From the NCBI GenBank assembly GCA_038885755.1, contig JAVZZH010000001.1, positions 1-64,000 on the forward strand: a stretch of DNA of 64,000 bases. The letters are read 5' to 3'. The DNA comes from Candidatus Caldarchaeum sp. (lineage in GTDB: Archaea; Thermoproteota; Nitrososphaeria_A; Caldarchaeales; Caldarchaeaceae). The first letter of the stretch is position 1, and each line of letters starts with the position of its first letter. Of the stretch, positions 1 through 64,000 are shown one piece after another. The notes under the pieces were generated by a model, which worked only from the letters and a program-made list of their open reading frames with translations, searched no databases and was not told where the DNA came from. A program made the translations under genes and the position numbers.

Positions 1-1303
1 CGCACCGGAGTCGGACTACGTTGTTGAGGATGTCGTGGCTGAGGTTGAGACTAAGGAGGGCAGGGTGCCCGTTAAACTGTTCCACCGATGGTCTGTCCGC
101 AAGCCAAGGCCTTTCAGCAAAAGACTCGACCCCGAGGTTCCGACCATCACAGGCCAACGTGTCCTAGACACTTTCTTCCCCCTGTCGAAGGGAGGCACGG
201 CCTGCATACCGGGGGCGTTCGGCACCGGAAAGACCGTGACGCTTCACCAGCTTGCGAAGTGGAGCGATACGAAAGTCATCTTCCACGTGGGATGCGGCGA
301 GAGGGGGAACGAGGAGTCGGAGGTTTTGACCGAGTTCCCGCACCTCAAGGACCCTGCCACGGGAAGGCCTTTGATGGAGAGGACTGTTCTGATCGCCAAC
401 ACGAGCAACATGCCCGTAGCCGCGAGAGAGGCCAGCATATACACAGGAGTCACCATGGCTGAATATTTCAGGGACATGGGCTACGACGTCCTCCTTGTGG
501 CGGACTCGACGAGCAGGTGGGCTGAAGCCCTGAGAGAGATTAGCGGCAGGCTGGAGGAGATGCCCGCTGAAGAAGGCTACCCGAGCTATCTGGCTAGCAG
601 GCTGGCCGAGTTCTACGAGAGGGCTGGAAGAGTCGTCACCCTAGGCAGGCCTGAACGGGTTGGAAGCGTGAGCCTCGTCGGAGCTGTAAGCCCTCCCGGC
701 GGGGACTTTACGGAACCCGTAACGACTCACACGATGAGGTTCATCAGGACCTTCTGGGCGCTCGATGCAAACCTAGCCTACACCAGACACTACCCGGCAA
801 TAAACTGGATTACTTCTTACTCCGCCTACGTCGATACTGTTAGGAAGTGGTGGGCTGAGAATGTTTCACCCGACTGGTATGACTTGCGTTTTCAAGCCTA
901 CAGGCTGCTTCAGAGGGAGGCCGACCTTCTCGAGCTGGTGAGGCTTTTGGGGCCCGAGGCTCTGCCCGACGATGAGAAGCTCATACTTGACGTGGCTAGG
1001 ATGATCAGGGAGGGTTTTCTGCAGCAGAGCGCTTACGACGAAGTCGACTCGTACTGTCCCCCGCCGAAGCAGGTTAAGCTGTTGAATCTCTTCGTAAAGT
1101 TCCACAAGCTGGCTGAAGAAGCTCTGCGGAGGGGAGTTCCGCTGAGAGAGATAAGAGCCATGCCTATAATTCCTAAGCTTATAAGGGCTAAGTATGAAGT
1201 GCCTAACGACAGGCTCGACCTGATCGTCGAGCTGGAGAGAGCGATGGAGGAGAGCTTCAACAAGCTCATGGCTGCTGAGAAAGCCGAGGTGAGGGCTGCA
1301 TGA
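1..1303 (+). CDS. atpA: A/V-type ATP synthase subunit A (5' end lies outside the window)
   Basis: Walker [52 protein letters not shown]; frame is open to the window edge. Confidence 0.97.
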
Positions 1304-2697
1304 CGCTGGAGAGAACAGGGCTCGAGTATCTCTCGGTACAGGAGATCAAGGGCCCTTTGATGATCGTAGGCGGTGTCTCAGGAGTTGCATACGACGAGCT
1401 CGTGGAGATTGAGACTTCTGAGGGTGAAAGAAGGCTGGGCAGAGTGATCGAGGTAGGAGAGGGAAGAGCCGTGGTCCAGATCTTCGAAGGCACTCAAGGC
1501 CTATCCATCGAGGGAACGAGAGCACGGTTCCTGGGAACTACTCTTCAGATCCCTGTATCTACAGAGATGCTGGGAAGAGTATTCGACGGTCTTGGAAGAC
1601 CTCTAGACGGCTTGCCTGAGCCCATAGCTGAGGAGACTTTGGACATCAACGGCGAGCCCATAAACCCAGAGCAGCGAGAATACCCCTCCGACTTCATACA
1701 GACAGGAATTTCGTCGATAGACGGCATGAACAGCCTCGTCCGAGGCCAGAAGCTGCCCATCTTCTCAGGCGCGGGCCTCACTCACAACATGCTGGCCGCT
1801 CAGATCGCGAGGCAGGCGACGGTCCCGGGTAAGGAGGAGGAGTTCGCCGTGATATTCGCAGCCGTCGGAGTGCAGAACGACGAAGCCCGCTTCTTCAGGA
1901 GAAGCCTCGAGGAAAGCGGGGCCATAAGCAGGAGTACTCTCTTTCTCAACCTAGCCGACGACCCGGCCATCGAGAGGATCGTCACGCCGAGGATAGCCCT
2001 TACTCTGGCTGAATACCTAGCGTTCAAGCAGGGGTACCATGTTCTCGTCATCATAACAGACATCACAAACTACGCCGAGGCGTTGAGGGAGGTGAGCGCT
2101 GCTAGGGAAGAGGTGCCGGGCAGGAAGGGCTATCCAGGATACATGTACACCGACTTGGCGTCGATCTACGAGAGAGCCGGCAGGATCAAGGGTTTGAAGG
2201 GGAGCTTGACGCAGATGCCGATCCTCAGCATGCCGAGCGACGACATCACCCACCCGATACCCGACTTGACCGGATACATCACCGAGGGCCAGATAGTTCT
2301 GTCAAGAGACCTCTACAGGAAAGGGATATACCCGCCTGTAAACGTTTTGATGAGCCTCAGCAGGCTGATGGGGCCCGGCATCATATCACAGAAGAGAACA
2401 CGTTCAGACCATGGAGACGTCAGCAACCAGCTCTACGCAGCCTACGCAAGAGCTGTCCAGCTACGTTCCTTGGCTGAGATCGTCGGGACGGCAGGGCTTT
2501 CAGAGACCGACCTAAAGTATCTCGAGTTCGGCGACCTCTTCGAGCAGCGTTTCCTGAAACAAGCCTACACCGAGAACAGAACTCTCGACCAAACTATCGA
2601 GATTGCGTGGGACATCCTGTCAACTCTCCCCGAGGCGGAGCTGACAAAAATAAAGGAGGAGCATGTCAAGAAGCACTACAGGAAGCGGGTGGGTTAA
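1300..2697 (+). CDS. atpB: A/V-type ATP synthase subunit B
   Basis: [46 protein letters not shown]; ATGA overlap with atpA; SD GAGGTGA. Confidence 0.97.
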
Positions 2698-2700
2698 ACC

Positions 2701-3849
2701 ATCCTCCAAGAAAGATACAGATGGTTTCTGCTAGGCTGGCTTTTCGGCGACCGCATAATCTACACGCTGAACTGGCTCGCCATCTCTCCAGCCCAGCCGT
2801 TCATAGCTAAGGAGCTTGGAGCCGACATAACTTCTCTGGGTTTGCTGGGAGCTGTCTTCCTCGTAGGCATCGGGGGGTTTCAGATACCGGCTGGACTAGT
2901 GGCTTCAAGATACGGGCCGAGGAGGACGGCTTTTTTCGGGCTGGGTCTTTCGTCTTTCTTTTCATTTCTCTGCGGGTTGGCGCCGTCGTTCGAGCTTCTT
3001 TTAATCTTCAGGTTCTTGACCGGCACGTTCATGAGCTTCTTCTTCGGCCCCGGAATCGCCTTCATCATTCCCTACTTCAGCGTCAAGGAGAGGGGGGTGG
3101 CGCTGGGTCTTTACAACGGCGGGTTCCACGTCGGCTCCCTAATCGCACTCGGCGCATGGCCGTTCATCATCACCTCGATGGGCTGGAGGCTCGGGCTTGT
3201 AATGCCGGGCGCGCTAGGCGTCTTGATGGCAGCCGCCACGTTGGCTGTGTCGAAATCAGGGGAAAAGAAACCCGTCGAGAAGAAAGTTGAGCTGAGCATC
3301 TTGAAAAACAAGGTCGTCTGGCTCTCGGCCTTAGGCTTGACGTTTTCAGGAGGCTCGTGGTATCCTTTGACGCAGTTCGGAATACTCTACCTCAACTCGG
3401 ACGTCGGTCTCGGGCTTGAGACTGCAGGGTTGTTGATGGCGTCGATGAGCGTGGGCAGCGTGGTTGCCTCGCCGTTCATGGGCAGGATGTACGACTCGGC
3501 TCCTTCGAAGAAGATTTTCATAACAGCGGTCAACGCAGCAATAGCAGCCGCAATCACAGCAGTCTCGGTGAAGAACGTAGCCGTAATCTCCTCCTCAGTG
3601 TTCATCTTAGGAATTCTTTACATGGGAGTATACACCGTCTACTACCTCATACCGATGGAGAGGGTTGACGTCCGGGATGTTCCTGTAGCGATTGCATTGG
3701 TCAACAGCGTCCAGCTAGTGGCTGGGTCCGTTCTCCCCTACCTGTTCGCATCGGCTGCCGCAGGCTTCGGCTACGGGTTCGCTTGGATGCTTCTCGGAGC
3801 TGTGAGCGCTCTTTCTCTGGCTGTGTCCAGCCGGATACGTTTTAATTAA
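2701..3849 (+). CDS. MFS transporter (start uncertain: frame open from 2698, first canonical start is TTG at 2842)
   Basis: About 12 hydrophobic segments; motif-A-like GLVASRYGPRR and GRMYDSAPSKK; the TM1-like sequence RYRWFLLGWLFGDRIIYTLNW is upstream of the ORF-track start. Confidence 0.85.
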   Translation: MLQERYRWFLLGWLFGDRIIYTLNWLAISPAQPFIAKELGADITSLGLLGAVFLVGIGGFQIPAGLVASRYGPRRTAFFGLGLSSFFSFLCGLAPSFELLLIFRFLTGTFMSFFFGPGIAFIIPYFSVKERGVALGLYNGGFHVGSLIALGAWPFIITSMGWRLGLVMPGALGVLMAAATLAVSKSGEKKPVEKKVELSILKNKVVWLSALGLTFSGGSWYPLTQFGILYLNSDVGLGLETAGLLMASMSVGSVVASPFMGRMYDSAPSKKIFITAVNAAIAAAITAVSVKNVAVISSSVFILGILYMGVYTVYYLIPMERVDVRDVPVAIALVNSVQLVAGSVLPYLFASAAAGFGYGFAWMLLGAVSALSLAVSSRIRFN

Positions 3850-3898
3850 CCACTTGTCAGTGGTTAAATCTTATATACCGACGAGGAGCAGGAACAAC

Positions 3899-4372
3899 AT
3901 GGACGTCTTCGAAAAGGCCGAAACGATAATGGAGAGCGCGTTAGTCTCAGCACTAAGCGTAGTATCACCATCAGGCCAAGTCTCCTCGCATCCTATGCTC
4001 CCGCTGTACAGCAGGGAGAGAAGAAGGTTATACTTCACCTCAAGCATCCTCTTCAGCAAGAAGGCCGAGTACGTCAAGAAAAACCCCAAGGTCGGCGTGC
4101 TGTTCAGCGGTAGACAATTCATCAAAGCACCCTTCTACGCGGCGGTGCATGTCAAGGGCGACGCCAAGGTCTACGAGGAAAACCTCCACGACGGCTGGAT
4201 GTGGCTGCTCGACCTGTGGAGAAAAAAGGAGCCCTACATAGAGGCCTACGTAAAACAGCGTATCGCTCTGCCTCTTTTCTGGGAGAGGATAGTCATAGAG
4301 GTCGAGCCCCGTGAGATTCTTTTGTGGGAGGAGGGAGACGCACTGAAGGAGCCGAGGAGGTGGACTAGATGA
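3899..4372 (+). CDS. PNPOx-like split beta-barrel flavin/F420-binding protein
   Basis: LSVVSPSGQVSSHPM, LYFTSS..SKK...KKNPKVGVLF and VHVKGDA match the PNPOx/FDOR pattern; ATG at 3899 with TTATA about 25 nt upstream. Confidence 0.75.
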   Translation: MDVFEKAETIMESALVSALSVVSPSGQVSSHPMLPLYSRERRRLYFTSSILFSKKAEYVKKNPKVGVLFSGRQFIKAPFYAAVHVKGDAKVYEENLHDGWMWLLDLWRKKEPYIEAYVKQRIALPLFWERIVIEVEPREILLWEEGDALKEPRRWTR

Positions 4373-5682
4373 ATGTAGCGGTTGAGCAGTTCAGCGACAC
4401 CGTGGTCTCCTTCGTAGACGACGACGGCTATCCCGTGAGCATACCGACGAAACTCAAGCCGACGGACGGTGGATTCACAGCCGACTGGCCCACATACATC
4501 AAACCGAAAAAACACGCCACCCTGTTGTTCAACCACATCACGCCGCTTCAGACGGGAGGATATACCGACAGAAGATACTTGATGGTCAGAGCAGTCGTGA
4601 ACGCGGTGGGCGACAGGCTTCTTTTCAAGCCTGTCAAGTCTTACGGCTGGGACGAGCAGAAAACACCCTTCTTCCAGTACTGCGAGGAGAAGCTGGGTCA
4701 GGCGAAGAACTATCTGGCGAAGCTCAGCTCGTCGTTGGGCAGGCCCGTCAAGCCAAGGCTGCCGACCCTTCAGCTACTCTTCAGAGCAACAAGGTTCCCG
4801 TTCTTGACCGCAACGGCCGCACCGGTTCTGATAGGCGCCGGCTCAGCATCCTACCTAGGCTATTTTGACCCTGTCCTCTTCATACTCACTCTGATAGGCG
4901 CGAGCCTTATACATCTCGGCCTCAACATGACCAACGACTACTTCGACCACAGGACGGGGGCTGATGAGAAGAACGTCATGCCGACGCCTTTCAGCGGAGG
5001 CTCCAGAATAATCCAGTACGGCCTGCTGACCTCGAGGCAGGTAGCGTTGATGTCGTCCCTGCTATACATCGCGGGAGCCTCTGTCGGCATCTACCTAGCC
5101 CTTCTGAGAGGACTCGTCCCCATCCTAACCTTGATGGCCGTCGGAATCCTGATAAGCATCGCCTACACAGCTCCCCCGTTCAAGCTGGCCTACAGGGGCT
5201 TGGGCGAAGCGTCTGTCGGCATAGGTTTCGGGCCGGTGATCGTGCTCGGCAGCCACTACGTCCAAGCGCAGACCTTCAGCCTTCACGCACTCCTTGCCTC
5301 AATACCCATCGGACTATTCATCACTCTGATACTGTACGTCAACGAGATACCCGACGCACCCTACGACAGGCAGGCCGGAAAGAACACTCTCGTGGCGAGA
5401 CTTTCGAGGAAGCAGGTAGTCTCGCTTTACAAGGCTTTGCTGGCAGCCGCTTACGCAGTCATCCTTCTCTCCGCAGCAGCAGGCTACGCGCCGCTCACGA
5501 CGCTCATCGCATTGGCAACAATTCCGACAGCGGTAAAAACAGTCAAAATGGTCAACCAGACCTACGGCAATACATACCTCATGATCCCAGCCCTAGCCTC
5601 CAACATCAAAGTAGCTACGTTGACAGGCCTCCTACACGCCCTAGGCTTCTTCATCTGGGCCCTTGGCTCCATGCTGCTGTGA
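4369..5682 (+). CDS. MenA/UbiA-family prenyltransferase with an N-terminal split-barrel-like domain
   Basis: Asp-rich motifs NDYFDHRTGAD and NEIPDAPYDRQAGKNTL, SGGSR, YTAPPFKLAYRGLGE; extra ~130 aa soluble N-terminus VVSFVDDDGYPVSIP. Confidence 0.85.
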   Translation: MNVAVEQFSDTVVSFVDDDGYPVSIPTKLKPTDGGFTADWPTYIKPKKHATLLFNHITPLQTGGYTDRRYLMVRAVVNAVGDRLLFKPVKSYGWDEQKTPFFQYCEEKLGQAKNYLAKLSSSLGRPVKPRLPTLQLLFRATRFPFLTATAAPVLIGAGSASYLGYFDPVLFILTLIGASLIHLGLNMTNDYFDHRTGADEKNVMPTPFSGGSRIIQYGLLTSRQVALMSSLLYIAGASVGIYLALLRGLVPILTLMAVGILISIAYTAPPFKLAYRGLGEASVGIGFGPVIVLGSHYVQAQTFSLHALLASIPIGLFITLILYVNEIPDAPYDRQAGKNTLVARLSRKQVVSLYKALLAAAYAVILLSAAAGYAPLTTLIALATIPTAVKTVKMVNQTYGNTYLMIPALASNIKVATLTGLLHALGFFIWALGSMLL

Positions 5683-5719
5683 GACAACCTTTAAAACCAT
5701 CTGATCAGAACTATTCCGC

Positions 5720-6796
5720 ATGGCGAAGAGACCGGCTGCGAAACCAACCTACGTGGGCAAACTTCAAGGAAGAGACTTCCTGAATACAAACGACTTTAGC
5801 CAAGAGGAGATAAACAACATACTCAAAGCAGCTAGGGACTTGAGGCAGAGGTTCAGGGCGAAGAAACCAACCGACTATCTCAAAGGCCAGACGCTTTTCA
5901 TGCTCTTCTACAACAGGTCTCTCAGAACCCGAAACTCGTTCGAGGCGGGCATCTACCAGCTGGGAGGCCACGCACACTTCCTAAGCCCCTCAGACGTCTA
6001 CACTCCAACCCTGCCAGAGGACATGATACCGTACCAGACAGAGTCGATAGCGGATGTTGCACGAGTGCTAAGCACTTACGGCGACGCCATAGCCGTCAGA
6101 ATCTACGGAGATGCCGCGAAATGGCACATCGGGAGAGGGCACAGAGTGATTCAGGAGTTCGCCAAGTGGAGCAGCGTTCCCGTCCTCAACATGGAGGACG
6201 ACATCTACCACCCCTTCCAAGCGCTGGCCGACATAATGGCGATAACAGATGTAGCGCCTAAACCTCAGGGGAAGAAGTTCGTCGTCTCCTACGCATACTC
6301 AGGCGGTTTGAAGCCGCTGGCCGTTCCTCAAAGCTGCATCCTGATAGGTACTCAGTTCGGCATGGACGTGGTGCTAGCCCACCCACCCGGCTTCGAGCTC
6401 GAGGACCACGTGATAGAGGCGTGCAGGAAAAACGTCGAGAAGTACGGCGGCTCTTTCACAATATCCCACGACATGAAAGAGGCGTTCGAGGGCGCTGACT
6501 TCGTATACCCCAAGGCATGGTCTCCGAAGAAGTTCTTCCCACCCTACAACTCCATCGTAGACAAAGAAGGCGCCACAAAATACCAAGACGGCTACAAGAG
6601 CTGGATATGCACCCAGGAACTGATGGACCTGACAAACAAGGGTAAGTATATGCATTGCGGCCCAGCCGACAGAGGGCAGGAGGTTGTCGACGAAGTTATC
6701 GACAACCCCAGCTACTCGCTGTATTTCCAGCAGGCTGAGAACAGGCTCCACGTCCAGAAAGCCGTGATGTCGATGGTTATGGGTCGCAGGAGATGA
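5720..6796 (+). CDS. Carbamoyltransferase, YgeW/AOTCase-like
   Basis: FYNRSLRTRNSFE, HPFQALAD, YAYSGGLKPLAVPQS (resembles YgeW WAYSPSYGKPLSVPQ), HCGPADRGQEV, QAENRLH. Confidence 0.85.
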   Translation: MAKRPAAKPTYVGKLQGRDFLNTNDFSQEEINNILKAARDLRQRFRAKKPTDYLKGQTLFMLFYNRSLRTRNSFEAGIYQLGGHAHFLSPSDVYTPTLPEDMIPYQTESIADVARVLSTYGDAIAVRIYGDAAKWHIGRGHRVIQEFAKWSSVPVLNMEDDIYHPFQALADIMAITDVAPKPQGKKFVVSYAYSGGLKPLAVPQSCILIGTQFGMDVVLAHPPGFELEDHVIEACRKNVEKYGGSFTISHDMKEAFEGADFVYPKAWSPKKFFPPYNSIVDKEGATKYQDGYKSWICTQELMDLTNKGKYMHCGPADRGQEVVDEVIDNPSYSLYFQQAENRLHVQKAVMSMVMGRRR

Positions 6797-7821
6797 AGAT
6801 CCACGACGACGTTCTGGACCTCATAGGGGGCACGCCGCTCCTCAAGCTGTCGAGGATTCCGAGGGAGGAGGGCGTTGAGGCCGAGGTCTACGCCAAGCTG
6901 GAGTTCTACAACCCGACGGGAAGCCTCAAGGACAGGATCTACAGGGAGATGATCACTAAGGCTGTCGAGAGGGGAGACCTCAGGCCAGGCATGGAGATCC
7001 TCGAGGTATCGACGGGCAACGCAGGCATAGCCTGCAGCTTCGTAGGCACTCATCTAGGCTACAGGGTGACGATCGTGATGCCTGAGGGGATGAGCGAGGA
7101 AAGAAAACAGCTTATCAAGGCTTTCGGAGGCGAGCTCGTCTTCACGCCCGGCGCCGAGAGCGACGTCGACCTCAGCCTGAAGAAGGCTGAGTCTATGATG
7201 GCCTCGAGCCCGGGAAAGTACTGGTTCCCCAACCAGTTCACGAACCCCGACAACGTGCAGGCCCACGTCAAGACGACGGGGCCCGAGATATGGGACCAGT
7301 CAGGAGGTAAAGTCGACTGCTTCGTCATGTCGCAGGGCTCTGGCGGAACGGTCTCAGGGGTGGGCAGGTTTCTGAAGAGCAAGAACCCCAGCATAAAAGT
7401 CTACACGGCTGAGCCAAGCGAGGCCCCTATAATATCGGACGGCGTCTGGGGCTCGCACAAGATCGAGGGTATTGGAGACGGGTTCATTCCACGCAACCTA
7501 GACCTAGGAGTCCTCGACGGAGTCGTGACAGTGTCTTCGGCCGAGTCGATAGAGATGACGAAGAAGCTCGCGAGGCTGGAGGGAGTTTTCTGCGGCATTT
7601 CATCCGGATGCAACGTCGCAGCAGCCATCAAGGTCGCCAAGAGACATCCACGTCTCCGCCGTATCATAACTCTGGTCTGCGACTCGGGAAACCGCTATCT
7701 CTCGACAGAAGCCTTCGGCCCCGGCAAGAAAGCCGCTATCCCTGAGCGTGAGCATGTCTTGGACGAGTATACAGTCGAACAGCGGCAGAAGCATCTTTCA
7801 AGGCTGGAAATCGTGAGGTAG
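6793..7821 (+). CDS. PLP-dependent cysteine synthase (CysK/M)-family protein
   Basis: IGGTPL, KLEFYNPTGSLKDR (PLP lysine), HKIEGIGDGFIP, GISSG; substrate loop STGNAG is atypical. Confidence 0.85.
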   Translation: MKIHDDVLDLIGGTPLLKLSRIPREEGVEAEVYAKLEFYNPTGSLKDRIYREMITKAVERGDLRPGMEILEVSTGNAGIACSFVGTHLGYRVTIVMPEGMSEERKQLIKAFGGELVFTPGAESDVDLSLKKAESMMASSPGKYWFPNQFTNPDNVQAHVKTTGPEIWDQSGGKVDCFVMSQGSGGTVSGVGRFLKSKNPSIKVYTAEPSEAPIISDGVWGSHKIEGIGDGFIPRNLDLGVLDGVVTVSSAESIEMTKKLARLEGVFCGISSGCNVAAAIKVAKRHPRLRRIITLVCDSGNRYLSTEAFGPGKKAAIPEREHVLDEYTVEQRQKHLSRLEIVR

Positions 7822-7844
7822 AAAAGCTTTATTTCCTTAATTTT

Positions 7845-8330
7845 ATGAAAACAGGCGTGGATAATAGTGGTGTTTTGACCGACAAAGTTCTCGGCGGCAG
7901 GGTGTTTGTACTGTCTGCGAAGACGTTTGTAGAGACCGTTAAAATGCTGGGCGCCTCGATTTCTCAGCCTGCTGCAGACGCATTGTTCTGGAACATGGGG
8001 CACCGGTATGGTTTGGCGTTGGGCAACAAGTTCAAGGAGAAATCGCCAGACGAGGGCATCATGATCCTATCTGTTGCTGCTATGAACTCCGGCTGGGGTT
8101 TGCCACAAGTGGTGAACAACTACTACTCCGAGGGCGTGATAGAGGTTTCTTTCGAGAACTGTGTATTCTGCGACGGGTTGTCTGGCTCGGACAGCCCCAG
8201 ATGCTACTTCTTAGCTGGGGTTCTCACCGGAATAGCTGAAAGCCTTTATCACGAGCGCTTCAAAACCCTCGAGACCGAATGCATTGCAAAGAACAACCAA
8301 GTCTGCAGGTTCGTAATCCGGAAAGAATGA
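7845..8330 (+). CDS. Stand-alone V4R-domain protein
   Basis: GWG, CVFC, CYFLAGVLTG, ETECIAKNNQVCRF. Confidence 0.8.
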   Translation: MKTGVDNSGVLTDKVLGGRVFVLSAKTFVETVKMLGASISQPAADALFWNMGHRYGLALGNKFKEKSPDEGIMILSVAAMNSGWGLPQVVNNYYSEGVIEVSFENCVFCDGLSGSDSPRCYFLAGVLTGIAESLYHERFKTLETECIAKNNQVCRFVIRKE

Positions 8331-9583
8331 CGGTCTTACGTATGTATGTCGAGAAGCTTGTCTGCTCCCGCTGCGGATCCGAGTACGATATCAGAGAAAG
8401 CCCCGTGATGTGTAGTAAAAATGATTTGGGGAGGTTGGATGTTGTCTATGACTACGACCGGTTGATGGAGAGTCTGTCGAGGGACGGGGTTTCGAGGAGG
8501 AAGATGGGCGGCGTCTGGCGGTACTGGGAGCTCCTGCCAGTCGATAAAAAATTCGCCGCGTCTTTGATGGAGGGCGGCACCCCGTTGGTCAAAGCCACTC
8601 GTCTCGCAAGCCACCTAGGGTTCAAGGCTGTTTACGTCAAGGATGAGACGAGGAACCCTACCGCTTCCTTCAAGGACAGGGCCATGGCTGTTGGCGTCGC
8701 CAAGGCGGTTGAAACTGGACGTAGGGACGTCGTCATAGCTTCCAGCGGGAACGCTGCCTCGTCTCTGGCGGCTTACAGCGCGTCCATGGGCCTGAGGTGC
8801 CATGCGTTCGTCCCCGAGGACGTGTCGACGGGCAAGGCTTCGCAGCTTCTACTTTACGGTGCTAAGGTTCTACGTGTCAGGCAGACAGTCGAGGGCAGAG
8901 ACCCGACCGTCGACCTCATGCTCCAAGCGGTTTCCAAGCTAGGCTGGTATCCCTGCCCCAGCTTCGGCCCCTTCAACCCCTATCAAGTAGAGGGACCCAA
9001 GACGATTGCCTACGAGGTTCTCGAGCAGCTGGGCTGGGTTGTTCCAGACGCCGTTCTCGTTCCCACGGGTTCGGGATGCTTGGCTGCAGGTGTTTGGAAG
9101 GGGTTGAGAGACATGATGCGGCTTGGATGGATAGACAGCTATCCAAAACTCATACCTGTCCAGCCGGCTGGGAACCAGCCTCTAGCAAGAGCCATCAAGA
9201 AGGGAATGAGCTACTCCGAGATCGAGCCGGAGAAAAACCCGCGCTCGATAGCCTCGGGTCTTCTCGACCCGTATCCATGGGACGGGGACGCTGCCATCGA
9301 AGGAGTCAGGGCTACGAACGGCTTCGCCGAGACTGTTGAGGAGGATGAGATCAGGGAATCTGTCCGCTTTCTGGCGAGGTTGGAGGGAATTTTCGCAGAG
9401 CCTTCTGGAGCCGTCGGCGTCCTAGCCGCTAAGAAACTCCTAGACCAAGGGGTTTTAGACCCCTCGGACACGGTGGTAATTCTCGCCACGGGTTCGGGGC
9501 TGAAGGAGCCTGAGAAGGTTGTCTCGGGCGAGACCATTCCAACCATCTCTCCAGACCTCGACAGCCTGTTGAAGTTTTTATAA
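8327..9583 (+). CDS. Threonine synthase-like PLP enzyme (fold type II) with N-terminal Zn ribbon
   Basis: CSRCG, EGGTPL, KDETRNPTASFKDR, SSGNAA, VPTGSG, TGSGLK; ATG at 8327 overlaps the V4R stop (ATGA). Confidence 0.85.
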   Translation: MTVLRMYVEKLVCSRCGSEYDIRESPVMCSKNDLGRLDVVYDYDRLMESLSRDGVSRRKMGGVWRYWELLPVDKKFAASLMEGGTPLVKATRLASHLGFKAVYVKDETRNPTASFKDRAMAVGVAKAVETGRRDVVIASSGNAASSLAAYSASMGLRCHAFVPEDVSTGKASQLLLYGAKVLRVRQTVEGRDPTVDLMLQAVSKLGWYPCPSFGPFNPYQVEGPKTIAYEVLEQLGWVVPDAVLVPTGSGCLAAGVWKGLRDMMRLGWIDSYPKLIPVQPAGNQPLARAIKKGMSYSEIEPEKNPRSIASGLLDPYPWDGDAAIEGVRATNGFAETVEEDEIRESVRFLARLEGIFAEPSGAVGVLAAKKLLDQGVLDPSDTVVILATGSGLKEPEKVVSGETIPTISPDLDSLLKFL

Positions 9584-9603
9584 CGCACTGAGTGAGCTGA
9601 ACC

Positions 9604-10563
9604 ATGGAAGCGGGCGAGCTGATAGTCGTTGCATTGGGTGGGAATGCTCTTCTACGACGTGGTGAGAAGGGGTCTTTCGAGGAGCAGTACAACAACGTTG
9701 GCAGGACAGCCGTTTTTCTAGCAGACCTCGTTGAGGCCGGGTACAAGCTGGTCATCACACACGGCAACGGTCCTCAGGTGGGGGCCACGCTGCTCCGCCA
9801 CGACGCGGGACATAAACTGCACGGCATACCCGCTTTCCCGATGGATGCTTGCGGAGCTGAAACCCAAGGCTTCATAGGCTACACCATCCAGCAGAACCTC
9901 AGAAACGAGCTGAAGAGGAGAGGAATAGACAAGTATGTCATCACCGTCATCACGCGCGTGATCGTGGACAAGGACGACCCTGCCTTCAAAAACCCTTCCA
10001 AGCCGATTGGTCCTTTCTACAGCAGGGAGGAGATGGAGAAGATTAAGGCGGAGCATCCGGAATTCGTCTTCGCCGAGGACAAGGCCCGCGGAGGATTCAG
10101 GAGAGTTGTGCCGTCGCCGGACCCGAAGATAATCGCCGAAAGACACGCCATAAGGAAGCTTGTGGACTCGGGCTTCATAGTCGTGGCCAGCGGTGGCGGC
10201 GGGATTCCGATAATCGAGGAGAACGGCAGGGCTCAGGGCGTGGAGGCTGTCATCGACAAAGACTTGGCTGGAGAGAAGCTAGCCGAGCTCATCGGTGCCA
10301 GCAGGTTCATCATCCTCACAGACGTGGACGGAGCCTACATCAACTACGGCAAGCCGGACCAGAAGAAGCTGGAAAGGGCGACGGCTAGCGAAGCTAGGCG
10401 GTATCTTGAGGCTGGCCATTTCGCCTCAGGCAGCATGATGCCTAAAGTGCTTGCCTGCATCAGGTTCGTCGAGAACGGCGGGAAAGAAGCCATCATAGCC
10501 GAGCTATCACAGCTGAAGGAAGCCATAGCCGGCAGCGCGGGCACGCACATACTACCGGGATAA
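9604..10563 (+). CDS. arcC: Carbamate kinase
   Basis: VALGGNAL, THGNGPQVG, NPSKPIGPFY, RRVVPSP, GGGGIP, EAVIDKD, GSMMPKV. Confidence 0.95.
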   Translation: MEAGELIVVALGGNALLRRGEKGSFEEQYNNVGRTAVFLADLVEAGYKLVITHGNGPQVGATLLRHDAGHKLHGIPAFPMDACGAETQGFIGYTIQQNLRNELKRRGIDKYVITVITRVIVDKDDPAFKNPSKPIGPFYSREEMEKIKAEHPEFVFAEDKARGGFRRVVPSPDPKIIAERHAIRKLVDSGFIVVASGGGGIPIIEENGRAQGVEAVIDKDLAGEKLAELIGASRFIILTDVDGAYINYGKPDQKKLERATASEARRYLEAGHFASGSMMPKVLACIRFVENGGKEAIIAELSQLKEAIAGSAGTHILPG

Positions 10564-11577
10564 AACTCCCGCTACGAGAGCCAGGATAGCGGCCCTGACG
10601 TAGAGAAGGTTCTCAGCCTGGTCGTATATGACGCTTCTAGGGCCGTCCATGACATCGTCGTCAGCCTCCTGCCCCCTGAAGACCGGCAGCACGTGTGTGA
10701 CGACGCCGTTCTTAGCCATCAAGTCCGTCAGCTGCTTCGTTAGCTTCCAGTCCCTGTGCTTGTTGTGGAGCTCGACCTCCCTCTCCCTGCCAAACCTGTT
10801 CATGCCCGTCATCACACATTCGTGGCTGGCCCAGCTTCTCGGAAAGACAGCGTCAGCCCCGTTGAGAGCCTCTCTGTAGTCGTGAACAATCTCCACGCTG
10901 CCCCCGCTCTCCTCGGCGTTCCTACGAGCCTGCTCAACGATTTTGCCGTCTATGTCGAATCCCGGGGGGTAGGCTAGGACAACGTCCATCCCGAACCTCG
11001 AGGATATGAGCAGCTCGTCCTGAATGCTTCCCCAGCTCCTCACCTTGTCGCTGTAAGCCCACATCAGCACGTATTTCTTCTTCTCCACTCTCCCCAGCTT
11101 CTCCCTCAGGGTGTAAAGGTCTGTGATTGCTTGGCTGGGGTGGTACATGTCGTCAGCCATGTTGATTACAGGGATCTTTGCATGCTCGGCGTACTCCCTG
11201 ACGACGGCGTTGCCTCTCCCGTAAACGTAGTCGACGGCTGACTCGAGTATCCTCACGCCCAGAACCTGTCCAAGCCTCTCGTACATCTTGGCTATGTCCC
11301 GGACGGACTCGCCCTCAGCTCCGCGGGTTGTGGCGAAGTCGATGAACTGAGCATGGCCGCCCAGCATGGTTGCGGCCGCCTCGAAGCTGGCGCGGGTACG
11401 GGTCGACGTGTTGTAGAACAGCATGAACATCGTCCTGTTCTTGAACAATTCAGGAACGTCTCCCGAAGCTCTCTTTATCTTCAACAGCCTAGCCAAGTTC
11501 ATAGTTGCCTCTATTTCCTCGACGCTCCAGTCCTGCGACGAGATTAGGTCTCGACCGTGGAGGTCAAGCAGGGTCAT
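10552..11577 (-). CDS. Second carbamoyltransferase, YgeW/OTCase-like
   Basis: FYNTSTRTRASFE, HPSQAITD, WAYSDK, HVLPVFRGQE, QAEN. Confidence 0.85.
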   Translation of the reverse strand: MTLLDLHGRDLISSQDWSVEEIEATMNLARLLKIKRASGDVPELFKNRTMFMLFYNTSTRTRASFEAAATMLGGHAQFIDFATTRGAEGESVRDIAKMYERLGQVLGVRILESAVDYVYGRGNAVVREYAEHAKIPVINMADDMYHPSQAITDLYTLREKLGRVEKKKYVLMWAYSDKVRSWGSIQDELLISSRFGMDVVLAYPPGFDIDGKIVEQARRNAEESGGSVEIVHDYREALNGADAVFPRSWASHECVMTGMNRFGREREVELHNKHRDWKLTKQLTDLMAKNGVVTHVLPVFRGQEADDDVMDGPRSVIYDQAENLLYVRAAILALVAGVLSR

Positions 11578-11602
11578 GCTGATACCGGCTTTCTTTCAAA
11601 TT

Positions 11603-13924
11603 TTAGGCTTTCTTCAGCGCTTCCAACACAGCGTGGGGCTTCATGGGAAGCTGTCTGACATACACTCCTGTCGCGTGGGCGACTGCGTTGGCTATGGCTG
11701 CGGCTGGAAGAACGACAGGTATCTCGCCCATCGCTTTTGCGCCGAAAACTCCCACGGACCCGGGAACTTCGACGACCAAGCTCTTCATCTCCTTCGGTGC
11801 ATCGCTGGCTGTCGGTATTATGAAAGTGTGGAGGGATGGGTTGACGACGAAGCCTTTTTCGTGGACAACTTCCTCGGTGAGCGCGTATCCGAGACCCATG
11901 ATGCCCCCTCCCTCGTAAACAGCTATCAAGCCCAGCGGGTTTATGGCCCTCCCGACGTCGTAAGCTGCGATAAGCCTTTCAACCTCGACAAACCCGGTCT
12001 CGGTGTCGACGACGACTTCAGCGGCTAAAGCCCCGTAGGTGTACTGGTTGTAGGGAGAGCCTTGGCCCGTCTCAGGGTCCCACTTGGTCGGCGGAGCTAT
12101 GTAGTGGCCTAAGGCCTTCAGCTCGACGCCCTTCTCCCAGCACTGCTGAACGGCCTCCTCCCACTTGACCATCCTGCCCGACGAATGAACAATTAACCCA
12201 TCCCTGAACTCAAGCTCTCTGGCGTCGACTCCCAGAAGCTCCGCGGCCGCAGAAGCTACTTTGGCCTTGATCTTGAGAGCCGCGTCGAGCGCCGCGTTTC
12301 CCCCGATCGCCGTGGTCCTAGATGCTACGGTTGGACCTGAGCTGGGTACTGCGGCTGTGTCGGGCCTCTCGAGCCTGACCTTCGAAAGAGGTAAGCCAAG
12401 CACCTCCGCAACGACTATGATGAGGGATGTTAGGGCGCCTGTGCCGTATTCTGTCAGACCCGTCTGAACGACGACCGTGCCGTCCCTCTCCACCCGTGAG
12501 ACAACGGTCGCGAAGTCGTCTCCCTCAGGACCGAGGGTGTTGCCGTGATACAGGAGAGCTATACCGATGCCTTTCTTCACACTCCTGCTCCGCTTGTTAA
12601 ATTCCTCGAACTCCCTTACCCGCGTCTCCCACGAGGAAGATTCGACGACCAGCCGGTAGCATCTGAGAAGCCCGTCGTCATCGACTCGCTGGCTTGTGGC
12701 GGTAAGAGAACCCGGTCTCAGCATGTTGGCTTCACGGATTTCGAGGGGTGAGAGCCCGATCTCTTCAGCCAGCTCGTTCATCAGCGACTCGGCTGCAAAG
12801 TGTGCTTGAGGAGCGCCGAACCCACGCGTGGACCCTGCCATGGTGTTGTTTGTGTAGACGCAGTAGCCGTCGGCCCAGACGTTGGGAACTTCGTAAGGCC
12901 CTGTGCAGTGGAAAGTCGCCCTGCCTATCACGAGATGACCCTTCGAGACGTAGGCTCCCGTGTCCTCCACCAGAGTAGACTTCCAAGCGATTAGTTTGCC
13001 CTGCTTGGACGCTCCAACCTTGTGAGTTATCTCGAACGGATGCCTCTTGCACTGCACCGTAATAGCCTCGCTCCTAGTGAAAGCTGCCAGCGACGGTCTG
13101 CCCGTGTAGTATGTGGCGAGGCAGGCGTATGCTGCGACGTCGATGGGGGTCTCGTCCGACTTGGGGCCGAACCCGCCTCCGGTGGCTGCTTGAACGACTC
13201 GGAGCTTTTCAGGAGGCAGTCCGAGTATCTGGCGAACCTTGTGGTAGACGTCGTGTAGGTTCTGCATCGAAGATATGCAGGTTATTCCGCCGTCTCCGTC
13301 AGGGTAAGAGTAAGCTATCTCGATTTCAAGGGGAAGACCGGTGATAAACTGAGTCCGGTAGGTTCTTTCTAATACCACATCTGATTGTTTGAAGCCTTGC
13401 TCAACGTCTCCCTTTCTTATCTTGAAGTGGGTGACGATGTTGCCCTTGTCGTGTATGCGTGGCGCTGCGTGGTCCATGGCTTCAGCAGGGCTGGCCACAA
13501 CCGGCAGAGGGTCGTAGTGAACTTCGACGAGGTCTGCGGCCTCCTCAGCGTCCTCCACCGTTTCGCCTACAACCAAGGCGATAGCTTCGCCTACATGCCT
13601 CACCCTGTCCACAGCCAGCAACGGCCTGTCGGGTATGAGGCTTCCAGCATCGTTCTGACCGGGTATTTCACGATGAGTTATGATTTTCTTGACGGAGGGT
13701 CTTCTCTCCAGCTTGCTGAAGTCCACGTTCCTTATCAAGGCGTGGGGAAGCCTCGACCTAACGGCCTTGACGAAGAGGGGTTTCTCGGACACTAGGTCTG
13801 CGGTGTACATGGGTCTTCCGAGGACGGCGTCGACAGCATCCACCCGCGCCACCTTCTTCCCAACCACTAGGAATTCACGAGCCTTCAGGATCTCCTTAAA
13901 CCTCTCAGTAATCTCCTCGCTCAT
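11603..13924 (-). CDS. Xanthine dehydrogenase-family molybdopterin-binding subunit
   Basis: GGGFGPK, RHPF, GSTRGFGAPQ, TEYGTG, TVASRT, GAKAMGE; lacks the CoxL form I AYRCSFR motif. Confidence 0.92.
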   Translation of the reverse strand: MSEEITERFKEILKAREFLVVGKKVARVDAVDAVLGRPMYTADLVSEKPLFVKAVRSRLPHALIRNVDFSKLERRPSVKKIITHREIPGQNDAGSLIPDRPLLAVDRVRHVGEAIALVVGETVEDAEEAADLVEVHYDPLPVVASPAEAMDHAAPRIHDKGNIVTHFKIRKGDVEQGFKQSDVVLERTYRTQFITGLPLEIEIAYSYPDGDGGITCISSMQNLHDVYHKVRQILGLPPEKLRVVQAATGGGFGPKSDETPIDVAAYACLATYYTGRPSLAAFTRSEAITVQCKRHPFEITHKVGASKQGKLIAWKSTLVEDTGAYVSKGHLVIGRATFHCTGPYEVPNVWADGYCVYTNNTMAGSTRGFGAPQAHFAAESLMNELAEEIGLSPLEIREANMLRPGSLTATSQRVDDDGLLRCYRLVVESSSWETRVREFEEFNKRSRSVKKGIGIALLYHGNTLGPEGDDFATVVSRVERDGTVVVQTGLTEYGTGALTSLIIVVAEVLGLPLSKVRLERPDTAAVPSSGPTVASRTTAIGGNAALDAALKIKAKVASAAAELLGVDARELEFRDGLIVHSSGRMVKWEEAVQQCWEKGVELKALGHYIAPPTKWDPETGQGSPYNQYTYGALAAEVVVDTETGFVEVERLIAAYDVGRAINPLGLIAVYEGGGIMGLGYALTEEVVHEKGFVVNPSLHTFIIPTASDAPKEMKSLVVEVPGSVGVFGAKAMGEIPVVLPAAAIANAVAHATGVYVRQLPMKPHAVLEALKKA

Positions 13925-14376
13925 CTATTCCTCGCCCTTTCGAAAGCCTCCACAAACCTCAGGTAGCTTCCGCACCTGCACAGAACGCTTCTGAGTGCGT
14001 GCCTCACCTCCTCGACGGAGGCCGACGGCTTGGTGTCCATCAGGTACTTCAGCACTAGCAACGTTGAAGGAATGCAGAACCCGCACTGAACAGCACCCAC
14101 GTCCACGAAAGCCTGTTGAAGCGGGTGAAGCTTACCGTCCGCGGCCAAACCCTCCACGGTCGTTATCGTCCTGCCTTCAGCTTGGTAAGCCAGCATTAGG
14201 CATGAGTTGACCGGCCTTCCGTCAACCAGCACCACGCAGAGGCCGCAGTCTCCGACCCCGCACCCCTCCTTCACACCCATGAGACCAAGCCGTTTACGGA
14301 GAAGGTCTGTAAGCCTCTCGTTGCTCTCCACGTCGACTGTATAGTCGACGCCGTTAACATTGGTTTTAATCTTCAT
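13921..14376 (-). CDS. Xanthine dehydrogenase-family 2Fe-2S subunit
   Basis: KEGCGVGDCGLC, QCGFC, LCRCG; ATG at 14376. Confidence 0.92.
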   Translation of the reverse strand: MKIKTNVNGVDYTVDVESNERLTDLLRKRLGLMGVKEGCGVGDCGLCVVLVDGRPVNSCLMLAYQAEGRTITTVEGLAADGKLHPLQQAFVDVGAVQCGFCIPSTLLVLKYLMDTKPSASVEEVRHALRSVLCRCGSYLRFVEAFERARNR

Positions 14377-15202
14377 GACCGGCAACCCTCTCCAGAATCC
14401 TCCTGAGCAGCACGCCGGCAACCATGCGCCTGTACCAGGCTGGAGCTATGACGTCATCAGAAGGTCCTATGCTCTGGGAAACCATGTCCCCCGCCTGGGT
14501 ATACGTGGGCTTGTCTAAAAACCTGCCTTGTAGGAATTTTTCAACGGAGTGAACCCTGCCGGGCTTGTTCCTGCTTTTGTGGGAGACAGCGACCCTCGGC
14601 TCCTCATCTAAGCTGACGGCAACCGAGATTATCGGGATGCGTGAAACCCCTAGCCGCAGCTTTTCGAAGAAACACTTCCTCCTTCTGCGAAACACTACCT
14701 TGGTAAGCAGCGCTCGCTTGTTAATGTTCTGGTCGAGAAATTCTTGCAGCGCCACGCGTTCTTCACCTCTAACTGTCTGAAAAACCAGCTCGGCGTCGAG
14801 AGTCAGCAGTATGGGTATCAGGTCCTCGGAGCAGTTTCTGAGCATGATGCTTCCTCCGACGGTCGCCCTGTTCATGACTGAAGGAGATGAGTAGCATTTG
14901 AGGAATGACTTGAAGGCTGGAATGCTGTCTCGCAGCGCTTCGGCAACCTCGGCGTGAGTAGTCAGCGCTCCCACCTCGACGAGGGAGGAGTCGTTCCTTA
15001 TGAAACGCAGGTGCTTCAGTCCAGAAACGTCGAGGAGCTTCCTCGTCTTGTTGACGCCTTCGACGATAGACGGTATCGTATATGTACCTCCAGCGAGCAC
15101 GGTTCTGTCAGGCTCCCGGTCTATCGTTTGAAGAGCTTCTTCCAAGCTCTTCGCCACGAAGACGTCCAGCCGGGGCAGGCTTACGTACCCCAGATCGGTC
15201 AT
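14366..15202 (-). CDS. Xanthine dehydrogenase-family FAD-binding subunit (YgfM/CoxM-like)
   Basis: LAGGT, VGALTT, NRATVGG, AWYRR; located in the xdh operon. Confidence 0.85.
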   Translation of the reverse strand: MTDLGYVSLPRLDVFVAKSLEEALQTIDREPDRTVLAGGTYTIPSIVEGVNKTRKLLDVSGLKHLRFIRNDSSLVEVGALTTHAEVAEALRDSIPAFKSFLKCYSSPSVMNRATVGGSIMLRNCSEDLIPILLTLDAELVFQTVRGEERVALQEFLDQNINKRALLTKVVFRRRRKCFFEKLRLGVSRIPIISVAVSLDEEPRVAVSHKSRNKPGRVHSVEKFLQGRFLDKPTYTQAGDMVSQSIGPSDDVIAPAWYRRMVAGVLLRRILERVAGHED

Positions 15203-16566
15203 TTCTTCATCATCAGGGGCTCAACCGCTTCCCGAGGCCGTTCAGTCAACCGCTGCCACAGCTTCTCGATGGTTTTCATCACGGTCTTCTCGGCGTTCTC
15301 CTTGTCGACCTTCGTAAGACGTCGGTTTTGTACAACCTGCTCGCCGTCGACGAACACATGCAAGACATCTCTCCCGCTGACGCCGTTAACCAAGTATCCG
15401 TAGATGTTGCCTGTCATGGGGACTGCGGAAACCTCCGGCCTCACAACTATGATGTCTGCCTTGTTGCCGGCTTCGAGAGACCCTTGGTCTTTAAGGCTGT
15501 AAGCCCGGGCTGCGTTGATTGTCGCCATTTCAACGACTTGCTGGGCGGAGATAATCGAGGGGTTCCGACGTTCGAGCCTGTGAACTAGGAAGGTTGCTCG
15601 CATGTTTTCAAACCCGTCGAAGACGTATCCGTCGTTGCCTATGCCTACGTTGACGCCTGCCTCAAGCATCTCCGGCAGCTTCATCACTCCTACGGCGTTG
15701 AGCATGTTGCTCATGGGGTTGTGGGCTACGTGGGTTCCCGTCGAAGCCAGAAGCCCGACTTCACGCTTGTCGAGATGGACGCAGTGAGCTAGGACGGCGT
15801 TGCTTCCCAAAACTCCTTTCATGTGCAGCCTTTCAACGGTCCTAACGCCGTATCTTTCGATGTTGTGGTAGACGTCGTTAGGGCCCTCCGATACATGGAT
15901 GGTCAAGGCGGCCTTGTGCTTCCTCGCAGCTTCAACCCCCTTGGCTATCAGTTCATCGGTTATCGTGAAGGATGCGTGAAGGCTTATCATGCCCATGGCG
16001 AGGCCCATTCCACCCTTCTCCAAAAACCGGACGTTTTCCTTCAGTCCTCTCTCGCCCTCCTCCACGCTCCTCCTCTCCGTCGCCTCGAAAGAGATAATGC
16101 CTCTGATGCCGACCTCGTTCACTGCTTTCGCTATGGCGTCGAGCGAGCCCTCCGGGTTTTGAGGCGCTGAATAGGTGTCTGCGAAGGTCGTGGTGCCGTT
16201 AAGAAGCATTTCCATCGAGGCGGCGAGAGCGGTGGCGTAGGCGTCGTCGTTGTTCATCTTCTCGTCGAGCGGCCACCAGACCCTCTGAAGGTTCTCGAGA
16301 AAATCGGAGCTCGGTTTGATGTTCAGAGAGGCTCCCCGTAAAGCTATTCCGTAAAGATGAGTGTGGGCGCATACAAGCCCGGGCATGACGATACAGCCGC
16401 TTGCATCAACAACCCTGTCGTACTCGCTGCTCCTCACCTGTCCAGCGTCGCCGACAAAAACTATCCGCCCATCCTCGAACCCGACAGCCCCGTTCTGCAG
16501 AACCCTTCTCGAAGAGTCCATCGAGACTACCACGCCGCCTTTTATCAGGGTTTTTTCAGAACCCAT
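15199..16566 (-). CDS. SsnA-like metal-dependent amidohydrolase (TRZ/ATZ family)
   Basis: PGLVCAHTHLY, FLENLQRVWWPLD, LHASFT, IHVSE, AHCVH, NPMSN, GIGND. Confidence 0.85.
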   Translation of the reverse strand: MGSEKTLIKGGVVVSMDSSRRVLQNGAVGFEDGRIVFVGDAGQVRSSEYDRVVDASGCIVMPGLVCAHTHLYGIALRGASLNIKPSSDFLENLQRVWWPLDEKMNNDDAYATALAASMEMLLNGTTTFADTYSAPQNPEGSLDAIAKAVNEVGIRGIISFEATERRSVEEGERGLKENVRFLEKGGMGLAMGMISLHASFTITDELIAKGVEAARKHKAALTIHVSEGPNDVYHNIERYGVRTVERLHMKGVLGSNAVLAHCVHLDKREVGLLASTGTHVAHNPMSNMLNAVGVMKLPEMLEAGVNVGIGNDGYVFDGFENMRATFLVHRLERRNPSIISAQQVVEMATINAARAYSLKDQGSLEAGNKADIIVVRPEVSAVPMTGNIYGYLVNGVSGRDVLHVFVDGEQVVQNRRLTKVDKENAEKTVMKTIEKLWQRLTERPREAVEPLMMKK

Positions 16567-16569
16567 CTG

Positions 16570-17577
16570 CTACACCTTAGCGATACTTTTGATGACGTAT
16601 TCAACGTTCCCGCTGAGGGGGAGCAAGAGGGGAGAGGTGCAGCCATGCGCCATGTACTCCTTCACCTTAGCCACCACGTCCGAAACCGTGCCCGAAGCAG
16701 TGATCATACGGACAACCTCGTCGGGAACGATCTCAGCAGCCTTCTCAATACCGCCCGGCTTAGCTGGCCAGCCCCCCATAACCCTCTGAACCTCCTGAAT
16801 CAAGTCCTCGCTGACACCGCTAGCCTTCATGATGTGAGGCTGCTGTCCGAGAGTCATCGTCACATGCTTCTTAGCGAGCTTCACAGCCTTGTCCGCATCC
16901 TCATCCATCGAGCAGGCCACAAGCTGAGGCCTGTCGATGTCCTCGACCCTTCTTCCCGACTTTTCGGCACCCTTCCTTATGTGTTCGAGGGCTGTGTCGT
17001 TGTACTTGGGTGAGACTAGGTAGTTGAGAAGGACTCCGTCAGCTATCTCACCCGCCAGCTCCATCATCTTCCAGCCCGTCGCCCCGACGTAGATCGGTAT
17101 GTTCCTAGGCTTCTCCCCTGCACCGTGAAGGACGTCAAGCCTTACACCTCTAAGCTTTACGAACTTACCCTCGAAACTAACCTCCTCCATTCTGAACAGT
17201 CTTCTGATCGTTTCGACGTACTCCCTCATGCATGTGAGCGGCTCCCTTCTCTCAATACCGACCTTCCAAGCCAGCGGGTCCCACCAAGCACCAAGCCCCA
17301 GCATGACCCTGCCGTCTGAAAGCTCATCCATCGTGGCGAAGGTCTGGGCGATGAGCGCGGCGTTTCTAGTCCAGGTGTTTATGACGCCGGCGCCCACCTT
17401 CAGCCGGGATGTGACTGTGGCTATGGCTGTCATAGGAGTCAGAGCATCCCTGGCGAGCCTCGACTCAGCTATCCAAGCCGACTCAAAACCGTTCTGCTCA
17501 CCCAGCTGGGCGTACCTGACCATATCCCTAACATGCATGTCCTGTAGATACAGACCCCATCTGACGTTCATGCACAT
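16570..17577 (-). CDS. LLM-class (Mer-like, probably F420-dependent) oxidoreductase
   Basis: GFESAWIAE, TMDELSDGRVMLGLGA, IPIYVGATG.KMMELAGEIADGVLLN. Confidence 0.85.
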   Translation of the reverse strand: MCMNVRWGLYLQDMHVRDMVRYAQLGEQNGFESAWIAESRLARDALTPMTAIATVTSRLKVGAGVINTWTRNAALIAQTFATMDELSDGRVMLGLGAWWDPLAWKVGIERREPLTCMREYVETIRRLFRMEEVSFEGKFVKLRGVRLDVLHGAGEKPRNIPIYVGATGWKMMELAGEIADGVLLNYLVSPKYNDTALEHIRKGAEKSGRRVEDIDRPQLVACSMDEDADKAVKLAKKHVTMTLGQQPHIMKASGVSEDLIQEVQRVMGGWPAKPGGIEKAAEIVPDEVVRMITASGTVSDVVAKVKEYMAHGCTSPLLLPLSGNVEYVIKSIAKV

Positions 17578-17603
17578 TAGTAATGGAACTTTAGTTATTT
17601 ATT

Positions 17604-17621
17604 CTTTGTCGATAGACAAAG
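17604..17621. promoter_or_regulatory. Palindromic candidate operator between divergent promoters
   Basis: CTTTGTC-GATA-GACAAAG, a perfect 7-bp inverted repeat flanked by TATA-like boxes on both strands (TTATAT at 17623; TTATTTATT at 17595). Confidence 0.55.
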
Positions 17622-17654
17622 GTTATATCAGCGCAGGGATTGTATCGCTGAGTA

Positions 17655-19439
17655 ATGACAAGGACGAAGCTGTACAGCGTGTCTAAAGACCTTGTTAGGA
17701 CAGCTTTGGGTCTGGAGAAGGCGGACTTGGTTGTTAGGGGCGGGAGCTTGATTAACGTACATACTAGGGAGCTTGTTGAGAACGTGGATGTGGTGGTCAA
17801 GCACGGTAGGGTCGCACTCGTCGGCGACGCATCGCCTTGCATAGGGTCGGGCACGCTTGTTTACGACGCTGATGGCAAGTACCTCGTTCCCGGACTGATA
17901 GACCCTCACGTTCACATAGAAAGCTCCATGGTCGGCGTGACCGAGTTCGCCAGAATAGTTCTTCCCCACGGTACGACGACCGTTTTCATCGACCCCCATG
18001 AGATAGGCAACGTCTTCGGGTTCGACGGAGTGAAGCTGATGGTTGACGAGTCGAGGAACCTGCCTCTCAAGGTGTTCATCACCTATCCCTCCTGCGTTCC
18101 AGCTGCACCGGGGTTCGAGACCGCTGGGGCGGCAATAGGGCCTGAGGAGGTGGGTGAAGCCATGAAGCTGGAGGAGGTAGTTGCTCTCGGCGAGATGATG
18201 AACTATCCGGGGGTGCTCGCATGCGACGACAACGTCCATGCAGAGATAGCGGAGGCTTTGAGGGCTGGAAAGCTCGTCGAGGGCCATGACTCGGGGTTGA
18301 TGGGTAGGGAGCTGGCGGCTTACGTCGCCGCCGGAGTGATGTCAACCCATGAAAGCGTCTCCAAAAGCCAGACTCTTGAACGCTTGCGAAACGGCATGTA
18401 TGTTTATTTGAGGGAGGGGAGTGCTTGGCTCGACATCAAAGACACGGTCAGAGCCTACACAGAGACAGGCATAGACCCGCGCCACATATGTCTGTGCACA
18501 GACGACAAGGAGCCGGCCTCGATAATCAGGGACGGACACATGGACCACTGTCTCAGGAGGGCGGTTGAGGAGGGGGTGGACCCGCTGACGGCTGTGCAGA
18601 TGTGCACGATCAACCCTGCCGAGCGGTACCGGATGGCTCACGAGATAGGAAGCATCTCACCAGCACGCATAGCCGACATATTAGTCGTGTCAGACCTCAC
18701 TAAGTTCAAGGTCGAAGCTGTGTTCGCCGACGGGGAACTCGTTGCAAAGCAGGGAAGGCTTTTGAAGACCATGCCGGACTACCGCTACCCGGATGTTTTC
18801 ACGAAAAGCGTCAAGCTAGGGCGGGTGCTGCGGCCGGAGGACTTCGTTATCCACTCAAAGCATGAACAGGGCGAAGTTAGGGCACGTGTGATCCAAGCCG
18901 TCGAAGGCAGCGTAATCACGAAGCACGTCATAGAGAAGATGGAGGTCTCCAAGCATAGCATTAGCGGAGACCCGGATAGAAGCATTTTGAAGACAGCAGT
19001 GATAGAGAGGCATGGAAAATCAGGCGGAATGAGCCTCGGGCTGACTAAAGGGTTTGGGTTCAGGAAGGGAGCTGTTTCCTCGACGGTAGCCCACGACAGC
19101 CACAACCTTCTAGTGATTGGCTACGACGAGAAGGACATGGCTCTGGCGGCTAACGAGAACGCACGGATCAACGGAGGCATCGTGACCGTTGCTGACGGCG
19201 AGGTGGTTGCGCGAGTCGAGCTGTCTCTGGCGGGGTTGATGTCGACGGAGACGGCGGAGCGGGTGGCTGATAAGCTCAACAAAACCTACAGCGTGTGGAG
19301 GAGGCTTGGATGCGAATGGGTCTCGCCTTTCATGACGATGTCGTTGCTCAGCCTCAGCGTAATACCCGAGCTCCGGATAACGGACAGAGGATTGCTCGAC
19401 ACGGTGACGTTCCAGTTCGTCGAACTCGTGTTGGATTAG
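17655..19439 (+). CDS. ade: Adenine deaminase (AdeC type)
   Basis: PGLIDPHVHIESSM, DPHEIGNV, LGEMMNYPGV, LREGSA, CTDD, STVAHDSHNL, LSLSVIPELRITDRGL. Confidence 0.93.
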   Translation: MTRTKLYSVSKDLVRTALGLEKADLVVRGGSLINVHTRELVENVDVVVKHGRVALVGDASPCIGSGTLVYDADGKYLVPGLIDPHVHIESSMVGVTEFARIVLPHGTTTVFIDPHEIGNVFGFDGVKLMVDESRNLPLKVFITYPSCVPAAPGFETAGAAIGPEEVGEAMKLEEVVALGEMMNYPGVLACDDNVHAEIAEALRAGKLVEGHDSGLMGRELAAYVAAGVMSTHESVSKSQTLERLRNGMYVYLREGSAWLDIKDTVRAYTETGIDPRHICLCTDDKEPASIIRDGHMDHCLRRAVEEGVDPLTAVQMCTINPAERYRMAHEIGSISPARIADILVVSDLTKFKVEAVFADGELVAKQGRLLKTMPDYRYPDVFTKSVKLGRVLRPEDFVIHSKHEQGEVRARVIQAVEGSVITKHVIEKMEVSKHSISGDPDRSILKTAVIERHGKSGGMSLGLTKGFGFRKGAVSSTVAHDSHNLLVIGYDEKDMALAANENARINGGIVTVADGEVVARVELSLAGLMSTETAERVADKLNKTYSVWRRLGCEWVSPFMTMSLLSLSVIPELRITDRGLLDTVTFQFVELVLD

Positions 19440-19475
19440 CGGATAAAGATATATACCCCTAGCGACATCTATAAG

Positions 19476-20798
19476 TTGATGAATGAAAAGCAAGGAATAT
19501 CGAGGCGTAAGTTCCTAGCTGTTTCCTCTGGAGTAGCGGCCGGGTCTGTCGCCGCCGCAGCTGTCGTAGGCGGTCTCGCCGGGTATTTTGCTGGTGTTTC
19601 CCAAGCACCTCCAGCCACAACTAGGACAGTGACTACGCCCGGTGCCACAGTGACGATGACCGCGCCCCCGAAGAGGTTGAAGGTTGGCTACATCTACGTA
19701 GGTCCTGTGGGAGACTTTGGATGGACTTACGCCCACAACGAAGGAAGAAAGTGGGCTGATTCGATGTTCAAGAACGTTGACAGCTCCTACATAGAGAGTG
19801 TTCCTGAAGCGGAGTCGGCTGGGGCGATAGAGTCGCTTATAAACCAAGGAGCTGACTTGGTCATAACCACTAGCTTCGGATACATGGACCAGACGGCTGA
19901 AGTAGCTGCAAAGCATCCCGACAAGTATTTTGTACACATATCTGGATACAGAAGCGGAGCAGCTGGCAACGCTCCTCAAAACATGAGCAGCGCCTTCGCC
20001 GAGTTTTATCAACTATACTACCTGAACGGTCTGGCAGCAGGAGCGGTCACTCAAACAGGTGTCGTGGGCTACGTGGCAGCTCACCCCATTCCCGAGGTAG
20101 TACGACACATAAACGCGTTCGTCATCGGAGCAAACTACTCCTACAAAAAACGAACAGGCCGAAACATCCGAGCATACGTAAACTGGTTGTTCAGCTGGTT
20201 CGACCCGGGGAAGACACGACAGGCCGCAACAGCTCTAGTTGAGGAGTCCAACGCAGACGTTTTGGCTTTCACCGAAGACTCGCCGACAACGCTACAGGTT
20301 GCGGAGGAATACACCACTCGTAAGGGGAGGAGGGTGTGGAGCTTCAGCCACTACGGAGACATGACGCAGTACGGCCCGAACTCTCATCTCACGGGGCAGA
20401 TCGTACACTGGGGGCCCATCTACCTAGACTTTTACAGAATGGTCGCCACCAACACATGGCGGTCCGTAGACATATGGACCCGGATAGGAGACTACATGCC
20501 CTACAGATGGAGAAGGCCCGTTGACAAGAGCACGGCGGGACAGGTTGACGGAACGCTGCAGCTGGGAAAGCTCAACCCAGCTATCCCCAGCGAGTGGCAG
20601 ACAGAGATAAAGAAGCGGTACGAGGAGATGAAGGAGCTGCTATTCGAGCCTTTCAGCGTAGAGGGCAACGGAGGCGAACCCATCAGGGACCAGAAAGGCG
20701 AAGTAAGGATAAGCGGTACCCAGCGAGCCGACTGGGACATGCTATGGAACATGGACTGGTTCGTCGAATACATCTTGAGCGAGCTACCTAGAGGATAG
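19476..20798 (+). CDS. BMP-family nucleoside/purine ABC substrate-binding protein with Tat signal
   Basis: SRRKFL Tat motif, T/P-rich linker, IYVGPVGDFGWTYAH, TTSFGY, IPEVVRHINAF, SWFDP. Confidence 0.9.
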   Translation: MMNEKQGISRRKFLAVSSGVAAGSVAAAAVVGGLAGYFAGVSQAPPATTRTVTTPGATVTMTAPPKRLKVGYIYVGPVGDFGWTYAHNEGRKWADSMFKNVDSSYIESVPEAESAGAIESLINQGADLVITTSFGYMDQTAEVAAKHPDKYFVHISGYRSGAAGNAPQNMSSAFAEFYQLYYLNGLAAGAVTQTGVVGYVAAHPIPEVVRHINAFVIGANYSYKKRTGRNIRAYVNWLFSWFDPGKTRQAATALVEESNADVLAFTEDSPTTLQVAEEYTTRKGRRVWSFSHYGDMTQYGPNSHLTGQIVHWGPIYLDFYRMVATNTWRSVDIWTRIGDYMPYRWRRPVDKSTAGQVDGTLQLGKLNPAIPSEWQTEIKKRYEEMKELLFEPFSVEGNGGEPIRDQKGEVRISGTQRADWDMLWNMDWFVEYILSELPRG

Positions 20799-20851
20799 CG
20801 GCTTAACCTCCACAAATTTTTTATTCCCAACAATAGAATCTTGGTGGGAGA

Positions 20852-22384
20852 ATGGGCGAGGAGGAATACTTAGTGGAGATGACCGGGATTGTGAAGAAGT
20901 TTCCCAACGTGGTGGCGAACGACAACGCATGCTTCACGCTTAAACGTGGAGAGGTTCACGCTCTTCTAGGCGAGAACGGGGCGGGCAAAACAACCCTGAT
21001 GAACATACTGTACGGCATCTACCGCCCCGACGCCGGCACGATAAAGGTTTACGGAAAACCGGTCGTCATCAGAGGCCCGAAGGACGCTATCCAGCTGGGC
21101 ATAGGAATGGTCCACCAGCAGTTTAAGCTCATCCCCGTGCACACCGTGCTCGAAAACGTCGTCCTAGGAATCAAGCAAACAGGCTTCGTCCTCAACACGA
21201 GAAAAATAAGCCAAGACCTGTCGCAGATGATCTCCAGCTATGGATGGAAAATATCGCCGGATGCCAGAGTGTGGCAGCTTTCAGCCGGCGAGAAGCAGCA
21301 GGTCGAGCTTTTGAAGGCTTTGTACAGAAGAGCTAGGATACTCATAATGGACGAGCCGACCTCGGTCTTGACGCCTCAAGAGACGAGCGTTCTATTCAAA
21401 ACGCTGCGGAAGATGGCTGCTGAAGGGCTTGGCGTGGTGCTGATAACTCACAAGCTCGACGAAGTGATGGCTGTGAGCGACAGGGTCACGGTCATGCGGG
21501 CTGGACGAACTGTCGCCACAAAGCCGACGAAAGAAACCAGCATAGAGGATCTGGTCAACATGATGATAGGGCGACCCTTGATTAAGATACAAACACCAAG
21601 GGTGATTGCTAGGAACAAGCCTGTGCTGGAAGTGTCCAGCCTCGTAGTCCTGAACGACAAAGGGTTGGAGGCTGTCCGAAGGGTCTCATTCAAGCTTTAT
21701 GAGGGAGAGATTCTAGGCGTGGCTGGTGTTTCGGGCAACGGGCAGCAAGAGCTCCTCGAAGCGATAGCCGGGTTGAGGAAAGCAGTCTCGGGTAGAGTTT
21801 TTCTCAACTCGGCTGACATAACAAACCGCCATCCACTAGAGATAATCAACGCAGGAGTGGCCTACATTCCAGCCGAATCCTTGAGATATTCTGCGCCTGA
21901 CATGACGGTCGCCGAAAACCTCTTCCTCAAAGCGTACAGGCTGAGAGAATTCTCCAATGGCTTTTTAATCAACTGGCGCAACTTGGAGGAAAAATCGAGA
22001 CAACTCATCAAAGACTTTAACATCGTGACTCCTTCCACGCGCAACAAGGTCGGAAACCTGTCAGGCGGCAACGTGCAGAGACTCGTGCTGGCAAGAGAGC
22101 TGGAAACCATTCCAGACCTTAAAGTAATTCTTGCAGGCTATCCCACTAGAGGGCTTGACATCGCCTCGACGGAGTTCATCCATCAGATGCTGCTGAAAAA
22201 GACTGACCGGGGGGTTGCTGTTCTTCTAGTTTCTGAGGAGCTCGAGGAGCTTATGTCCTTGAGCGATAGGATTATGGTGATGTACAAGGGTGAGGTGGTG
22301 GGCGTTTTGGAGAGAGGACGGTATGATCTGGAGGAGATTGGCCTGATGATGACAGGCGTCAGAAGGGAGGAAGTGAGCGCTTGA
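20852..22384 (+). CDS. Nucleoside ABC transporter ATPase (two NBDs)
   Basis: GENGAGKTT, GMVHQQF, DEPTSVL, GVSGNGQ, LSGGNVQ, PTRGLD. Confidence 0.93.
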   Translation: MGEEEYLVEMTGIVKKFPNVVANDNACFTLKRGEVHALLGENGAGKTTLMNILYGIYRPDAGTIKVYGKPVVIRGPKDAIQLGIGMVHQQFKLIPVHTVLENVVLGIKQTGFVLNTRKISQDLSQMISSYGWKISPDARVWQLSAGEKQQVELLKALYRRARILIMDEPTSVLTPQETSVLFKTLRKMAAEGLGVVLITHKLDEVMAVSDRVTVMRAGRTVATKPTKETSIEDLVNMMIGRPLIKIQTPRVIARNKPVLEVSSLVVLNDKGLEAVRRVSFKLYEGEILGVAGVSGNGQQELLEAIAGLRKAVSGRVFLNSADITNRHPLEIINAGVAYIPAESLRYSAPDMTVAENLFLKAYRLREFSNGFLINWRNLEEKSRQLIKDFNIVTPSTRNKVGNLSGGNVQRLVLARELETIPDLKVILAGYPTRGLDIASTEFIHQMLLKKTDRGVAVLLVSEELEELMSLSDRIMVMYKGEVVGVLERGRYDLEEIGLMMTGVRREEVSA

Positions 22385-23454
22385 GCAGATCATTCAACTT
22401 CAAGCTTGAGCGGAGGCCAGATATCTCCCGAAAATACTCGGCCGGCATAACCCTGTTCTTTTTCCTGCTCGCAATCCTCGCAGCAAGCCTCATCTTCGAG
22501 CTTTTAGGAGTCAGCTCATACGAAACAGTTTCAAAAGTCATTTACGTCTTCACCACGCCCTCCACCCTTCTACAAGCCATCCTGAGAGGACTTCCCATGG
22601 GCTTCGCAGCCTTGGGTCTCTGCCTTGCCTTCAGGATGAACTTCTGGAACATAGGAGCAGAGGGGCAGATATACATGGGAATGGCTGCCTCCACGGGGGT
22701 GGTTTTGCTCCACGTCTACTACGGGTTTTTACCCGATTTTCTAGTTATTCCATCGATGGTTGCTGTATCTTTTTTAGCAGGCGGAGCCTACTGTCTATTA
22801 CCGGCTTTCCTCAAGGCTCGGCTGGGAGTCAACGAGATCCTGCCAACACTCATGCTTAACTACGTGGCTATTCTGTTCGTCGACTTCCTCGTCTACGGCC
22901 CGTGGAGAGACCCGAAAGGTTTCGGCTTTCCGCACTCGATTGTTTTTCCCGACTACGCTAAAATGGAGACTGTTTTGGGACATTCTGCCTACTTGGGTCT
23001 TCCGGCAGCTGTTGTCGTTGCCGCCTTGTTATACGGTCTTCTGAACAAAACCGTGATAGGTTTTGAGGCTAGAGTCTTGGGCCAGAACGTTGAAGCTGGG
23101 AGGTATGCAGGCATCAAGATTGGAAGAACTCTTTTGACCGGGGGCATGATTGCAGGAGGCTTGGCGGGTCTGGGAGGATTGGTTCTAGTGAGCGGAATAA
23201 TAGGGAGGCTAAGGCCCAGAGCCTCGCCCGGCTACGGCTACACTGCAATAATAATCGCCTTCCTCGCCTCCCTCAATCCATGGCTTGCAGTACCAGCAGC
23301 CATCTTCTTCGGAGGCCTCCTCGTCGCAGGAGACGTGATACAAGCAACGCTGAACCTTCCTTTCGCCGCCGTTCAAATATTTCAGTCAACCATCTTCCTG
23401 ATGATAATCTTAGGAGAGTTCTTCAAGCGCTACAGAATCAGGGTGGTCAAATGA
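22381..23454 (+). CDS. Nucleoside ABC transporter permease 1
   Basis: WNIGAEGQ, NEILPTLMLNYVA, GYGYTAIIIAFL. Confidence 0.9.
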   Translation: MSRSFNFKLERRPDISRKYSAGITLFFFLLAILAASLIFELLGVSSYETVSKVIYVFTTPSTLLQAILRGLPMGFAALGLCLAFRMNFWNIGAEGQIYMGMAASTGVVLLHVYYGFLPDFLVIPSMVAVSFLAGGAYCLLPAFLKARLGVNEILPTLMLNYVAILFVDFLVYGPWRDPKGFGFPHSIVFPDYAKMETVLGHSAYLGLPAAVVVAALLYGLLNKTVIGFEARVLGQNVEAGRYAGIKIGRTLLTGGMIAGGLAGLGGLVLVSGIIGRLRPRASPGYGYTAIIIAFLASLNPWLAVPAAIFFGGLLVAGDVIQATLNLPFAAVQIFQSTIFLMIILGEFFKRYRIRVVK

Positions 23455-24431
23455 TCGACGTAGCTTGGCTGAGCTCGGTTCTCGCAGGCGCCGTCGCAGC
23501 CGGGACGGTTTTTCTGCTGGCATCCCTCGGCGAGATTTATGCCGAGCGTTCCGGAGTTCTGAACCTAGGCATGGAGGGCATGATGATAGTTGGAGCAGCG
23601 GTCTCGTTCATTTTCACCAACGCTCTGGGGCAAGGCGCTGCCTTGCTTGCAGTGGTTGTCGTAGGCTTGGTGCTGGGTCTTTCCCATGCCTTTTTCACAG
23701 TATCCCTCAAGCTCAACCAGATAGTGGTCGGGCTTGCTTACACCATACTTGGCCTCGGAATCGCGGGATTGATTACGGCGGCCGAGATAAGACGAAGAAT
23801 TATACTGATTCTCAACCCTTCAACCCCCGAGAGACTCTTGATCACTCAAGAAGCTGAGAAACTCCCCACCATGCCCATACCCGTGCTCAAAGACATTCCT
23901 TTGATTGGGCCGATGTTCTTCAACCAGAACATCCTCGTCTACCTTTCACTCATCCTGAGCTTCGTGATGTGGTTTCTGCTCTTCAAGACCCGGTTCGGAT
24001 TAAGCCTCCGTTCCTGCGGCGAGAACCCCTCCATGGCGGACACGCTGGGCGTGAACGTCTATCGAACAAGATATACAGCCATGGGTGTCTGCGGGGCGCT
24101 CGGATCCCTCGCCGGCGCATACCTCTTCATCGGCTACCAAGCTTTCTGGGTCGAGGGGATGACACAGGGGAGAGGCTTCATCGCATTAGCTCTCGTCATA
24201 CTAGCTACGTGGAGCCCTTTGAGAGCAATCCTCGGAGCCTATCTCTTCGGAGGAGTGGAGACTCTTCAGTTCCGGCTTCAAGTAATGGGCGTCGCGGCAC
24301 AGCTTCCGCAGTTTCTTCTCATGCTTCCCTACGTCGTGACAATCATCACCCTGACGCTTCTATCGCTTGAATCCGTGCGTAAACGGGTCGGAGTGCCGGC
24401 TTCTCTAGGCGTCCCGTATACACGAGAGTAG
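23451..24431 (+). CDS. Nucleoside ABC transporter permease 2
   Basis: GEIYAERSGVLNLGMEG, CGENP, GRGFIALA, MLPY; ATG at 23451 overlaps the upstream stop. Confidence 0.9.
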   Translation: MIDVAWLSSVLAGAVAAGTVFLLASLGEIYAERSGVLNLGMEGMMIVGAAVSFIFTNALGQGAALLAVVVVGLVLGLSHAFFTVSLKLNQIVVGLAYTILGLGIAGLITAAEIRRRIILILNPSTPERLLITQEAEKLPTMPIPVLKDIPLIGPMFFNQNILVYLSLILSFVMWFLLFKTRFGLSLRSCGENPSMADTLGVNVYRTRYTAMGVCGALGSLAGAYLFIGYQAFWVEGMTQGRGFIALALVILATWSPLRAILGAYLFGGVETLQFRLQVMGVAAQLPQFLLMLPYVVTIITLTLLSLESVRKRVGVPASLGVPYTRE

Positions 24432-24432
24432 A

Positions 24433-26007
24433 ATGTTGTGGAAGATGGACCGACGTATTCCTAGGACTATGAGCTCGCAACACCCTGACAACGTCAGCAG
24501 TCCGCCATGGCTGAACAACCCGTTAGTTGCAGGCGATGATGAGGTGGACGAGGTTTTCTACAGCTGGACCAAGCTTGGATGCCATGAAGCCATGTGGGAT
24601 GCAGAGGGGAAAGACGTCGACCTAAACGTTGTGAGAAAACTCTTGGCTAAATACGGCGAATCGCTCCGGGAAAACCTGATAGGCAGAGACTATTTTCTGA
24701 CATACAGGATACCCAACCCCGCCGTCGAGGTAAGCGACCGGAAAGTCTTTTTCGAAACTCTTCAAAGCATTCCGAAACACTTCGACGTCTGCAGGGCTTT
24801 CTACGGAGACAAAGCCATCCCTCCTGTTTTCGAGGTAATCGTTCCTTTCACCACATCCGTCCACCAGCTGGTTCAGGTTGTCAACACTTACAAGAAAGCT
24901 GTTGTGCAGCTAGAGGACGTCTTCATAGATTATCCGAACGTGAAGCTTAGGGATGTCATCGGTGAAATCGTTCCAGACAAAATAGAGGTGATACCTTTGT
25001 TCGAGGACCTTGAAAGCATAGGTAAAATAGATGAAATAGTGTCGAGGTTTGTCGAGATAACCTCCCCCCGATACATGCGTGTTTTCATAGCTAGGTCGGA
25101 CCCCGCTCTCAACAACGGCTTGGTGGCCGCGACGTTGATGGCGAAGCTAGCCCTAATCAAGCTCGGCGACGTGGAGAGGTCGACCGGTATCGAGGTCTAT
25201 CCAATAATAGGCGTGGGCACGATGCCCTTCCGCGGGGGCCTGAACCCGCTTACAGTGGATAGTTTTCTAGAGGAGTATGGAGTGGTGTCAACGGCCACCG
25301 TGCAGTCAGCCTTCAGATACGACCACCCCGAGAACCAAGTTATCGAAGCTGTTGAGAAGCTCAACAAACATCTTCCTACACAGAGGAGCAGAGAGCGTTG
25401 GGGAGACCCTCAGAAGCTCACGGTCCTGATCCAGAAGTTCTCCAGAGCCTATAGAGAGTTTGCGGAGGCGGCTGCTCCAACCATAGCTCATCTATCGAGG
25501 CTCGTTCCCCCTAGGAGGACGAGAAAGCTGCACATAGGTGCTTTTTCATACGGCCGGCGGCTGGGAAACGTTGAACTGCCGAGAGCCATCACGTATGCAT
25601 GCGTGCTTTACAGCCTTGGTCTTCCGCCTGAGTTCATTGGTCTACGGATTCTCAACAGCCTTTCTGAGGAGGAGTTTGACGTCCTGCACGATGCTTACGT
25701 CAACATGCGGCAGGATTTGTCCAGAGCCGCATCGCTGGTTTGCTTCGACAGTATAAACATGCTCCTAGGGCCCGAGTCCGACCAAAACATCAGCCTTCAA
25801 CCCCTTAGGAAAGTTCTCCCCCTGTACGTCGAGGACCTTGAAACCGCTGAAAACCTGCTAAACATCAAGGCAGGGCCGAGAACCATCTCTGACAGAAAAT
25901 ACAGCAACGCTATAAGCAACTTCCTAATCTCCTACCTCGAGGAAGACACCAGCTCAGCCGTCGACGAGTTGGTTAGAGCAGCAAGGATGAGGAGATGCTT
26001 AGGATAG
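24433..26007 (+). CDS. ppcA: Archaeal-type phosphoenolpyruvate carboxylase
   Basis: IPRTMSSQHPDN, MWDAEGK, IPLFE, RVFIARSDPALN, PFRG, LPRAI. Confidence 0.93.
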   Translation: MLWKMDRRIPRTMSSQHPDNVSSPPWLNNPLVAGDDEVDEVFYSWTKLGCHEAMWDAEGKDVDLNVVRKLLAKYGESLRENLIGRDYFLTYRIPNPAVEVSDRKVFFETLQSIPKHFDVCRAFYGDKAIPPVFEVIVPFTTSVHQLVQVVNTYKKAVVQLEDVFIDYPNVKLRDVIGEIVPDKIEVIPLFEDLESIGKIDEIVSRFVEITSPRYMRVFIARSDPALNNGLVAATLMAKLALIKLGDVERSTGIEVYPIIGVGTMPFRGGLNPLTVDSFLEEYGVVSTATVQSAFRYDHPENQVIEAVEKLNKHLPTQRSRERWGDPQKLTVLIQKFSRAYREFAEAAAPTIAHLSRLVPPRRTRKLHIGAFSYGRRLGNVELPRAITYACVLYSLGLPPEFIGLRILNSLSEEEFDVLHDAYVNMRQDLSRAASLVCFDSINMLLGPESDQNISLQPLRKVLPLYVEDLETAENLLNIKAGPRTISDRKYSNAISNFLISYLEEDTSSAVDELVRAARMRRCLG

Positions 26008-26009
26008 AG

Positions 26010-26579
26010 CTACCGTGAAGCCAGCGCCACCCGTTCGAGCTCAACCCTCTTCTTTATGGCGAAGCTTTTACTGTCCTTTTCAGCGGCCAGCAAGATCTCA
26101 TCCGCAAGACATTCATCGATTGTCTTACGGCTCTTGAAAGAGTTCTCCCTAGCGGCTTGTGCGATGTTCCGGAGAGCTAGGTCGACTCTCCTCTGAGGGC
26201 TTATGTCTACAGCCTTGAAGTAAACGATGCCTCCGTAGCTCAGCCTAGTCACATCTTCCAGCGGTGCGGAGTTTTCCACGGCTCTCACCAAGACCTCCAC
26301 AGGGTTGCGGCCTGTTCTTAGGTTGATTATCCACAGAGCGTTCTTGACAGCCGTCAGAGCTTTAGTCTTCTTGCCGCCGTTCTTCCCAGGCCTCATCAGC
26401 ATGTTGGCCAGCCTCTCGACTATGTTGACCGCGGACTTGGCGAAACGCCTATGCTCGTGCCTCCCGCTTGAGTGAGGAACTATCACGGGCTTGAGGCTGA
26501 TGTACCTCTTCAGACCCTCGTCCAACACCTCTATGCCTTCCACAGACCAAGTGTCGAAGACTTTTATCTCAGACGACAA
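26010..26579 (-). CDS. rps7: 30S ribosomal protein S7
   Basis: PHSSGRH, IVERL, RAVENSAP.EDVTR, AVDISPQRRVD, ELERVA.ASR. Confidence 0.97.
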   Translation of the reverse strand: MSSEIKVFDTWSVEGIEVLDEGLKRYISLKPVIVPHSSGRHEHRRFAKSAVNIVERLANMLMRPGKNGGKKTKALTAVKNALWIINLRTGRNPVEVLVRAVENSAPLEDVTRLSYGGIVYFKAVDISPQRRVDLALRNIAQAARENSFKSRKTIDECLADEILLAAEKDSKSFAIKKRVELERVALASR

Positions 26580-26618
26580 CCTAATCCCTCTCGCTCTAGG
26601 CTGTTAATAAACCCAACC

Positions 26619-27053
26619 CTACTGTATCGAAATGTGCTCTATGTTGAAGTGGCGTTTAGCGAGCAAGCGCACTAGGTTTATGTTTTTCCCATCCTTGCCT
26701 ATCGCAACACCTTTATCGCGAGGGTTGACAGTGACCATCGCCACCGTCTTCCCGTCGGGCCTTTCAGAAATCTTCACCGGCTCGATTACTTCAGCCGGAT
26801 ATAGGAGGTTTTTTATGAAAGCAGAAGCGTCTGTCGTGAACTCGACCACTTTGATTCTCTTCTTGAAGACTCTGACCAACTCCTTTATCTTAGACCCTTT
26901 GTTTGAAAGAGCCTTATGCATGTCTCCCTGCCGGACGATGAAAGTCAGCGTCTCACCCTCCTCGACGCAGTCTATAACCGCCGCACCTGTCACTGTTTCA
27001 AACATCTGGATGTATTTCATCTCCTTCTCCGTGAGCTTGATACCTTCATTCAC
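26619..27053 (-). CDS. nusA: Archaeal NusA-like KH protein
   Basis: FETVTGA..IDC, KGVAIGKDGKNI; conserved position in the rpo operon. Confidence 0.92.
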   Translation of the reverse strand: MNEGIKLTEKEMKYIQMFETVTGAAVIDCVEEGETLTFIVRQGDMHKALSNKGSKIKELVRVFKKRIKVVEFTTDASAFIKNLLYPAEVIEPVKISERPDGKTVAMVTVNPRDKGVAIGKDGKNINLVRLLAKRHFNIEHISIQ

Positions 27054-27357
27054 TTCTTTCCGACCTCACTTGCTCGAGCAAGTCGGAGCTTCCGGCGTCG
27101 AGGATCGAGATGAAAGACGCTGGGAATGGTTTTCTGAGGCTCAGGCCCAGCTCGGCGGGAGAAAAGTCTGTGAGCAGGAGGGGAATTCCTGAAGCAGCGG
27201 CCATCATGCTCACTGTTTTCAACAAGTTTGTGTCTGCTTTCCTCGAGGCGATAACCATCACCGGCCTCTTCTCCGCAACCAGCTTGATAGTCTGCCTATA
27301 ACCCACCAGCAGCTTACCCGTCCTGTTAACAACTTCAAGAGCTTGTCTGAGATCCAT
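27046..27357 (-). CDS. rpl30e: 50S ribosomal protein L30e
   Basis: TGKLLVG, ELGLSLRKPF, ILDAGSSD; conserved synteny. Confidence 0.9.
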   Translation of the reverse strand: MDLRQALEVVNRTGKLLVGYRQTIKLVAEKRPVMVIASRKADTNLLKTVSMMAAASGIPLLLTDFSPAELGLSLRKPFPASFISILDAGSSDLLEQVRSERSE

Positions 27358-30300
27358 TCTCCACACCTCTTTCGTGGCTCATCAACAGCGTGACCATTCC
27401 CGTACCAACTGGTATCTCCCTGCCGATCAAGATGCGTTCAACGTTTCCCCTGAGATAGTCCGCCTCGCCTCTCGCCGCCGCCTCCAGAAGCGTCTGCACG
27501 CTTATTTCGTAAGAAGCCCTAGCCAAGACACTGCTCTTCAGCTTCACAACGCCGTGCCTACCTATCTGCCTGACTGTTCCGCTGACCGTCATCATTTCAG
27601 CAAGCAGAAGAAGATGCCGTATGTCAACGTCAAGCCCTTGGTCCTCCATAACCTCTTTGGTCTCCTCGATGATGACGTTTCTGGCTGCCTCTATCCCGAG
27701 GACCTCGGAGATCTCGTAGATGTCGTTTGTTCTTACTCTCCGCCAGTCAACGCCGGGCACATCCATCACCTCCCTCAAGTTAGACCCCTCGGTCCTAATC
27801 ACATACTCGTCCTTCTCCTTGAAGACAGTAGCCTTCTTAATCCTCCTTATCCCCTTGACCTTTACCTGCGAAACTCTATCCCTGATGCGTTGGATGTCTG
27901 CGAAACTCTCTTCCTCTAGCTTGACCGAAAGAATGTGGCGCTCAGCGTCGTACTCAGCCTGCAGCGTCTTGACCGCTTTCTCTATATCCTTCCTAGAAAC
28001 GCCGTGTTCTTCAAGAGCTTTCTCGTCGAGCTGAAACTCCACAACGCTTTTCTTGTAGTTGACCACAACCCCTGAGACTAGGTCGCCGATCGTCGTATAC
28101 TGTATCTGCTTCGCCAACTTCCTGGCTTTCGCCAAGTTTGTCGCGTATTCGGGCTCGAGCGGAATGTACATGATGGGTGTTGAGGGTGTCCGGCGGGCGT
28201 CAACTATCTCAATCAACCTCGGCAACCCTTTGAGGATGCTCTGTTCTCCGACCCCCGCAAAGTGGAACGTTCGAAGCGTCAGCTGAGTTCCGGGCTCGCC
28301 TATCGACTGAGCCGTAACCACTCCGACAGCGTCTCCCGGCTCAGCCAGAGACCCAACATACCGCTTCACAGTTTCATCGACAACTAGGTCCACCAACTCT
28401 CTCGAGGCTTCAACTTTCTGCAGCTCAAGCATAAGCTCTCGTCTAAGGCTTGCCGGAAGCATGTAGCCTGCCTTCTCAACTCTTTCTCTGATGTAATCCT
28501 CTCCAGCGGGCTCCTTCGACTTCACTTGGTTCATCACCGAGTTTATCACGTTTGAGACTGTTATTGCTTTGCCGTGGTCTGACTTGGCTGGGTCAACTCC
28601 ATCCTCGCCGTAGGCAAACTGGATTATTCGCCCCTCGTCAGCGGTCCTGACTGTGCCGTCGTATTCGATGTATAGGGATTCGAGGGCGTTTATCAATCTT
28701 CTCTGCATGTATCCGCTCTGCTGAGTCCTTACAGCTGTGTCAACGAGACCGTCTCTACCTCCGACTGCGTGGAAGAAGAACTCTAGCGGTGTCAAGCCTG
28801 AGACGAAGGAGTTGTAGACGAAGCCTCTGGCTCGTGGAGACAGGTCTCCTTTCTTGAAGAAGCTGAGAACACGCCCCCTGAATCCCCGGTGAATTCTCTC
28901 TCTCCTTACTGACTGCTGGCCTACCACGGCTATCATCTGGTCTATGTTCAGCATCGTCCCCCTCGCGCCTGTCTTGGCCATGATGAAGGCCGAGCTGTCC
29001 TGCGAGATTTTGGCCCTGACAAGCCTTCCAGCCCCGTCTCTAGCCTCGCTCAGTATCTTCAAGACATCCGCTTCAAAAGCCTGTTCAGGAGTCATCCCGG
29101 GCGGAATGTCCTTCTCACCGGACTCGTACTCAGCCCGCAGCCTTGCGAACTGGGTGTCCGACCGCTTGAATATCTGCTGGATGTCTGAATGTATCTCCTC
29201 GGGCACCTGCAGGTCGTCGATTGAGAAGGAGAAGCCACGCATCTCGATGAACGTGTTGGCCAGCCTCACGACCTTGTCGAGGAACTCACGGGCTGTTTCG
29301 GGGCCGTAGTCCCGCGCCAGTCTGTGCAGTATACTGTTAGCCTTCTCGACGCCGACGGAGCTTTTGTCGATTACTCCGGCGACGAGCACACCGTTCTTCA
29401 CAACAACATCTTGGTTGTTAAACGATGCTTTCGTTGTGTGGTTGAAGTCTTTGGGCAGCAGGAGGCTGAACACCTGCTTACCCGTCCACAGCGGCTCAGG
29501 TTCTTTGACCGCCGGCTCGGGTACCTCATCACGGTACTTTATCGATGCGAGAAGTCTCGAGAGCTCTGACTTGTTGAGCATCGTATCGTCCTTGGTTAGA
29601 AGGTAGAGGGAGGTCAGGAAGTCTCGGATGACGCCGATTATCGGGGCTCCATACCTAGGCGATATTATGTTGTTCTCAACCACCAAAAGCTCGCGTGCCT
29701 CGGTCTGAGCTTCCTCGCTTTGCGGGACATGAAGGTTCATCTCGTCGCCGTCGAAGTCGGCGTTGTAAGGCGTGCAGACAGAAGGGTTCAGCCTCAGAGT
29801 TTTGTACGGCAGGACACGGACATAGTGCGCCATGATGGACATCCTGTGGAGAGACGGCTGCCTGTTGAACAACACTATGTCTCCGTCTTGGAGGTGTCTC
29901 TCGACAACGTATCCCGGCTCGAGCGCTGAAGCAAGCTCCTCCAAGTTCGTGACAAACTTTAGCCTCACTCTCTTCCCATCAGGCCTGATGATGTACTTCG
30001 CGCCGGGGTATTTGTCGGAGCCGTTCCGGACGAGCTGACGTATCTTCTCTATGTTCCATGGAGTGACCCTCTCCGCCACAGTCAGCTGCATGGCTATCTC
30101 GAGCGGCACCCCTACCTCGTTTATGCGGATGTTAGGGTCGGGCGATATCACCGTCCTAGCCGAAAAATCTACACGCTTCCCCGAAAGATTGAGCCTAAAC
30201 CTCCCCTCCTTACCCTTCAACCTCTGCGAAAGGGTCTTGAGAATACGTCCTGACCTGTGCTTGGCTGGTGAGACTCCAACGGCCTCGTTGTTGATGTAAG

Positions 30301-31123
30301 TCGTTACATGGTACTGAAGCAGGTCGGACAGCTCCTCTATGACGGGCGACGGAGACCCCGCTCTTATGTTCTCCCGAAGCCGTTGAGCCACTCTCAAGAT
30401 GTCGACGAGCTTGTGCGTCAAGTCGTCTTCAGACCTGTACCCAGACTCCAGCGTGATCGAGGGCCTTACGTAGACTGGAGGGACGGGGAGGACGGTCAAC
30501 ACCATCCACTCAGGCCTCGACGTTTCGGGGTTTATGTCCAGCAGAATCAAGTCCGGGTCGGGTATCCTCTCCAGCCTAGCTCTCACGGTGCTGGCGTTGA
30601 GCTTCGACATGCCTGACTCTGAAACCTCTACGAAAGTCGTCGGTTTCTCAAGCTCCAGCCGAAGCTGTTTCTCGCCGCAGTGAGGACATGTCTGCTCGTT
30701 CATGGCTTTCTGCTTTATCCTGTATATCAGGTTCTTGTAAGGTTGCTTCTCTTTCTTAAGCCTAGCCAGCTCTTTGTGATACTTCTCAATAAACTCGTTT
30801 GACAGGAGTATCCTTCCGCAAGACCTGCACGTCGACCGGAGAAGCTCGTGAATGATCTTCGAGAAGCCCACGTGAATCACTGGAACGGGAAGCTCGATTC
30901 TTCCGAAGTGGCCGGGGCATCCGAGGTAGGTGTTTCCACAGGTCTTACATCTCTGGCCGGGCTCGAGTGTCCCCAGCCTCGGGTCCATCACGCTCGTCGG
31001 TATAGGCAACCCGTCCTCGTCGTAGGTGTCGGGGCTTATTATCTCGGCGACGCTCATCTTCCTGATGAGGTCGGGTGATAGGATGCCGAAGGTTATGCCG
31101 GAGACGGATGCAACGTAGCTCAT
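27335..31123 (-). CDS. rpoA: RNA polymerase subunit A (A' and A'' in one ORF)
   Basis: CPGHFG, NLSGKRVDF, NADFDGDEMN, then the A'' motifs AQSIGEPGTQLTLRTFH, GLPRLIE, DIRH in the same 1262-aa frame. Confidence 0.97.
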   Translation of the reverse strand: MSYVASVSGITFGILSPDLIRKMSVAEIISPDTYDEDGLPIPTSVMDPRLGTLEPGQRCKTCGNTYLGCPGHFGRIELPVPVIHVGFSKIIHELLRSTCRSCGRILLSNEFIEKYHKELARLKKEKQPYKNLIYRIKQKAMNEQTCPHCGEKQLRLELEKPTTFVEVSESGMSKLNASTVRARLERIPDPDLILLDINPETSRPEWMVLTVLPVPPVYVRPSITLESGYRSEDDLTHKLVDILRVAQRLRENIRAGSPSPVIEELSDLLQYHVTTYINNEAVGVSPAKHRSGRILKTLSQRLKGKEGRFRLNLSGKRVDFSARTVISPDPNIRINEVGVPLEIAMQLTVAERVTPWNIEKIRQLVRNGSDKYPGAKYIIRPDGKRVRLKFVTNLEELASALEPGYVVERHLQDGDIVLFNRQPSLHRMSIMAHYVRVLPYKTLRLNPSVCTPYNADFDGDEMNLHVPQSEEAQTEARELLVVENNIISPRYGAPIIGVIRDFLTSLYLLTKDDTMLNKSELSRLLASIKYRDEVPEPAVKEPEPLWTGKQVFSLLLPKDFNHTTKASFNNQDVVVKNGVLVAGVIDKSSVGVEKANSILHRLARDYGPETAREFLDKVVRLANTFIEMRGFSFSIDDLQVPEEIHSDIQQIFKRSDTQFARLRAEYESGEKDIPPGMTPEQAFEADVLKILSEARDGAGRLVRAKISQDSSAFIMAKTGARGTMLNIDQMIAVVGQQSVRRERIHRGFRGRVLSFFKKGDLSPRARGFVYNSFVSGLTPLEFFFHAVGGRDGLVDTAVRTQQSGYMQRRLINALESLYIEYDGTVRTADEGRIIQFAYGEDGVDPAKSDHGKAITVSNVINSVMNQVKSKEPAGEDYIRERVEKAGYMLPASLRRELMLELQKVEASRELVDLVVDETVKRYVGSLAEPGDAVGVVTAQSIGEPGTQLTLRTFHFAGVGEQSILKGLPRLIEIVDARRTPSTPIMYIPLEPEYATNLAKARKLAKQIQYTTIGDLVSGVVVNYKKSVVEFQLDEKALEEHGVSRKDIEKAVKTLQAEYDAERHILSVKLEEESFADIQRIRDRVSQVKVKGIRRIKKATVFKEKDEYVIRTEGSNLREVMDVPGVDWRRVRTNDIYEISEVLGIEAARNVIIEETKEVMEDQGLDVDIRHLLLLAEMMTVSGTVRQIGRHGVVKLKSSVLARASYEISVQTLLEAAARGEADYLRGNVERILIGREIPVGTGMVTLLMSHERGVENGSQTSS

Positions 31124-34100
31124 ATCTGCGGCTCCTCCAGTATGATTTTCGGATGTATGCCCATGCTCATCATCTCGTTTAGAAGTAGGTAAAAGGCATA
31201 AGACAGCGAAACGGCTTTGACGCGGGCGTCTTTACCGTCCACAGGGCATACGAAGCGTTCCTGCTTCAAGTCATAGTAGCATGGAAAACCGCATTTCTCG
31301 CAGAAGTAAGCCGTGTATTTGTCGCTCTGCTCCAAAAGCCGGTCCAGCAGAAGGTAGGAAGCGCCGTAGGCGATGAGGCAGTCCCGCTCCATCTCGCCGA
31401 ATTTCAAACCTCCACCCCTAGACCTTCCCTCGGTGGGCTGTCTCGTCAACATCTGCACCTGGCCTCTCGACCGTGCGTGCATCTTATCCCTTACCAGATG
31501 ATGCAGCCGTTGGTAGTAGACAACTCCCACAAAGACCTCTGCCTCGAGAGCCTCTCCCGTAAGGCCGTTGTAAAAGACTTCACGGCCGTTGCTCTTGAAA
31601 CCGAGCTTTTCAAGCTCGGACTGAAGTTCTTTTAACGGTTTCCCTAGGAAAGGAGTTCCGTCCACAAGCTCGGCCTTGATGCTTCCCAGCTTGCCGGCTA
31701 GGCTCTCGATTAGCTGGCCTATCGTCATACGGGACGGGAAGGCGTGAGGGTCTATGAGAAGGTCGGGAACTAAGCCGTCCTTGGTGTAGGGCATGTCCTC
31801 CTGAGGAAGCAGCATCCCCACGACTCCCTTCTGGCCGTGTCTGGAGGAAAACTTGTCGCCTATCTCGGAGAAGCACGTCGACCTAACCTTGGCCTTGACC
31901 AGCTTGTTTCCGTCTGAGTTGACCGTGATGAATATGTTCTCCACGGTGCCTGACTCGGAGGGCTGCACGGTTTCTGAAGAGTCCCGCCACACCATCTCCC
32001 TAGTCGGTACTCTCTGGTACTCCTCCAAGAACCTAGGCGGGCTCATCATGCCGACGATTACAGTGCCTCCCGAGACGTCTGACTCGATGTGGGCGAAACC
32101 ATCTCTGTCGAGAACCCGGTAGTATTGCTCGCCCTTGTATCCTCTGACGGATGGGTCGGGTATCCCGAACTTGTCCCGCTGCCCTCCGGGGCTTTGACGT
32201 GCCTCAACCTCATAGGTCCTCCAGCTCAGCGAAAGCCCCAGACCTCTCTCGACCGAAGACCTGTTCAGAACAACTGCGTCCTCCATGTTGTAGCCCTGCC
32301 CCGTCAGTATAGCCACCACCATGTTCTGTCCAGAGGGCCGTGTGTTCATGCCCACGTAGTCTGAGCCACGCGTCGTGACTATCGGTTTCTGAGGGTAGAC
32401 GAGCAGGTGGCTTCGTGAGTCTGTCCTGAGGGAGTAGTTTGAAGCGAATAATCCTAGGGCCTGCTTTCCCATAGCTCCTTCGTAGACGTTTCTCGGAGAC
32501 TGGTTGTGCTCAGCGTAGGGGATTATGGAGGCCGCCACACCCAGCATGCCGTAGGGGCATATCTCCAGATGCGTGTGCTCGTTCTTGAGCTCTTCAGCCG
32601 ACAGCGCCACGTAGGCGTTCTCCTCCTCTTCAGCGTCCAAGAACTCTATTATGCCGAGGCTTACGAGGTCTCTGAAGCGTGAGGTTTGGCGTTTGATGAG
32701 TTCTACGTGCTGCTTCTGGATGGCTGGCTGGCCGTTCTCGACTATGATTAGAGGCCTGCGCACCCTTCCCTCGTCTGTGTTGATGACGACCTCCTGAACG
32801 TGCTGGTAAGTGTACAAGGCGACGTTGATGTTCTGGCTGATGACGCCCTCACGTCTAAGTCTTCTCAGCTCGTTGACCAAAGCCGCTGCGTTGCTGTGAT
32901 ACCCCTCCAACACGCCGTCTACGAAAACCTTCGCCGGGGGAGGAGGCTTTTTCTTCGCGATGACCTCGGTGATAGGTATGACGTTGAGCTGGAAAAGCTT
33001 GTCCCTCAGCTCTTTCTTGTTGCCTTGGAAGGACAGCTCCGCTGAAAGGGCTAGGTTCTTGACCAGCCCTGCGTTGCTCCCCTCGGGTGTTTCGCATGGA
33101 CACAGCCTTCCCCAGTGCGTTCCGTGAAGGTCTCTCGCCTCGAAGTGAGGCTGTCCCCGGCTGAGCGGCGACTGGACGCGTCTCAGATGGCTTAAGGTTG
33201 CCATGTAGTTGGTCCTGTTAAGGAGCTGCGTGACGCCCACCCTGCCTCCCGGCCAGTTTCCGGTTGCGAGGGCGTGTCTCACGTATTCCGAAACGATCCC
33301 GGGCCTCACGTAGGTCGCTATCTGGAGAGGCTGCCTCGTCGGGATGATGCGCTCCAGCTGGTACTTGAGGTCTCGGAGAAGCTTGACGAACGCCATCCGG
33401 TAGAGCTCGGTGAGGAGAGCTGACTCGAGCTTAAGCCTCTTGTTTGCGTAGTGGTCTCGGTCGTCGGGCTCCCTCAACCCAAGGCTTGTCTCTATCACTC
33501 TCCCGATCATTTCACATAGATGAATCGCTTTCTTCATCCTCGCGGCTTTATTCGTCCCCAGATGGATGAGGAACATCGAGTCGATCGTCTGCTCCGCTTT
33601 CTCAAGCCTGTATTCCTCGGCGTATCCGAAGGCTATCCTGCTGCCGATGTAGTCGAGTGCCTGCTCGGTTGTCTCTATTCCTTCAGCCTCTTGGAAGCTT
33701 GGCTCGAGAAGCTCTTGAACCTCTTTGAGCGGCGATATTGTGTTGGCTATTTCGAGGTCTTTAGTCATTCCCAGAGCCCTCAGCATGATTATGGCTGGAA
33801 CACCCTTGTAGATGCGTGAGAAGAATACCTTGACAGGGTTGTCCTTACGGTAGCTAACCTCCACCCTTACCTGACGACCGTGAGCTGCGGAAAGAACCAC
33901 GGCGGAGTACTGGGGCTTTCCATCCCCCTCCTTATGCGTCACTATTATCCTGTTAGGGGCCAGGTCCTCGATCGCGACTATCACTCTCTCAGAACCGTTT
34001 ATGATGAAGTAGCCTCCCGGGTCCAGCGGGTCTTCGCCTACCGCCATCAACTCCTCCGGAGTCATCTTGGACAGAGGGCATATGTCCGACTTTACGAGAA

Positions 34101-34473
34101 CGGGTATGTTTCCAACCCAGACTGTTTCGGGAGCGGCTAGGGGTTTGCCGTCCAAGAATATCCTCATCTTTACGTACAGCGGAGCCTCGTACGTGAGGTT
34201 CCTCAGCCTAGCTTCCGAAGGATACAGTTCTTGAGGAGTCGGGGCCAAGACCTCTCTCTTCACAGGCTTGCCGACTTCAACCTGCTCGAACTTCACCGTC
34301 ACTATTCCGTGCCTTGTCTTGATCTCCTGCTCGCCCAGCGAGTTGATCAGCTCCTGCAGCCCCTCCCTTATGAAGTAGTTGTAGGACTTTATGTGGTGCT
34401 GGACTAGGCCTTCCTCGTCTAGGTAGGACTTGAAGACCTCCCATAGGTCGTCTTTACTCAGCTGGTATGACGT
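31120..34473 (-). CDS. rpoB: RNA polymerase subunit B (unsplit); start probably ACG at 34473
   Basis: GGYFIINGSERV, CETPEG, GDKFSSRHGQKG, RQPTEGR, GEMERDC; conserved N-terminal GLVQHHIKSYNYF lies upstream of the ORF-track start. Confidence 0.96.
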   Translation of the reverse strand, partial: TSYQLSKDDLWEVFKSYLDEEGLVQHHIKSYNYFIREGLQELINSLGEQEIKTRHGIVTVKFEQVEVGKPVKREVLAPTPQELYPSEARLRNLTYEAPLYVKMRIFLDGKPLAAPETVWVGNIPVLVKSDICPLSKMTPEELMAVGEDPLDPGGYFIINGSERVIVAIEDLAPNRIIVTHKEGDGKPQYSAVVLSAAHGRQVRVEVSYRKDNPVKVFFSRIYKGVPAIIMLRALGMTKDLEIANTISPLKEVQELLEPSFQEAEGIETTEQALDYIGSRIAFGYAEEYRLEKAEQTIDSMFLIHLGTNKAARMKKAIHLCEMIGRVIETSLGLREPDDRDHYANKRLKLESALLTELYRMAFVKLLRDLKYQLERIIPTRQPLQIATYVRPGIVSEYVRHALATGNWPGGRVGVTQLLNRTNYMATLSHLRRVQSPLSRGQPHFEARDLHGTHWGRLCPCETPEGSNAGLVKNLALSAELSFQGNKKELRDKLFQLNVIPITEVIAKKKPPPPAKVFVDGVLEGYHSNAAALVNELRRLRREGVISQNINVALYTYQHVQEVVINTDEGRVRRPLIIVENGQPAIQKQHVELIKRQTSRFRDLVSLGIIEFLDAEEEENAYVALSAEELKNEHTHLEICPYGMLGVAASIIPYAEHNQSPRNVYEGAMGKQALGLFASNYSLRTDSRSHLLVYPQKPIVTTRGSDYVGMNTRPSGQNMVVAILTGQGYNMEDAVVLNRSSVERGLGLSLSWRTYEVEARQSPGGQRDKFGIPDPSVRGYKGEQYYRVLDRDGFAHIESDVSGGTVIVGMMSPPRFLEEYQRVPTREMVWRDSSETVQPSESGTVENIFITVNSDGNKLVKAKVRSTCFSEIGDKFSSRHGQKGVVGMLLPQEDMPYTKDGLVPDLLIDPHAFPSRMTIGQLIESLAGKLGSIKAELVDGTPFLGKPLKELQSELEKLGFKSNGREVFYNGLTGEALEAEVFVGVVYYQRLHHLVRDKMHARSRGQVQMLTRQPTEGRSRGGGLKFGEMERDCLIAYGASYLLLDRLLEQSDKYTAYFCEKCGFPCYYDLKQERFVCPVDGKDARVKAVSLSYAFYLLLNEMMSMGIHPKIILEEPQI

Positions 34474-34739
34474 TAGCCCTCACCCCAGACGACTCGGTAG
34501 TATACTGCTTCTCCAGCTGTTTCAGAGACTCGTGTTATTTTAATCAGGTCTCCCACCTTTGCCTTAAGCTTCTTGACCATCGGGTCCGACGGCAGGATGT
34601 ACGGCAGCTTGTCGGGAGTGACGCCTAGGCGTTTGAGAAGCTCCTCGGCCTCCGCCTGCGGCAACACCTCGTGCTTCGGAACAAGCACGTGCTCGGCTAT
34701 GTTCTTCTCAACAGTTGTCTCCTGTTTCTGCTTAGCCAT
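34473..34739 (-). CDS. rpoH: RNA polymerase subunit H (Rpo5)
   Basis: HVLVPKH, LP.I..SDP, GDLIKITR.SETAG..VYYRVV. Confidence 0.96.
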   Translation of the reverse strand: MAKQKQETTVEKNIAEHVLVPKHEVLPQAEAEELLKRLGVTPDKLPYILPSDPMVKKLKAKVGDLIKITRVSETAGEAVYYRVVWGEG

Positions 34740-34843
34740 ACTTACCACCTGAAAACATTCAAGCTAGTTGATGAAAACCTCTGGCTATTAATAAGCCTTG
34801 AGTCGAGCAAACTTTTAAGAAACTCCTACAGCGTCAAACAAGT

Positions 34844-34921
34844 GGGCCCATAGCTCAGTCAGGTTAGAGCGGCCGGCTCTTAACCGGCAGGTCGCGGGAT
34901 CAAAGCCCGCTGGGCCCGCCA
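34844..34921 (+). tRNA. tRNA-Lys(CTT), CCA encoded
   Basis: Acceptor GGGCCCA/TGGGCCC, anticodon arm GCCGG-CTCTTAA-CCGGC, T arm GCGGG-ATCAAAG-CCCGC; TTTTAAG box upstream. Confidence 0.93.
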
Positions 34922-34974
34922 TATATCGTTGAAAGCATGTCAGAATTTCTCGCTGAATGCTGCGACTATCGTGA

Positions 34975-35739
34975 TTAGGCGGTGTAGGCTCGGCCTCTGT
35001 GTGTTTTAACCTTCTTGATTATTTCAGGAAGTTTTTCAAGGTTCTTCTCAGCCGCCGTCCCCGTCACCACTATGTCCGCCCCGGCTTCCGTCACCATGGC
35101 AGCGTCCTCAGCCGTCCTTATTCCACCTCCCACGATCACGGGAATGTCGACGGATTGTTTAACGGCTTTAATGGTTTCGGGCGGCAGGGGAGAAGCCGCT
35201 CCCGAGCCAGCTTCTAGGTAGAGGAAACGCATGCCTAGAAACTGTGCGGCCAGCCCGTAGCATGCAGCTACTTCACGGTGGTTCGGAGACAGGGGTAGGA
35301 CACGTCCCATGGCCGCGACAGTGCTTTCATGGCCGAAGACGACGTAGCCCATCGGTATCGCCTCGAGGTTGAATTGCTTGACTGTCAACGCCCCCTGAAG
35401 ATGCGCCCCCACAATATAATACCAGTCGATGCTGTTCAAAAGACTCATGAACCATATGGCGTCAGCATACCTCGAGATTGACTGGACGTTGTTCGGGAAG
35501 ATGATGACCGGCTTGTCCGTCATCCTCTTAATCTCCTTGATGTAGCTGTCGAGATGCTCCTGAGTATGGACTGTCGACCCACCAACCATGACGGCGTCAG
35601 AACCAAGCCTGCCGACGTAGCCAGCCAGCTCCCCCGCCCTCTCGAAAGACAAGTTCAACGGGTCGATCAAAGTCATGTGAAGCTTCTCACCCTGCTCCAG
35701 CTTCGAAACCAGATACTGCTCAACCCTGCCCCGTCTCAA
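34975..35739 (-). CDS. Geranylgeranylglyceryl phosphate synthase (group II)
   Basis: HMTLIDP, VMVGGS, FMSLLNS, YLEAGSGA, VGGGIR, VVTGT; TTG start proposed at 35739. Confidence 0.93.
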   Translation of the reverse strand: MRRGRVEQYLVSKLEQGEKLHMTLIDPLNLSFERAGELAGYVGRLGSDAVMVGGSTVHTQEHLDSYIKEIKRMTDKPVIIFPNNVQSISRYADAIWFMSLLNSIDWYYIVGAHLQGALTVKQFNLEAIPMGYVVFGHESTVAAMGRVLPLSPNHREVAACYGLAAQFLGMRFLYLEAGSGAASPLPPETIKAVKQSVDIPVIVGGGIRTAEDAAMVTEAGADIVVTGTAAEKNLEKLPEIIKKVKTHRGRAYTA

Positions 35740-35977
35740 AAGCCTGCTCCCCTCTCGAAACCCTGTCATACCACTTTGTGTAGGCATCAACAACGCTGTA
35801 GGCAGGGTACCATGGAACACTGCCAGAAGCCCCACAACCACCGCAGACAACTTCAGCCGCTTCCGCGTTCTTCTCATGCTTGACCGTGACAGCGGTTGCT
35901 CCGCAAACAGGGCACGGGAATATGTTGGGAAACGGTTTAGGAGCCTTCTTGATTATCTTCCTCCTCTTCCTCCCCAT
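35720..35977 (-). CDS. elf1: Transcription elongation factor Elf1
   Basis: MGRKRRK, FPCPVCG, VCGGCG, VDAYTKWYD. Confidence 0.88.
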   Translation of the reverse strand: MGRKRRKIIKKAPKPFPNIFPCPVCGATAVTVKHEKNAEAAEVVCGGCGASGSVPWYPAYSVVDAYTKWYDRVSRGEQAFETGQG

Positions 35978-36028
35978 CGGCGGTCTGGAAAAACTTAACA
36001 TATTTGATGGATTTAAACCCGACTGGGT

Positions 36029-36649
36029 ATGAGGAGGCCGAGGCTTTTCCAAGAAAAGAAGATCAGGCTGGCTGTGCTGACGAAGGACTTTAGGCTGGCT
36101 GCTCAAGTGGTCGAGGAGGCGGCGAGAAGAGGCCTGAGGGCGGACCACGTAATCGACCCGGCTGAAATACCTCTCTCGGCCAAGGCCGTGGTCATGAAGA
36201 AGGGGGAGTTCGGCGCGGTGAGCCGTCCACCAGCCCTGTACGCGGACGACTTCGTCTCAACAACATCGCTCGTCGACAGAGCCGTCGAGCTGGCCTATTC
36301 GAAGAAAACAGTTCGGAACGCAGTGATAGCCGTCGACCCGGGCAAAACAATCGGAGCCGCATACATGGCCGACGAACTCCTCCTCAGAACCGAGTCCTAC
36401 ACAGACCTGCACAGGTTCAGCCAGAGCGTCGCCGAGTTCTTCGAAACCCATCCAAACTCGAGACAGACAGTCCTGCTCGGCTCCGGAGCGCCGGAGTTCC
36501 GTGAGGAAATACTACGGGACATTCGTTCAAAAACACCTGCCGCAGTCGTCAAAAACGTCTCGGAAAAAAACACGTCAAAACTCTCCGGAGGAATCGACGA
36601 GCTTGCAGCAGCCATGCTGCCCAGAATGAAGCGACGTTCCGGAAAGTGA
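36029..36649 (+). CDS. Protein with C-terminal RNase H-fold (YqgF/RuvX-like) domain
   Basis: IAVDPGKTIGAA, LLGSG, VSEKNTS and DELAAA spacing resemble the YqgF-like acidic residues. Confidence 0.55.
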   Translation: MRRPRLFQEKKIRLAVLTKDFRLAAQVVEEAARRGLRADHVIDPAEIPLSAKAVVMKKGEFGAVSRPPALYADDFVSTTSLVDRAVELAYSKKTVRNAVIAVDPGKTIGAAYMADELLLRTESYTDLHRFSQSVAEFFETHPNSRQTVLLGSGAPEFREEILRDIRSKTPAAVVKNVSEKNTSKLSGGIDELAAAMLPRMKRRSGK

Positions 36650-36655
36650 TGGAGG

Positions 36656-37795
36656 GTGCGGCTTCCATCCGGCAAGACTTTGCTCATAAACGGCCCGGCT
36701 GTCATGAAAGTTTTGGAAGGCGAGGCCTCTATACTGAACTGCTCCCTAAAACAGAACAGAGAATACTTTCTCAGGCCTTGGAATAGATATCCGGTCTACG
36801 CTCATTCGGACTGCGAGCTCGGCTTGCGGATGGGGGAGGACTCGAGGGCCGAAGTGGTGGAGAGAGACGACACCGTCGACCTATGGCTGAGCAGAGTCAA
36901 CGAATGGAATGCCGGCGAGGTTGTGGGAGTGCTTGGAGGCGTTGACTCGGGGAAAACATCGTTCACAACCCTCGCAGTAAACACGCTTTCACGAAAGTTC
37001 GGCAAAGCACTCGTGCTCTCGCTCGACCCCGGCCAGACATACGTCTCTCCCCCCACACTGGTCTCCGCAACCGAGTTGACAAAATGCGTCCACGACCTTG
37101 CTGAATGCAAGCCTTGCTGGCTGAGGCCTGTCGGCTCGACGTCAGCGGCGAAGGCCGCGGCTGAGGTTTTGAAGGCCGCTGCGGAGTTTTCAGAGGCTTG
37201 GTCTAGAGACGTCTCGATGATAGTCGACATGGATGGCTGGGTTGACGACGGTGCCGCGGCCGCCCACAAGGCCGCTGTCCTGAAAACTCTAGGCTGCAGC
37301 AAGGCCGTCATACTGGGCGATGGTCTGGATAGGCTTCGACAGACACTCGAAACCACGGGGATTGAGGTTGTTTGTCTCCCCTCTTCCAAAAACGCGAAGG
37401 CAAGGGACAGCGCTGAGAGGAGAAAGATAAGGGAGTGGTTTTTCAGGAAACATCTAGGAAGTACAACTCTGAGGCTGATTCCAGCCACGTGGGTTAAGCT
37501 CGCCGTGGTTGGCTACGACGACCAAAAACCCCTAGAATACCTGAGAGACGTCTCCCAGAGGCTGGCAGCCACAGCCGAAGACCTTACGTCGAATCTTTGC
37601 AGAAACAGGACGGGGGTGATAGCCTACCTCTACGATGACCAGAAAAACTACAGGGGCATCGGGATAGTCTGCGGCTACGACTCGCAGAGAGCCGCCCTCA
37701 AGATTCTAACAGCGGTTGAGTCAGGCGTCAGATGGATATGGCTCGGCCGCATCGTTATAACGGCTGAGGGCGAGGAGATACTCGTCCTAGACTGA
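36656..37795 (+). CDS. Clp1/Grc3-family polynucleotide 5'-OH kinase
   Basis: GKTLLINGPA, GGVDSGKTS, LDPGQ..SPPT, VDMDGWV, RDSAERRKIRE. Confidence 0.85.
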   Translation: MRLPSGKTLLINGPAVMKVLEGEASILNCSLKQNREYFLRPWNRYPVYAHSDCELGLRMGEDSRAEVVERDDTVDLWLSRVNEWNAGEVVGVLGGVDSGKTSFTTLAVNTLSRKFGKALVLSLDPGQTYVSPPTLVSATELTKCVHDLAECKPCWLRPVGSTSAAKAAAEVLKAAAEFSEAWSRDVSMIVDMDGWVDDGAAAAHKAAVLKTLGCSKAVILGDGLDRLRQTLETTGIEVVCLPSSKNAKARDSAERRKIREWFFRKHLGSTTLRLIPATWVKLAVVGYDDQKPLEYLRDVSQRLAATAEDLTSNLCRNRTGVIAYLYDDQKNYRGIGIVCGYDSQRAALKILTAVESGVRWIWLGRIVITAEGEEILVLD

Positions 37796-38344
37796 TTTTA
37801 TGGGTTTGACGATGCTCCTTCGATGAAGAGCCGGGACATTACCTGCACAGATGGCAGCAACATCGCCGGCTTTGAAAGGACCGTAGCTCTGCAGGTCCTC
37901 TCCCACAAACTTTGGAAAATCCTTGAGGAAAACAACAACCTCATGCCTGTGCTCCGTTTCGTGGACCAGACTTCTCGGGTCGTTGAGACCGTTCATGATT
38001 TTAGACTCATGCTGCATCAGAATTCTCTGAACGGTGTTGAACGTCTTCTTCTCAAAAGGCAGCACGTTGTCTATGCTGGAAGCCTTGCTCGCCAGAGCCA
38101 TTATCCTCCTCATCCTTGTCCTCAACAGCGACTGCATTATTTTCTGCATCATCTCTAGTTCAGCAAGCCTGAGCTTGGTGTTTACAGAGTTTCGGTCGCT
38201 CAGACGCACCTGTCTCTTCACGACTGCGAAGTACTCCGCCAAATCGTTCAAGAGCTCTTCCGGAATCTTGACAAGCTCCTCGCTCGTCCTCTGCCTCTGC
38301 CAGAGCTCATAAAGCCTTTCGTAGACTTCCTCCATCCACGCCAT
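37787..38344 (-). CDS. GINS subunit (Gins15/51-type)
   Basis: Helical A domain with R.RRI, B domain FVGEDLQSYGPFKAGDVA; adjacent to priS. Confidence 0.8.
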   Translation of the reverse strand: MAWMEEVYERLYELWQRQRTSEELVKIPEELLNDLAEYFAVVKRQVRLSDRNSVNTKLRLAELEMMQKIMQSLLRTRMRRIMALASKASSIDNVLPFEKKTFNTVQRILMQHESKIMNGLNDPRSLVHETEHRHEVVVFLKDFPKFVGEDLQSYGPFKAGDVAAICAGNVPALHRRSIVKPIKSV

Positions 38345-38361
38345 ACTGCTTAACAGGTGGA

Positions 38362-39600
38362 TTAATGTTTAACCAAGCTAGCTAAGCCTCTGCACATCAG
38401 ATAAGCCGCTGCGAATGCCGGAACCTTAACACGTTCACCAGCCTTGTATGGGCCGAGGTTGAGACCGCCTAGCTCGAACGCCGGTGTTGGAAGAAGCTGC
38501 ACCTCAACAGGCTCGTCGCTCAAGACGACAGCGTCAACCAAAGGGTTGAAATCGTCGAGATCGTGGACTTGACAGGCAGACAAACCAGTCTTCCCGTTAA
38601 TGGTGTCGGTAAGCCTCAGCAACCTATGGACATCCGTCGACACTACTGTGTCGACATGGGATGCGTTTTCTTCTAGAACAATCTTCAGCAAGGACTGGAG
38701 CTGCGGTGAGCTTCGGCTATTCTTCAGCAGATGCCACATAGGTTTTTCAACCCAGTGCTTGGCTATTTCAGCCATGTATACGACGTCCCTTGTCTTCAGG
38801 AGGCGTGAAGCTTTACTTCTCGCTTCTTCGTCGCCAGCGGCCAGCCGGTTCAAAAAATCACGACAGCCTCTCGCCAGCCTTCCAGCCCACCCGCGGTCCC
38901 CATAGCCTGGCCCATCACCGGTCCTTGGGCTTGAGGAAAGTCCGTAGAACCTGACGTCTAGATGAGAGGCAGAGATGTACTCCACAACCTCCTGCCGAGC
39001 AGCTCGGTCGAGGCCCATAACATATTCGCCAGCCACGGCCAGATGATATCCGCGGTTGCCTGAAAAGCTGAGAGTCATCAACGACGCGCTCAGCCCAAAG
39101 TCTTCAATCAAGAAGTCAAGAAGCTTCTTCATCTCTCTCCTAGCCACGCCCAGACAGTTGTTGCACACCATGTTTATCTCAGCCAAGGCGCTACCGCAGG
39201 ACTTGCAGCTGGCTGCCTGCTCCGAATAGACTGAACCGCATCCGCTGCAGACGAAGTAGTCATGAAACCGTCTACAACTAGTCTCGAGATGGTCGGCGTC
39301 TATGTCGAAGATTAACTCTGCAGCCAGCCAGCCCTTCTCCTCCATCGGAGCCTGTGGATATTGGTAGAGGGCGGCTGAACGGTAGACGTGGAGGGGGACT
39401 TCCCTGACTAGAGTTTTCCTGAGCTCGTCAAAGGTTTTGAAAGAGAGGTGTCGGACCATGATTTTTCGCTCGAACGGTGTGTAGCCGAACTCGCGTTTCT
39501 CCAGGCTTTCAGGCCGGTAGGGGTTTGCGTAGCTGTGTTCGTAGTAGTTTTGGAACAGGCGTTGAACGAAGCGTGCTTCAGCCAGCCCTCTGAAGCTCAT
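38362..39600 (-). CDS. priS: DNA primase small (catalytic) subunit
   Basis: KREFG, RHLSF, ELIFDIDAD, FSGNRGYH, D.HRLLR...INGKTG. Confidence 0.93.
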   Translation of the reverse strand: MSFRGLAEARFVQRLFQNYYEHSYANPYRPESLEKREFGYTPFERKIMVRHLSFKTFDELRKTLVREVPLHVYRSAALYQYPQAPMEEKGWLAAELIFDIDADHLETSCRRFHDYFVCSGCGSVYSEQAASCKSCGSALAEINMVCNNCLGVARREMKKLLDFLIEDFGLSASLMTLSFSGNRGYHLAVAGEYVMGLDRAARQEVVEYISASHLDVRFYGLSSSPRTGDGPGYGDRGWAGRLARGCRDFLNRLAAGDEEARSKASRLLKTRDVVYMAEIAKHWVEKPMWHLLKNSRSSPQLQSLLKIVLEENASHVDTVVSTDVHRLLRLTDTINGKTGLSACQVHDLDDFNPLVDAVVLSDEPVEVQLLPTPAFELGGLNLGPYKAGERVKVPAFAAAYLMCRGLASLVKH

Positions 39601-39716
39601 TCTTCTTTTACGATGCTTGTGTATATGGAGTAAAGGGCGACGACGACAAAGCCGGCTGCGATAAGCCAGTAAGAGTATCCGTAAAGAACGTCTATGAACT
39701 GCTCGACGCTCATCAT
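39597..39716 (-). CDS. Small 39-aa single-pass membrane protein (not in the ORF track)
   Basis: MMSVEQFIDVLYGYSYWLIAAGFVVVALYSIYTSIVKEE*; its TGA overlaps the priS ATG (ATGA); AT-rich TATA-like stretch upstream. Confidence 0.6.
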   Translation of the reverse strand: MMSVEQFIDVLYGYSYWLIAAGFVVVALYSIYTSIVKEE

Positions 39717-39782
39717 CCTGTTAAGGCTACTTTCCACCACAAATTAAACTTATAAACATAGGCTGCCGTCCATCCAGAGGGG

Positions 39783-40190
39783 ATGGACAGGGCTGAAGCG
39801 TTCCTATCGAACATTCTTAAGAGCTTGAACGACGCCATGCCGAAAAGACCCGTAAGATATAAGGAGCTGGTGAGGACAGGCATGTACGTGGTGGAGACTG
39901 TAGGTGGGGGAATTCACAGGTTCGACCCAGAAGAAGTAGCAGCGCTCGGCAGAAAACTACCCGAGCACGTTCTTGAGAACCTCCACCTGCCGTTCGTGTT
40001 CGTGAAGAGCTTCGAAGCAGAGGAATCCATCTACTACCTACGTGTTTACGGGTCGGAGGAAGAGGCTTTCCAATCCCTGATGTCGGTCAGGACGATGCCG
40101 AGGACGGACAGAGGCCCCTACACCTACAAGCCCTTCGTGGCAGAGTTCATCAACAGGTTTCCCACATTAGCCGTGATGGGGTATCTTTGA
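39783..40190 (+). CDS. DUF61/UPF0216-like protein
   Basis: LNDAMP, GGIHRFDPEEV..L, LHLPF, ..FPT; resembles the archaeal DUF61 family. Confidence 0.6.
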   Translation: MDRAEAFLSNILKSLNDAMPKRPVRYKELVRTGMYVVETVGGGIHRFDPEEVAALGRKLPEHVLENLHLPFVFVKSFEAEESIYYLRVYGSEEEAFQSLMSVRTMPRTDRGPYTYKPFVAEFINRFPTLAVMGYL

Positions 40191-40342
40191 GCGGGGATCC
40201 TAGATTTCCTCCTTAGATTCGTTCCACATAAATGGCATTTAACAAGATTCACGTCTCTGTATGTCTTCCTGCATCTGCTGCAGTATCCGTCTCCCAGCTC
40301 ATATCTTGGTGCTGGGCTTGAAGGCGGACGAACAGCGGCCAT
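40124..40342 (-). CDS. Small zinc-ribbon protein
   Basis: RYELGDGYCSRC-x11-CHLCGTNLRRK, two CxxC pairs; 3' end overlaps the DUF61 gene antisense. Confidence 0.55.
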   Translation of the reverse strand: MAAVRPPSSPAPRYELGDGYCSRCRKTYRDVNLVKCHLCGTNLRRKSRIPAQRYPITANVGNLLMNSATKGL

Positions 40343-40649
40343 ACCATCCATGAAAGGGGCGGTGGAAAAACATGAAGCCAAGCCTTATTTGGTTCTTCAT
40401 CCTTGAGGCGTTAGGCCCTCCACCTTAACATTCAATTAACATGTGAGTGGGGCTGGCCTTTTTGATTGGGTTGTTCTGGGATAGGGATGTCTTGCACGCG
40501 TCGCGTTGTTCCTCAGACAGATGTCCAAGATGCAGCAGAACCCTGAGAAAAACCCGAGAAAGAAAAAAAGCAGGGCTTAAGCCATCTCAGCCAAATCCTA
40601 GATCCTCTAGATGTTTGACTGTAGGCTTGAAGCATCTCGTAGAGTAGCT

Positions 40650-40750
40650 TGCGGCGGGCGGGACTTGAACCCGCGACCTTCGGCGTGGAAGGCCGACCTC
40701 AGGCGTCGCAGATTTCTGCAACATGTCCTGCCATGCTGGACTACCGCCGC
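40650..40750 (-). tRNA. tRNA-Gly(TCC) with a 27-nt intron at non-canonical position 25/26 (40698-40724)
   Basis: Acceptor GCGGCGG/CCGCCGC, D arm GTCC..GGAC, anticodon arm TCGGC-CTTCCAC-GCCGA, T loop TTCAAGT; the insert forms a BHB-like motif. Confidence 0.9.
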
Positions 40751-40751
40751 T

Positions 40752-41507
40752 TCACTTTTGAACGCCTGCGGCAGGATAAAACTTTAATGGAGTGTTTTTC
40801 GCCAACCAACCCGGCTTGACTACTTCGGCGTAAAGCCCGAAGACTCCTTGACGGCTTGTCCGGAGGTTCTTCAGGAGTTCGATGCTTTGCTGTAGGCCGG
40901 GCTGGGCGTGGGTTACTACTATGCAGCGTTTTGTCGGCTTGACTATTCTGAGCAAGACGTCTCCGGCTTGGATGATGCCGCCGACCAGCTCCTGCTCCTC
41001 GACGTCTGAGGAATAAACGATGTTGGGCCTGAACCGTGGTATGTCTTTCTCGTCAAGGCCGACGGCTTGGAGGCTTTTGAGGCTGACGAGATGCAGAGGC
41101 ATCGAGTCGTGGAACCTCGCCTCAGCTGTCTGCCCTGTTTTTTCGTAGAGCCGAACTCCTTCGCTGAAGTCCACGCCCATGCCTACGTAGGTCAGTGATG
41201 TGCCTCTGCTGCGCACTATCTCAACCTCCAGCCCGAGATACTTGGACAACGCTTCACGACACTCGTCGCCTCTGTATGTCCGGCCGTCTGGAAACCTCAT
41301 CACGAGATTCTCCCCCTCAAGGCTTGCGCAGACGTTGAGAAGCCTCGGCTCCTTCTTCGCCGAAAAAGCAAAACCCGTCCTAGGCTCGACCACAGCGTAC
41401 AGCCTGTCTCCGTCAAAGCCGTGGGGGGAGGCGTATACGACCTCCATCTCCTCACCCAGCAGCGACTTGACGGGAAACCGGTAAAGCCCTACGACCGTGC
41501 CCCGCAT
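40752..41507 (-). CDS. MOSC-domain protein
   Basis: LYRFPVKSLLGE, GDRLYA, FHD, RFRPNIV, RCIVVT, FGLYAEV. Confidence 0.88.
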   Translation of the reverse strand: MRGTVVGLYRFPVKSLLGEEMEVVYASPHGFDGDRLYAVVEPRTGFAFSAKKEPRLLNVCASLEGENLVMRFPDGRTYRGDECREALSKYLGLEVEIVRSRGTSLTYVGMGVDFSEGVRLYEKTGQTAEARFHDSMPLHLVSLKSLQAVGLDEKDIPRFRPNIVYSSDVEEQELVGGIIQAGDVLLRIVKPTKRCIVVTHAQPGLQQSIELLKNLRTSRQGVFGLYAEVVKPGWLAKNTPLKFYPAAGVQK

Positions 41508-41578
41508 CCAGCCAACCACCGCACAGCCGACGAAAACAAAGCATTTAAGTTAAAACACCACACTCATAGCTGATGGAG

Positions 41579-41654
41579 GCCGGGGTAACTCAGCCTGGCT
41601 CAGAGTGCGGGGCTCATAATCCCGTTGTCGTGGGTTCGAATCCCACCCCCGGCA
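41579..41654 (+). tRNA. tRNA with CAT anticodon, most likely elongator tRNA-Met
   Basis: Acceptor GCCGGGG/CCCCGGC, anticodon arm CGGGG-CTCATAA-TCCCG, T arm GTGGG-TTCGAAT-CCCAC; no A1-U72 pair, so not the initiator; Ile2 is not fully excluded. Confidence 0.9.
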
Positions 41655-41665
41655 TGGGTTAAATT

Positions 41666-42769
41666 GTGTCGGGGTTGTGTGGTGTTGGGTTGCGGGTTCT
41701 TAAGGTTAGTCCTTTGAAGAGGTTTGTGTCGGTTATGCCTGAGACGACTCTGGATTTGTTGAACCTGTATCGTGTGGTCGACGTTGGCGACGTGGTTTAC
41801 AGCGTTGCTAGTCGTGAGTTGAAGCGGGAGAGGCGGGACGGGAGCGTTGACAGCGAGCGTGTGGCGGTGGAGCTGGGTGTGGAGGTTTCGGGGAAGAGGC
41901 TGGACCCTGTGATGAAGCGGGTTGACTTCCACGGCGTCATCAAGTATGCCAGCAGAGACCTTGGGCTGGAGGGCAAGCATCACAGCATCCACCTAGGCGT
42001 GGGCGATGAAATAACCATCGAGAGCAGGAGCAACTACCCGCGGCTCGAGGCGATGGCGAAACACTACCGAGCATGGTCCACGAGCAAAAAAACCGCCGTC
42101 GTGCTGGTCGACGACGAGGGAATCAGCGTCTACACAGCGTCGGACAAAGGACTCAAGCCCCTGTACCGGAAATCTGTTTCCAGCAGGAAGATGGAGCCCG
42201 AGGAGAGAAGCAGGACGATGCATAAAATATACGGCGAAGCTGTTGAAGAAGCCGGCAAGGCCGACGAACTGTATGTCTTCGGACCTTCCGTGATGGTTGA
42301 CGAGTTCATAAACCATGTCAAAAGGCTGGACAAGCAGCTGGCCGGCCGGGTTAAGAAGACGGGCTACGCCTCCAGCACAGACTTCGGAGGTGTTTCGGAG
42401 GTTCTCCGAAACAAGGGCCTTCACGAGCTGCGGGAGGTTGTTAAAGACGTTGCGGACGCCGAGGAGGTTGAGACGCTGATGGAGACGCTTGCAAAAGACC
42501 CGTCCAAGACTGCGCTGGGTCTCGACGAATGCTTCAAAGCGTTCAGCATGAAGGCTGTCGAAAAACTCCTGATAGCCGAGGACTACCTCTGGACGGTGAT
42601 GACGGACGAGAGGGTTGCGCAGATGCTTGACCAGGCCGAGTCCTACGGAGTCGACGTCAGAGTAATCTCCTCCCCGGGGGAGAGCTTGGACAAACTGATG
42701 AGCCTAGGGGGCGTTGCCTGTCTCCTGAGGTACAGCATAGACCCGGCGCTTTTAAGAGAAGCCGGCTAG
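41666..42769 (+). CDS. pelA: Pelota (Dom34) ribosome-rescue protein
   Basis: PETTLDLLNL, GDVV, GKHHSIHL, AVEKLLI, LMSLGGVACLLRY; exact start uncertain. Confidence 0.88.
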   Translation: MSGLCGVGLRVLKVSPLKRFVSVMPETTLDLLNLYRVVDVGDVVYSVASRELKRERRDGSVDSERVAVELGVEVSGKRLDPVMKRVDFHGVIKYASRDLGLEGKHHSIHLGVGDEITIESRSNYPRLEAMAKHYRAWSTSKKTAVVLVDDEGISVYTASDKGLKPLYRKSVSSRKMEPEERSRTMHKIYGEAVEEAGKADELYVFGPSVMVDEFINHVKRLDKQLAGRVKKTGYASSTDFGGVSEVLRNKGLHELREVVKDVADAEEVETLMETLAKDPSKTALGLDECFKAFSMKAVEKLLIAEDYLWTVMTDERVAQMLDQAESYGVDVRVISSPGESLDKLMSLGGVACLLRYSIDPALLREAG

Positions 42770-43903
42770 GTCGTGAGTTGTGTAGACGTGCACGTTGGGA
42801 GGCTTGTTCTGAATTTCTCCAACCCTAGCCCCGATCAAGTAGACCTCCGTACCCATGGACGCAGCAGTGTCCACCAGCCGCTGAGTCACGACGCCGTCGA
42901 AGACAACGTACTTCGCTGATTTTTCCTCGCCCAACCGGCTTACCAGCTCGCTCACAGGGATTCGTGAAATCTCCTGAAGCTCGGAGTTGAGAAGCACGGC
43001 TGAAAGCGTACCGTCAACCTCCTTGACGAAGTTCTTCAAATCGGGTGGAACCGCCTTCTTCTCAGCGGCAGCCGCGGCAAACTCCTTCGCCTTCAAAGCA
43101 TCCTCGGGGTGAACCGCGTGCTCCAAAGCCTCGTGGATTTCTCGAGCGGTAAGCTGCTCAACCTCCTTGCCGTAAGGGGCTCTCGCGACAGCGTCTATCT
43201 TGCAGTTGTTTAGAAGCTCCTGCAGTATCAGGTCTCCACCCCTGTCGCCGTCGAGGAAGGCGATGACCCTTTTCTTACGCCGTGTAAGGTTAGCCACGGT
43301 TTTAGGTACCTTGACCCCCTCAACCGCTATCGTGTTTTTGTACCCGAACCTCAGTAAGTTGATGACATCAGCCCTCCCCTCCACTATGATTATCTCGTCG
43401 CTAGAGTCGACTTCAGGCCCGGCGGGGAGTTTCTCAGGCCCATACTCGGAGACCTTCGTCCTGACGACGGCTTCCTCCAAATCCCTCAAAACCAAGTCGT
43501 CGTCCGGAAGCTTCTGCTTCTCCCACGTCGCCAGAATCTCCTTAGCCCTGTCGACAATCCTCTTCCTCTTCTCCAGACGGGTGTCCTCTATTTTGTCTAT
43601 GACGACTCGAGCCTGGTAAGGCCCCACCCTGTCTATCGACTCGATCATGGCGGCTATCAAGGCGGTCGTATACCTGTCGAGGCTCGTTGGAACTGTAATC
43701 TTGCCGAAAGCCTTGTTCCCCTGAGTAGTCACCGTTATCTCTATCCTGCCGATACGCCCGGTCTTCTGCAGCTCCCGGAGGTCTAGGTCGGAGCTGAAAA
43801 TCCCCTCAGTCTGGCCGAACACCGCGCCGACGACGTCGTTCTTGTCAACAGGCCCGTCCACCTCTATCCGTCCCTCGATGACATACTTAGTTATCGTGCT
43901 CAA
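42752..43903 (-). CDS. dnaG: Archaeal DnaG (Toprim; exosome-associated)
   Basis: DVVGAVFGQTEG, LRELQKTGRIGRI, IIIVEGRADV, FLDGDRGG. Confidence 0.95.
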   Translation of the reverse strand: MSTITKYVIEGRIEVDGPVDKNDVVGAVFGQTEGIFSSDLDLRELQKTGRIGRIEITVTTQGNKAFGKITVPTSLDRYTTALIAAMIESIDRVGPYQARVVIDKIEDTRLEKRKRIVDRAKEILATWEKQKLPDDDLVLRDLEEAVVRTKVSEYGPEKLPAGPEVDSSDEIIIVEGRADVINLLRFGYKNTIAVEGVKVPKTVANLTRRKKRVIAFLDGDRGGDLILQELLNNCKIDAVARAPYGKEVEQLTAREIHEALEHAVHPEDALKAKEFAAAAAEKKAVPPDLKNFVKEVDGTLSAVLLNSELQEISRIPVSELVSRLGEEKSAKYVVFDGVVTQRLVDTAASMGTEVYLIGARVGEIQNKPPNVHVYTTHDLAGFS

Positions 43904-43980
43904 ATCCTTCTTCGGTTTTTCTACCTCGACGGAGCTAATAAGGACTTCCCCCAGCTTTAAAAAAGCGGGGCGGCAGCGAG

Positions 43981-43996
43981 TTTAGATAAGGCTAAA
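43981..43996. promoter_or_regulatory. Candidate DtxR/MntR/TroR-type operator
   Basis: TTTAG-ATAAGG-CTAAA palindrome downstream of TTTAAAA (43956) and upstream of a Mn/Zn ABC operon. Confidence 0.55.
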
Positions 43997-44025
43997 TTCT
44001 ATCCGGATTTTCTAGAGCCGGGAAC

Positions 44026-44958
44026 TTGTACGAGAGGCTTTCACCAGCCCTGCTAGCTCTGTCGGTTTTGATGCTTGGCTTGAGCTTGGTAGCGCCGCTG
44101 CTGGCCGGGAGGGTGGAGAGGCCGTCCGACAGGACGCTGCTGGCTACGACGACGGTTCTGTGGGACTTGGCTAGGAACGTGGCCGGAGACCTCTGGACGG
44201 TCGAATACCTTGTCGAGCCGGGTGTTAACCCCCACAGCTACGAGCCGACGCCGCAGGACATGGTGAAGGCTCAGAAGGCTTCAGTCATACTCTACAACGG
44301 ATTCAACTTAGACGCATGGGTCGTCAAGCTTCTTTCGGGCAGGATGTCCGGCAAGATGGTTCGTGCGACAGAAGGGCTTGAGGCCCACCTGCTCACTGTG
44401 CCTGACGGGCCCTACGCCGGCCGTGAAGACCCCCATATGTGGATGGATGTGATGCTGGTTGTCAAGTACGTCGAGAGGATAAGGGATATTCTGTCGGATC
44501 TCGACCCGGAGAACGCAGCCTATTATGCGGCCAACGCAGAGAATTACATCCAGCGCCTGAAGACGCTGGACGAATGGATAAGGTCTGAAACGTCGAAGAT
44601 ACCCGTCGAGAGAAGAGTCCTGGTCACGCAGGAGAATGCCTTCCAGTATTTCGCCCGGGCCTACGGCTTCAGGGTGGGCGCCTACTTCTACTCGATAGCG
44701 ACTGAGATCGAGCCGACGGCTCTAGACATGGTCTATGCATTAGGCAGGATAAAGCAGTTGGGAGTGTGTGTTTATTTCGTGGAGACTACGTTGAGCAGGA
44801 GAGTTATGGAGACTCTGGTTAGGGAAGCGGGAGGCAGGATCGGTTCCTCGCTCTATGCGGACAGTTTAGGGCCTTTTGGAAGCGGTGCCGACAGCTACAT
44901 AGGCATGATGAGGCACAACGTCGAGAGAATTGTTGAGGAGTTGTTGAGGTGGTGTTGA
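44026..44958 (+). CDS. Mn/Zn ABC transporter substrate-binding protein (TroA/PsaA family)
   Basis: NPHSYEPTPQD, DPHMWMD, TQENAFQYFA, YADSLG. Confidence 0.92.
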   Translation: MYERLSPALLALSVLMLGLSLVAPLLAGRVERPSDRTLLATTTVLWDLARNVAGDLWTVEYLVEPGVNPHSYEPTPQDMVKAQKASVILYNGFNLDAWVVKLLSGRMSGKMVRATEGLEAHLLTVPDGPYAGREDPHMWMDVMLVVKYVERIRDILSDLDPENAAYYAANAENYIQRLKTLDEWIRSETSKIPVERRVLVTQENAFQYFARAYGFRVGAYFYSIATEIEPTALDMVYALGRIKQLGVCVYFVETTLSRRVMETLVREAGGRIGSSLYADSLGPFGSGADSYIGMMRHNVERIVEELLRWC

Positions 44959-45710
44959 TGGACGCCATCAAGGTTGACGGGCTGACGGTGTTCTACGGAA
45001 AGCTGAAGGCTTTGGAAGATGTTTCCTTCAGCATTTCTGCGGGAACCCTGACGGCTGTGATCGGCCCCAACGGCTCGGGCAAGAGCACGCTGCTCAAAAC
45101 CCTTGTCGGCCTCATCAAGCCTAAGGAGGGGACGATAACGGTGCTTGGAACATCTATTGACAAAGCCAGAGGAAGAATGGCCTACGTGCCGCAGAAGGAG
45201 GAGGTTTACTGGGGTTATCCGCTGACCGTCTGGGACGTTGTGGCGATGGGAAGGATTAAGGCCGTGGGCCCTCTGAAGCCCGTGAGCAAGAAAGATGAAG
45301 TGGTTATACAGGCCTTGGAGAAAGCCGGGCTGTCGAGCTTAAAATCGAGGAAGATATCCGAGCTGTCGGGCGGACAGCAGCAGAGAATTTTTCTAGCCCG
45401 TGCGATAGCGCAGCAAGCCGACCTCTACCTGATGGATGAGCCTTTGACAGGCATCGACGCCGAAGCCGAGGACAGGCTTCTGGAGATACTTTCGAGTCTG
45501 CGGGACGAGGGGAAGACGATAGTCATGACGACGCACGACCTCAGCTCGACTCTCGAATTGTTTGACAACGTGATGGTTTTGAAGAACTGTCTGGTGGCGT
45601 TCGGCAAGCCTGAGGAAGCCTTGAAAGCTGAGAACCTCGCCAAAGCCTACGGCAGCGAGAGGGTTGCGATGCATCTCTCAGACGTAAAGAGGGTTGCCGG
45701 ATGGCGTTGA
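44958..45710 (+). CDS. Mn/Zn ABC transporter ATPase
   Basis: GPNGSGKST, YVPQ, LSGGQQQR, DEP, THD. Confidence 0.92.
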   Translation: MDAIKVDGLTVFYGKLKALEDVSFSISAGTLTAVIGPNGSGKSTLLKTLVGLIKPKEGTITVLGTSIDKARGRMAYVPQKEEVYWGYPLTVWDVVAMGRIKAVGPLKPVSKKDEVVIQALEKAGLSSLKSRKISELSGGQQQRIFLARAIAQQADLYLMDEPLTGIDAEAEDRLLEILSSLRDEGKTIVMTTHDLSSTLELFDNVMVLKNCLVAFGKPEEALKAENLAKAYGSERVAMHLSDVKRVAGWR

Positions 45711-46513
45711 TGGAGACACTGCTCGATCCTCTGTCCTACGAGTTCATGCGTGTAGCTCTCATCACAGCAGTTGTGGTAGGAATCACTGCATCCACGCTCA
45801 GCGTGTTCGTCGTGCTCAGGGGATGGAGCCTTTTGGGCGACGCCATCTCCCACTCCGTCCTGCCCGGCCTAGCTCTTTCTGCTGCGTTCAACCTCCCGCT
45901 CACCGTTGGAGGCGCTGTGGCTGGAGTGGTTGCCTCTGTCTTGATCGGGTTTGTGGAGTCTAGAACGAGGGTGAGGAACGACACGGCGGTCGGCATCGTG
46001 CTGACCGGAGCCTTCGCACTAGGGCTTGTAATCATCAGCCGTCTCAGGCCGACCGTCGACATCTTCCACATCCTCTTCGGAAATGTTTTAGGCGTTTCAG
46101 CTGAAGACCTGATGATGACTGCAGTAATCGGGTTCATCGTAATCCTCCTAGTCTCCGCCTTCATGAAGGAGATTGTCTCCTTCACCTTCGACCCCGTCTT
46201 CACACACGTCGTCGGGCTTCCATCAGCCCTCATACAGTACTCGCTGATGATCATGATGTCGTTGACCGTCATAGCCGCCTTACAGACTGTAGGCATAATC
46301 TTGGTGATATCGCTGCTGGTCGCCCCGGGTGCGACGGCACAGCTCTACGCACGGAGCTTAGGGCAGATGATCGCGATATCTCTGGCTGTGGGCGTCGTCT
46401 CGTCGGTTGCAGGCCTCTTCTTCTCTTACTACTTCGCAGTAAGCTCAGGCGGAACCATAGCCCTAACGGCCACGTTGATATTCTTCATCGCCTTGGCTCT
46501 CAAGCGCCGCTAG
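45701..46513 (+). CDS. Mn/Zn ABC transporter permease
   Basis: SLLGDAISHSVLPG, DTAVGI, ILFGNVL, FDP, QTVG. Confidence 0.92.
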   Translation: MALMETLLDPLSYEFMRVALITAVVVGITASTLSVFVVLRGWSLLGDAISHSVLPGLALSAAFNLPLTVGGAVAGVVASVLIGFVESRTRVRNDTAVGIVLTGAFALGLVIISRLRPTVDIFHILFGNVLGVSAEDLMMTAVIGFIVILLVSAFMKEIVSFTFDPVFTHVVGLPSALIQYSLMIMMSLTVIAALQTVGIILVISLLVAPGATAQLYARSLGQMIAISLAVGVVSSVAGLFFSYYFAVSSGGTIALTATLIFFIALALKRR

Positions 46514-47241
46514 GCTGCTCCCGACTCCCTGAGGCTGATCAGCTTATCGAGTATCATGTCATGCTTCGCCTCGTCGGCCGCAACCGAGTCCAGCAGGATT
46601 TTTACAAGGTTGTTGGGAATCATCCTCTTGACCTCCTCGAGGTCATGGACGTGGCTCTTCTCCTCATGCTCCCGTAGTTGCCTCAGTCTCTCCGGGTCCG
46701 GGAGAGGCCCTTCGCGAACCCCTTTCTCGACGGCTGAAATTGCTGCCTGCATTATGTCGGCGTGTCTGAGGCTGTCGGAAGCCACTTGCCGGAACAGAAG
46801 CCTGACGATGTCGTCCCTTGACTTGATGGCCTCAGACAGAAACAGCTCAGCCGCTTCCTGCTCGGCGGCCAGCCTGCTGCGCAGTATCCTTAAGGCTTGG
46901 CTTCTCACCTGCTCCTCAAGCTTCTCAGACTCACGGCGAGGGGCTTCAGCCAGCATCAGAACCTCGTAGGCAAGGTCTAGCAGCTCGGTCTCCTGAACAG
47001 GTCTCTTCCTCAAAGCGATCTTAGCCGCATACTCTTTGACGACTTTTTTCACAAGCTCGTTCGACCCGAGGCTGTGCTTGCCCAACGCCCTGACGCCTTT
47101 GACGTACTGGGCCACTGCTTGAGGTGTTATTGAGAGCGCCCGTGCCGTCTCGGCGCTCGTCATGCCGTGGCTCTTCTTGAGCTCTAGGGCCACCATGGCT
47201 CGGAGTAAGGGTATTATATTCTCGGCTTTCGTGTTCTTCAA
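46510..47241 (-). CDS. HTH transcriptional regulator fused to a ferritin-like domain
   Basis: N-terminal HTH GMTSAETARALSITPQAVAQYVKGVR; C-terminal EQEA..DSLRH..HEE..DEAKH. Confidence 0.7.
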   Translation of the reverse strand: MKNTKAENIIPLLRAMVALELKKSHGMTSAETARALSITPQAVAQYVKGVRALGKHSLGSNELVKKVVKEYAAKIALRKRPVQETELLDLAYEVLMLAEAPRRESEKLEEQVRSQALRILRSRLAAEQEAAELFLSEAIKSRDDIVRLLFRQVASDSLRHADIMQAAISAVEKGVREGPLPDPERLRQLREHEEKSHVHDLEEVKRMIPNNLVKILLDSVAADEAKHDMILDKLISLRESGAA

Positions 47242-47260
47242 AGCCGTGTCTGTTTTTTGT

Positions 47261-47343
47261 TAACGGCGTTATATGCTTGACGTTAAACCCTGTGAATGGT
47301 GTTGTTCACGCTGTATAATTTAAATACGGCTATAACGCCGTTA
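47261..47343. promoter_or_regulatory. Two palindromic operators TAACG-N-CGTTA in a divergent promoter
   Basis: TAACGGCGTTATA (47261-47273) and its exact reverse complement TATAACGCCGTTA (47331-47343); TTTAAATA box at about 47319. Confidence 0.7.
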
Positions 47344-47347
47344 TGCC

Positions 47348-48301
47348 ATGCGGCGTGAAACACTTATCCAAACAGCCGCGCTACTCACCGCCGGAATAAT
47401 AATCGGCCTCACTCTCTCCGCGGGACTCGGCATGGTCTTCCCCCAGCCCGCGAAGAACAAGTTGGTCATAGCGGTCCAGCCAACCCTGTCAGCCGCTGAA
47501 GTAATGCAGAGGTCGAAGCCGGTAGAGGTTTTTCTCGAACAGCGGCTACCCGAAGTCGACGTCGAGATATATGTTCCAACATCCTACGCAGCGGCCGTAG
47601 AAGCGCTCAGGAGAGGCCATGCACAGGCAGGTTTCATGAGCGCGTGGCCCTCGTACCTAGCTTGGAAGCTTGCGGGGGCCGAGGTCGTCCTCGCCGAGGT
47701 GAGGACTGTTGGGGAGGGCGACAAAATCATCCAGTCCACCTCCTACTACTCTTACTGGGTCGTAATGCCCGGCTCTCCCATCAAATCGGTTGAAGACCTG
47801 CGCGGAAAGAAAGTAGCTCTACCAAGCCCCATCTCCACTTCAGGCTACTTGGCTCCATTAGCTAAGCTGGTTGAGCTGGGCTACATACAGACAAAGCCGG
47901 GAGTGGAAGCAGACCCCAGCACGTTCTTCAACCTCGTGTTTACAGGAGGATACGCCCAGTCTTGGGCTGCTTTGAGGAACGGAGACGTCGACGCTGCGGT
48001 GATAGCTGGAGACGTTCCAGCAAGCCTGTACTTAGAGGTCATGTCCAGCACGAGGGTGGTTGCGTCTCAGGGGCCGATTCCCAGCCATGGAGTCGTCTTC
48101 TCAAAGGAGCTGAGAGAGCCGCTGCGGTCCAAGCTCGTCCAAGCCTTGCTGGAGCTTGGAGAGACACAGCCTGAGCTGATGCGTCAATTCATCTCAGCTC
48201 TGTTCGTCAAGTTCGAGCCCACAACCTCTGAAAAACACCTCTCTAACTTGAAGCACTACCTAGAGCTGACAAACCTGAAGTATTCGGAGAAAGTGGGCTG
48301 A
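47348..48301 (+). CDS. Phosphonate/phosphite/phosphate ABC substrate-binding protein (PhnD-like)
   Basis: TSYAAAVEALRRG, YYSY, DLRGK, STSGYLAP, PIP. Confidence 0.85.
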   Translation: MRRETLIQTAALLTAGIIIGLTLSAGLGMVFPQPAKNKLVIAVQPTLSAAEVMQRSKPVEVFLEQRLPEVDVEIYVPTSYAAAVEALRRGHAQAGFMSAWPSYLAWKLAGAEVVLAEVRTVGEGDKIIQSTSYYSYWVVMPGSPIKSVEDLRGKKVALPSPISTSGYLAPLAKLVELGYIQTKPGVEADPSTFFNLVFTGGYAQSWAALRNGDVDAAVIAGDVPASLYLEVMSSTRVVASQGPIPSHGVVFSKELREPLRSKLVQALLELGETQPELMRQFISALFVKFEPTTSEKHLSNLKHYLELTNLKYSEKVG

Positions 48302-48303
48302 GC

Positions 48304-49020
48304 TTGAAACACGCACTCGTCGTCCGAGGGTTGAGGTTTTCCTACGACGGCCGTAGGAACGTTCTCGACGGCGTAGACCTTGAGCTTCATCAGGGAGAAA
48401 TTCTCGCCGTGATGGGTTTCTCAGGGTCCGGCAAGACAACCCTCCTCAAGGTAATCGCCGGGCTTCTCTACCCATACCAAGGAGTTGTCCAGCTGAACGT
48501 CGAAAGAGGTGGAGTAGGATACGTGCCTCAGAACATCGGGCTCGTCAAAAACAACTCAGCTCTTCAAAACGTCTTACTGGGGTCGCTCGGCCGTGTGGGA
48601 CGGTTGAACGGCCTCCTCGGCAGATTCCCGGAGGAAGAGCTGGAGAAAGCTCACCGGCTGCTTGCTGAGATGGGCCTCGCCGAGCTGGCCAACAGAAAAG
48701 CAAGCCTGCTGAGCGGGGGTGAAAGACAGAGGGTGGCTGTCGCGAGGTCTTTGATGCAGGCGCCCAGCATCCTGCTGGCCGACGAGTTCGTGTCAGACCT
48801 CGATGTAATCAACGCCATCGAGGTGATGACACTCACCCGCAGGATATGTAAGCGAAACAACATAGCTTTGATGATGACCATGCACGACACGTATCTCGTC
48901 AACAAATTCGCCGACAGAGCCGTCATCCTCAAAGACGGGCGAATAACCGCCGACATGGCCGCAGAAAAACTAGACATACACAGCCTCTCGTCAATACTCG
49001 GCGGAGGAGCAGCTTTATGA
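48304..49020 (+). CDS. PhnC-like ABC ATPase
   Basis: GFSGSGKTT, NVLLGSLG, LSGGERQRVAVAR, ILLADEFVSDLD. Confidence 0.88.
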   Translation: MKHALVVRGLRFSYDGRRNVLDGVDLELHQGEILAVMGFSGSGKTTLLKVIAGLLYPYQGVVQLNVERGGVGYVPQNIGLVKNNSALQNVLLGSLGRVGRLNGLLGRFPEEELEKAHRLLAEMGLAELANRKASLLSGGERQRVAVARSLMQAPSILLADEFVSDLDVINAIEVMTLTRRICKRNNIALMMTMHDTYLVNKFADRAVILKDGRITADMAAEKLDIHSLSSILGGGAAL

Positions 49021-49794
49021 AATTTCGGTAAACAGCTCAGCCTCCTGCTCGTCATAGCTGCTTTCGTATACTCCGCCGCCAGCCTAGGCTTCGCAGACCC
49101 GGGAAGGCTTGGAAGGGGAGTGTCCAACCTTGGCAGCCTCGTGGCTGAGATGCTTCCGCCTGACCTCGGAGTGGCTTCGGAGGTCGCCGCAGCCCTCGCC
49201 GAAACCGTCCAGATAGCCTTCGTCGGAACAGTCATAGGCTTCCTCCTGTCGTTGCCGTTCTCAGCCCTCGCCCTCAGAAACATCTTTCCATCCATCCTCA
49301 CAACGACCGTACGCTCCCTGCTGGGCATCGTCCGAACAATCCCAGCACTCTTCTGGGCCGTGCTGTTCGTCATAGCCGTCGGGCTGGGCCCGTTCGCAGG
49401 CACGTTAGCCGTAGCCGTTTACTCCTTCGGATACCTGTCGAAGCTCTACTACGAAGCCTTCGAAGCAGTCGACGCCGAGGTGTTAGACGCCCTCCGGGTG
49501 ACGGGGGCCTCGAGGATTCTTTTGGTGAGGCATGCTGTCCTTCCCGAGTCGATGAACACTGTAGTCAGTCAGCTGTTGTTCATGTTCGAATACAACATCC
49601 GTTCGTCCGCTGTGCTGGGGTTCGTTGGAGCTGGGGGAGTCGGTTTCCTGATGGTCAGCTACATCGAGTCGCTGAGGTACAGCAGCCTCACAACCGTCCT
49701 AGTCTTCACTCTCGCAACAGTCATCGCCATAGACATCGTAAGCGGATACGTCAGGAGAAGGTTCTTGCCAGGATTCAGGCCAGCCTCAGCGTGA
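49017..49794 (+). CDS. PhnE-like ABC permease with apparent +1 frameshift after the start codon
   Basis: RTIPAL, GLGPFAG, KLYYEAFE, FEYNIRSSAVLGFVGAGG; ATG at 49017 is out of frame by one base with the body, which is open from 49021. Confidence 0.8.
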
Positions 49795-49825
49795 TGGATA
49801 AATAGCCACGTCCAACAGAATAGGC

Positions 49826-50620
49826 GTGAACACATCCTTCAACAAAGTAATCTACACTAAGAAAGACGGCGTTGCGACGATTGTTTTGAACAACCCTAAA
49901 AAGTACAACGCCTTGGAGCTGGACTTGAGACGGGAGCTGAAGACGGCTCTGGAGGACGCTGCAGCCGACTCCTCCGTACGTGTCGTTGTTTTGAGGGGAG
50001 CTGGCGGAAACTTCAGCGCCGGAGCAGACGTGAAGGCTTTCCTCGAATGGAGGCCCGAGGACGCTGTGAGGGTTGGCAACGAGCTGGGAACTTCCATGGT
50101 TCTGTCGAGGATTATAAGAAACATGCAGAAGCCTGTCGTGGCCGTTGTCGAGGGATACTGCCTCGGGGGAGGGTTCGAGCTCGCCATGGCATGCGACCTA
50201 ATCCTCGCATCCGAGGACGCTGTTTTCGGCCAGCCTGAGATAAACCTCGGGCTTATCCCCGGAGGGGGTGGGACTCAGAGGCTTACACGGCTTGTGGGCG
50301 AGAAGAAGGCCAAGGAGCTGATCATGACGGGTGAAAGGGTTTCCGCGCAGCAGCTCGAGAGGATGGGCTTGGTGTGCACCGTGGCTCCCAGGGACAAGCT
50401 CGAGGAAGCTTTGAAGAACTTGGTTGACAAACTGCTGTCCAAGCCTCCTCTCGCACTAGCTGCGGCTAAGGAGGCTGTCAACCTTTCTCTCGAGATGGAT
50501 TTGACGGCTGGGCTGCGAACCGAGCTCATGCTGTTCGCATCTCTGTTTTCCACGGAGGATTTGAAGGAAGGTGTGAAAGCTTTCTTGGAGAAGAGACGAC
50601 CTGTCTGGAGTGGACGGTAA
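49826..50620 (+). CDS. Enoyl-CoA hydratase/crotonase
   Basis: NAL, FSAGAD, GYCLGGGFELA, FGQPEINLGLIPGGGGTQRL, EGVKAFLEKR. Confidence 0.93.
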   Translation: MNTSFNKVIYTKKDGVATIVLNNPKKYNALELDLRRELKTALEDAAADSSVRVVVLRGAGGNFSAGADVKAFLEWRPEDAVRVGNELGTSMVLSRIIRNMQKPVVAVVEGYCLGGGFELAMACDLILASEDAVFGQPEINLGLIPGGGGTQRLTRLVGEKKAKELIMTGERVSAQQLERMGLVCTVAPRDKLEEALKNLVDKLLSKPPLALAAAKEAVNLSLEMDLTAGLRTELMLFASLFSTEDLKEGVKAFLEKRRPVWSGR

Positions 50621-50621
50621 G

Positions 50622-52175
50622 CTACTGCGGCTCAATAGTTGCGGGAGGCTTGCTTGAAATAGCGTAAGCCACCCACGCCACATTTTCAACTTCGTTAACA
50701 ATCCTTCTCGCTATTTTGTCGAGAACTTCGTGGGGAAGACGTGCCCAGTCAGCCGTCATCCCGTCAACCGACGTAACGACCCTCACAGTCGCGATGTATC
50801 CATAACTTCTCTGGTCTCCTTTCACACCTGTCGCCTTGTCGTCTCCGACGAACGCGAAAGCCTGCCAGACATCGTCAATCAAGCCCTCTTTCTCCAACTC
50901 CTCCTCAACGATCTCCGAGGCCCTCCTGCATATCTCCAGCTTCTCACGCGTAACCTCTCCGATGACTCTGACAGCGAGCCCGGGTCCGGGGAAGGGATGC
51001 CTGCGGACGACCCATTCAGGTAGGCCGAGTATTCGAGCTAGTTTTCTCACCTCGTCCTTGTATAGCTCTCTCAAAGGCTCTACGACCTTCATGCCGAGGT
51101 TTGGGGGGAGACCGCCTACGTTGTGATGGGTTTTGATGACCGCCGAGCCGCCCACAGACCTTCCGCTCTCGACCACGTCGGGGTAAAGCGTTCCCTGAGC
51201 CAAGTGCGTGAACGGGCCATGTTTTGAGCTGACCTCTTGAAATATTGCGGCGAACTCGGCGCCAACGATTCTCCTCTTCTCCTCGGGGTCTGCAACACCC
51301 TTCAGCTTCTCCAGAAACCTATCGACAGCATCAACGTATATCACGTTGTTCTCGCCGACGGTCTTCCGCAAAATGTCTAAAACCCTCTCAGGCTCACGGT
51401 TTCGCATCAAGCCGTGGTTTACGAAGAGACATTTCAAACGGTCTCCCACGGCCTTGGAGACTATGACCGCGGCTACAGTCGAGTCGACGCCGCCGCTCAC
51501 AGCGCACAGAACCCTGCCGTCTCCCACCTCTTCAGCTACAAGCCTGACGGCTCTGTCGACATAATCCTCCATGCGCCATGTCTGCCTGCAGCCGCAGACG
51601 TCGATGACGAAGTTTCTGAGGATCTGCAGACCGTGTTCTGTGTGGGCGACCTCCGGATGAAACTGCAGCCCAAAAATCTTTCCGGAGCTGTCGCAGATGG
51701 CTGAATGGGGTGATGTATCCGTTGAGGCCACTGTTCTGAAGCCGGGCGGCAGCTTCTCAACAAAATCCGAATGACTCATCCAAACGTTGAACCTTCTGGG
51801 CAGGCCCTTGAACAGCTCGCAGTCTTCGACTATCCTAAGCTCCACTCTGCCGTACTCTCTTTTCGAGGCTTTCTTCACGAGTCCTGTGAAGTGGTGGGCG
51901 ATTAGCTGGTGGCCGTAGCAGATGCCGAGGACGGGTTTTCCGCCGATCCGCTCAAAGCTTATGCGGGGTGCGTTGAGGTCGTAGACGCTAGCCGGGCCGC
52001 CCGACAGGACAAAGCCCTTCACACTATCTGAGAAAGACCGCTCGCCCGCCGCCGCGTGGGGAACAACCTCAGTCTTCACGCCCAGCTCTCTAATTCTACG
52101 GCTTATGAGATGGGTGTACTGGCCTCCAAAGTCAACCACCACGATGACGTCGTCTGCTTGATTCACTCTAGACAA
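50622..52175 (-). CDS. guaA: GMP synthase (glutamine-hydrolysing, single chain)
   Basis: DFGGQY, LGICYGHQ, QFHPEV, SGGVDS, IKTHHNVGG, PFPGPGL, KPPATIE. Confidence 0.96.
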   Translation of the reverse strand: MSRVNQADDVIVVVDFGGQYTHLISRRIRELGVKTEVVPHAAAGERSFSDSVKGFVLSGGPASVYDLNAPRISFERIGGKPVLGICYGHQLIAHHFTGLVKKASKREYGRVELRIVEDCELFKGLPRRFNVWMSHSDFVEKLPPGFRTVASTDTSPHSAICDSSGKIFGLQFHPEVAHTEHGLQILRNFVIDVCGCRQTWRMEDYVDRAVRLVAEEVGDGRVLCAVSGGVDSTVAAVIVSKAVGDRLKCLFVNHGLMRNREPERVLDILRKTVGENNVIYVDAVDRFLEKLKGVADPEEKRRIVGAEFAAIFQEVSSKHGPFTHLAQGTLYPDVVESGRSVGGSAVIKTHHNVGGLPPNLGMKVVEPLRELYKDEVRKLARILGLPEWVVRRHPFPGPGLAVRVIGEVTREKLEICRRASEIVEEELEKEGLIDDVWQAFAFVGDDKATGVKGDQRSYGYIATVRVVTSVDGMTADWARLPHEVLDKIARRIVNEVENVAWVAYAISSKPPATIEPQ

Positions 52176-52273
52176 CTATTCTAATCGTGGGATAAAGGTT
52201 TAGCCGTGTCGCGGTGCGACGTGGTTCACGGTATTTTGAATAGGTTTAAATACGGGGTTGCGGTTCGCGCAAC

Positions 52274-52807
52274 ATGCAACCCTATCAAAAACTGTTATCC
52301 ACAAAAAACATATCCACAATTGCGTTATCAGCAGGCTTCTATGTTCTGATGTCCGCGTTGTCCGGGCTGACGCTCCCCGCAGCCAGAGGATATCCAGCCC
52401 ATTTCTTCAGAGGTCTTACCATGAGCGCCGTCGCCGCCTACACACGCCGTAGGTGGAGCGTAAGCCTCATGTCCGTCATATCCGGCCTCGTGCTGCTCGC
52501 GGTTGTTCCAGCGCCTGCACCGTATCTTCTCTTAGCCACGGTGGCGGCGGGCATAGTTTACGACCTTAGCCTAGGTGAGAAATACGCTGAAGCCTGTAGG
52601 AAGCCGAGGAGGATTGTTGCTGGAACGATGGTGAGCGGTTTGGCTGAAGCTGTTGTAGCAATGGGAGTCCTCACCTATGTCGGCCTTTTCCAAGCCCAGC
52701 TCCAGATTCTTGGCGTTATATGGGCGGGAGCTATTGCCGCAAACTTGGTTCTCAGCGCTTTGGGGTCGCAGGTGACGATACTTGTTTTACGCAGATACGT
52801 AAAATGA
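52274..52807 (+). CDS. Membrane protein, possibly an ECF S-component
   Basis: About 5-6 hydrophobic segments; ATVAAGIVYD resembles ECF S-component patterns. Confidence 0.45.
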   Translation: MQPYQKLLSTKNISTIALSAGFYVLMSALSGLTLPAARGYPAHFFRGLTMSAVAAYTRRRWSVSLMSVISGLVLLAVVPAPAPYLLLATVAAGIVYDLSLGEKYAEACRKPRRIVAGTMVSGLAEAVVAMGVLTYVGLFQAQLQILGVIWAGAIAANLVLSALGSQVTILVLRRYVK

Positions 52808-53223
52808 GCGTCGAGCTGCTGGCGAAAACCGCGCTGGTTTACGGGCTTGTCGTATGGGTTGGAGGGCTGATCCATCTAACCTTCGCCGCAATACCAGAAA
52901 CTAGGATCTTGGACGACAGAATGTTGAGGTTGAGGATTATGGCAGGTATGATGAGGCGCTACAACCCAATCGCGTGGACGGCCATAGCGGCCTCAGCGAT
53001 CTCAGCGACATACTTGGCTTTTACGGAAAACATAGGTCTTCCTGAGGCAGCAGCCCTCACAACGCTTTATACAGCAGTCTCGCTTGACTTTTTCCACTCA
53101 TTCATCTATGGACCGCGTGCCTCGAAAGGGGATGCTAAAGCCCGCAGCACGGCCATGAACATAGCACGTGCAGAAGTTCCACTTGTCTTGACACTGCCGC
53201 CATTATTCACGCTGATTACGTAA
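52804..53223 (+). CDS. 4-TM membrane protein (CopD/DUF4149-like)
   Basis: VWVGGLIH..FAAIP, FFHSFIYGPR; ATGA overlap with the upstream gene. Confidence 0.5.
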   Translation: MSVELLAKTALVYGLVVWVGGLIHLTFAAIPETRILDDRMLRLRIMAGMMRRYNPIAWTAIAASAISATYLAFTENIGLPEAAALTTLYTAVSLDFFHSFIYGPRASKGDAKARSTAMNIARAEVPLVLTLPPLFTLIT

Positions 53224-53254
53224 AAGCAAAAATACCCAGTCTACCGGATGTGTT

Positions 53255-53809
53255 GTGATGAAGAGGAACGTGGTTGCAGGAGCTTTGCTCTTCATAGCTA
53301 TCGTGCAGTTCATGATGGCTCTTAGGATTGCGGAGTCCGTTTACCCCGGATACAGCGTATCCGGAAACTACATAAGCGATTTGGGCGTTGGTGTTGCAGC
53401 ACCGATATTCAACACCTCCATCATCATCCTCGGAATCTGCGTTGTTCTGGCGGCGTATCTCAGCGCTGAGGTCTTCAGAAGCAGGTTGTTCAGAGCCTTC
53501 ATCGCCTTGGCGGGAATCGGGGCGGCGGGTGTTGGAATATTTCCTGAAAACGTCCCGGTCCTACATTCAGTAATGTCGTTGATAACTTTCCTTTTCGGCG
53601 GTATCGCAGCTGTGTACGGCGTTAGAGTGCTTGATAGGCCTGTAGGCTTTCTGTCTGTCGTCGCAGGAATTGTTTCGCTGGCGGCCCTCGTGCTTTTCAT
53701 AACGGGCAGTTATATGGGGCTTGGGCACGGCGGGATGGAGAGGCTGATAGTATATCCTGTTCTTGCGTGGGGGGTGATGCTGGCGGGCAACATCATCTCA
53801 AGGCTTTAA
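53255..53809 (+). CDS. DUF998-like membrane protein
   Basis: YPGYSVSGNYISDLG, GVGIFPE, GGMERLIVYP. Confidence 0.75.
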   Translation: MMKRNVVAGALLFIAIVQFMMALRIAESVYPGYSVSGNYISDLGVGVAAPIFNTSIIILGICVVLAAYLSAEVFRSRLFRAFIALAGIGAAGVGIFPENVPVLHSVMSLITFLFGGIAAVYGVRVLDRPVGFLSVVAGIVSLAALVLFITGSYMGLGHGGMERLIVYPVLAWGVMLAGNIISRL

Positions 53810-54324
53810 AAACCTCTGCCGTGCCGGGAGCGTCTCGACACCTCTCCACCGCAGACCGGGCAAACGTCTCCAACAGGGTTGTCGAAGGTTTTACCGCACA
53901 CGCTGCACGTGTAGCGCCATTCTATAAGGTCTCGGATAGGCTGCCTCGCCAGCCCAGCAACCTCCATCCCCAGCTTCAGCGCTGTGTTCTGCAGGCTGTA
54001 GTCGTCCGACAAAACAACCACTTGAGCGCCGGCGTTCTTGGCGTCGAGAGCTGCAGCCAGAAGGCTGACATCCGCCTTAGACAGCTTGGGCCTGTCCCCC
54101 GTGCTCACAGCAGCCGACACAACCCTCTCCAACGCCTGCCTCGACGGCTTGACCACCCTGACCACGTTCTTCGACAAAGCCAGAGCAAGCCTTTCAGGAG
54201 CCAGCCCGCCGTAAAGAACCTCGTCCACAACCTCCTGAACGGTGATCAGCTCAGCCGGCCCGGGCTCAAGCTGCACCGACAGGAACGCACGGGTGTCGAG
54301 GGCGTAGACTTTACGGCCTGCCAT
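53806..54324 (-). CDS. nob1: Nob1-like PIN nuclease with Zn ribbon
   Basis: ALDT, LSKADVSL, SDDYSLQN, CSVC..CPVCG. Confidence 0.85.
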   Translation of the reverse strand: MAGRKVYALDTRAFLSVQLEPGPAELITVQEVVDEVLYGGLAPERLALALSKNVVRVVKPSRQALERVVSAAVSTGDRPKLSKADVSLLAAALDAKNAGAQVVVLSDDYSLQNTALKLGMEVAGLARQPIRDLIEWRYTCSVCGKTFDNPVGDVCPVCGGEVSRRSRHGRGF

Positions 54325-55120
54325 AAAGCCTCTTCCTGAGACGCATGCTGAACAGCCTCCTCTCGTCGAAAGATATGAACGATAGGCTTCGGGGTGATTT
54401 TCGAGCTGTGGCTCTTCCGTCGGGCAGCGGCTTGACTGTATGGCCGTCGACAAGCACCTGCGCCTCGCCCTTCACCACCGACACGGTCACCGGAGCGTCT
54501 ATCGAAAGCACCATGCTTCTCAGGTTTGTCATCGAAGCCATCGGCGACAGGACAACAGCCTCAAGCCTCTCGTCAACGATCGGCCCTCCCGTCGAAAACG
54601 CGTAAGCCGTAGAACCGACAGGAGTAGACAAGATCACTCCATCGGCCACGTCCGAAGCCAGAAGATCACGCTGAAGGATTTTATACTCTATGATCTTGCC
54701 CGGCTTCGTCGAGGAGACGTAGGCCTCGTTGAGAGCGTCGGCGACGAACTCGTCTCCTGCCTGTATGGATAGACGCATGACTCTCTCGACGTGATAGTCC
54801 TGCTCGAGTATTCTCCTGCAGGCTTCCTCCAGCTCGGCCGGCTCGACTATGTTGAGGTATCCGGCGCGTCCGTAGTTGACGCCTATGAGCTTGACGTCGG
54901 TTGACTCTACTCGTCTCGCAACCCTCAGCATCGTTCCGTCGCCTCCCAGAACCATGATTACTCCTTCGTTGAAGCGTGAGTATTCTTTGTCGAACTCAGC
55001 TAGGGACAGCGCCTCGTACTTCACGTTCCTTCCCTCGAAAATCTTACCCAGCTTCTTAGCAGCCTGAACAGCCGGAGGCCTAGTGGCGGCGTAAACCACT
55101 AAAACGCTGTCCAACAGCAC
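54311..55120 (-). CDS. nadK: NAD kinase
   Basis: LGGDGTML, GVNYGRAGYL, ALNE, ADG..STPVGSTAY. Confidence 0.92.
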   Translation of the reverse strand: MLLDSVLVVYAATRPPAVQAAKKLGKIFEGRNVKYEALSLAEFDKEYSRFNEGVIMVLGGDGTMLRVARRVESTDVKLIGVNYGRAGYLNIVEPAELEEACRRILEQDYHVERVMRLSIQAGDEFVADALNEAYVSSTKPGKIIEYKILQRDLLASDVADGVILSTPVGSTAYAFSTGGPIVDERLEAVVLSPMASMTNLRSMVLSIDAPVTVSVVKGEAQVLVDGHTVKPLPDGRATARKSPRSLSFISFDERRLFSMRLRKRLYGRP

Positions 55121-55132
55121 CAGACCTCCGCT

Positions 55133-55771
55133 CTAAGACTCAGCATACTCGGTCCCATCCACCAACCCAGCGTTCGCGAACACAGCTCTCCTAGACAAAC
55201 ATCCGGGGCATTTCCCGCAGTGCTTGTCCAAGACGCTCCAGCAGCTCCACGTAAGTCCTAGGGGTGCGTTGAGCTCGACGCCCAGCTTAACAACCTCGGC
55301 CTTCGTCATGTCAATCAACGGCGTCAAAACCCTTACACAGCTGAACGGGGCTGAGATTTTAAAAATTTTCTCCAGCAAGTCGACAAAGACCGGGCCCACG
55401 TCCGGCATGCGCGACAAATCTTCTGAAGTGTGGCCGCCCGCCACGGCGTCGGCTTCTTCGTAGATAGCTATGTGGGCGGCTACTGAGTAGAAAATGATGT
55501 TCCTGAAGGGAATTAGGACAGTCGGCGTCTCCTGAAGTCTTTGCTTAAAGGCTTCGGGAAAATCCACAACCTCCCGCAGATAGCTCGTGTCGATTATCCT
55601 GAGCTCGCCGCATGCAGCCTGCGAAGTGATCCGCTTGACCGCCTCCAGTTCTCGTTCATTTCTCCTATAGGTGATGAAGGTCAGGGGAATTACTTGATGG
55701 CCTTCGTGGATAAGCTTCCACAGCATCACCGTTGAGTCTAACCCGCCTGAGAGCAGTGCTACGGTCTTCAT
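55133..55771 (-). CDS. queC: 7-cyano-7-deazaguanine synthase
   Basis: LLSGGLDS, PFRN, TPL..K, TWSC..HCGKCPGC.SR. Confidence 0.9.
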   Translation of the reverse strand: MKTVALLSGGLDSTVMLWKLIHEGHQVIPLTFITYRRNERELEAVKRITSQAACGELRIIDTSYLREVVDFPEAFKQRLQETPTVLIPFRNIIFYSVAAHIAIYEEADAVAGGHTSEDLSRMPDVGPVFVDLLEKIFKISAPFSCVRVLTPLIDMTKAEVVKLGVELNAPLGLTWSCWSVLDKHCGKCPGCLSRRAVFANAGLVDGTEYAES

Positions 55772-56238
55772 GCTGACGACGAGGCTGACTTGCCCAATCC
55801 TTCAGTCATCCTAACCGAGACCTTCAGCACGTTCGGAGGCATCAGCTTCCTAATCTTGTCGGCGATGTGCTCCGAAATATTCTCCACCGTCGAATCTCTC
55901 TCTATGAAGTAGACAGAAGACCTTGGAAGCCTCATGTCGTAAACACCTCCGACTCCCTCGAATACCACCCGAACCCCTCCATCCCACTCCTTTACAACAT
56001 ACTTCGGCGGGACGAGCAGCTTATGGTCCATCTCGTCAATCACTTTCTTGACCGTGCGTTTCAGCATGCCAAATTCAAGAACCATCTCGTCGACGACCTC
56101 GCCCCACACCCTCACGTTTACCATCGAGGTGTGGCCGTGGAGGACGCCGCACTTCGGCGATGAAGGCAGGAAGTGTGCGTAGTCAAAGTTCAGAGAAGGC
56201 CCGCCTACCTCGATAACCTTAACCCTCTTCTCAACCAC
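55768..56238 (-). CDS. queD: 6-carboxytetrahydropterin synthase
   Basis: FDYAHFL, CGVLHGH, DHK, STVEN, VRMTEG. Confidence 0.85.
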   Translation of the reverse strand: MVEKRVKVIEVGGPSLNFDYAHFLPSSPKCGVLHGHTSMVNVRVWGEVVDEMVLEFGMLKRTVKKVIDEMDHKLLVPPKYVVKEWDGGVRVVFEGVGGVYDMRLPRSSVYFIERDSTVENISEHIADKIRKLMPPNVLKVSVRMTEGLGKSASSSA

Positions 56239-57691
56239 TTTCCCCAAACCTCTTATGCAGTTCATCGCCGTATTGGTGATACTTTAGTATTATCGGGCAC
56301 CACTCCCTCTCTGGGCAGTAGCCCAAGTGTCTGCACTTCTCGCCCATCACAGCCGAAAGGCTCGGCGACTTTCTCGCTATCTCCTGCATGAGCTTGTAGG
56401 CTATGGCCCTTTCCTCCCACTGAGCATAGCTGCACGACCTAGTCGCTATGAACCCGCTGGGATGGAGTATGTTGAACCCGTTGTACAGCCTTACAGCGTA
56501 GACCTTCAAGGCTTGAGGGACGATGAGGACGGCTGTTGATGGCCTGATTCCGATGTCCAAGAGCTGTCGGTAGGACTGGAGAGCCTCGCGGACTACTTGC
56601 AGGAACCTCGACTTGGTTTTTTCGTTCCTCCGGATGGAGGGAGGTATGACGACGCCGGAGGCCGTGTTCACGACGGCTCTGCAAGCGGCGGTGTATATCG
56701 ATTCGACGGCGGTGGGTACCGTGCGGTGGCGGATGGCTTGATGGTACGCCACCAGAGACAGAGGCTCCAGCGTCGTGGCCGTGGTCATCGGGTTGACGGA
56801 GTCGAGAGATTCCTTGTCCTGCTTGGCTAGGATTTTCAGCAGGTCGTCCTCCTTGCCCATCAGGGATGTAAAGCTTATCAGGACGGGTTCTTCGGGATAG
56901 TTGTTGGCTTCTATGACTTTCTCCATGAAGATGTCTGACGGCTTGTAGGGGTTGGGGAACGGGTAGGCTGCAGTCCTGTTCCTGAACCCGAGCCTCGACT
57001 CGAGCATTATGGGCGCAACACTTCTGACGGCGGAAGTGAATTTCTCGACAAACTCTCTAACCTCGTCGGGAACGTACGCCGCCGCCGACTCGTCTCCGCA
57101 CAGCTGGATCAAGGCGACGTAGTTCTCCAAGCTGCTGCTTATGAAAAGAGAAGTCTTGGTGCAGAGCGGCAGGATGTACCTGGCGTCCTCGATCCCCACA
57201 TCCCCGTCGACAAGCGAGAGATATTCTTCAACCATCTTGTAAGCTGTCTGCATGAAAACATCCCTGGCTTCACCCGTCAATCCTGACGGCTCAACAATCA
57301 TAGACCTGTCAACCCTAGCCCTGCGCTGAGATTCTTGAAGGTAGGAGCCGAAAGGAGGGGAGACGAGCAGGATAGACAAGGCCCTGCTGCAGTTCATCAC
57401 CTCCATCTGGATATGCAGGGACGTTGTTATCGAGGCGTGTCCCCTTCTCGTCGACTCTCTGTGGATCTTTCTCGCCGTTTTCGCCAAGTCTTTTCCCTCG
57501 GCCAGAAGCTTCGAGACACGTCTTTCGACAGAGACGCCCTCGAAGGTTCCAGCACCTTCGAGCGCTATGAAGACGTCGGGCCCAACCTCGAGCTCCGATC
57601 CGGAGAAGTTTATCACCGTCCTCGGCCCGTAGCTGTAGACCTTTAGCTCAACCATTACAGACTGAGATGGTTCAACTCTCATATATAGCAT
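56231..57691 (-). CDS. thyX: Two-domain FAD-dependent thymidylate synthase (ThyX-like)
   Basis: GHAS, QESQR, EDARYILP in domain 1; HQAIRHR, RSCSYAQWE, C..LGYCPE in domain 2. Confidence 0.7.
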   Translation of the reverse strand: MLYMRVEPSQSVMVELKVYSYGPRTVINFSGSELEVGPDVFIALEGAGTFEGVSVERRVSKLLAEGKDLAKTARKIHRESTRRGHASITTSLHIQMEVMNCSRALSILLVSPPFGSYLQESQRRARVDRSMIVEPSGLTGEARDVFMQTAYKMVEEYLSLVDGDVGIEDARYILPLCTKTSLFISSSLENYVALIQLCGDESAAAYVPDEVREFVEKFTSAVRSVAPIMLESRLGFRNRTAAYPFPNPYKPSDIFMEKVIEANNYPEEPVLISFTSLMGKEDDLLKILAKQDKESLDSVNPMTTATTLEPLSLVAYHQAIRHRTVPTAVESIYTAACRAVVNTASGVVIPPSIRRNEKTKSRFLQVVREALQSYRQLLDIGIRPSTAVLIVPQALKVYAVRLYNGFNILHPSGFIATRSCSYAQWEERAIAYKLMQEIARKSPSLSAVMGEKCRHLGYCPEREWCPIILKYHQYGDELHKRFGESG

Positions 57692-57734
57692 GATTTTTAT
57701 ACATCTAAATCCGGCTGTTGCCGTGCTTGCTTGA

Positions 57735-58256
57735 ATGGAGCTTCAGGCCTTCCTGCAGGGGCTTGTATACGTTTTCCCCGCGTACGTGGCTAACGCAGCG
57801 CCTGTGGTCGCGGTCAGGTTCTTCGGAAGGACTCATCCAATCGACCGTGGTTTGATGTTCTTCGACGGCAGGAGAGTGCTGGGCGACGGCAAGACCGTGG
57901 AGGGGTTTGTCTCGGGGACCGGTGCGGGGATGGCTGTGGGTTATCTAATACACCTATTCGCCCCACCCCTCATCACCATGGTGGAGGTCTTCCTGCTCTC
58001 TTTCGGAGCTTTAGCCGGGGACGTTCTAGGGGCGTTCGTCAAGAGGAGGGCCGGGATACCCAGCGGAGGCGCTGCTCCTCTTCTCGACCAGCTCGGTTTT
58101 CTGGTCGCTGCTCTGGGGTTGGTGGAGCTTTTTCACGGGCTTCCCGTCTGGCTCGACGCCCCAACGCTTCTATCCCTAGCTCTGTTTACCGTCTTGATGC
58201 ACGTCGGGACCAACGCAGCGGCCTACCTACTCGGGCTTAAAGACCGATGGTACTAG
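57735..58256 (+). CDS. carS: CDP-archaeol synthase
   Basis: PAYVANAAP, PID, DGRR.LGDGKT.EG, GD..GAFVKRR, LDQ. Confidence 0.9.
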   Translation: MELQAFLQGLVYVFPAYVANAAPVVAVRFFGRTHPIDRGLMFFDGRRVLGDGKTVEGFVSGTGAGMAVGYLIHLFAPPLITMVEVFLLSFGALAGDVLGAFVKRRAGIPSGGAAPLLDQLGFLVAALGLVELFHGLPVWLDAPTLLSLALFTVLMHVGTNAAAYLLGLKDRWY

Positions 58257-58723
58257 AGAGCCAGCTCAGGCCTCAAGCTTCTAACGAAGCCTCTGAGCTT
58301 TTTGAAAACCCTCATCAGCGTGTAAACCTTGCCTCCTCCCCTGCCGGCTTTCAAAAACTCAGCCGTCTCCTCTAGACCTGCGTCGACGATCCCAAGCTTA
58401 TCCTTCACAAACTCCTGCAAGTCAAGATGCGCCAAGGCGTGTAGGGGTGAGGGGTCTACGCCTAAGCGGATGCAGCACGCGGTCAGAAGAGGCAGGTCTT
58501 TACGTGCTCCTCCCCAAGTTATCAAGATGTCGTAGTCGTCGAGAATTCTCATCAGGTTCTCTAGCTTATTCCTCGTAGGGTTTTTGAATACATGTCTCAC
58601 GCGTCTGTCGTCGACGAGCTCGACGTTCTCGACGCGAGTGTTTTTGAGAGGCCCTAACGCACCTTCCACGGCTAGGTATGCTATCCAAGGACCCTTGCTG
58701 GGCTTCAAGTCCCGGCCTGCCAT
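58253..58723 (-). CDS. Degenerate YprB-like RNase H-fold protein
   Basis: ILITWGG..DLPLL, HLDL, LEETAEFL; the canonical first D.E motif appears altered. Confidence 0.45.
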   Translation of the reverse strand: MAGRDLKPSKGPWIAYLAVEGALGPLKNTRVENVELVDDRRVRHVFKNPTRNKLENLMRILDDYDILITWGGARKDLPLLTACCIRLGVDPSPLHALAHLDLQEFVKDKLGIVDAGLEETAEFLKAGRGGGKVYTLMRVFKKLRGFVRSLRPELAL

Positions 58724-59985
58724 GAACGGATGTAGATGTTCTGCTTCTCCGTAAGCTTCTCTGTCTCTACGCCGAGCGTCTCGAGCTTCAGCCTAGCGAC
58801 ATTCCTGTCGATCTCCTGAGGCACGTTGTAGACCTTCTTCTCAAGCTTGTCGTGGTTCTCGACCAAGTACCTGAGGCACTCAGCCTGCAGTGCAAAAGAC
58901 AGGTCCATTACCTCCGATGGATGTCCCTCGGCGCAGACAAGGTTGACCAGTCTTCCCTCGGCGAGCAGAATGATTCTCCGCCCATCCCCAAGCCGGTAAA
59001 CGTCGACGTTCTCCCTAACCCTCTCGACCGAGGAAGCCATCTGCCTCAACTCCTCCTTGCTTATCTCCACGTCCATGTGCCCGGCGTTGGCTAGGATGAC
59101 GCCGTCCTTCATCCTCCTGAAGTGCTCGCCGCGAATAACGTCGATGTTCCCGGTCGCCGTGATGAACAAGTCGCCCAGCTCTGCTGCTTTAGTCATCGGA
59201 GCCACCGTGAACCCCGCCATGAACGCCTGCAGGGCCTTGATGGGGTCGGTCTCGACGACGATAACCCTCGCTCCCATACCTCGGGCTCTCTCAGCTATGC
59301 CGGAGCCTACACGCCCGTAGCCGCAGACGACGACGTTCTTACCGGCTAGCAGGACGTTTGTGGCCCTCATCACGCCGTCTAAGGCGGACTGGCCTGTTCC
59401 CAGAGGGTTGTCGAACATGCTTTTGGAAAGAGCTTCGTTGACCGCAATTATCGGGTATCGCAGGACCTTCTCATTCTCCATAGCCTTCAGCCTGTTGACG
59501 CCCGTCGTCGTCTCCTCCGTTCCTCCAACAACTCTGTCGACGGCGTGCTTCAGGGGGTCCGTGTCAACGGCGGCAGCCCGGTGGAGGGTAGCCACCAAGT
59601 CTGCTCCGTCGTCGACCGTCAGGTCTGGGCCGTGGGACAGACACATCCTTATTGCGTTGTAGTAATCACTGTGGCTCATGCCTCTGAACCCGTAGACGTG
59701 GAACCCTTCCGAAGCGAGGAAAGCCGCTACGTCGTCCTGCGTGCTCAAAGGGTTGGAAGCGCACAGATTCACCTTCGCGCCTCCCTCCCTCAAGGCCCTG
59801 ACCAAGACAGCCGTCTCCTTCGTTATGTGCAGGCATGCTGAAACGGTGAACCCGTCGAAAGGCATCTCGTCAGAGTACCTCTTCGCAAGCAGCCGAAGCA
59901 CCGGCATGGAAGTCTCAGCCATCCCCACCTTCCTAGAACCCTGTTCAGCAAGCCCCAAGTCCTTGACCCAGTAATCCTCAGCCAA
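58705..59985 (-). CDS. ahcY: S-adenosylhomocysteine hydrolase
   Basis: CLH.TKETAVL, NPLSTQD, DDGAD, EETTTG, GYGRVG.G, GRLVNL, GHP. Confidence 0.96.
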   Translation of the reverse strand: MAEDYWVKDLGLAEQGSRKVGMAETSMPVLRLLAKRYSDEMPFDGFTVSACLHITKETAVLVRALREGGAKVNLCASNPLSTQDDVAAFLASEGFHVYGFRGMSHSDYYNAIRMCLSHGPDLTVDDGADLVATLHRAAAVDTDPLKHAVDRVVGGTEETTTGVNRLKAMENEKVLRYPIIAVNEALSKSMFDNPLGTGQSALDGVMRATNVLLAGKNVVVCGYGRVGSGIAERARGMGARVIVVETDPIKALQAFMAGFTVAPMTKAAELGDLFITATGNIDVIRGEHFRRMKDGVILANAGHMDVEISKEELRQMASSVERVRENVDVYRLGDGRRIILLAEGRLVNLVCAEGHPSEVMDLSFALQAECLRYLVENHDKLEKKVYNVPQEIDRNVARLKLETLGVETEKLTEKQNIYIRSWQAGT

Positions 59986-60072
59986 GCTGGATGACGGTTG
60001 ATTTGGCTTGTTTTAAGCATCACCGTGGGAGGAAATCCTCTTAAATAGAGGTGTGATGACTCCATCCTCGGA

Positions 60073-60504
60073 GTGAGCCTAACCCTCGCCGACGAGCAGT
60101 TCTACGTCAAGCTCCTAGACGACGTCATACAGAAGGTCTCGAAGAGAGGCGTGGTGGCGGGCGACAGAGTCCTCGAGTTCAGGCCGAACTTGGTTTACGA
60201 TGCCAAGAACACCGCCCTAACCAACTTAGGCCAGATAGCTAAGACGCTCAACAGGGAGCCGGCTCATTTCGCCCGGTTCCTCCTGAAGGAAACCGGACGT
60301 GCTGGGTCTATCTCGGACGACAAGCTGCTCATCCAAGGTAAGATGTCGGCGGATGAGTTGAAGAAGCTCATCGACCTCTACATGAAGGAGTTTGTGCGCT
60401 GCCCTATCTGCAACGGCATTGATACAAGGATTGTTAGCGAGAAGAGGTTCAGGTTCTTGGTCTGCGATGCTTGCGGGGCGAAGAACCCTGTCAGGAGAAT
60501 TTAG
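60073..60504 (+). CDS. Translation initiation factor aIF-2 beta
   Basis: LNREP.H...LKETG, FVRCPIC..DT, CDACGA. Confidence 0.9.
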   Translation: MSLTLADEQFYVKLLDDVIQKVSKRGVVAGDRVLEFRPNLVYDAKNTALTNLGQIAKTLNREPAHFARFLLKETGRAGSISDDKLLIQGKMSADELKKLIDLYMKEFVRCPICNGIDTRIVSEKRFRFLVCDACGAKNPVRRI

Positions 60505-60514
60505 CTCAGCGAGG

Positions 60515-60808
60515 TTGTGGGTTAAGACTCACTACTCTAGGACGGGTGAGGTCGTTGTGGCTGTCTGCGACGAGAAGCTCGTGGGCACGAGGCTCAAGCT
60601 GTCGTCGGAGGTGTCGGTCGAGGTGGCGGAGTCTTTCTACAAAGGCGTGCTAGTTTTTGAGGAGGAGTTGCAGGACTACATCAAGCACGGCACGATAATC
60701 AACCTGCTGGGTGAAAAGGCTGTCGAAGCGGCTCTAAGAAAAGGCTACGCCAAAAAAGAATCAGTCGTCTACGTGGACAACGTGCCCCACCTACAGCTTT
60801 TTCTGTGA
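60515..60808 (+). CDS. DUF424 family protein
   Basis: VVAVCDEKLVG, SFYKG, INLLGEKAV, VPHLQ; TTG start proposed at 60515. Confidence 0.8.
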   Translation: MWVKTHYSRTGEVVVAVCDEKLVGTRLKLSSEVSVEVAESFYKGVLVFEEELQDYIKHGTIINLLGEKAVEAALRKGYAKKESVVYVDNVPHLQLFL

Positions 60809-60814
60809 GGCGGC

Positions 60815-61159
60815 ATGAGGCTCTCTGAGCTTCAGAAGCTCGTTGAAGAATTCGAGAGAGCTAGGGGCTGGACAACCTTCCGTGAATCGCTGATTTACGC
60901 CCATCTCATCGAGGAGATAACAGAGATAGGGCGGTTTATACTGGCGAGGGAGGGGTATAAGCGTGAAAGCCTCGGCCACTCTCATCCGGGGGAGGATGTT
61001 GGCAGCGAGTTTGCGCAGTCGTTGACTTTGCTGGTTCAGCTCGCTAACAGGCTGGGCGTTGACTTGGAAAAAGCGTTGGAGGATGAGTTGAGGAGGATGG
61101 AGAAACGGTTCAACCCTGATGAATGGAGGAAGGCGCTCAGCTCCGGCGGCGGGCCCTAA
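60815..61159 (+). CDS. MazG-like NTP pyrophosphohydrolase
   Basis: LQKLVEEF..RGW, LIEEITE, EFA, LANRLGVDLE. Confidence 0.75.
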   Translation: MRLSELQKLVEEFERARGWTTFRESLIYAHLIEEITEIGRFILAREGYKRESLGHSHPGEDVGSEFAQSLTLLVQLANRLGVDLEKALEDELRRMEKRFNPDEWRKALSSGGGP

Positions 61160-62411
61160 GCTCGAACAGAATCTCCTGCGCCCTGTCAACCCTTATCGTC
61201 TTCTGCTTGACCATCTCCTCGGCAACCAGATCTATCTCCTCCCCGACAGCTCCAGCCATCACGGCTATGTTCTTAGCGTGCAGAGACATGTGGCCCGCCT
61301 GTATGCCCTCAGCCGCCAAAGCCCTCAAAGCAGCCAAGTTCTGAACAAGCCCAACAGCAGCCATCACCTCGGCGAGCTCCTTGGCTGTCTTGACGCCTAG
61401 AATCTTTAGGCAAAGCTTCGCCACAGGGTTGGTTCTGGTCGCTCCTCCGACGATTCCCACAGCCAGAGGAAGCTCTATGCTTCCGTGAAGGTCGCCGTTG
61501 GGCATCTGCTCCCAGACGGTGAGGGGCTCATACCTGCCGGTGCGGGCTGCGTAGGCATGGGCCCCTGCCTCGATCGCTCTCCAGTCGTTTCCAGTAGCTA
61601 TCGCGACAGCGTCTACACCGTTCATGATGCCCTTGTTATGGGTTGCAGCCCGGTAGGGGTCTGCCTTGGCGAAGTGGTAGGCCTCAACTATGCCTCTGGC
61701 GACCTCCGCTCCTCCGACAGACTGGGCTGGGACGAGTGTGTAAGCTCTGACAAGCCTCTTGTCAGCTAGGTTGGATATTATCCTAAGCCTGAAGACTCCG
61801 CCTGAAATTCTGGCAAGCATGGGAGCGACGGCCTCGCACATGGTGTTGACGGCGTTGGCTCCCATGGCGTCCTTGACGTCGACGACTAGATGCACCACCA
61901 GCATGGGGCCTAGCTGGGTGTCGACGACTCTCGCTTCGACATCCTTGGCCCCGCCTCCTAGGTTTACGAGCACGGGGTCTCTCTCGTTGGCCGCCGCGAT
62001 AATCTCGTCCCTGTTCCTGAGAATCTCAACCCTGGCCGCATATGGGTTAGGGACGTTCAGAAGCTGGACCTGCCCGATCATCAGCTGCTGTCCTTGGAAA
62101 GCATACACGCCACCACCGTCTCGGGCCATTTTCGCAGCGTTCGAGGCTGCAGCAACCACCGAGGGTTCTTCGACCGCCATCGGGACTAGGTAGTCCACCT
62201 TGTTTACGAGGAAGTTGGCCGCGATTCCAAGCGGTAGCGGGAAGAGGCCGACCACGTTCTCGATCATCCTGCTGGCGGTTGCGATGTCCAACCCGCCTGA
62301 CCTTATTACGTTCGCCTCCTCGCTCGTCAGGCCTGCGAACTCGGATACTTTCCTTAAACGCTCGTCAGGGCTGAGTTGGTAGAACCCGGCGATCCTCGAG
62401 CTTCTGGTCAT
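61137..62411 (-). CDS. mvaA: HMG-CoA reductase, class II
   Basis: MIENVVG, EEPSVVAA, DAMGAN, RAATHNKG, GNDWRA, GIQAGHMSLH. Confidence 0.93.
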   Translation of the reverse strand: MTRSSRIAGFYQLSPDERLRKVSEFAGLTSEEANVIRSGGLDIATASRMIENVVGLFPLPLGIAANFLVNKVDYLVPMAVEEPSVVAAASNAAKMARDGGGVYAFQGQQLMIGQVQLLNVPNPYAARVEILRNRDEIIAAANERDPVLVNLGGGAKDVEARVVDTQLGPMLVVHLVVDVKDAMGANAVNTMCEAVAPMLARISGGVFRLRIISNLADKRLVRAYTLVPAQSVGGAEVARGIVEAYHFAKADPYRAATHNKGIMNGVDAVAIATGNDWRAIEAGAHAYAARTGRYEPLTVWEQMPNGDLHGSIELPLAVGIVGGATRTNPVAKLCLKILGVKTAKELAEVMAAVGLVQNLAALRALAAEGIQAGHMSLHAKNIAVMAGAVGEEIDLVAEEMVKQKTIRVDRAQEILFELRARRRS

Positions 62412-62435
62412 GGCTCTGGTTGTCCGGGTTGTTTT

Positions 62436-63059
62436 TTAAGCTTTTCCGACGAATAGCTTGACGGCGGCTGCTAAAGCCGCATACCTAGACTTCACCTCGT
62501 CATCAGCCCCCGCTATGATGACGACGTCGTTCACGGAGGGGTGGAACAGGCTGATTATTTTGCCGGCGAACTCCGGCCTTTCGATGCTTAAGTTTGACAC
62601 TCTAGGCATCTCCAGCCCCGACTCGGTGTAGGTCAGAACCATGGCCGCCGAAGCCCCGTTCCTCACGGCTTCATCTCGCTCGTCAACTCCTGTCGAAACT
62701 TTTCCCGCCATCCCTCTGACCACGACACCGAAGTTGTGCTTAGCGGTCCAAGGCATCTCAAAAACCACTCTCTTCAGCTCTGAAACAGTCCTGCTCAGGT
62801 AGCTGTAAAGCTCCATCCCTTTCTCAGTCAGCCTTAAACCCTCCCGGCTGGAGAAAGCCAGCCCGCTGCTTACGAGACGGCTCAGCATCGTCCTCACAGA
62901 CCCCTCGCCTATTCCGAGAAGTTCTTTCAGCCTCTTCCTTCCCATCACGGCCGAAGACCCGATCAAGATTACAGCGTAAAGCAGCTGTACGGGGGTGAAA
63001 GCGGGAGCCGGGCCCCTGACCTCCCGCACCTCCAGCAGTTGTCTCAGAGCCTCCATCAC
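62436..63059 (-). CDS. wHTH + GAD-like domain protein (DUF4443-type putative regulator)
   Basis: GPAPAF, GRKRL..LGIGEGSVRT, G..ERDEAV..GA. Confidence 0.65.
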   Translation of the reverse strand: MMEALRQLLEVREVRGPAPAFTPVQLLYAVILIGSSAVMGRKRLKELLGIGEGSVRTMLSRLVSSGLAFSSREGLRLTEKGMELYSYLSRTVSELKRVVFEMPWTAKHNFGVVVRGMAGKVSTGVDERDEAVRNGASAAMVLTYTESGLEMPRVSNLSIERPEFAGKIISLFHPSVNDVVIIAGADDEVKSRYAALAAAVKLFVGKA

Positions 63060-63090
63060 TTTTCGGAACGTGGTCTCTGGATTTATGTTT

Positions 63091-63999
63091 TCACGTGAGC
63101 GTGAGGCTTTCCATGATTCTCCGCCGCGGGTTGTCGTCCAAGTCTTCTAACGACTGGCCCGTGCCTAGGAAGAGTAGTGGGATGTTTGTCGCATGGCATA
63201 TCGATATGGTTGACCCACCCTTGGCGTCGGCGTCAAACTTGGCGAGCACGAAGAAGTCGAGCCCGACGACTTCGTGGAACATCCTCGCTTGGTTGACGGC
63301 TACGTTGCCGGCGAGGGAGTCGCCTGTGTAGACGACGTAGTCGGGGTTCACCACACGCTTGATTTTACGCATCTCCTCCAGCAAACCCCTGTCGACCTCG
63401 GTCCTTCCAGCCGTGTCTATCAGGACAAAGTTTGCACGCATGGATACCGCTTTGTTCACGGCGTCGAAGGCGACGGAAGCGGGGTCAGCTCCATAATGCT
63501 GGCTGACGACAAGAAACCCCGCCCTGCTCCCGAGAGTCTCGAGCTGCTCTATCGCACCAGCTCTGAAAGTATCGGCCGACGCCAGTATGACGCTGTATCC
63601 ACGGCGTCTGAGATAGTGGGCGATCTTAACCACGGTAGTTGTCTTGCCCGACCCGTTGGGCCCGACAAACAGAACCACTACAGGCTTGCCTTGCTTCTTC
63701 TTCTCCTCAGCTCTCTGTAATAATGTTTCGGCATCCGCCGTCTTTATCAAACCATCGACGGTTCTCCTTAGAAGATCCCTTACAGCTTCCCGGTTGTCTG
63801 AGAACCTCTGCACCCTGACCGTCTGCAAGTCTCTACGAAGGTTTTCAACAATCGCCTCCGCCGTCTCCACAGCTACGTCTGCCGCAACAAGCTGGTAGTA
63901 GAAATCCGTAAGGATCTTCTCCGTCTCTTTGGGAGACAGCTGGGTTGACGTGATTTTGTCGACTACGGCTGAGAAGATTCTAGAAATAGCCTTAAACAT
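63091..63999 (-). CDS. ftsY: SRP receptor GTPase FtsY
   Basis: GPNGSGKTT, DTFRAGAIEQL, YGADP, DTAGR, DADAKGG, GTGQ..DL. Confidence 0.95.
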   Translation of the reverse strand: MFKAISRIFSAVVDKITSTQLSPKETEKILTDFYYQLVAADVAVETAEAIVENLRRDLQTVRVQRFSDNREAVRDLLRRTVDGLIKTADAETLLQRAEEKKKQGKPVVVLFVGPNGSGKTTTVVKIAHYLRRRGYSVILASADTFRAGAIEQLETLGSRAGFLVVSQHYGADPASVAFDAVNKAVSMRANFVLIDTAGRTEVDRGLLEEMRKIKRVVNPDYVVYTGDSLAGNVAVNQARMFHEVVGLDFFVLAKFDADAKGGSTISICHATNIPLLFLGTGQSLEDLDDNPRRRIMESLTLT

Positions 64000-64000
64000 A

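Follow-up and report, generated by a model that had tools for sequence, protein, structure and literature searches.

A conserved gene island in a Caldarchaeum genome as a candidate archaeal variant of reductive purine degradation

We propose that a 16-gene island of a hot-spring archaeon, Candidatus Caldarchaeum sp., probably encodes the reductive (2,8-dioxopurine) pathway of purine and uric-acid degradation in an archaeal variant. Judged from sequence, this conserved island most likely serves to degrade purines for energy and nitrogen, with the pathway steps assigned provisionally from enzyme families and gene context. The island lies within the window, by which we mean the whole 64,000-nucleotide stretch of DNA analysed, and is arranged in three strand blocks: 5720-10563 (+), 10552-17577 (-) and 17655-24431 (+). 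Domain and family calls with Pfam and NCBIfam models recovered all three blocks and every gene listed in an earlier note on this DNA, as follows:

5720-6796, + strand: CT1, an extra carbamoyltransferase (Pfam OTCace_N and OTCace)
6793-7821, + strand: CysK-like fold-type-II PLP enzyme (Pfam PALP)
7845-8330, + strand: V4R-domain protein (PF02830, 50.2 bits)
8279-9583, + strand: ThrC-like PLP enzyme (Pfam PALP; NF006050, 323.5 bits, cut-off 303)
9604-10563, + strand: carbamate kinase (TIGR00746, 425 bits, cut-off 358.25)
10552-11577, - strand: CT2, a second extra carbamoyltransferase (Pfam OTCace_N and OTCace)
11603-13924, - strand: XDH-family molybdopterin (large) subunit (Ald_Xan_dh_C, MoCoBD_1 and MoCoBD_2)
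13921-14421, - strand: XDH-family 2Fe-2S subunit (Fer2_2 and Fer2; top NCBIfam model XdhC, 166.5 bits, cut-off 217)
14366-15202, - strand: XDH-family FAD subunit (FAD_binding_5 and CO_deh_flav_C)
15199-16566, - strand: SsnA-like amidohydrolase (top NCBIfam model SsnA, 355.6 bits)
16570-17577, - strand: F420-type luciferase-like (LLM, Mer-like) oxidoreductase (PF00296, Bac_luciferase, 233.4 bits)
17655-19439, + strand: adenine deaminase (TIGR01178, 556.6 bits, cut-off 472.5)
19476-20798, + strand: Bmp/PnrA-like substrate-binding protein of an ABC importer (PF02608, 109.5 bits)
20852-22384, + strand: double-domain ABC ATPase (ABC_tran, two stretches)
22381-23454, + strand: ABC permease (BPD_transp_2)
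23280-24431, + strand: second ABC permease (BPD_transp_2 at residues 72-357; NCBIfam match from residue 58)

The real start of the second permease is probably near 23451, since the listed ORF shares 175 bases with the preceding permease gene, and that of the ThrC-like enzyme is probably about 20 codons downstream of the listed one.

The earlier note had described both carbamoyltransferases as YgeW-like, a label that tree grouping and motifs sustain and profile cut-offs do not. In a 27-row tree built without AOTCase, SOTCase or PTCase references, E. coli YgeW grouped with the clades of CT1 and CT2 (99/98), to the exclusion of ArgI from E. coli, the OTC of this genome, OTCs of Desulfurococcales and the ATCs, so that the ArgF/ArcB grouping that would have spoken against the note's reading was not observed. 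CT2 (38% identical to CT1) forms a separate clade to which E. coli YgeW is weakly attached (81/74). CT1 belongs to an archaeal family that is very conserved, and would act on one ureido group by phosphorolysis. CT1, CT2 and YgeW have the motifs AYS..KP..VPQ and YP(K/R)(A/S)W in common, where OTC instead carries GDGNN and DxxxSMG, and by blastp E. coli YgeW scored 153 bits with CT2 and 148 bits with CT1, versus 68 and 49 bits with the genome's OTC and ATC. Counting against the purine-pathway reading, both enzymes reached just 148-155 bits on the YgeW HMMs (148-153 for CT1; cut-offs 453 and 500), less than their own AOTCase/OTC scores: the top NCBIfam model for CT1 was AOTCase at 287.7 bits (cut-off 288), with OTC at 232.7 (cut-off 280.85), and that for CT2 was N-acetylornithine carbamoyltransferase at 229.2 bits.

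Public annotations of the CT1 family ('ornithine carbamoyltransferase' or 'N-acetylornithine carbamoyltransferase') and of the LLM family ('methylenetetrahydromethanopterin reductase'), together with the presence of ten XDH-family large-subunit genes in the genome (the window copy included), would fit a set of ordinary housekeeping ArgF, CysK, ThrC and ArcC enzymes and a generic aldehyde/CO dehydrogenase-type enzyme that share no pathway. We consider this already disfavoured explanation highly improbable: a true OTC (375.5 and 370.6 bits, above cut-offs) and ATCase (337.8 bits) are encoded elsewhere in the genome, CT1 and CT2 fall below the OTC cut-offs and lack the DxxxSMG motif, and the island genes have the distribution of accessory genes and remain clustered in relatives. 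Because OTC, ATCase, a CysM-like gene and other ThrC paralogs are found elsewhere in the genome, the carbamoyltransferases and PLP enzymes of the window are additional copies.

Evidence for the amidohydrolase likewise comes from its tree placement, which agrees with the kinship to SsnA claimed in the earlier note. The archaeal SsnA-like clade was sister to E. coli SsnA in a 35-row tree (SH-aLRT 85), within a set supported at 99, and GuaD, the genome's other amidohydrolase and other paralogs fell outside this SsnA set. The window amidohydrolase was the sole match to E. coli SsnA in the genome (blastp, 178 bits, 30% identity), and the HxH, His, His, Asp and Glu residues are invariant across nine orthologs. 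Several observations count against the purine-pathway reading, namely the modest identity, the long E. coli SsnA branch in the tree, and scores below both SsnA cut-offs (355.6 versus 444 and 328.4 versus 455.5 bits; second-best NCBIfam family, 282.6 bits). The same is true of many Bathyarchaeia loci among the best 80 of 205 relatives, in which the neighbours of the SsnA-like gene are allantoinase-like amidohydrolase, MobA-like and NUDIX-IF2B genes, and neither LLM nor carbamoyltransferase genes lie within 10 kb of it.

LLM orthologs (at least 77% identity) were restricted to class relatives that carry an SsnA-like ortholog, occurring in 26 of these 29 and in 0 of the remaining 46. Among the best 80 of 205 relatives, 27 of the 31 group-A loci place LLM next to the SsnA-like gene, and three of the four exceptions are at a contig end. 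In eight LLM-free loci of these same 80 relatives (from Hecatella, Baldrarchaeota, genus g11, Desulfurococcales and Geothermarchaeota), the SsnA-like locus is shared by a DHO_dh plus 4Fe-4S protein of the same family as C. difficile UacX, and six of the eight also hold CT1, CT2, kinase or ThrC-like genes; the LLM and the UacX-like reductase are alternative neighbours of the SsnA-like gene. The top NCBIfam models for the LLM were F420 Mer (209.2 and 206.5 bits, below cut-offs) and its nearest solved relative is also Mer (183.7 bits). CofD and CofE of F420 synthesis are present above cut-off; FO synthase was not found (CofG in none of four genomes of the genus, CofH not in this genome), so the F420 supply is in doubt, which counts against the purine-pathway reading.

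To assess how the island genes travel together, we surveyed 75 class relatives from 15 genera and scanned genome contigs, where 205 relatives were found and the best 80 read. SsnA-like orthologs were present in 29 of the 75, LLM in 26 (all within those 29), CT1 in 33 (every one of the 29 among them), CT2 in 29, ThrC-like in 32 and CysK-like in 31; CT1, ThrC-like and CysK-like orthologs were confined to the same nine of 15 genera, as was every CT2 match. The entire cluster was retained in five of five same-genus loci examined, and sub-sets recur in genera g2, g3, g4, g6 and g12. CT2 adjoins the carbamate kinase gene in genera g1, g2, g3 and g12, the ThrC-like gene adjoins the SsnA-like gene in Calditenuis and genus g11, and CT1 lies about 7 kb from CT2 in five of five other Nitrososphaerales genomes. 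Among the 80 relatives read, the kinase shares a locus with CT2 in Hecatella L101 and six Nitrososphaerales loci, a CT1-CT2-kinase group sits beside the SsnA-like gene in L111, and in Nitrososphaerales L086 the hydantoinase, kinase, LLM, SsnA-like, CT2, XDH, ThrC-like, CysK-like and CT1 genes all stand together. The genes therefore co-occur and cluster not only in relatives but also across distant archaeal phyla, in line with the earlier note's expectation. The position of the V4R protein, possibly a small-molecule-binding regulator, is conserved in the genus and in G014.

Some genomes carry the carbamoyltransferase, PLP and kinase genes as a module able to stand alone: two genus g5 genomes and G014 have it but lack SsnA-like and LLM orthologs, and in genus g3 it and the SsnA-like gene are on separate contigs. 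This counts against the purine-pathway reading and would fit an alternative in which two units are chance neighbours, one for purine uptake, salvage and oxidation (importer, adenine deaminase, XDH and a deaminase-type amidohydrolase with LLM), the other an anabolic unit in which the kinase makes carbamoyl phosphate and CT1, CT2 and the CysK-like and ThrC-like enzymes build amino acids or carbamoylated compounds. We judge this arrangement unlikely, as CT1 accompanies the SsnA-like ortholog in 29 of 29 relatives, CT1, CT2, kinase and ThrC-like genes share the SsnA-like locus in rearranged orders in distant lineages (L086, L101, Desulfurococcales L111, L147 and L149, and genus g11, among the best 80 of 205 relatives), and a cyclic amidohydrolase lies between CT1 and CT2 in genus g11.

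The PLP enzymes bear on the same question from both sides. The CysK-like enzyme passes the cysKM subfamily cut-off (348.7 bits; cut-off 344.15) with 347.9 bits on the cysK equivalog (cut-off 350.95), and the ThrC-like enzyme passes that for threonine synthase, which favours an anabolic unit and counts against the purine-pathway reading. However, their orthologs are absent from six of 15 genera and other copies exist in the genome, including a second CysM-like gene, indicating that neither is a housekeeping enzyme and that the CysK-like enzyme is an accessory paralog. In addition, all ten ThrC-like orthologs are substituted at motif positions identical in four solved threonine synthases, residues that the genome's ThrC paralog at C1:606322-607536 retains. 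With this altered active-site signature, the ThrC-like enzyme is a candidate stand-in for YgeX.

The carbamate kinase, 46% identical to E. coli YqeA, is a single copy with no paralog in the genome, and it lies in the CT/PLP module. No CarB was found here, and only one genome out of 12 in the genus has it; kinase and CarB have nearly complementary distributions, and the kinase occurs without CT1 or CT2 in seven of eight genomes of genus g13. These observations, which also favour two separate units, suggest that the kinase may additionally be an anabolic source of carbamoyl phosphate for the cell.

The upstream genes and the hydantoinase bear on the identity of the substrate. The nearest solved relative of the XDH large subunit is bovine xanthine oxidase/dehydrogenase (307 bits), with equivalents of R880, F914 and E1261 kept; a Ser at the E802 position, a Leu at F1009 and the variation of XDH type among clusters of different lineages count against the purine-pathway reading. 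The FAD subunit is nearer E. coli YgfM (70.5 bits) than XdhB (50.8 bits). As the earlier note had stated, the window holds no HyuA/hydantoinase gene; three HyuA-like genes all lie outside it, and the genome-wide search that the note had suggested located a hydantoinase elsewhere on contig C1, at C1:571333-572703, so the island here is incomplete. Hydantoinases above the TIGR02033 cut-off lie in-cluster in genera g3, g6 and g12, and copies 41-52% identical to the C1:571333 gene occur in 17 of 31 group-A loci among the best 80 of 205 relatives.

These hydantoinases match the dihydropyrimidinase model, the neighbouring cyclic amidohydrolases of Bathyarchaeia and of three genera (g5, g10 and g11) are allantoinase- or dihydroorotase-like, the LLM's relative Mer acts on a pterin, and some genomes of the genus have a paralogous cluster in which an LLM (about 50% identical) is joined by two amidohydrolases and an XDH-family subunit, suggestive of a module family with different substrates. 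The island might then degrade another N-heterocycle or ureide (pyrimidines, pterins or allantoin-type compounds) through the same LLM, amidohydrolase, hydantoinase and carbamoyltransferase chemistry, which we find improbable. The adenine-deaminase equivalog and PnrA-type importer recur in the cluster across several genera (an Ade-family gene flanks the LLM/SsnA-like pair in g1, g3, g4, g6 and g10, and a Bmp/PnrA-like protein is kept beside the cluster in g1, g3, g4 and g12), the XDH is closest to xanthine oxidoreductase with its R880 equivalent, SsnA is both top NCBIfam model and tree sister of the amidohydrolase, and neither uricase nor OHCU decarboxylase, the route that makes allantoin, was found in G000 or two 99%-complete genomes of the genus.

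Taken as reductive purine degradation, the island would operate as follows. The Bmp-type ABC system would import purine nucleosides or bases, adenine deaminase would yield hypoxanthine, and the XDH-family enzyme would set the purine oxidation pattern, a role that a second similar XDH elsewhere may share. The LLM would then use F420H2 to reduce, and so dearomatise, the ring in place of YgfK or UacX, the SsnA-like amidohydrolase would open the reduced purine, and the hydantoinase would open the remaining ring to give 2,3-diureidopropionate. Phosphorolysis of both ureido groups by CT1 and CT2 could release carbamoyl phosphate, from which carbamate kinase would make ATP and which may in addition be used for arginine and pyrimidine synthesis in this CarB-poor genus (1/12 genomes). 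Finally, the ThrC-like and/or CysK-like enzyme might dispose of 2,3-diaminopropionate, either by converting it to pyruvate plus ammonia or through beta-replacement.

Collectively, the separation of the carbamoyltransferases from OTC and ATC, the grouping of the amidohydrolase with SsnA and the co-occurrence of the genes support the earlier note's view of an archaeal purine-degradation island. When E. coli pathway proteins were compared by blastp with all ORFs of at least 60 aa in the 1.33-Mb genome, YgfK and YgeX had no match at 1e-5 and YgeY only weak M20 matches outside the window, as the note had held, and an LLM accompanies the SsnA-like gene; the lack of a hydantoinase, YgeX, YgeY and YgfK in the window itself counts against the purine-pathway reading. 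The LLM-for-YgfK replacement is not new, having been pointed out in Chloroflexota (Li et al. 2025). As far as the accessible portions of the literature go, the reductive purine pathway was described in gut bacteria only in 2025, and YgfK, UacX and LLM variants of it are published; the novelty here accordingly lies in a variant of a known pathway, with several of its steps assigned to different enzyme families.

The island at 5720-24431 comprises sixteen genes in three strand blocks and lies in a Candidatus Caldarchaeum genome (G000) of 1.33 Mb that is 86.5% complete in 10 contigs, the window being the first 64 kb of its contig C1. Each of the gene families that the earlier note had named was confirmed with Pfam and NCBIfam, as listed below. 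From comparative genomics, we consider it probable that this island encodes degradation of the purine ring by the logic of the reductive uric-acid pathway; the roles given here to the two extra carbamoyltransferases (CT1 and CT2), the PLP enzymes and two XDH-family enzymes, as well as the direction of the carbamate kinase, are predictions from sequence.

Genes of the island (coordinates, strand, assignment and its basis)
5720-6796, + strand, carbamoyltransferase CT1 (Pfam/NCBIfam)
6793-7821, + strand, CysK-like PLP enzyme (Pfam/NCBIfam)
7845-8330, + strand, V4R protein (Pfam/NCBIfam)
8279-9583, + strand, ThrC-like PLP enzyme (Pfam/NCBIfam)
9604-10563, + strand, carbamate kinase (passes TIGR00746, 425 bits against a cut-off of 358.25)
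10552-11577, - strand, carbamoyltransferase CT2 (Pfam/NCBIfam)
11603-15202, - strand, XDH-family Mo, 2Fe-2S and FAD subunits (Pfam/NCBIfam)
15199-16566, - strand, SsnA-like amidohydrolase (best NCBIfam family SsnA)
16570-17577, - strand, F420-type luciferase-like oxidoreductase, LLM (PF00296, 233.4 bits)
17655-19439, + strand, adenine deaminase (passes TIGR01178, 556.6 bits against a cut-off of 472.5)
19476-24431, + strand, Bmp/PnrA-like binding protein, ABC ATPase and two permeases (Pfam/NCBIfam)

Upstream, window positions 2842-5682 hold an MFS gene, a PNPOx-like gene and a MenA-like prenyltransferase, a trio that is syntenic with CT1 in genera g2 and g3 of the class. Downstream, at 24433-26579, a PEP carboxylase gene begins 1 base after the last permease and is followed by ribosomal protein S7, both syntenic within the genus. 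Metatranscriptome contigs from two libraries of one study, belonging to a relative 90-99% identical, covered 29 and 30 of the 30 bins of window 5001-25000; being contigs with possible DNA carry-over, they were not counted as evidence of expression.

The reductive uric-acid (2,8-dioxopurine) pathway was elucidated only in 2025 and only in gut bacteria, as set out in the accessible parts of two preprints (Li et al., bioRxiv 10.1101/2025.05.19.654654; Liu et al., bioRxiv 10.1101/2025.04.24.650524). According to both, the E. coli genes are xdhD-ygfM, ygfK, ssnA, hyuA, ygeW, yqeA, ygeY and ygeX: XdhD-YgfM converts urate to 2,8-dioxopurine by reduction, YgfK and SsnA reduce and open the ring to give ureidomethylhydantoin, and HyuA yields 2,3-diureidopropionate. 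YgeW then phosphorolyses one ureido group, with YqeA turning the carbamoyl phosphate into ATP, while YgeY hydrolyses the other and YgeX converts diaminopropionate to pyruvate (10.1101/2025.05.19.654654; 10.1101/2025.04.24.650524); on which ureido group YgeW removes, the accessible texts of Li et al. (10.1101/2025.05.19.654654) and Liu et al. (10.1101/2025.04.24.650524) disagree. In C. difficile, YgfK is replaced by UacX, a PydA-like DHO_dh reductase (PF01180), and UacY is also present (Li et al., 10.1101/2025.05.19.654654). The bacteria-only survey in the same preprint, a neighbourhood analysis without biochemistry, places a putative F420-dependent luciferase-family dehydrogenase (PF00296) in Chloroflexota SsnA neighbourhoods; the idea of an LLM standing in for YgfK is therefore already in print for bacteria, as far as that accessible text goes.

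Using the E. coli K-12 cluster as the reference for protein comparisons with G000, we found no match for YgfK or YgeX at 1e-5, and E. coli YgeY retrieved only weak M20 matches elsewhere in the genome, consistent with the proposal that all three are missing from the island. Uricase and OHCU decarboxylase, which mark the classical oxidative route, were not found in three genomes. We found no archaeal description of such a pathway in the main texts of the literature searched, and the returned passages of a Caldarchaeales genomics paper do not mention the gene cluster.

E. coli SsnA had a sole match in G000, the window amidohydrolase (30% identity, 178 bits). SsnA is also the best-scoring NCBIfam family for this protein, with 355.6 and 328.4 bits on its models (NF005540 / TIGR03314), below the respective cut-offs of 444 and 455.5, and with the next family at 282.6 bits. 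In a quick tree of 35 rows, E. coli SsnA, on a long branch, is sister to the archaeal SsnA-like clade (SH-aLRT 85); both belong to a set with support 99, which leaves out E. coli GuaD, the other amidohydrolase of the genome (Amh_C4) and several in-locus paralogs. This grouping supports the SsnA-like identity proposed earlier, with an HMM score below the cut-off. The HxH, His, His, Asp and Glu positions are invariant in nine SsnA-like orthologs.

A scan for SsnA-like proteins with one genome per species returned 205 relatives, and the best 80 were examined. These best 80 are nearly all archaeal (Caldarchaeum, Pelearchaeum, Calditenuis, Nitrososphaerales, Bathyarchaeia, Desulfurococcales, Thor and other Asgard archaea, Hecatella and Baldrarchaeota), with few bacteria. 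Among them, 31 loci, which we call group A, carry an SsnA-like protein 59% or more identical to that of the window, and the LLM sits in the SsnA-like locus in 27 of these 31, three of the four misses lying at contig ends. LLM-less loci that carry CT1, CT2, the kinase or the ThrC-like gene have instead a DHO_dh + 4Fe-4S protein, of the UacX type, in the SsnA-like locus; this protein was found in 8 loci, and clusters that are otherwise alike have one kind of reductase or the other, not both. This mutual exclusion is the strongest comparative argument that the LLM carries out the ring-reduction step. The best models for the LLM itself are of the F420 Mer type, on which it scores 209.2 and 206.5 bits and stays under the cut-offs (348.7 and 276); among solved structures, too, Mer is its closest relative. 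The LLM family counts at least 7995 matches at E 1e-40 or better among 8000 candidates scored, under the automatic public name methylene-H4MPT reductase.

Many Bathyarchaeia loci have an SsnA-like neighbourhood that differs from that of the window, which qualifies the reading as a purine island. In the Bathyarchaeia loci L107-L144, the SsnA-like gene usually occurs with an allantoinase-like amidohydrolase (21 loci), a MobA/MocA-like nucleotidyltransferase (18) and a NUDIX and IF-2B fusion (16) that is ribose-1,5-bisphosphate-isomerase-like, a neighbourhood that hints at a link to nucleotide breakdown. A paralogous module, found in eight relatives and not in G000, combines an LLM that shares about 50% identity with the window LLM and neighbouring amidohydrolases from the superfamily to which the SsnA-like protein belongs. 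In the one such locus examined, L069 (G011:C1:361535-367552), the LLM is flanked by two amidohydrolases, followed by an XDH-family large subunit; similar modules occur in G001, G002, G004, G008, G010, G012 and G014, and may represent a sister pathway for another heterocycle.

The large subunit of the window XDH scored 487.5 bits on XdhA NF043082 (cut-off 780), and its best solved relative is bovine XO/XDH. We take E802, R880, F914, F1009 and E1261 to be the active-site residues of the bovine enzyme; the equivalents of R880, F914 and E1261 are kept in the window protein, while E802 is replaced by Ser and F1009 by Leu. In the same alignment, neither E. coli XdhA nor E. coli XdhD matches the bovine signature, and the active sites compared in this way did not tell an oxidising role from a urate-reducing one. 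The window FAD subunit is nearer E. coli YgfM than XdhB, and the type of XDH differs between lineages.

A genome-wide search for a hydantoinase was positive, with copies outside the island at C1:571333-572703 and C1:157967. TIGR02033-positive hydantoinases lie within the cluster in g3, g6 and g12, and one is present in 17 of the 31 group-A loci drawn from the best 80 of 205 relatives. Since the in-cluster enzymes of those three genera are 50-52% identical to the C1:571333-572703 copy and 34-41% identical to that at C1:157967, the latter was set aside as a pathway enzyme. It lies in a locus (L063, C1:153000-159376) where a dihydropyrimidinase-type hydantoinase is followed by an M20 peptidase and a CN-hydrolase, with ornithine cyclodeaminase-like and asparaginase genes, and which looks like a hydantoin or pyrimidine utilisation set. 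At the locus of the closer copy (L062, C1:571333-576261), the neighbour of the hydantoinase on one side is another XDH made of three subunits; its large subunit shares 42% identity and the active-site signature with that of the window XDH. On the other side are mevalonate-pathway-like kinases and a Memo-like gene.

G000 encodes four carbamoyltransferases, namely CT1, CT2, a clear OTC on contig C3 and a clear ATCase on contig C2, and within this genome CT1 and CT2 are mutual nearest paralogs at 38% identity. The best NCBIfam model for CT1 was the AOTCase model NF003384, at 287.7 bits just under its cut-off of 288, on which CT2 scored 229.2 bits; on the OTC model TIGR00658, both CT1 (232.7 bits) and CT2 (202.7) fell below the cut-off of 280.85. 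By HMM and solved structures, CT2 is nearest to Pyrococcus OTC and AOTCase, with Pyrococcus OTC the closer among the solved structures. By analogy with AOTCase, CT1 may act on an N-alpha-acylated diamino acid.

E. coli YgeW matched CT2 at 153 bits and CT1 at 148, compared with 68 for the genome's own OTC and 49 for its ATC. In a tree of 27 rows that holds no AOTCase, SOTCase or PTCase sequences, E. coli YgeW groups with the clades of CT1 and CT2 (99/98) and OTCs and ATCs fall outside, so that, within this sampling, the two window enzymes do not group with ArgF/ArcB-type OTC; YgeW, on a long branch, joins CT2 weakly (81/74). The motifs AYS..KP..VPQ and YP(K/R)(A/S)W are common to CT1, CT2 and YgeW, where OTC has GDGNN and DxxxSMG. 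The latter, which we take to be the ornithine loop of OTC, is replaced in CT1 and CT2 and kept in G000's own OTC. CT1 and CT2 lack the insertions and C-terminal extension specific to YgeW, and on the YgeW models TIGR03316 and NF005538 they reached 148.3 and 153 bits (CT1) and 147.8 and 155.3 bits (CT2), against cut-offs of 500 and 453. The earlier description of both enzymes as YgeW-like therefore holds for the tree grouping and motifs but not for the YgeW HMM cut-offs, which are far from reached. Of 8000 candidates scored for the CT1 family, at least 7191 matched at E 1e-30 or better, with identities of 73-86% in the best 120; the public names of this family, assigned automatically, are ornithine or N-acetylornithine carbamoyltransferase.

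The ThrC-like protein passes the family model NF006050 (323.5 bits, cut-off 303). Positions in three motifs, ASTGNT, NPxRxEGQ and GNAGN, are identical in four solved ThrCs, and a G000 paralog at C1:606322 keeps the ThrC form. In all 10 ThrC-like orthologs compared, from several phyla, these motif positions are replaced, by ASSGNA and NPYQxEG followed by GS(G/A/S)C in nine and GAAA in one (L111). The replaced residues presumably form the phosphate-binding site for the substrate of threonine synthase, and judged by the residues invariant in ThrC the protein would not be a threonine synthase. The CysK-like protein lies above the cut-off of the cysKM subfamily model (348.7 bits, 344.15) and below that of the cysK equivalog (347.9 bits, 350.95); G000 also has a second CysM-like gene and several other ThrC-like genes.

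Ortholog counts cover the 75 genomes of the class other than G000.

Orthologs of island genes in relatives
SsnA-like (53% identity or more), 29 of 75
LLM (77% identity or more), 26 of 75, all among the 29 with the SsnA-like gene
CT1, 33 of 75, including all 29 with the SsnA-like gene
CT2, 29 of 75
ThrC-like, 32 of 75
CysK-like, 31 of 75

Given that kin are not independent, genus counts are the fairer measure: CT1, ThrC-like and CysK-like orthologs occur in the same 9 of 15 genera, and all CT2 matches fall within those genera. Because of this shared distribution, we read the CysK-like and ThrC-like genes as accessory genes that travel with the carbamoyltransferases and not as housekeeping synthases. 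The entire island is kept in all five same-genus loci examined, and sub-sets occur in g2, g3, g4, g6 and g12. Clustering extends to distant archaea: a Nitrososphaerales locus (L086) unites hydantoinase, kinase, LLM, SsnA-like, CT2, XDH, ThrC-like, CysK-like and CT1 genes, and a distance of about 7 kb separates CT1 and CT2 in each of five further Nitrososphaerales genomes. Neighbourhood conservation, which the earlier note had proposed to check, was borne out, and all 29 SsnA-like carriers among the 75 relatives also encode CT1. The carbamoyltransferase, PLP enzyme and kinase genes form a separable unit, which in g3 lies on another contig and in two g5 genomes occurs without an SsnA-like or LLM ortholog, adjoining an allantoinase-like amidohydrolase; this module may accept ureides from more than one source.

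The window carbamate kinase is 46% identical to E. coli YqeA. CarB (TIGR01369) was not found in G000, and within the genus it was found in 1 of 12 genomes (G001-G012), two 99%-complete ones lacking it. Compared genus by genus, the class shows an almost complementary distribution of CarB and carbamate kinase; g15 has neither, and g13 has the kinase without CT1 or CT2. This complementarity and the kinase of g13 together suggest that the kinase may run anabolically, or that OTC and ATCase may draw directly on carbamoyl phosphate made by CT1 and CT2. For cofactor F420, the late genes cofD (C4:110279-111181) and cofE (C1:492590-493333) are present; of FO synthase, a search for CofH in G000 and for CofG in G000 and three other genomes of the genus found neither. 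The presence of CofD and CofE without CofG and CofH suggests uptake of the FO precursor or an unrecognised synthase.

The island suggests that thermophilic and sediment archaea widely share the reductive uric-acid logic, and that other enzyme families carry out at least three of its steps. A more ambitious scheme, which we advance tentatively and regard as rather doubtful in its entirety, is that many uncultured archaea (Caldarchaeales, Nitrososphaerales, Hecatella, Desulfurococcales and others) ferment purines. An F420H2-dependent LLM would dearomatise the purine, and two dedicated, previously unrecognised carbamoyltransferase families (CT1 and CT2, annotated as OTC/AOTC) would keep both ureido groups as carbamoyl phosphate, doubling the substrate-level ATP yield of E. 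coli. A re-tooled threonine-synthase paralog would replace diaminopropionate ammonia-lyase, and in CarAB-less lineages such as Caldarchaeum purine breakdown and carbamate kinase would be the source of carbamoyl phosphate for arginine and pyrimidine synthesis. If the suggestion that archaea widely share the reductive uric-acid logic is right, two very large, highly conserved families (more than 7000 matches each), which carry OTC/AOTC and methylene-H4MPT reductase labels in public records, would gain a function, and the substrate of an F420 LLM could be stated as a concrete hypothesis. It would also provide a way to conserve energy, from carbamoyl phosphate to ATP, while scavenging nucleic-acid bases where energy is scarce, and might connect purine catabolism with the carbamoyl-phosphate synthase that is missing in Caldarchaeum.

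Among known systems, the best solved relative of CT1 is the Xanthomonas N-acetylornithine carbamoyltransferase (PDB 3kzk and related entries, about 221 bits); however, the context of CT1 is not arginine biosynthesis, and the genome has its own OTC. With the arginine and agmatine deiminase pathways, which pair a catabolic OTC or PTC with carbamate kinase, the window enzymes would share, in their predicted role, ureido phosphorolysis to carbamoyl phosphate and on to ATP, whereas by HMM, motif and tree (the tree without PTCase sequences) CT1 and CT2 are neither OTC nor PTC. The E. coli pathway has in common with the island an XDH-family enzyme with a FAD subunit, an SsnA-type amidohydrolase adjoining the ring reductase, carbamate kinase together with a carbamoyltransferase, neighbouring genes for purine uptake and a deaminase, and a hydantoinase, here elsewhere in the genome and in-cluster in sister lineages. 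In contrast to E. coli, the archaeal island has no homologs of YgfK, YgeX or YgeY; an F420-type LLM is its putative ring reductase, one YgeW and the YgeY hydrolase give way to two carbamoyltransferases from other subfamilies, and its PLP enzymes belong to the CysK and ThrC families and not to that of YgeX. Chloroflexota SsnA clusters, likened here by family and position, also have a PF00296 LLM beside SsnA instead of YgfK or UacX, whereas the module of two carbamoyltransferases with CysK-like and ThrC-like genes is not described there in the accessible text of Li et al. The C. difficile UacX variant has a counterpart in the eight archaeal LLM-less loci, where a DHO_dh + 4Fe-4S protein lies in the SsnA-like locus; unlike C. 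difficile, six of those eight carry at least one of CT1, CT2, the kinase and the ThrC-like gene, and the window itself represents the LLM form.

Follow-up and report, generated by a model that had tools for sequence, protein, structure and literature searches.

A luciferase-like oxidoreductase (LLM) of the Mer-like F420 class, encoded in the genome of the hot-spring archaeon Candidatus Caldarchaeum sp. (Caldarchaeales), probably functions as an F420H2-dependent reductase doing the job of YgfK in an archaeal reductive pathway of purine or urate degradation. Its gene lies in the 64-kb stretch of DNA that was analysed (GCA_038885755.1, JAVZZH010000001.1:1-64000; hereafter the window), which comes from a 1.33-Mb genome that is 86.5% complete. 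The gene is placed 3 nt upstream of that of an SsnA-like amidohydrolase, within the operon of a xanthine dehydrogenase (XDH)-family enzyme, and this is the slot held by YgfK in E. coli.

The LLM operon and its surroundings

The operon is part of a purine-catabolic island and is located on the minus strand. It begins with the LLM, a candidate oxopurine-ring reductase (16570..17577, 335 aa, PF00296), followed by the SsnA-like amidohydrolase, a candidate ring-opening hydrolase (15199..16566, 455 aa, best NCBIfam model NF005540), the FAD-binding subunit of the XDH-family enzyme (14366..15202, PF00941 and PF03450), the 2Fe-2S subunit (13921..14421 with a TTG start or 13921..14376 with an ATG start, PF01799 and PF00111) and the molybdopterin-binding large subunit (Mo subunit; 11603..13924, 773 aa, PF01315, PF02738 and PF20256). 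Judging from its translation, the 2Fe-2S subunit likely starts at the ATG at 14376. By coordinates and sequence, the SsnA-like gene overlaps that of the FAD subunit by 4 nt, as does the 2Fe-2S gene that of the Mo subunit, while the overlap between the FAD and 2Fe-2S genes amounts to 11 nt with the ATG start and 56 nt with the TTG start. The gene order and the tight or overlapping junctions described in the first-pass annotation are borne out by the open reading frames, domains and coordinates, and the E. coli K-12 order ygfK-ssnA-ygfM-xdhD that it quoted agrees with the annotated record. The span of 13921–17577 which it gave for the five-gene operon encloses only four of the genes and leaves out that of the Mo subunit. 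In one study, RNA libraries yielded contigs with about 95% likeness that span the operon, the SsnA/LLM junction included; they count as weak support and fall short of proving transcription.

The island carries two carbamoyltransferases and one carbamate kinase. Carbamoyltransferase 1 (10552..11577, minus strand, PF02729 and PF00185) is separated from the Mo subunit gene by 25 nt and shows 30.5% identity to E. coli YgeW by tblastn, suggesting a YgeW-like role. The plus strand contains the carbamate kinase (9604..10563; TIGR00746, 425 bits against a cut-off of 358), a ThrC-like PLP enzyme (8279..9583, PF00291), a V4R-domain protein that is a possible regulator (7845..8330, PF02830), a CysK-like PLP enzyme (6793..7821; TIGR01136, 348.7 bits) and carbamoyltransferase 2 (5720..6796, PF02729 and PF00185), 38% identical to carbamoyltransferase 1. 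On the other side, a divergent intergenic region of 77 bp (17578..17654, from the sequence) separates the LLM operon from an adenine deaminase gene (17655..19439, plus strand; TIGR01178, 556.6 bits, above cut-off), which is followed by a BMP/PnrA-type ABC transporter with a binding protein, an ATPase and two permeases (19476..24431, plus strand; PF02608, PF00005 and PF02653).

Related loci, 31 in all, were found via the SsnA-like protein at 59% identity or more. The ThrC-like enzyme is conserved in the island and is present in 16 of these loci; its likeness to YgeX is weak, and no YgeX orthologue was found. There is no hydantoinase within the window. Elsewhere in the genome two hydantoinases score above cut-off, one beside a second XDH and the other beside an M20 peptidase, and a HyuA-like gene occurs in 17/31 related loci.

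In E. coli, ygfK-ssnA-ygfM-xdhD together with ygeW-ygeX-ygeY-hyuA-yqeA constitutes the reductive uric-acid (2,8-dioxopurine) pathway (Li et al. 2025; commentary PMC12990295). In both clusters the gene for the reductase, or for its candidate, immediately precedes that for an SsnA-type amidohydrolase, and the genes for FAD and Mo/FeS components of an XDH-family enzyme come next; both also have carbamoyltransferase and carbamate kinase genes nearby in a context of purine uptake and deamination. However, YgfK is a 1032-aa Fe-S flavoprotein, whereas the archaeal candidate is an unrelated LLM of 335 aa. XdhD is a fusion of FeS and Mo parts, which the archaeon has as separate subunits devoid of XdhD hallmarks. 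The SsnA-like protein falls outside the SsnA clade, the position of the peptidase YgeY is taken by the second carbamoyltransferase, no orthologue of YgeX was found and the hydantoinase is encoded apart from the island.

Cofactor class of the LLM and supply of F420

The LLM matches PF00296 with 233.4 bits (cut-off 27.9). Its top 16 NCBIfam rows are all F420/Mer families of LLMs, with E-values from 1e-61 to 6e-17, the best FMN family following at 7e-16. It passes the cut-off of none of the NCBIfam families (top row TIGR03555, 209.2 vs 348.7) and therefore belongs to no defined F420 family. When compared by sequence with solved structures, it is closest to Mer (E 4e-53), followed by Fgd (5e-20), SsuD (2e-13) and RutA (7e-5). 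The AF2 model has a pLDDT of 91.1 and superimposes on jMer with F420 with a TM-score of 0.88. Among the Foldseek matches listed for this model, the ranks down to 29 are all F420 enzymes (TM 0.75–0.88, Mer itself at 0.85–0.88), while FMN enzymes start at rank 32 with TM-scores of about 0.69–0.76.

In jMer, Gly61-Val62 forms a non-prolyl cis-peptide, the ‘backstop’ below F420, in which the glycine is followed by a small hydrophobic residue (PDB 8QPL; Gehl et al. 2024). G64-V65 of the LLM align with this pair and are invariant in 39 orthologues; the cis conformation at this place is a prediction. Family scores, nearest solved relatives and predicted fold all assign the LLM to the F420 rather than the FMN class, in agreement with the first-pass annotation, and from this we infer F420 use itself. 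The genome contains 12 paralogues of the LLM. The ESM Atlas clusters nearest to it consist of LLMs found most often in Actinomycetota and Chloroflexota, no more than a lead towards a possible orthology with the Chloroflexota LLMs discussed below.

Mer models are the top family matches of the LLM, and homologues are labelled Mer in the JGI annotation, so that it might be taken for a genuine methylene-tetrahydromethanopterin reductase of C1 metabolism that is found here by coincidence. The two enzymes share the fold, 35% sequence identity, the backstop Gly-Val and a carboxamide at jMer position 178. Yet the LLM scores far under both Mer equivalog cut-offs, that of TIGR03555 and that of NF002619 (206.5 vs 276). 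The pterin-binding Asp96 of jMer aligns with Trp99, and the catalytic Glu6 corresponds to Leu9 or Tyr10, a position extrapolated from a printed alignment that begins at jMer residue 10. The LLM orthologues also possess invariant motifs of their own, such as GLYLQ, AESR, AWWDP and GQQPH, and the LLM and SsnA-like genes occur strictly together. Sequence comparison thus indicates that the LLM is not a true Mer, and a coincidental C1 enzyme is highly improbable.

The first-pass annotation made F420 synthesis in the genome a condition of its proposal, and the genes found answer this in part. CofC, cofD, cofE and Fno/npdG are each above curated cut-offs in the Caldarchaeum genome, but cofG and cofH (Fo synthase) have no match above cut-off in the 86.5% that is covered. 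CofE is above cut-off in 40/41 relatives and cofH in only one of them; two congeneric genomes that are 99% complete lack cofH, which also stays below cut-off in all five further holders of the LLM/SsnA-like pair. Because cofG and cofH were not found, F420 use is plausible only via salvaged Fo or an unknown Fo synthase. The F420 supply would thus hinge on a putative uptake of Fo.

The lack of Fo synthase in this genome and in almost the whole order could also mean that the LLM uses FMN or free Fo instead of F420. The superfamily of the LLM also includes RutA, which cleaves the pyrimidine ring, and the LLM passes no F420 family cut-off; it could accordingly act as a flavin-dependent, RutA-like oxygenase and cleave or hydroxylate the ring. 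We consider this improbable, as F420 enzymes rank far above FMN enzymes both by sequence and by fold, and RutA itself is matched only at the E-value given above. Moreover, cofE is near-universal in the relatives, and the cofC, cofD and Fno kept in the Caldarchaeum genome would be pointless without a deazaflavin.

The SsnA-like partner and the question of substrate

The SsnA-like protein shares 30% identity with E. coli SsnA and scores below both relevant cut-offs, with 355.6 bits vs 444 for NF005540 and 328.4 vs 455.5 for TIGR03314, E. coli SsnA itself reaching 709.6 and 737.9. A quick IQ-TREE tree places this protein outside the clade of bona fide SsnA (32 rows, SH-aLRT 100), within a 14-row archaeal clade beside it. 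Among the best 40 representatives of 50% clusters outside its own cluster, 29 pass NF005540 and seven more have it as their best match; by sequence, its nearest relatives outside its own cluster are SsnA proteins. The amidohydrolase pattern of HxH, His, HxxE and Asp is kept across SsnA and SsnA-like proteins, H68, H70, H197, H224 and D312 being invariant and E227 nearly so. The name ‘ssnA-like’ is therefore apt in that SsnA is the nearest family, but the protein represents a sister clade and is not a member.

Orthologues of the LLM (at least 77% identity) and of the SsnA-like protein (at least 62%) are present in the same 27/76 Caldarchaeales genomes. The two genes are adjacent in 24 of these 27, the other three having the pair split across contig ends. 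In 28/31 related loci the LLM immediately precedes the SsnA-like gene in the same orientation, so the arrangement is not due to chance; the remaining three loci have less than 300 nt of upstream DNA. Among the 28 are loci from Nitrososphaerales whose islands are otherwise rearranged, and a paralogous LLM2/SsnA2 pair is adjacent in eight genomes. The expected conservation beside ssnA is thus strong within Nitrososphaerota, but it fails in the sister clade of Bathyarchaeia and Thorarchaeota, where none of 49 loci has an adjacent same-strand LLM. In Bathyarchaeia the LLM orthologue is unlinked to the SsnA-like gene in 5/5 genomes, at 125–381 kb in four and on a separate contig in one; in two of the three Bathyarchaeia LLM regions examined the orthologue (62% identity) adjoins adenine deaminase and XDH operons. 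YgfK is above cut-off in 0/76 Caldarchaeales genomes and E. coli YgfK finds a match in 0/80 loci; the genome-wide search for an alternative dearomatising reductase covered YgfK.

The Mo subunit shows 31% identity to E. coli XdhA and 29% to XdhD. In the alignment its RGFG motif retains the Arg that is replaced by Gln in E. coli XdhD, and the 11-residue insertion with E606, unique to XdhD, is missing; formation of 2,8-dioxopurine is therefore unsupported here. A differently built clostridial enzyme performs the same reaction as E. coli XdhD, and the Gln-for-Arg exchange and the E606 insertion may be E. coli-specific features. 2,8-Dioxopurine, which had been named as the substrate, is retained by analogy only.

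The LLM could likewise work in purine catabolism with F420 at another step or on another substrate, such as in the reduction of xanthine, urate or 6,8-dioxopurine, in the reduction of a ring-opened imine, or as an F420-reducing dehydrogenase. The Mo subunit resembles ordinary XdhA-type hydroxylases in the features just described, the sister-clade position of the amidohydrolase makes another substrate possible, and paralogous triads of Mo enzyme, amidohydrolase and LLM exist, which implies several substrates. The Bathyarchaeia regions, moreover, combine the LLM with adenine deaminase and XDH genes and have no SsnA-like gene. Against these points, the two carbamoyltransferases and the carbamate kinase fit the diureido intermediate of the published pathway, and the tight coupling of the LLM and SsnA-like genes mirrors the in vitro dependence between YgfK and SsnA described by Li et al. 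2025, where the two together convert 2,8-dioxopurine. A different step or substrate is accordingly judged unlikely, though it carries more weight than a change of cofactor.

A proposed route and its implications

In the preferred reading, that of an F420H2-dependent oxopurine reductase, we infer which cofactor is used, in which direction the reaction runs, what the substrate is and every assignment downstream. Purines would enter through the BMP-type ABC transporter, and adenine would then be deaminated. The three-subunit molybdenum enzyme would alter the oxidation pattern of the purine, after which the LLM would transfer a hydride from F420H2 to an oxopurine, by analogy 2,8-dioxopurine, yielding a dearomatised ring; F420H2 would be regenerated from NADPH by Fno. 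The reduced ring would be opened at once by the co-translated SsnA-like amidohydrolase, and a hydantoinase from outside the island, the two carbamoyltransferases and the carbamate kinase would turn the ureido groups into carbamoyl phosphate, with ATP being made. The original proposal, in which a Mer-like deazaflavin enzyme reduces the purine ring ahead of SsnA, is supported with respect to the slot, the F420 class and, within Nitrososphaerota, the adjacency, and is unsupported with respect to the substrate and SsnA membership. To our knowledge, an F420-dependent purine reductase is without biochemical precedent.

In C. difficile the place of YgfK is taken by UacX, a PydA-like FMN reductase, which is a precedent for non-homologous reductases filling the dearomatising step according to the redox carrier of the host (Li et al. 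2025). Unlike the LLM, UacX has a different fold (PF01180) and ferredoxin as its presumed electron donor. The F420-type swap is itself not a new idea, since the same paper (Li et al. 2025, Life Metab) predicts an F420-dependent ‘yanthine reductase’ for Chloroflexota clusters, with no assay accompanying it there; a PF00296 LLM stands in these clusters next to SsnA in place of YgfK or UacX. This prediction came from a bacteria-only network of IPR017700, and the word ‘archaea’ is absent from the paper.

Reduction of an oxopurine with F420H2, should the LLM carry it out, would be a new type of reaction for coenzyme F420. It would give the dearomatising step, a thermodynamic hurdle in anaerobic purine breakdown, a third solution that is homologous to neither YgfK nor UacX, and would bring thermophilic and soil archaea into a pathway that was worked out in gut bacteria as recently as 2025. 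The LLM/SsnA-like pair is small (335 + 455 aa), and the claim is directly testable in vitro.

A wider and more tentative picture, possible but on the doubtful side, is that Caldarchaeales and related Nitrososphaerota have paralogous modules of Mo hydroxylase, F420-type LLM and amidohydrolase, which would serve as a general route to hydroxylate, reduce and open N-heterocycles, purines being one substrate, with a deazaflavin that is not self-made. Keeping cofC, cofD, cofE and Fno while lacking Fo synthase, these archaea would be Fo auxotrophs living on Fo released by the community. That Fo synthase is missing from a lineage with so many F420-type enzymes suggests cross-feeding of the cofactor in hot-spring and soil communities.

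Gene order and genomic setting of the operon

The genome under study (1.33 Mb in 10 contigs, 86.5% complete) is archaeal, and the window is the start of its contig C1. The window encodes an A-type ATPase, archaeal RNA polymerase subunits, a GGGP synthase and an archaeal-type PEP carboxylase, and among named organisms its proteins are closest to those of ‘Candidatus Caldarchaeum’ MAGs. The PEP carboxylase gene (24433–26007; TIGR02751, 526 bits) begins directly 3′ of the last permease gene of a purine-type ABC transporter.

The minus-strand operon starts with a 335-residue luciferase-like oxidoreductase (LLM, PF00296; 17577..16570), followed by an SsnA-like amidohydrolase (16566..15199), the FAD (15202..14366), 2Fe-2S (14376 or 14421..13921) and Mo (13924..11603) subunits of an enzyme of the xanthine dehydrogenase (XDH) family, and a carbamoyltransferase (11577..10552). 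LLM and the SsnA-like gene are separated by 3 nt; the SsnA-like and FAD genes overlap by 4 nt, the FAD and 2Fe-2S genes by 11 or 56 nt, and the 2Fe-2S and Mo genes by 4 nt. Between the Mo gene and that of the carbamoyltransferase lie 25 nt. The first-pass annotation had described the first five genes as a tight or overlapping series resembling ygfK-ssnA-ygfM-xdhD of E. coli; all five are present in that order with such junctions, and the E. coli order agrees with the K-12 record. The genes are also as described for the span 13921–17577, except that the Mo subunit lies just outside it.

The operon is flanked by genes that fit a purine role, coding for a carbamate kinase, a second carbamoyltransferase, CysK-like and ThrC-like PLP enzymes and a V4R-domain protein, and the same applies to an adenine deaminase and a BMP-type ABC transporter that are divergent from it. 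The second carbamoyltransferase and CysK-like genes (5720–7821) overlap by 4 nt, and this pair travels together with the ThrC-like gene (8279–9583) in Caldarchaeales and Nitrososphaerales loci.

RNA-library contigs from one study, around 95% alike, cover 25 of 30 and 29 of 30 bins of 13921–17700 and include pieces bridging the SsnA-like/LLM junction. The last bin (17575–17700) is without cover in both RNA runs while the DNA run continues. As contigs from one study, these data cannot prove transcription or the position of a transcript start.

Linkage of LLM and the SsnA-like protein

Among 76 Caldarchaeales genomes, orthologues of LLM (at least 77% identity) and of the SsnA-like protein (at least 62%) are confined to one and the same set of 27, which spans six genera; these genomes are kin, and the co-occurrence is given as plain counts. 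The two genes are at most 520 nt apart in 24 of the 27 and lie at contig ends in the other three. The SsnA-like protein also served to fetch 80 loci, all from a search of the archaeal SsnA-like clade and none of them a bona fide SsnA, YgfK or Chloroflexota locus. At identities of at least 59% there are 31 such loci, and LLM is directly upstream on the same strand in 28, the upstream sequence of the remaining three being shorter than 300 nt. Among the 28 are Nitrososphaerales and Calditenuaceae loci with a quite different order of XDH, hydantoinase, carbamoyltransferase and kinase genes. YgfK scored above its cut-off in none of the 76 genomes and was matched in none of the 80 loci; for true ssnA loci, the view that LLM and YgfK exclude each other is taken from Li et al. 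(2025).

The other 49 loci (49–55% identity) are from Bathyarchaeia, Thorarchaeota, Promethearchaeota and a few bacteria, and contain no adjacent same-strand LLM and one divergent LLM. Conservation of LLM beside the amidohydrolase, on which the first-pass annotation had made its proposal depend, thus holds within Nitrososphaerota but not in this sister clade, where the SsnA-like protein may have a different function. Its partners there, near position 10001 of each locus (L042, L047, L050, L061, L052, L067, L075 and L081, one a Methylomirabilota MAG), include a hydantoinase-like protein accompanied by MocA and XdhC, a TrxR-like flavoprotein together with a CBS protein, NUDIX-IF-2B fusions, and HEAT-repeat or unknown proteins with an Amidohydro_2 gene.

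An LLM orthologue (62–64% identity) was present in all five Bathyarchaeia genomes checked, separated from the SsnA-like gene by 125–381 kb in four of them and on a different contig in one. Adenine deaminase and XDH-family operons adjoin LLM in two of three fetched regions, which ties LLM to purines independently of SsnA. In these two loci (L103:3192–10219 and L104:5878–14743) the orthologue (62%) has adenine deaminase on one side and one or two XDH-family operons on the other, with the SsnA-like gene far off.

Cofactor and candidate chemistry

SsnA is the best-scoring family for the amidohydrolase, but the score is under both cut-offs and identity to E. coli SsnA is 30%. Beyond its own 50%-identity cluster, most of the closest relatives are true SsnA (29 of 40 scanned representatives above cut-off), and a quick maximum-likelihood tree places it in an archaeal clade beside, not within, the well-supported SsnA clade. 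The metal and catalytic residues are conserved, and the protein is therefore called SsnA-like rather than a member of SsnA.

Homologs of cofC (contig C4:109692–110246), cofD (C4:110279–111181), cofE (C1:492590–493333) and the F420H2:NADP+ oxidoreductase Fno (C3:155129–155743) each scored above cut-off in the genome, which also encodes 12 LLM paralogues. Fo synthase was not found: cofG had no match and the best match to cofH reached only 19.8 bits. In a set of 41 relatives, which includes two congeneric genomes of 99% completeness, cofH was above cut-off in one and cofE in 40. Five further genomes holding the LLM/SsnA-like pair, one apparently already among the 41, have no cofH above cut-off; four have cofE and the fifth a cofE fragment at a contig edge. 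Because cofH is missing and cofE kept almost throughout both sets, the absence of Fo synthase is not an assembly gap. The first-pass annotation had regarded a lack of F420 synthesis as fatal to its proposal, and the answer is therefore mixed, tail-building and recycling enzymes being kept without a recognizable Fo synthase. This order-wide pattern is suggestive of Fo salvage or an unrecognized Fo synthase; the deazaflavin core would have to be supplied from outside or by such an enzyme. A literature search on Fo scavenging with cofG, cofH and cofE returned nothing relevant.

By analogy with the E. coli pair, LLM is probably an F420H2-dependent counterpart of YgfK that works with the SsnA-like protein as ring opener, an assignment we hold with some confidence. 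The choice left open between the F420 and FMN classes falls to F420 by family scores, nearest solved relatives and predicted fold. The best 16 rows of an NCBIfam scan belong without exception to Mer or F420-dependent LLM families, with no row reaching its curated cut-off, and among solved structures the sequence ranking is Mer (E 4e-53), Fgd (5e-20), SsuD (2e-13) and RutA (7e-5). An AlphaFold2 model from 39 orthologues (pLDDT 91.1) superimposes on the F420-bound methylene-H4MPT reductase jMer (PDB code 8QPL) with a TM of 0.88. The Gly-Val pair that backs F420 at a cis-peptide in jMer, according to the accessible text of Gehl et al. (2024), is retained in LLM and invariant among its orthologues. 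An FMN-dependent or oxygenase role is improbable; likeness to such enzymes extends to alkanesulfonate monooxygenase, the top FMN family in the scan (E 7e-16), and to FMN enzymes with a TM of ~0.69–0.76 from rank 32 of the structure search, while the matches listed to rank 29 are F420 enzymes only. That LLM is a true Mer is very improbable despite the close fold, and this identity was ruled out by scores far under both Mer cut-offs, by the replacement of the catalytic Glu6 of jMer with Leu9 or Tyr10 (extrapolated, as the printed alignment starts at jMer residue 10), by the alignment of its Asp96 to Trp99, and by invariant motifs specific to the LLM clade.

The main rival explanation, that the LLM/SsnA-like pair acts on a different purine intermediate, is unlikely but carries more weight than the other two. 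The Mo subunit of the operon shares 31% identity with E. coli XdhA and 29% with XdhD. In a multiple alignment its RGFG motif still has the Arg, as in XdhA, at the site of Gln in XdhD; we take this Arg to be the equivalent of bovine Arg880. The 11-residue XdhD-only insertion is absent, and with it E606, which has been linked to 2,8-dioxopurine formation (Li et al. 2025). An Asp opposite E606 in a first pairwise reading is an alignment artefact according to the multiple alignment. The sequence thus gives no support for an XdhD-type subunit or for 2,8-dioxopurine formation by it. According to the accessible part of a commentary (PMC12990295), a differently named clostridial enzyme also performs this reaction, and therefore the features of E. 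coli XdhD may not be universal.

In E. coli, YgfK gives product only when SsnA is present, which was attributed to unfavourable thermodynamics (Li et al. 2025). As the F420H2-dependent counterpart of YgfK, LLM would transfer a hydride from F420H2 to an oxopurine, ring opening by the SsnA-like enzyme would pull the unfavourable reduction forward, and Fno would reload F420 from NADPH.

Remaining steps, paralogous modules and earlier predictions

There are 11 large subunits of the XDH/CODH type in the genome, and the paralogue most similar to the Mo subunit (41.5% identity) is part of a second FAD/FeS/Mo enzyme of the XDH family beside a HyuA-like hydantoinase (C1:571333–576262; L092:5334–10262). 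A second hydantoinase adjoins an M20 peptidase (C1:156722–159376; L095:2723–5377), a pair similar to ygeY-hyuA of E. coli, and 17 of the 31 loci with at least 59% identity carry a HyuA-like gene. The two carbamoyltransferases and one carbamate kinase could allow phosphorolysis of both ureido groups of a diureido intermediate. An orthologue of YgeX was not found; the CysK-like and ThrC-like enzymes were ruled out for this role, their likeness being at the superfamily level only.

Elsewhere in the genome, a Mo large subunit, an amidohydrolase and an F420-type LLM above the TIGR03619 cut-off form a triad followed by an ABC binding protein (C1:308444–312932; L094:3444–7932). Eight relatives have a Mo/SsnA2/LLM2 triad, for example the same-genus genome G009 (C1:361530–367552; L096:3530–9552). 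At C2:43769–48884 (L093:1769–6884) a 507-residue SagB-type dehydrogenase of the nitroreductase family is divergent from another F420-class LLM, which is followed by an allantoinase/dihydroorotase-type amidohydrolase.

The replacement of YgfK by an F420-type LLM beside SsnA was predicted, without an assay, for Chloroflexota by Li et al. (2025), whose paper does not contain the word ‘archaea’. A full-text search joining SsnA and F420 returned this paper only, and the literature accessible on Aigarchaeota, F420 and purine gave no such link. Kinship with the Chloroflexota LLM is a lead from the ESM Atlas only. The present analysis adds the lineage-wide presence of cofE with absence of cofH, the co-occurrence of LLM and the SsnA-like protein in 27 of 27 genomes, a Mo subunit without XdhD hallmarks, the unlinked yet purine-associated LLM of Bathyarchaeia, and the paralogous Mo/amidohydrolase/LLM triads, a recurring architecture that probably serves other N-heterocycles.
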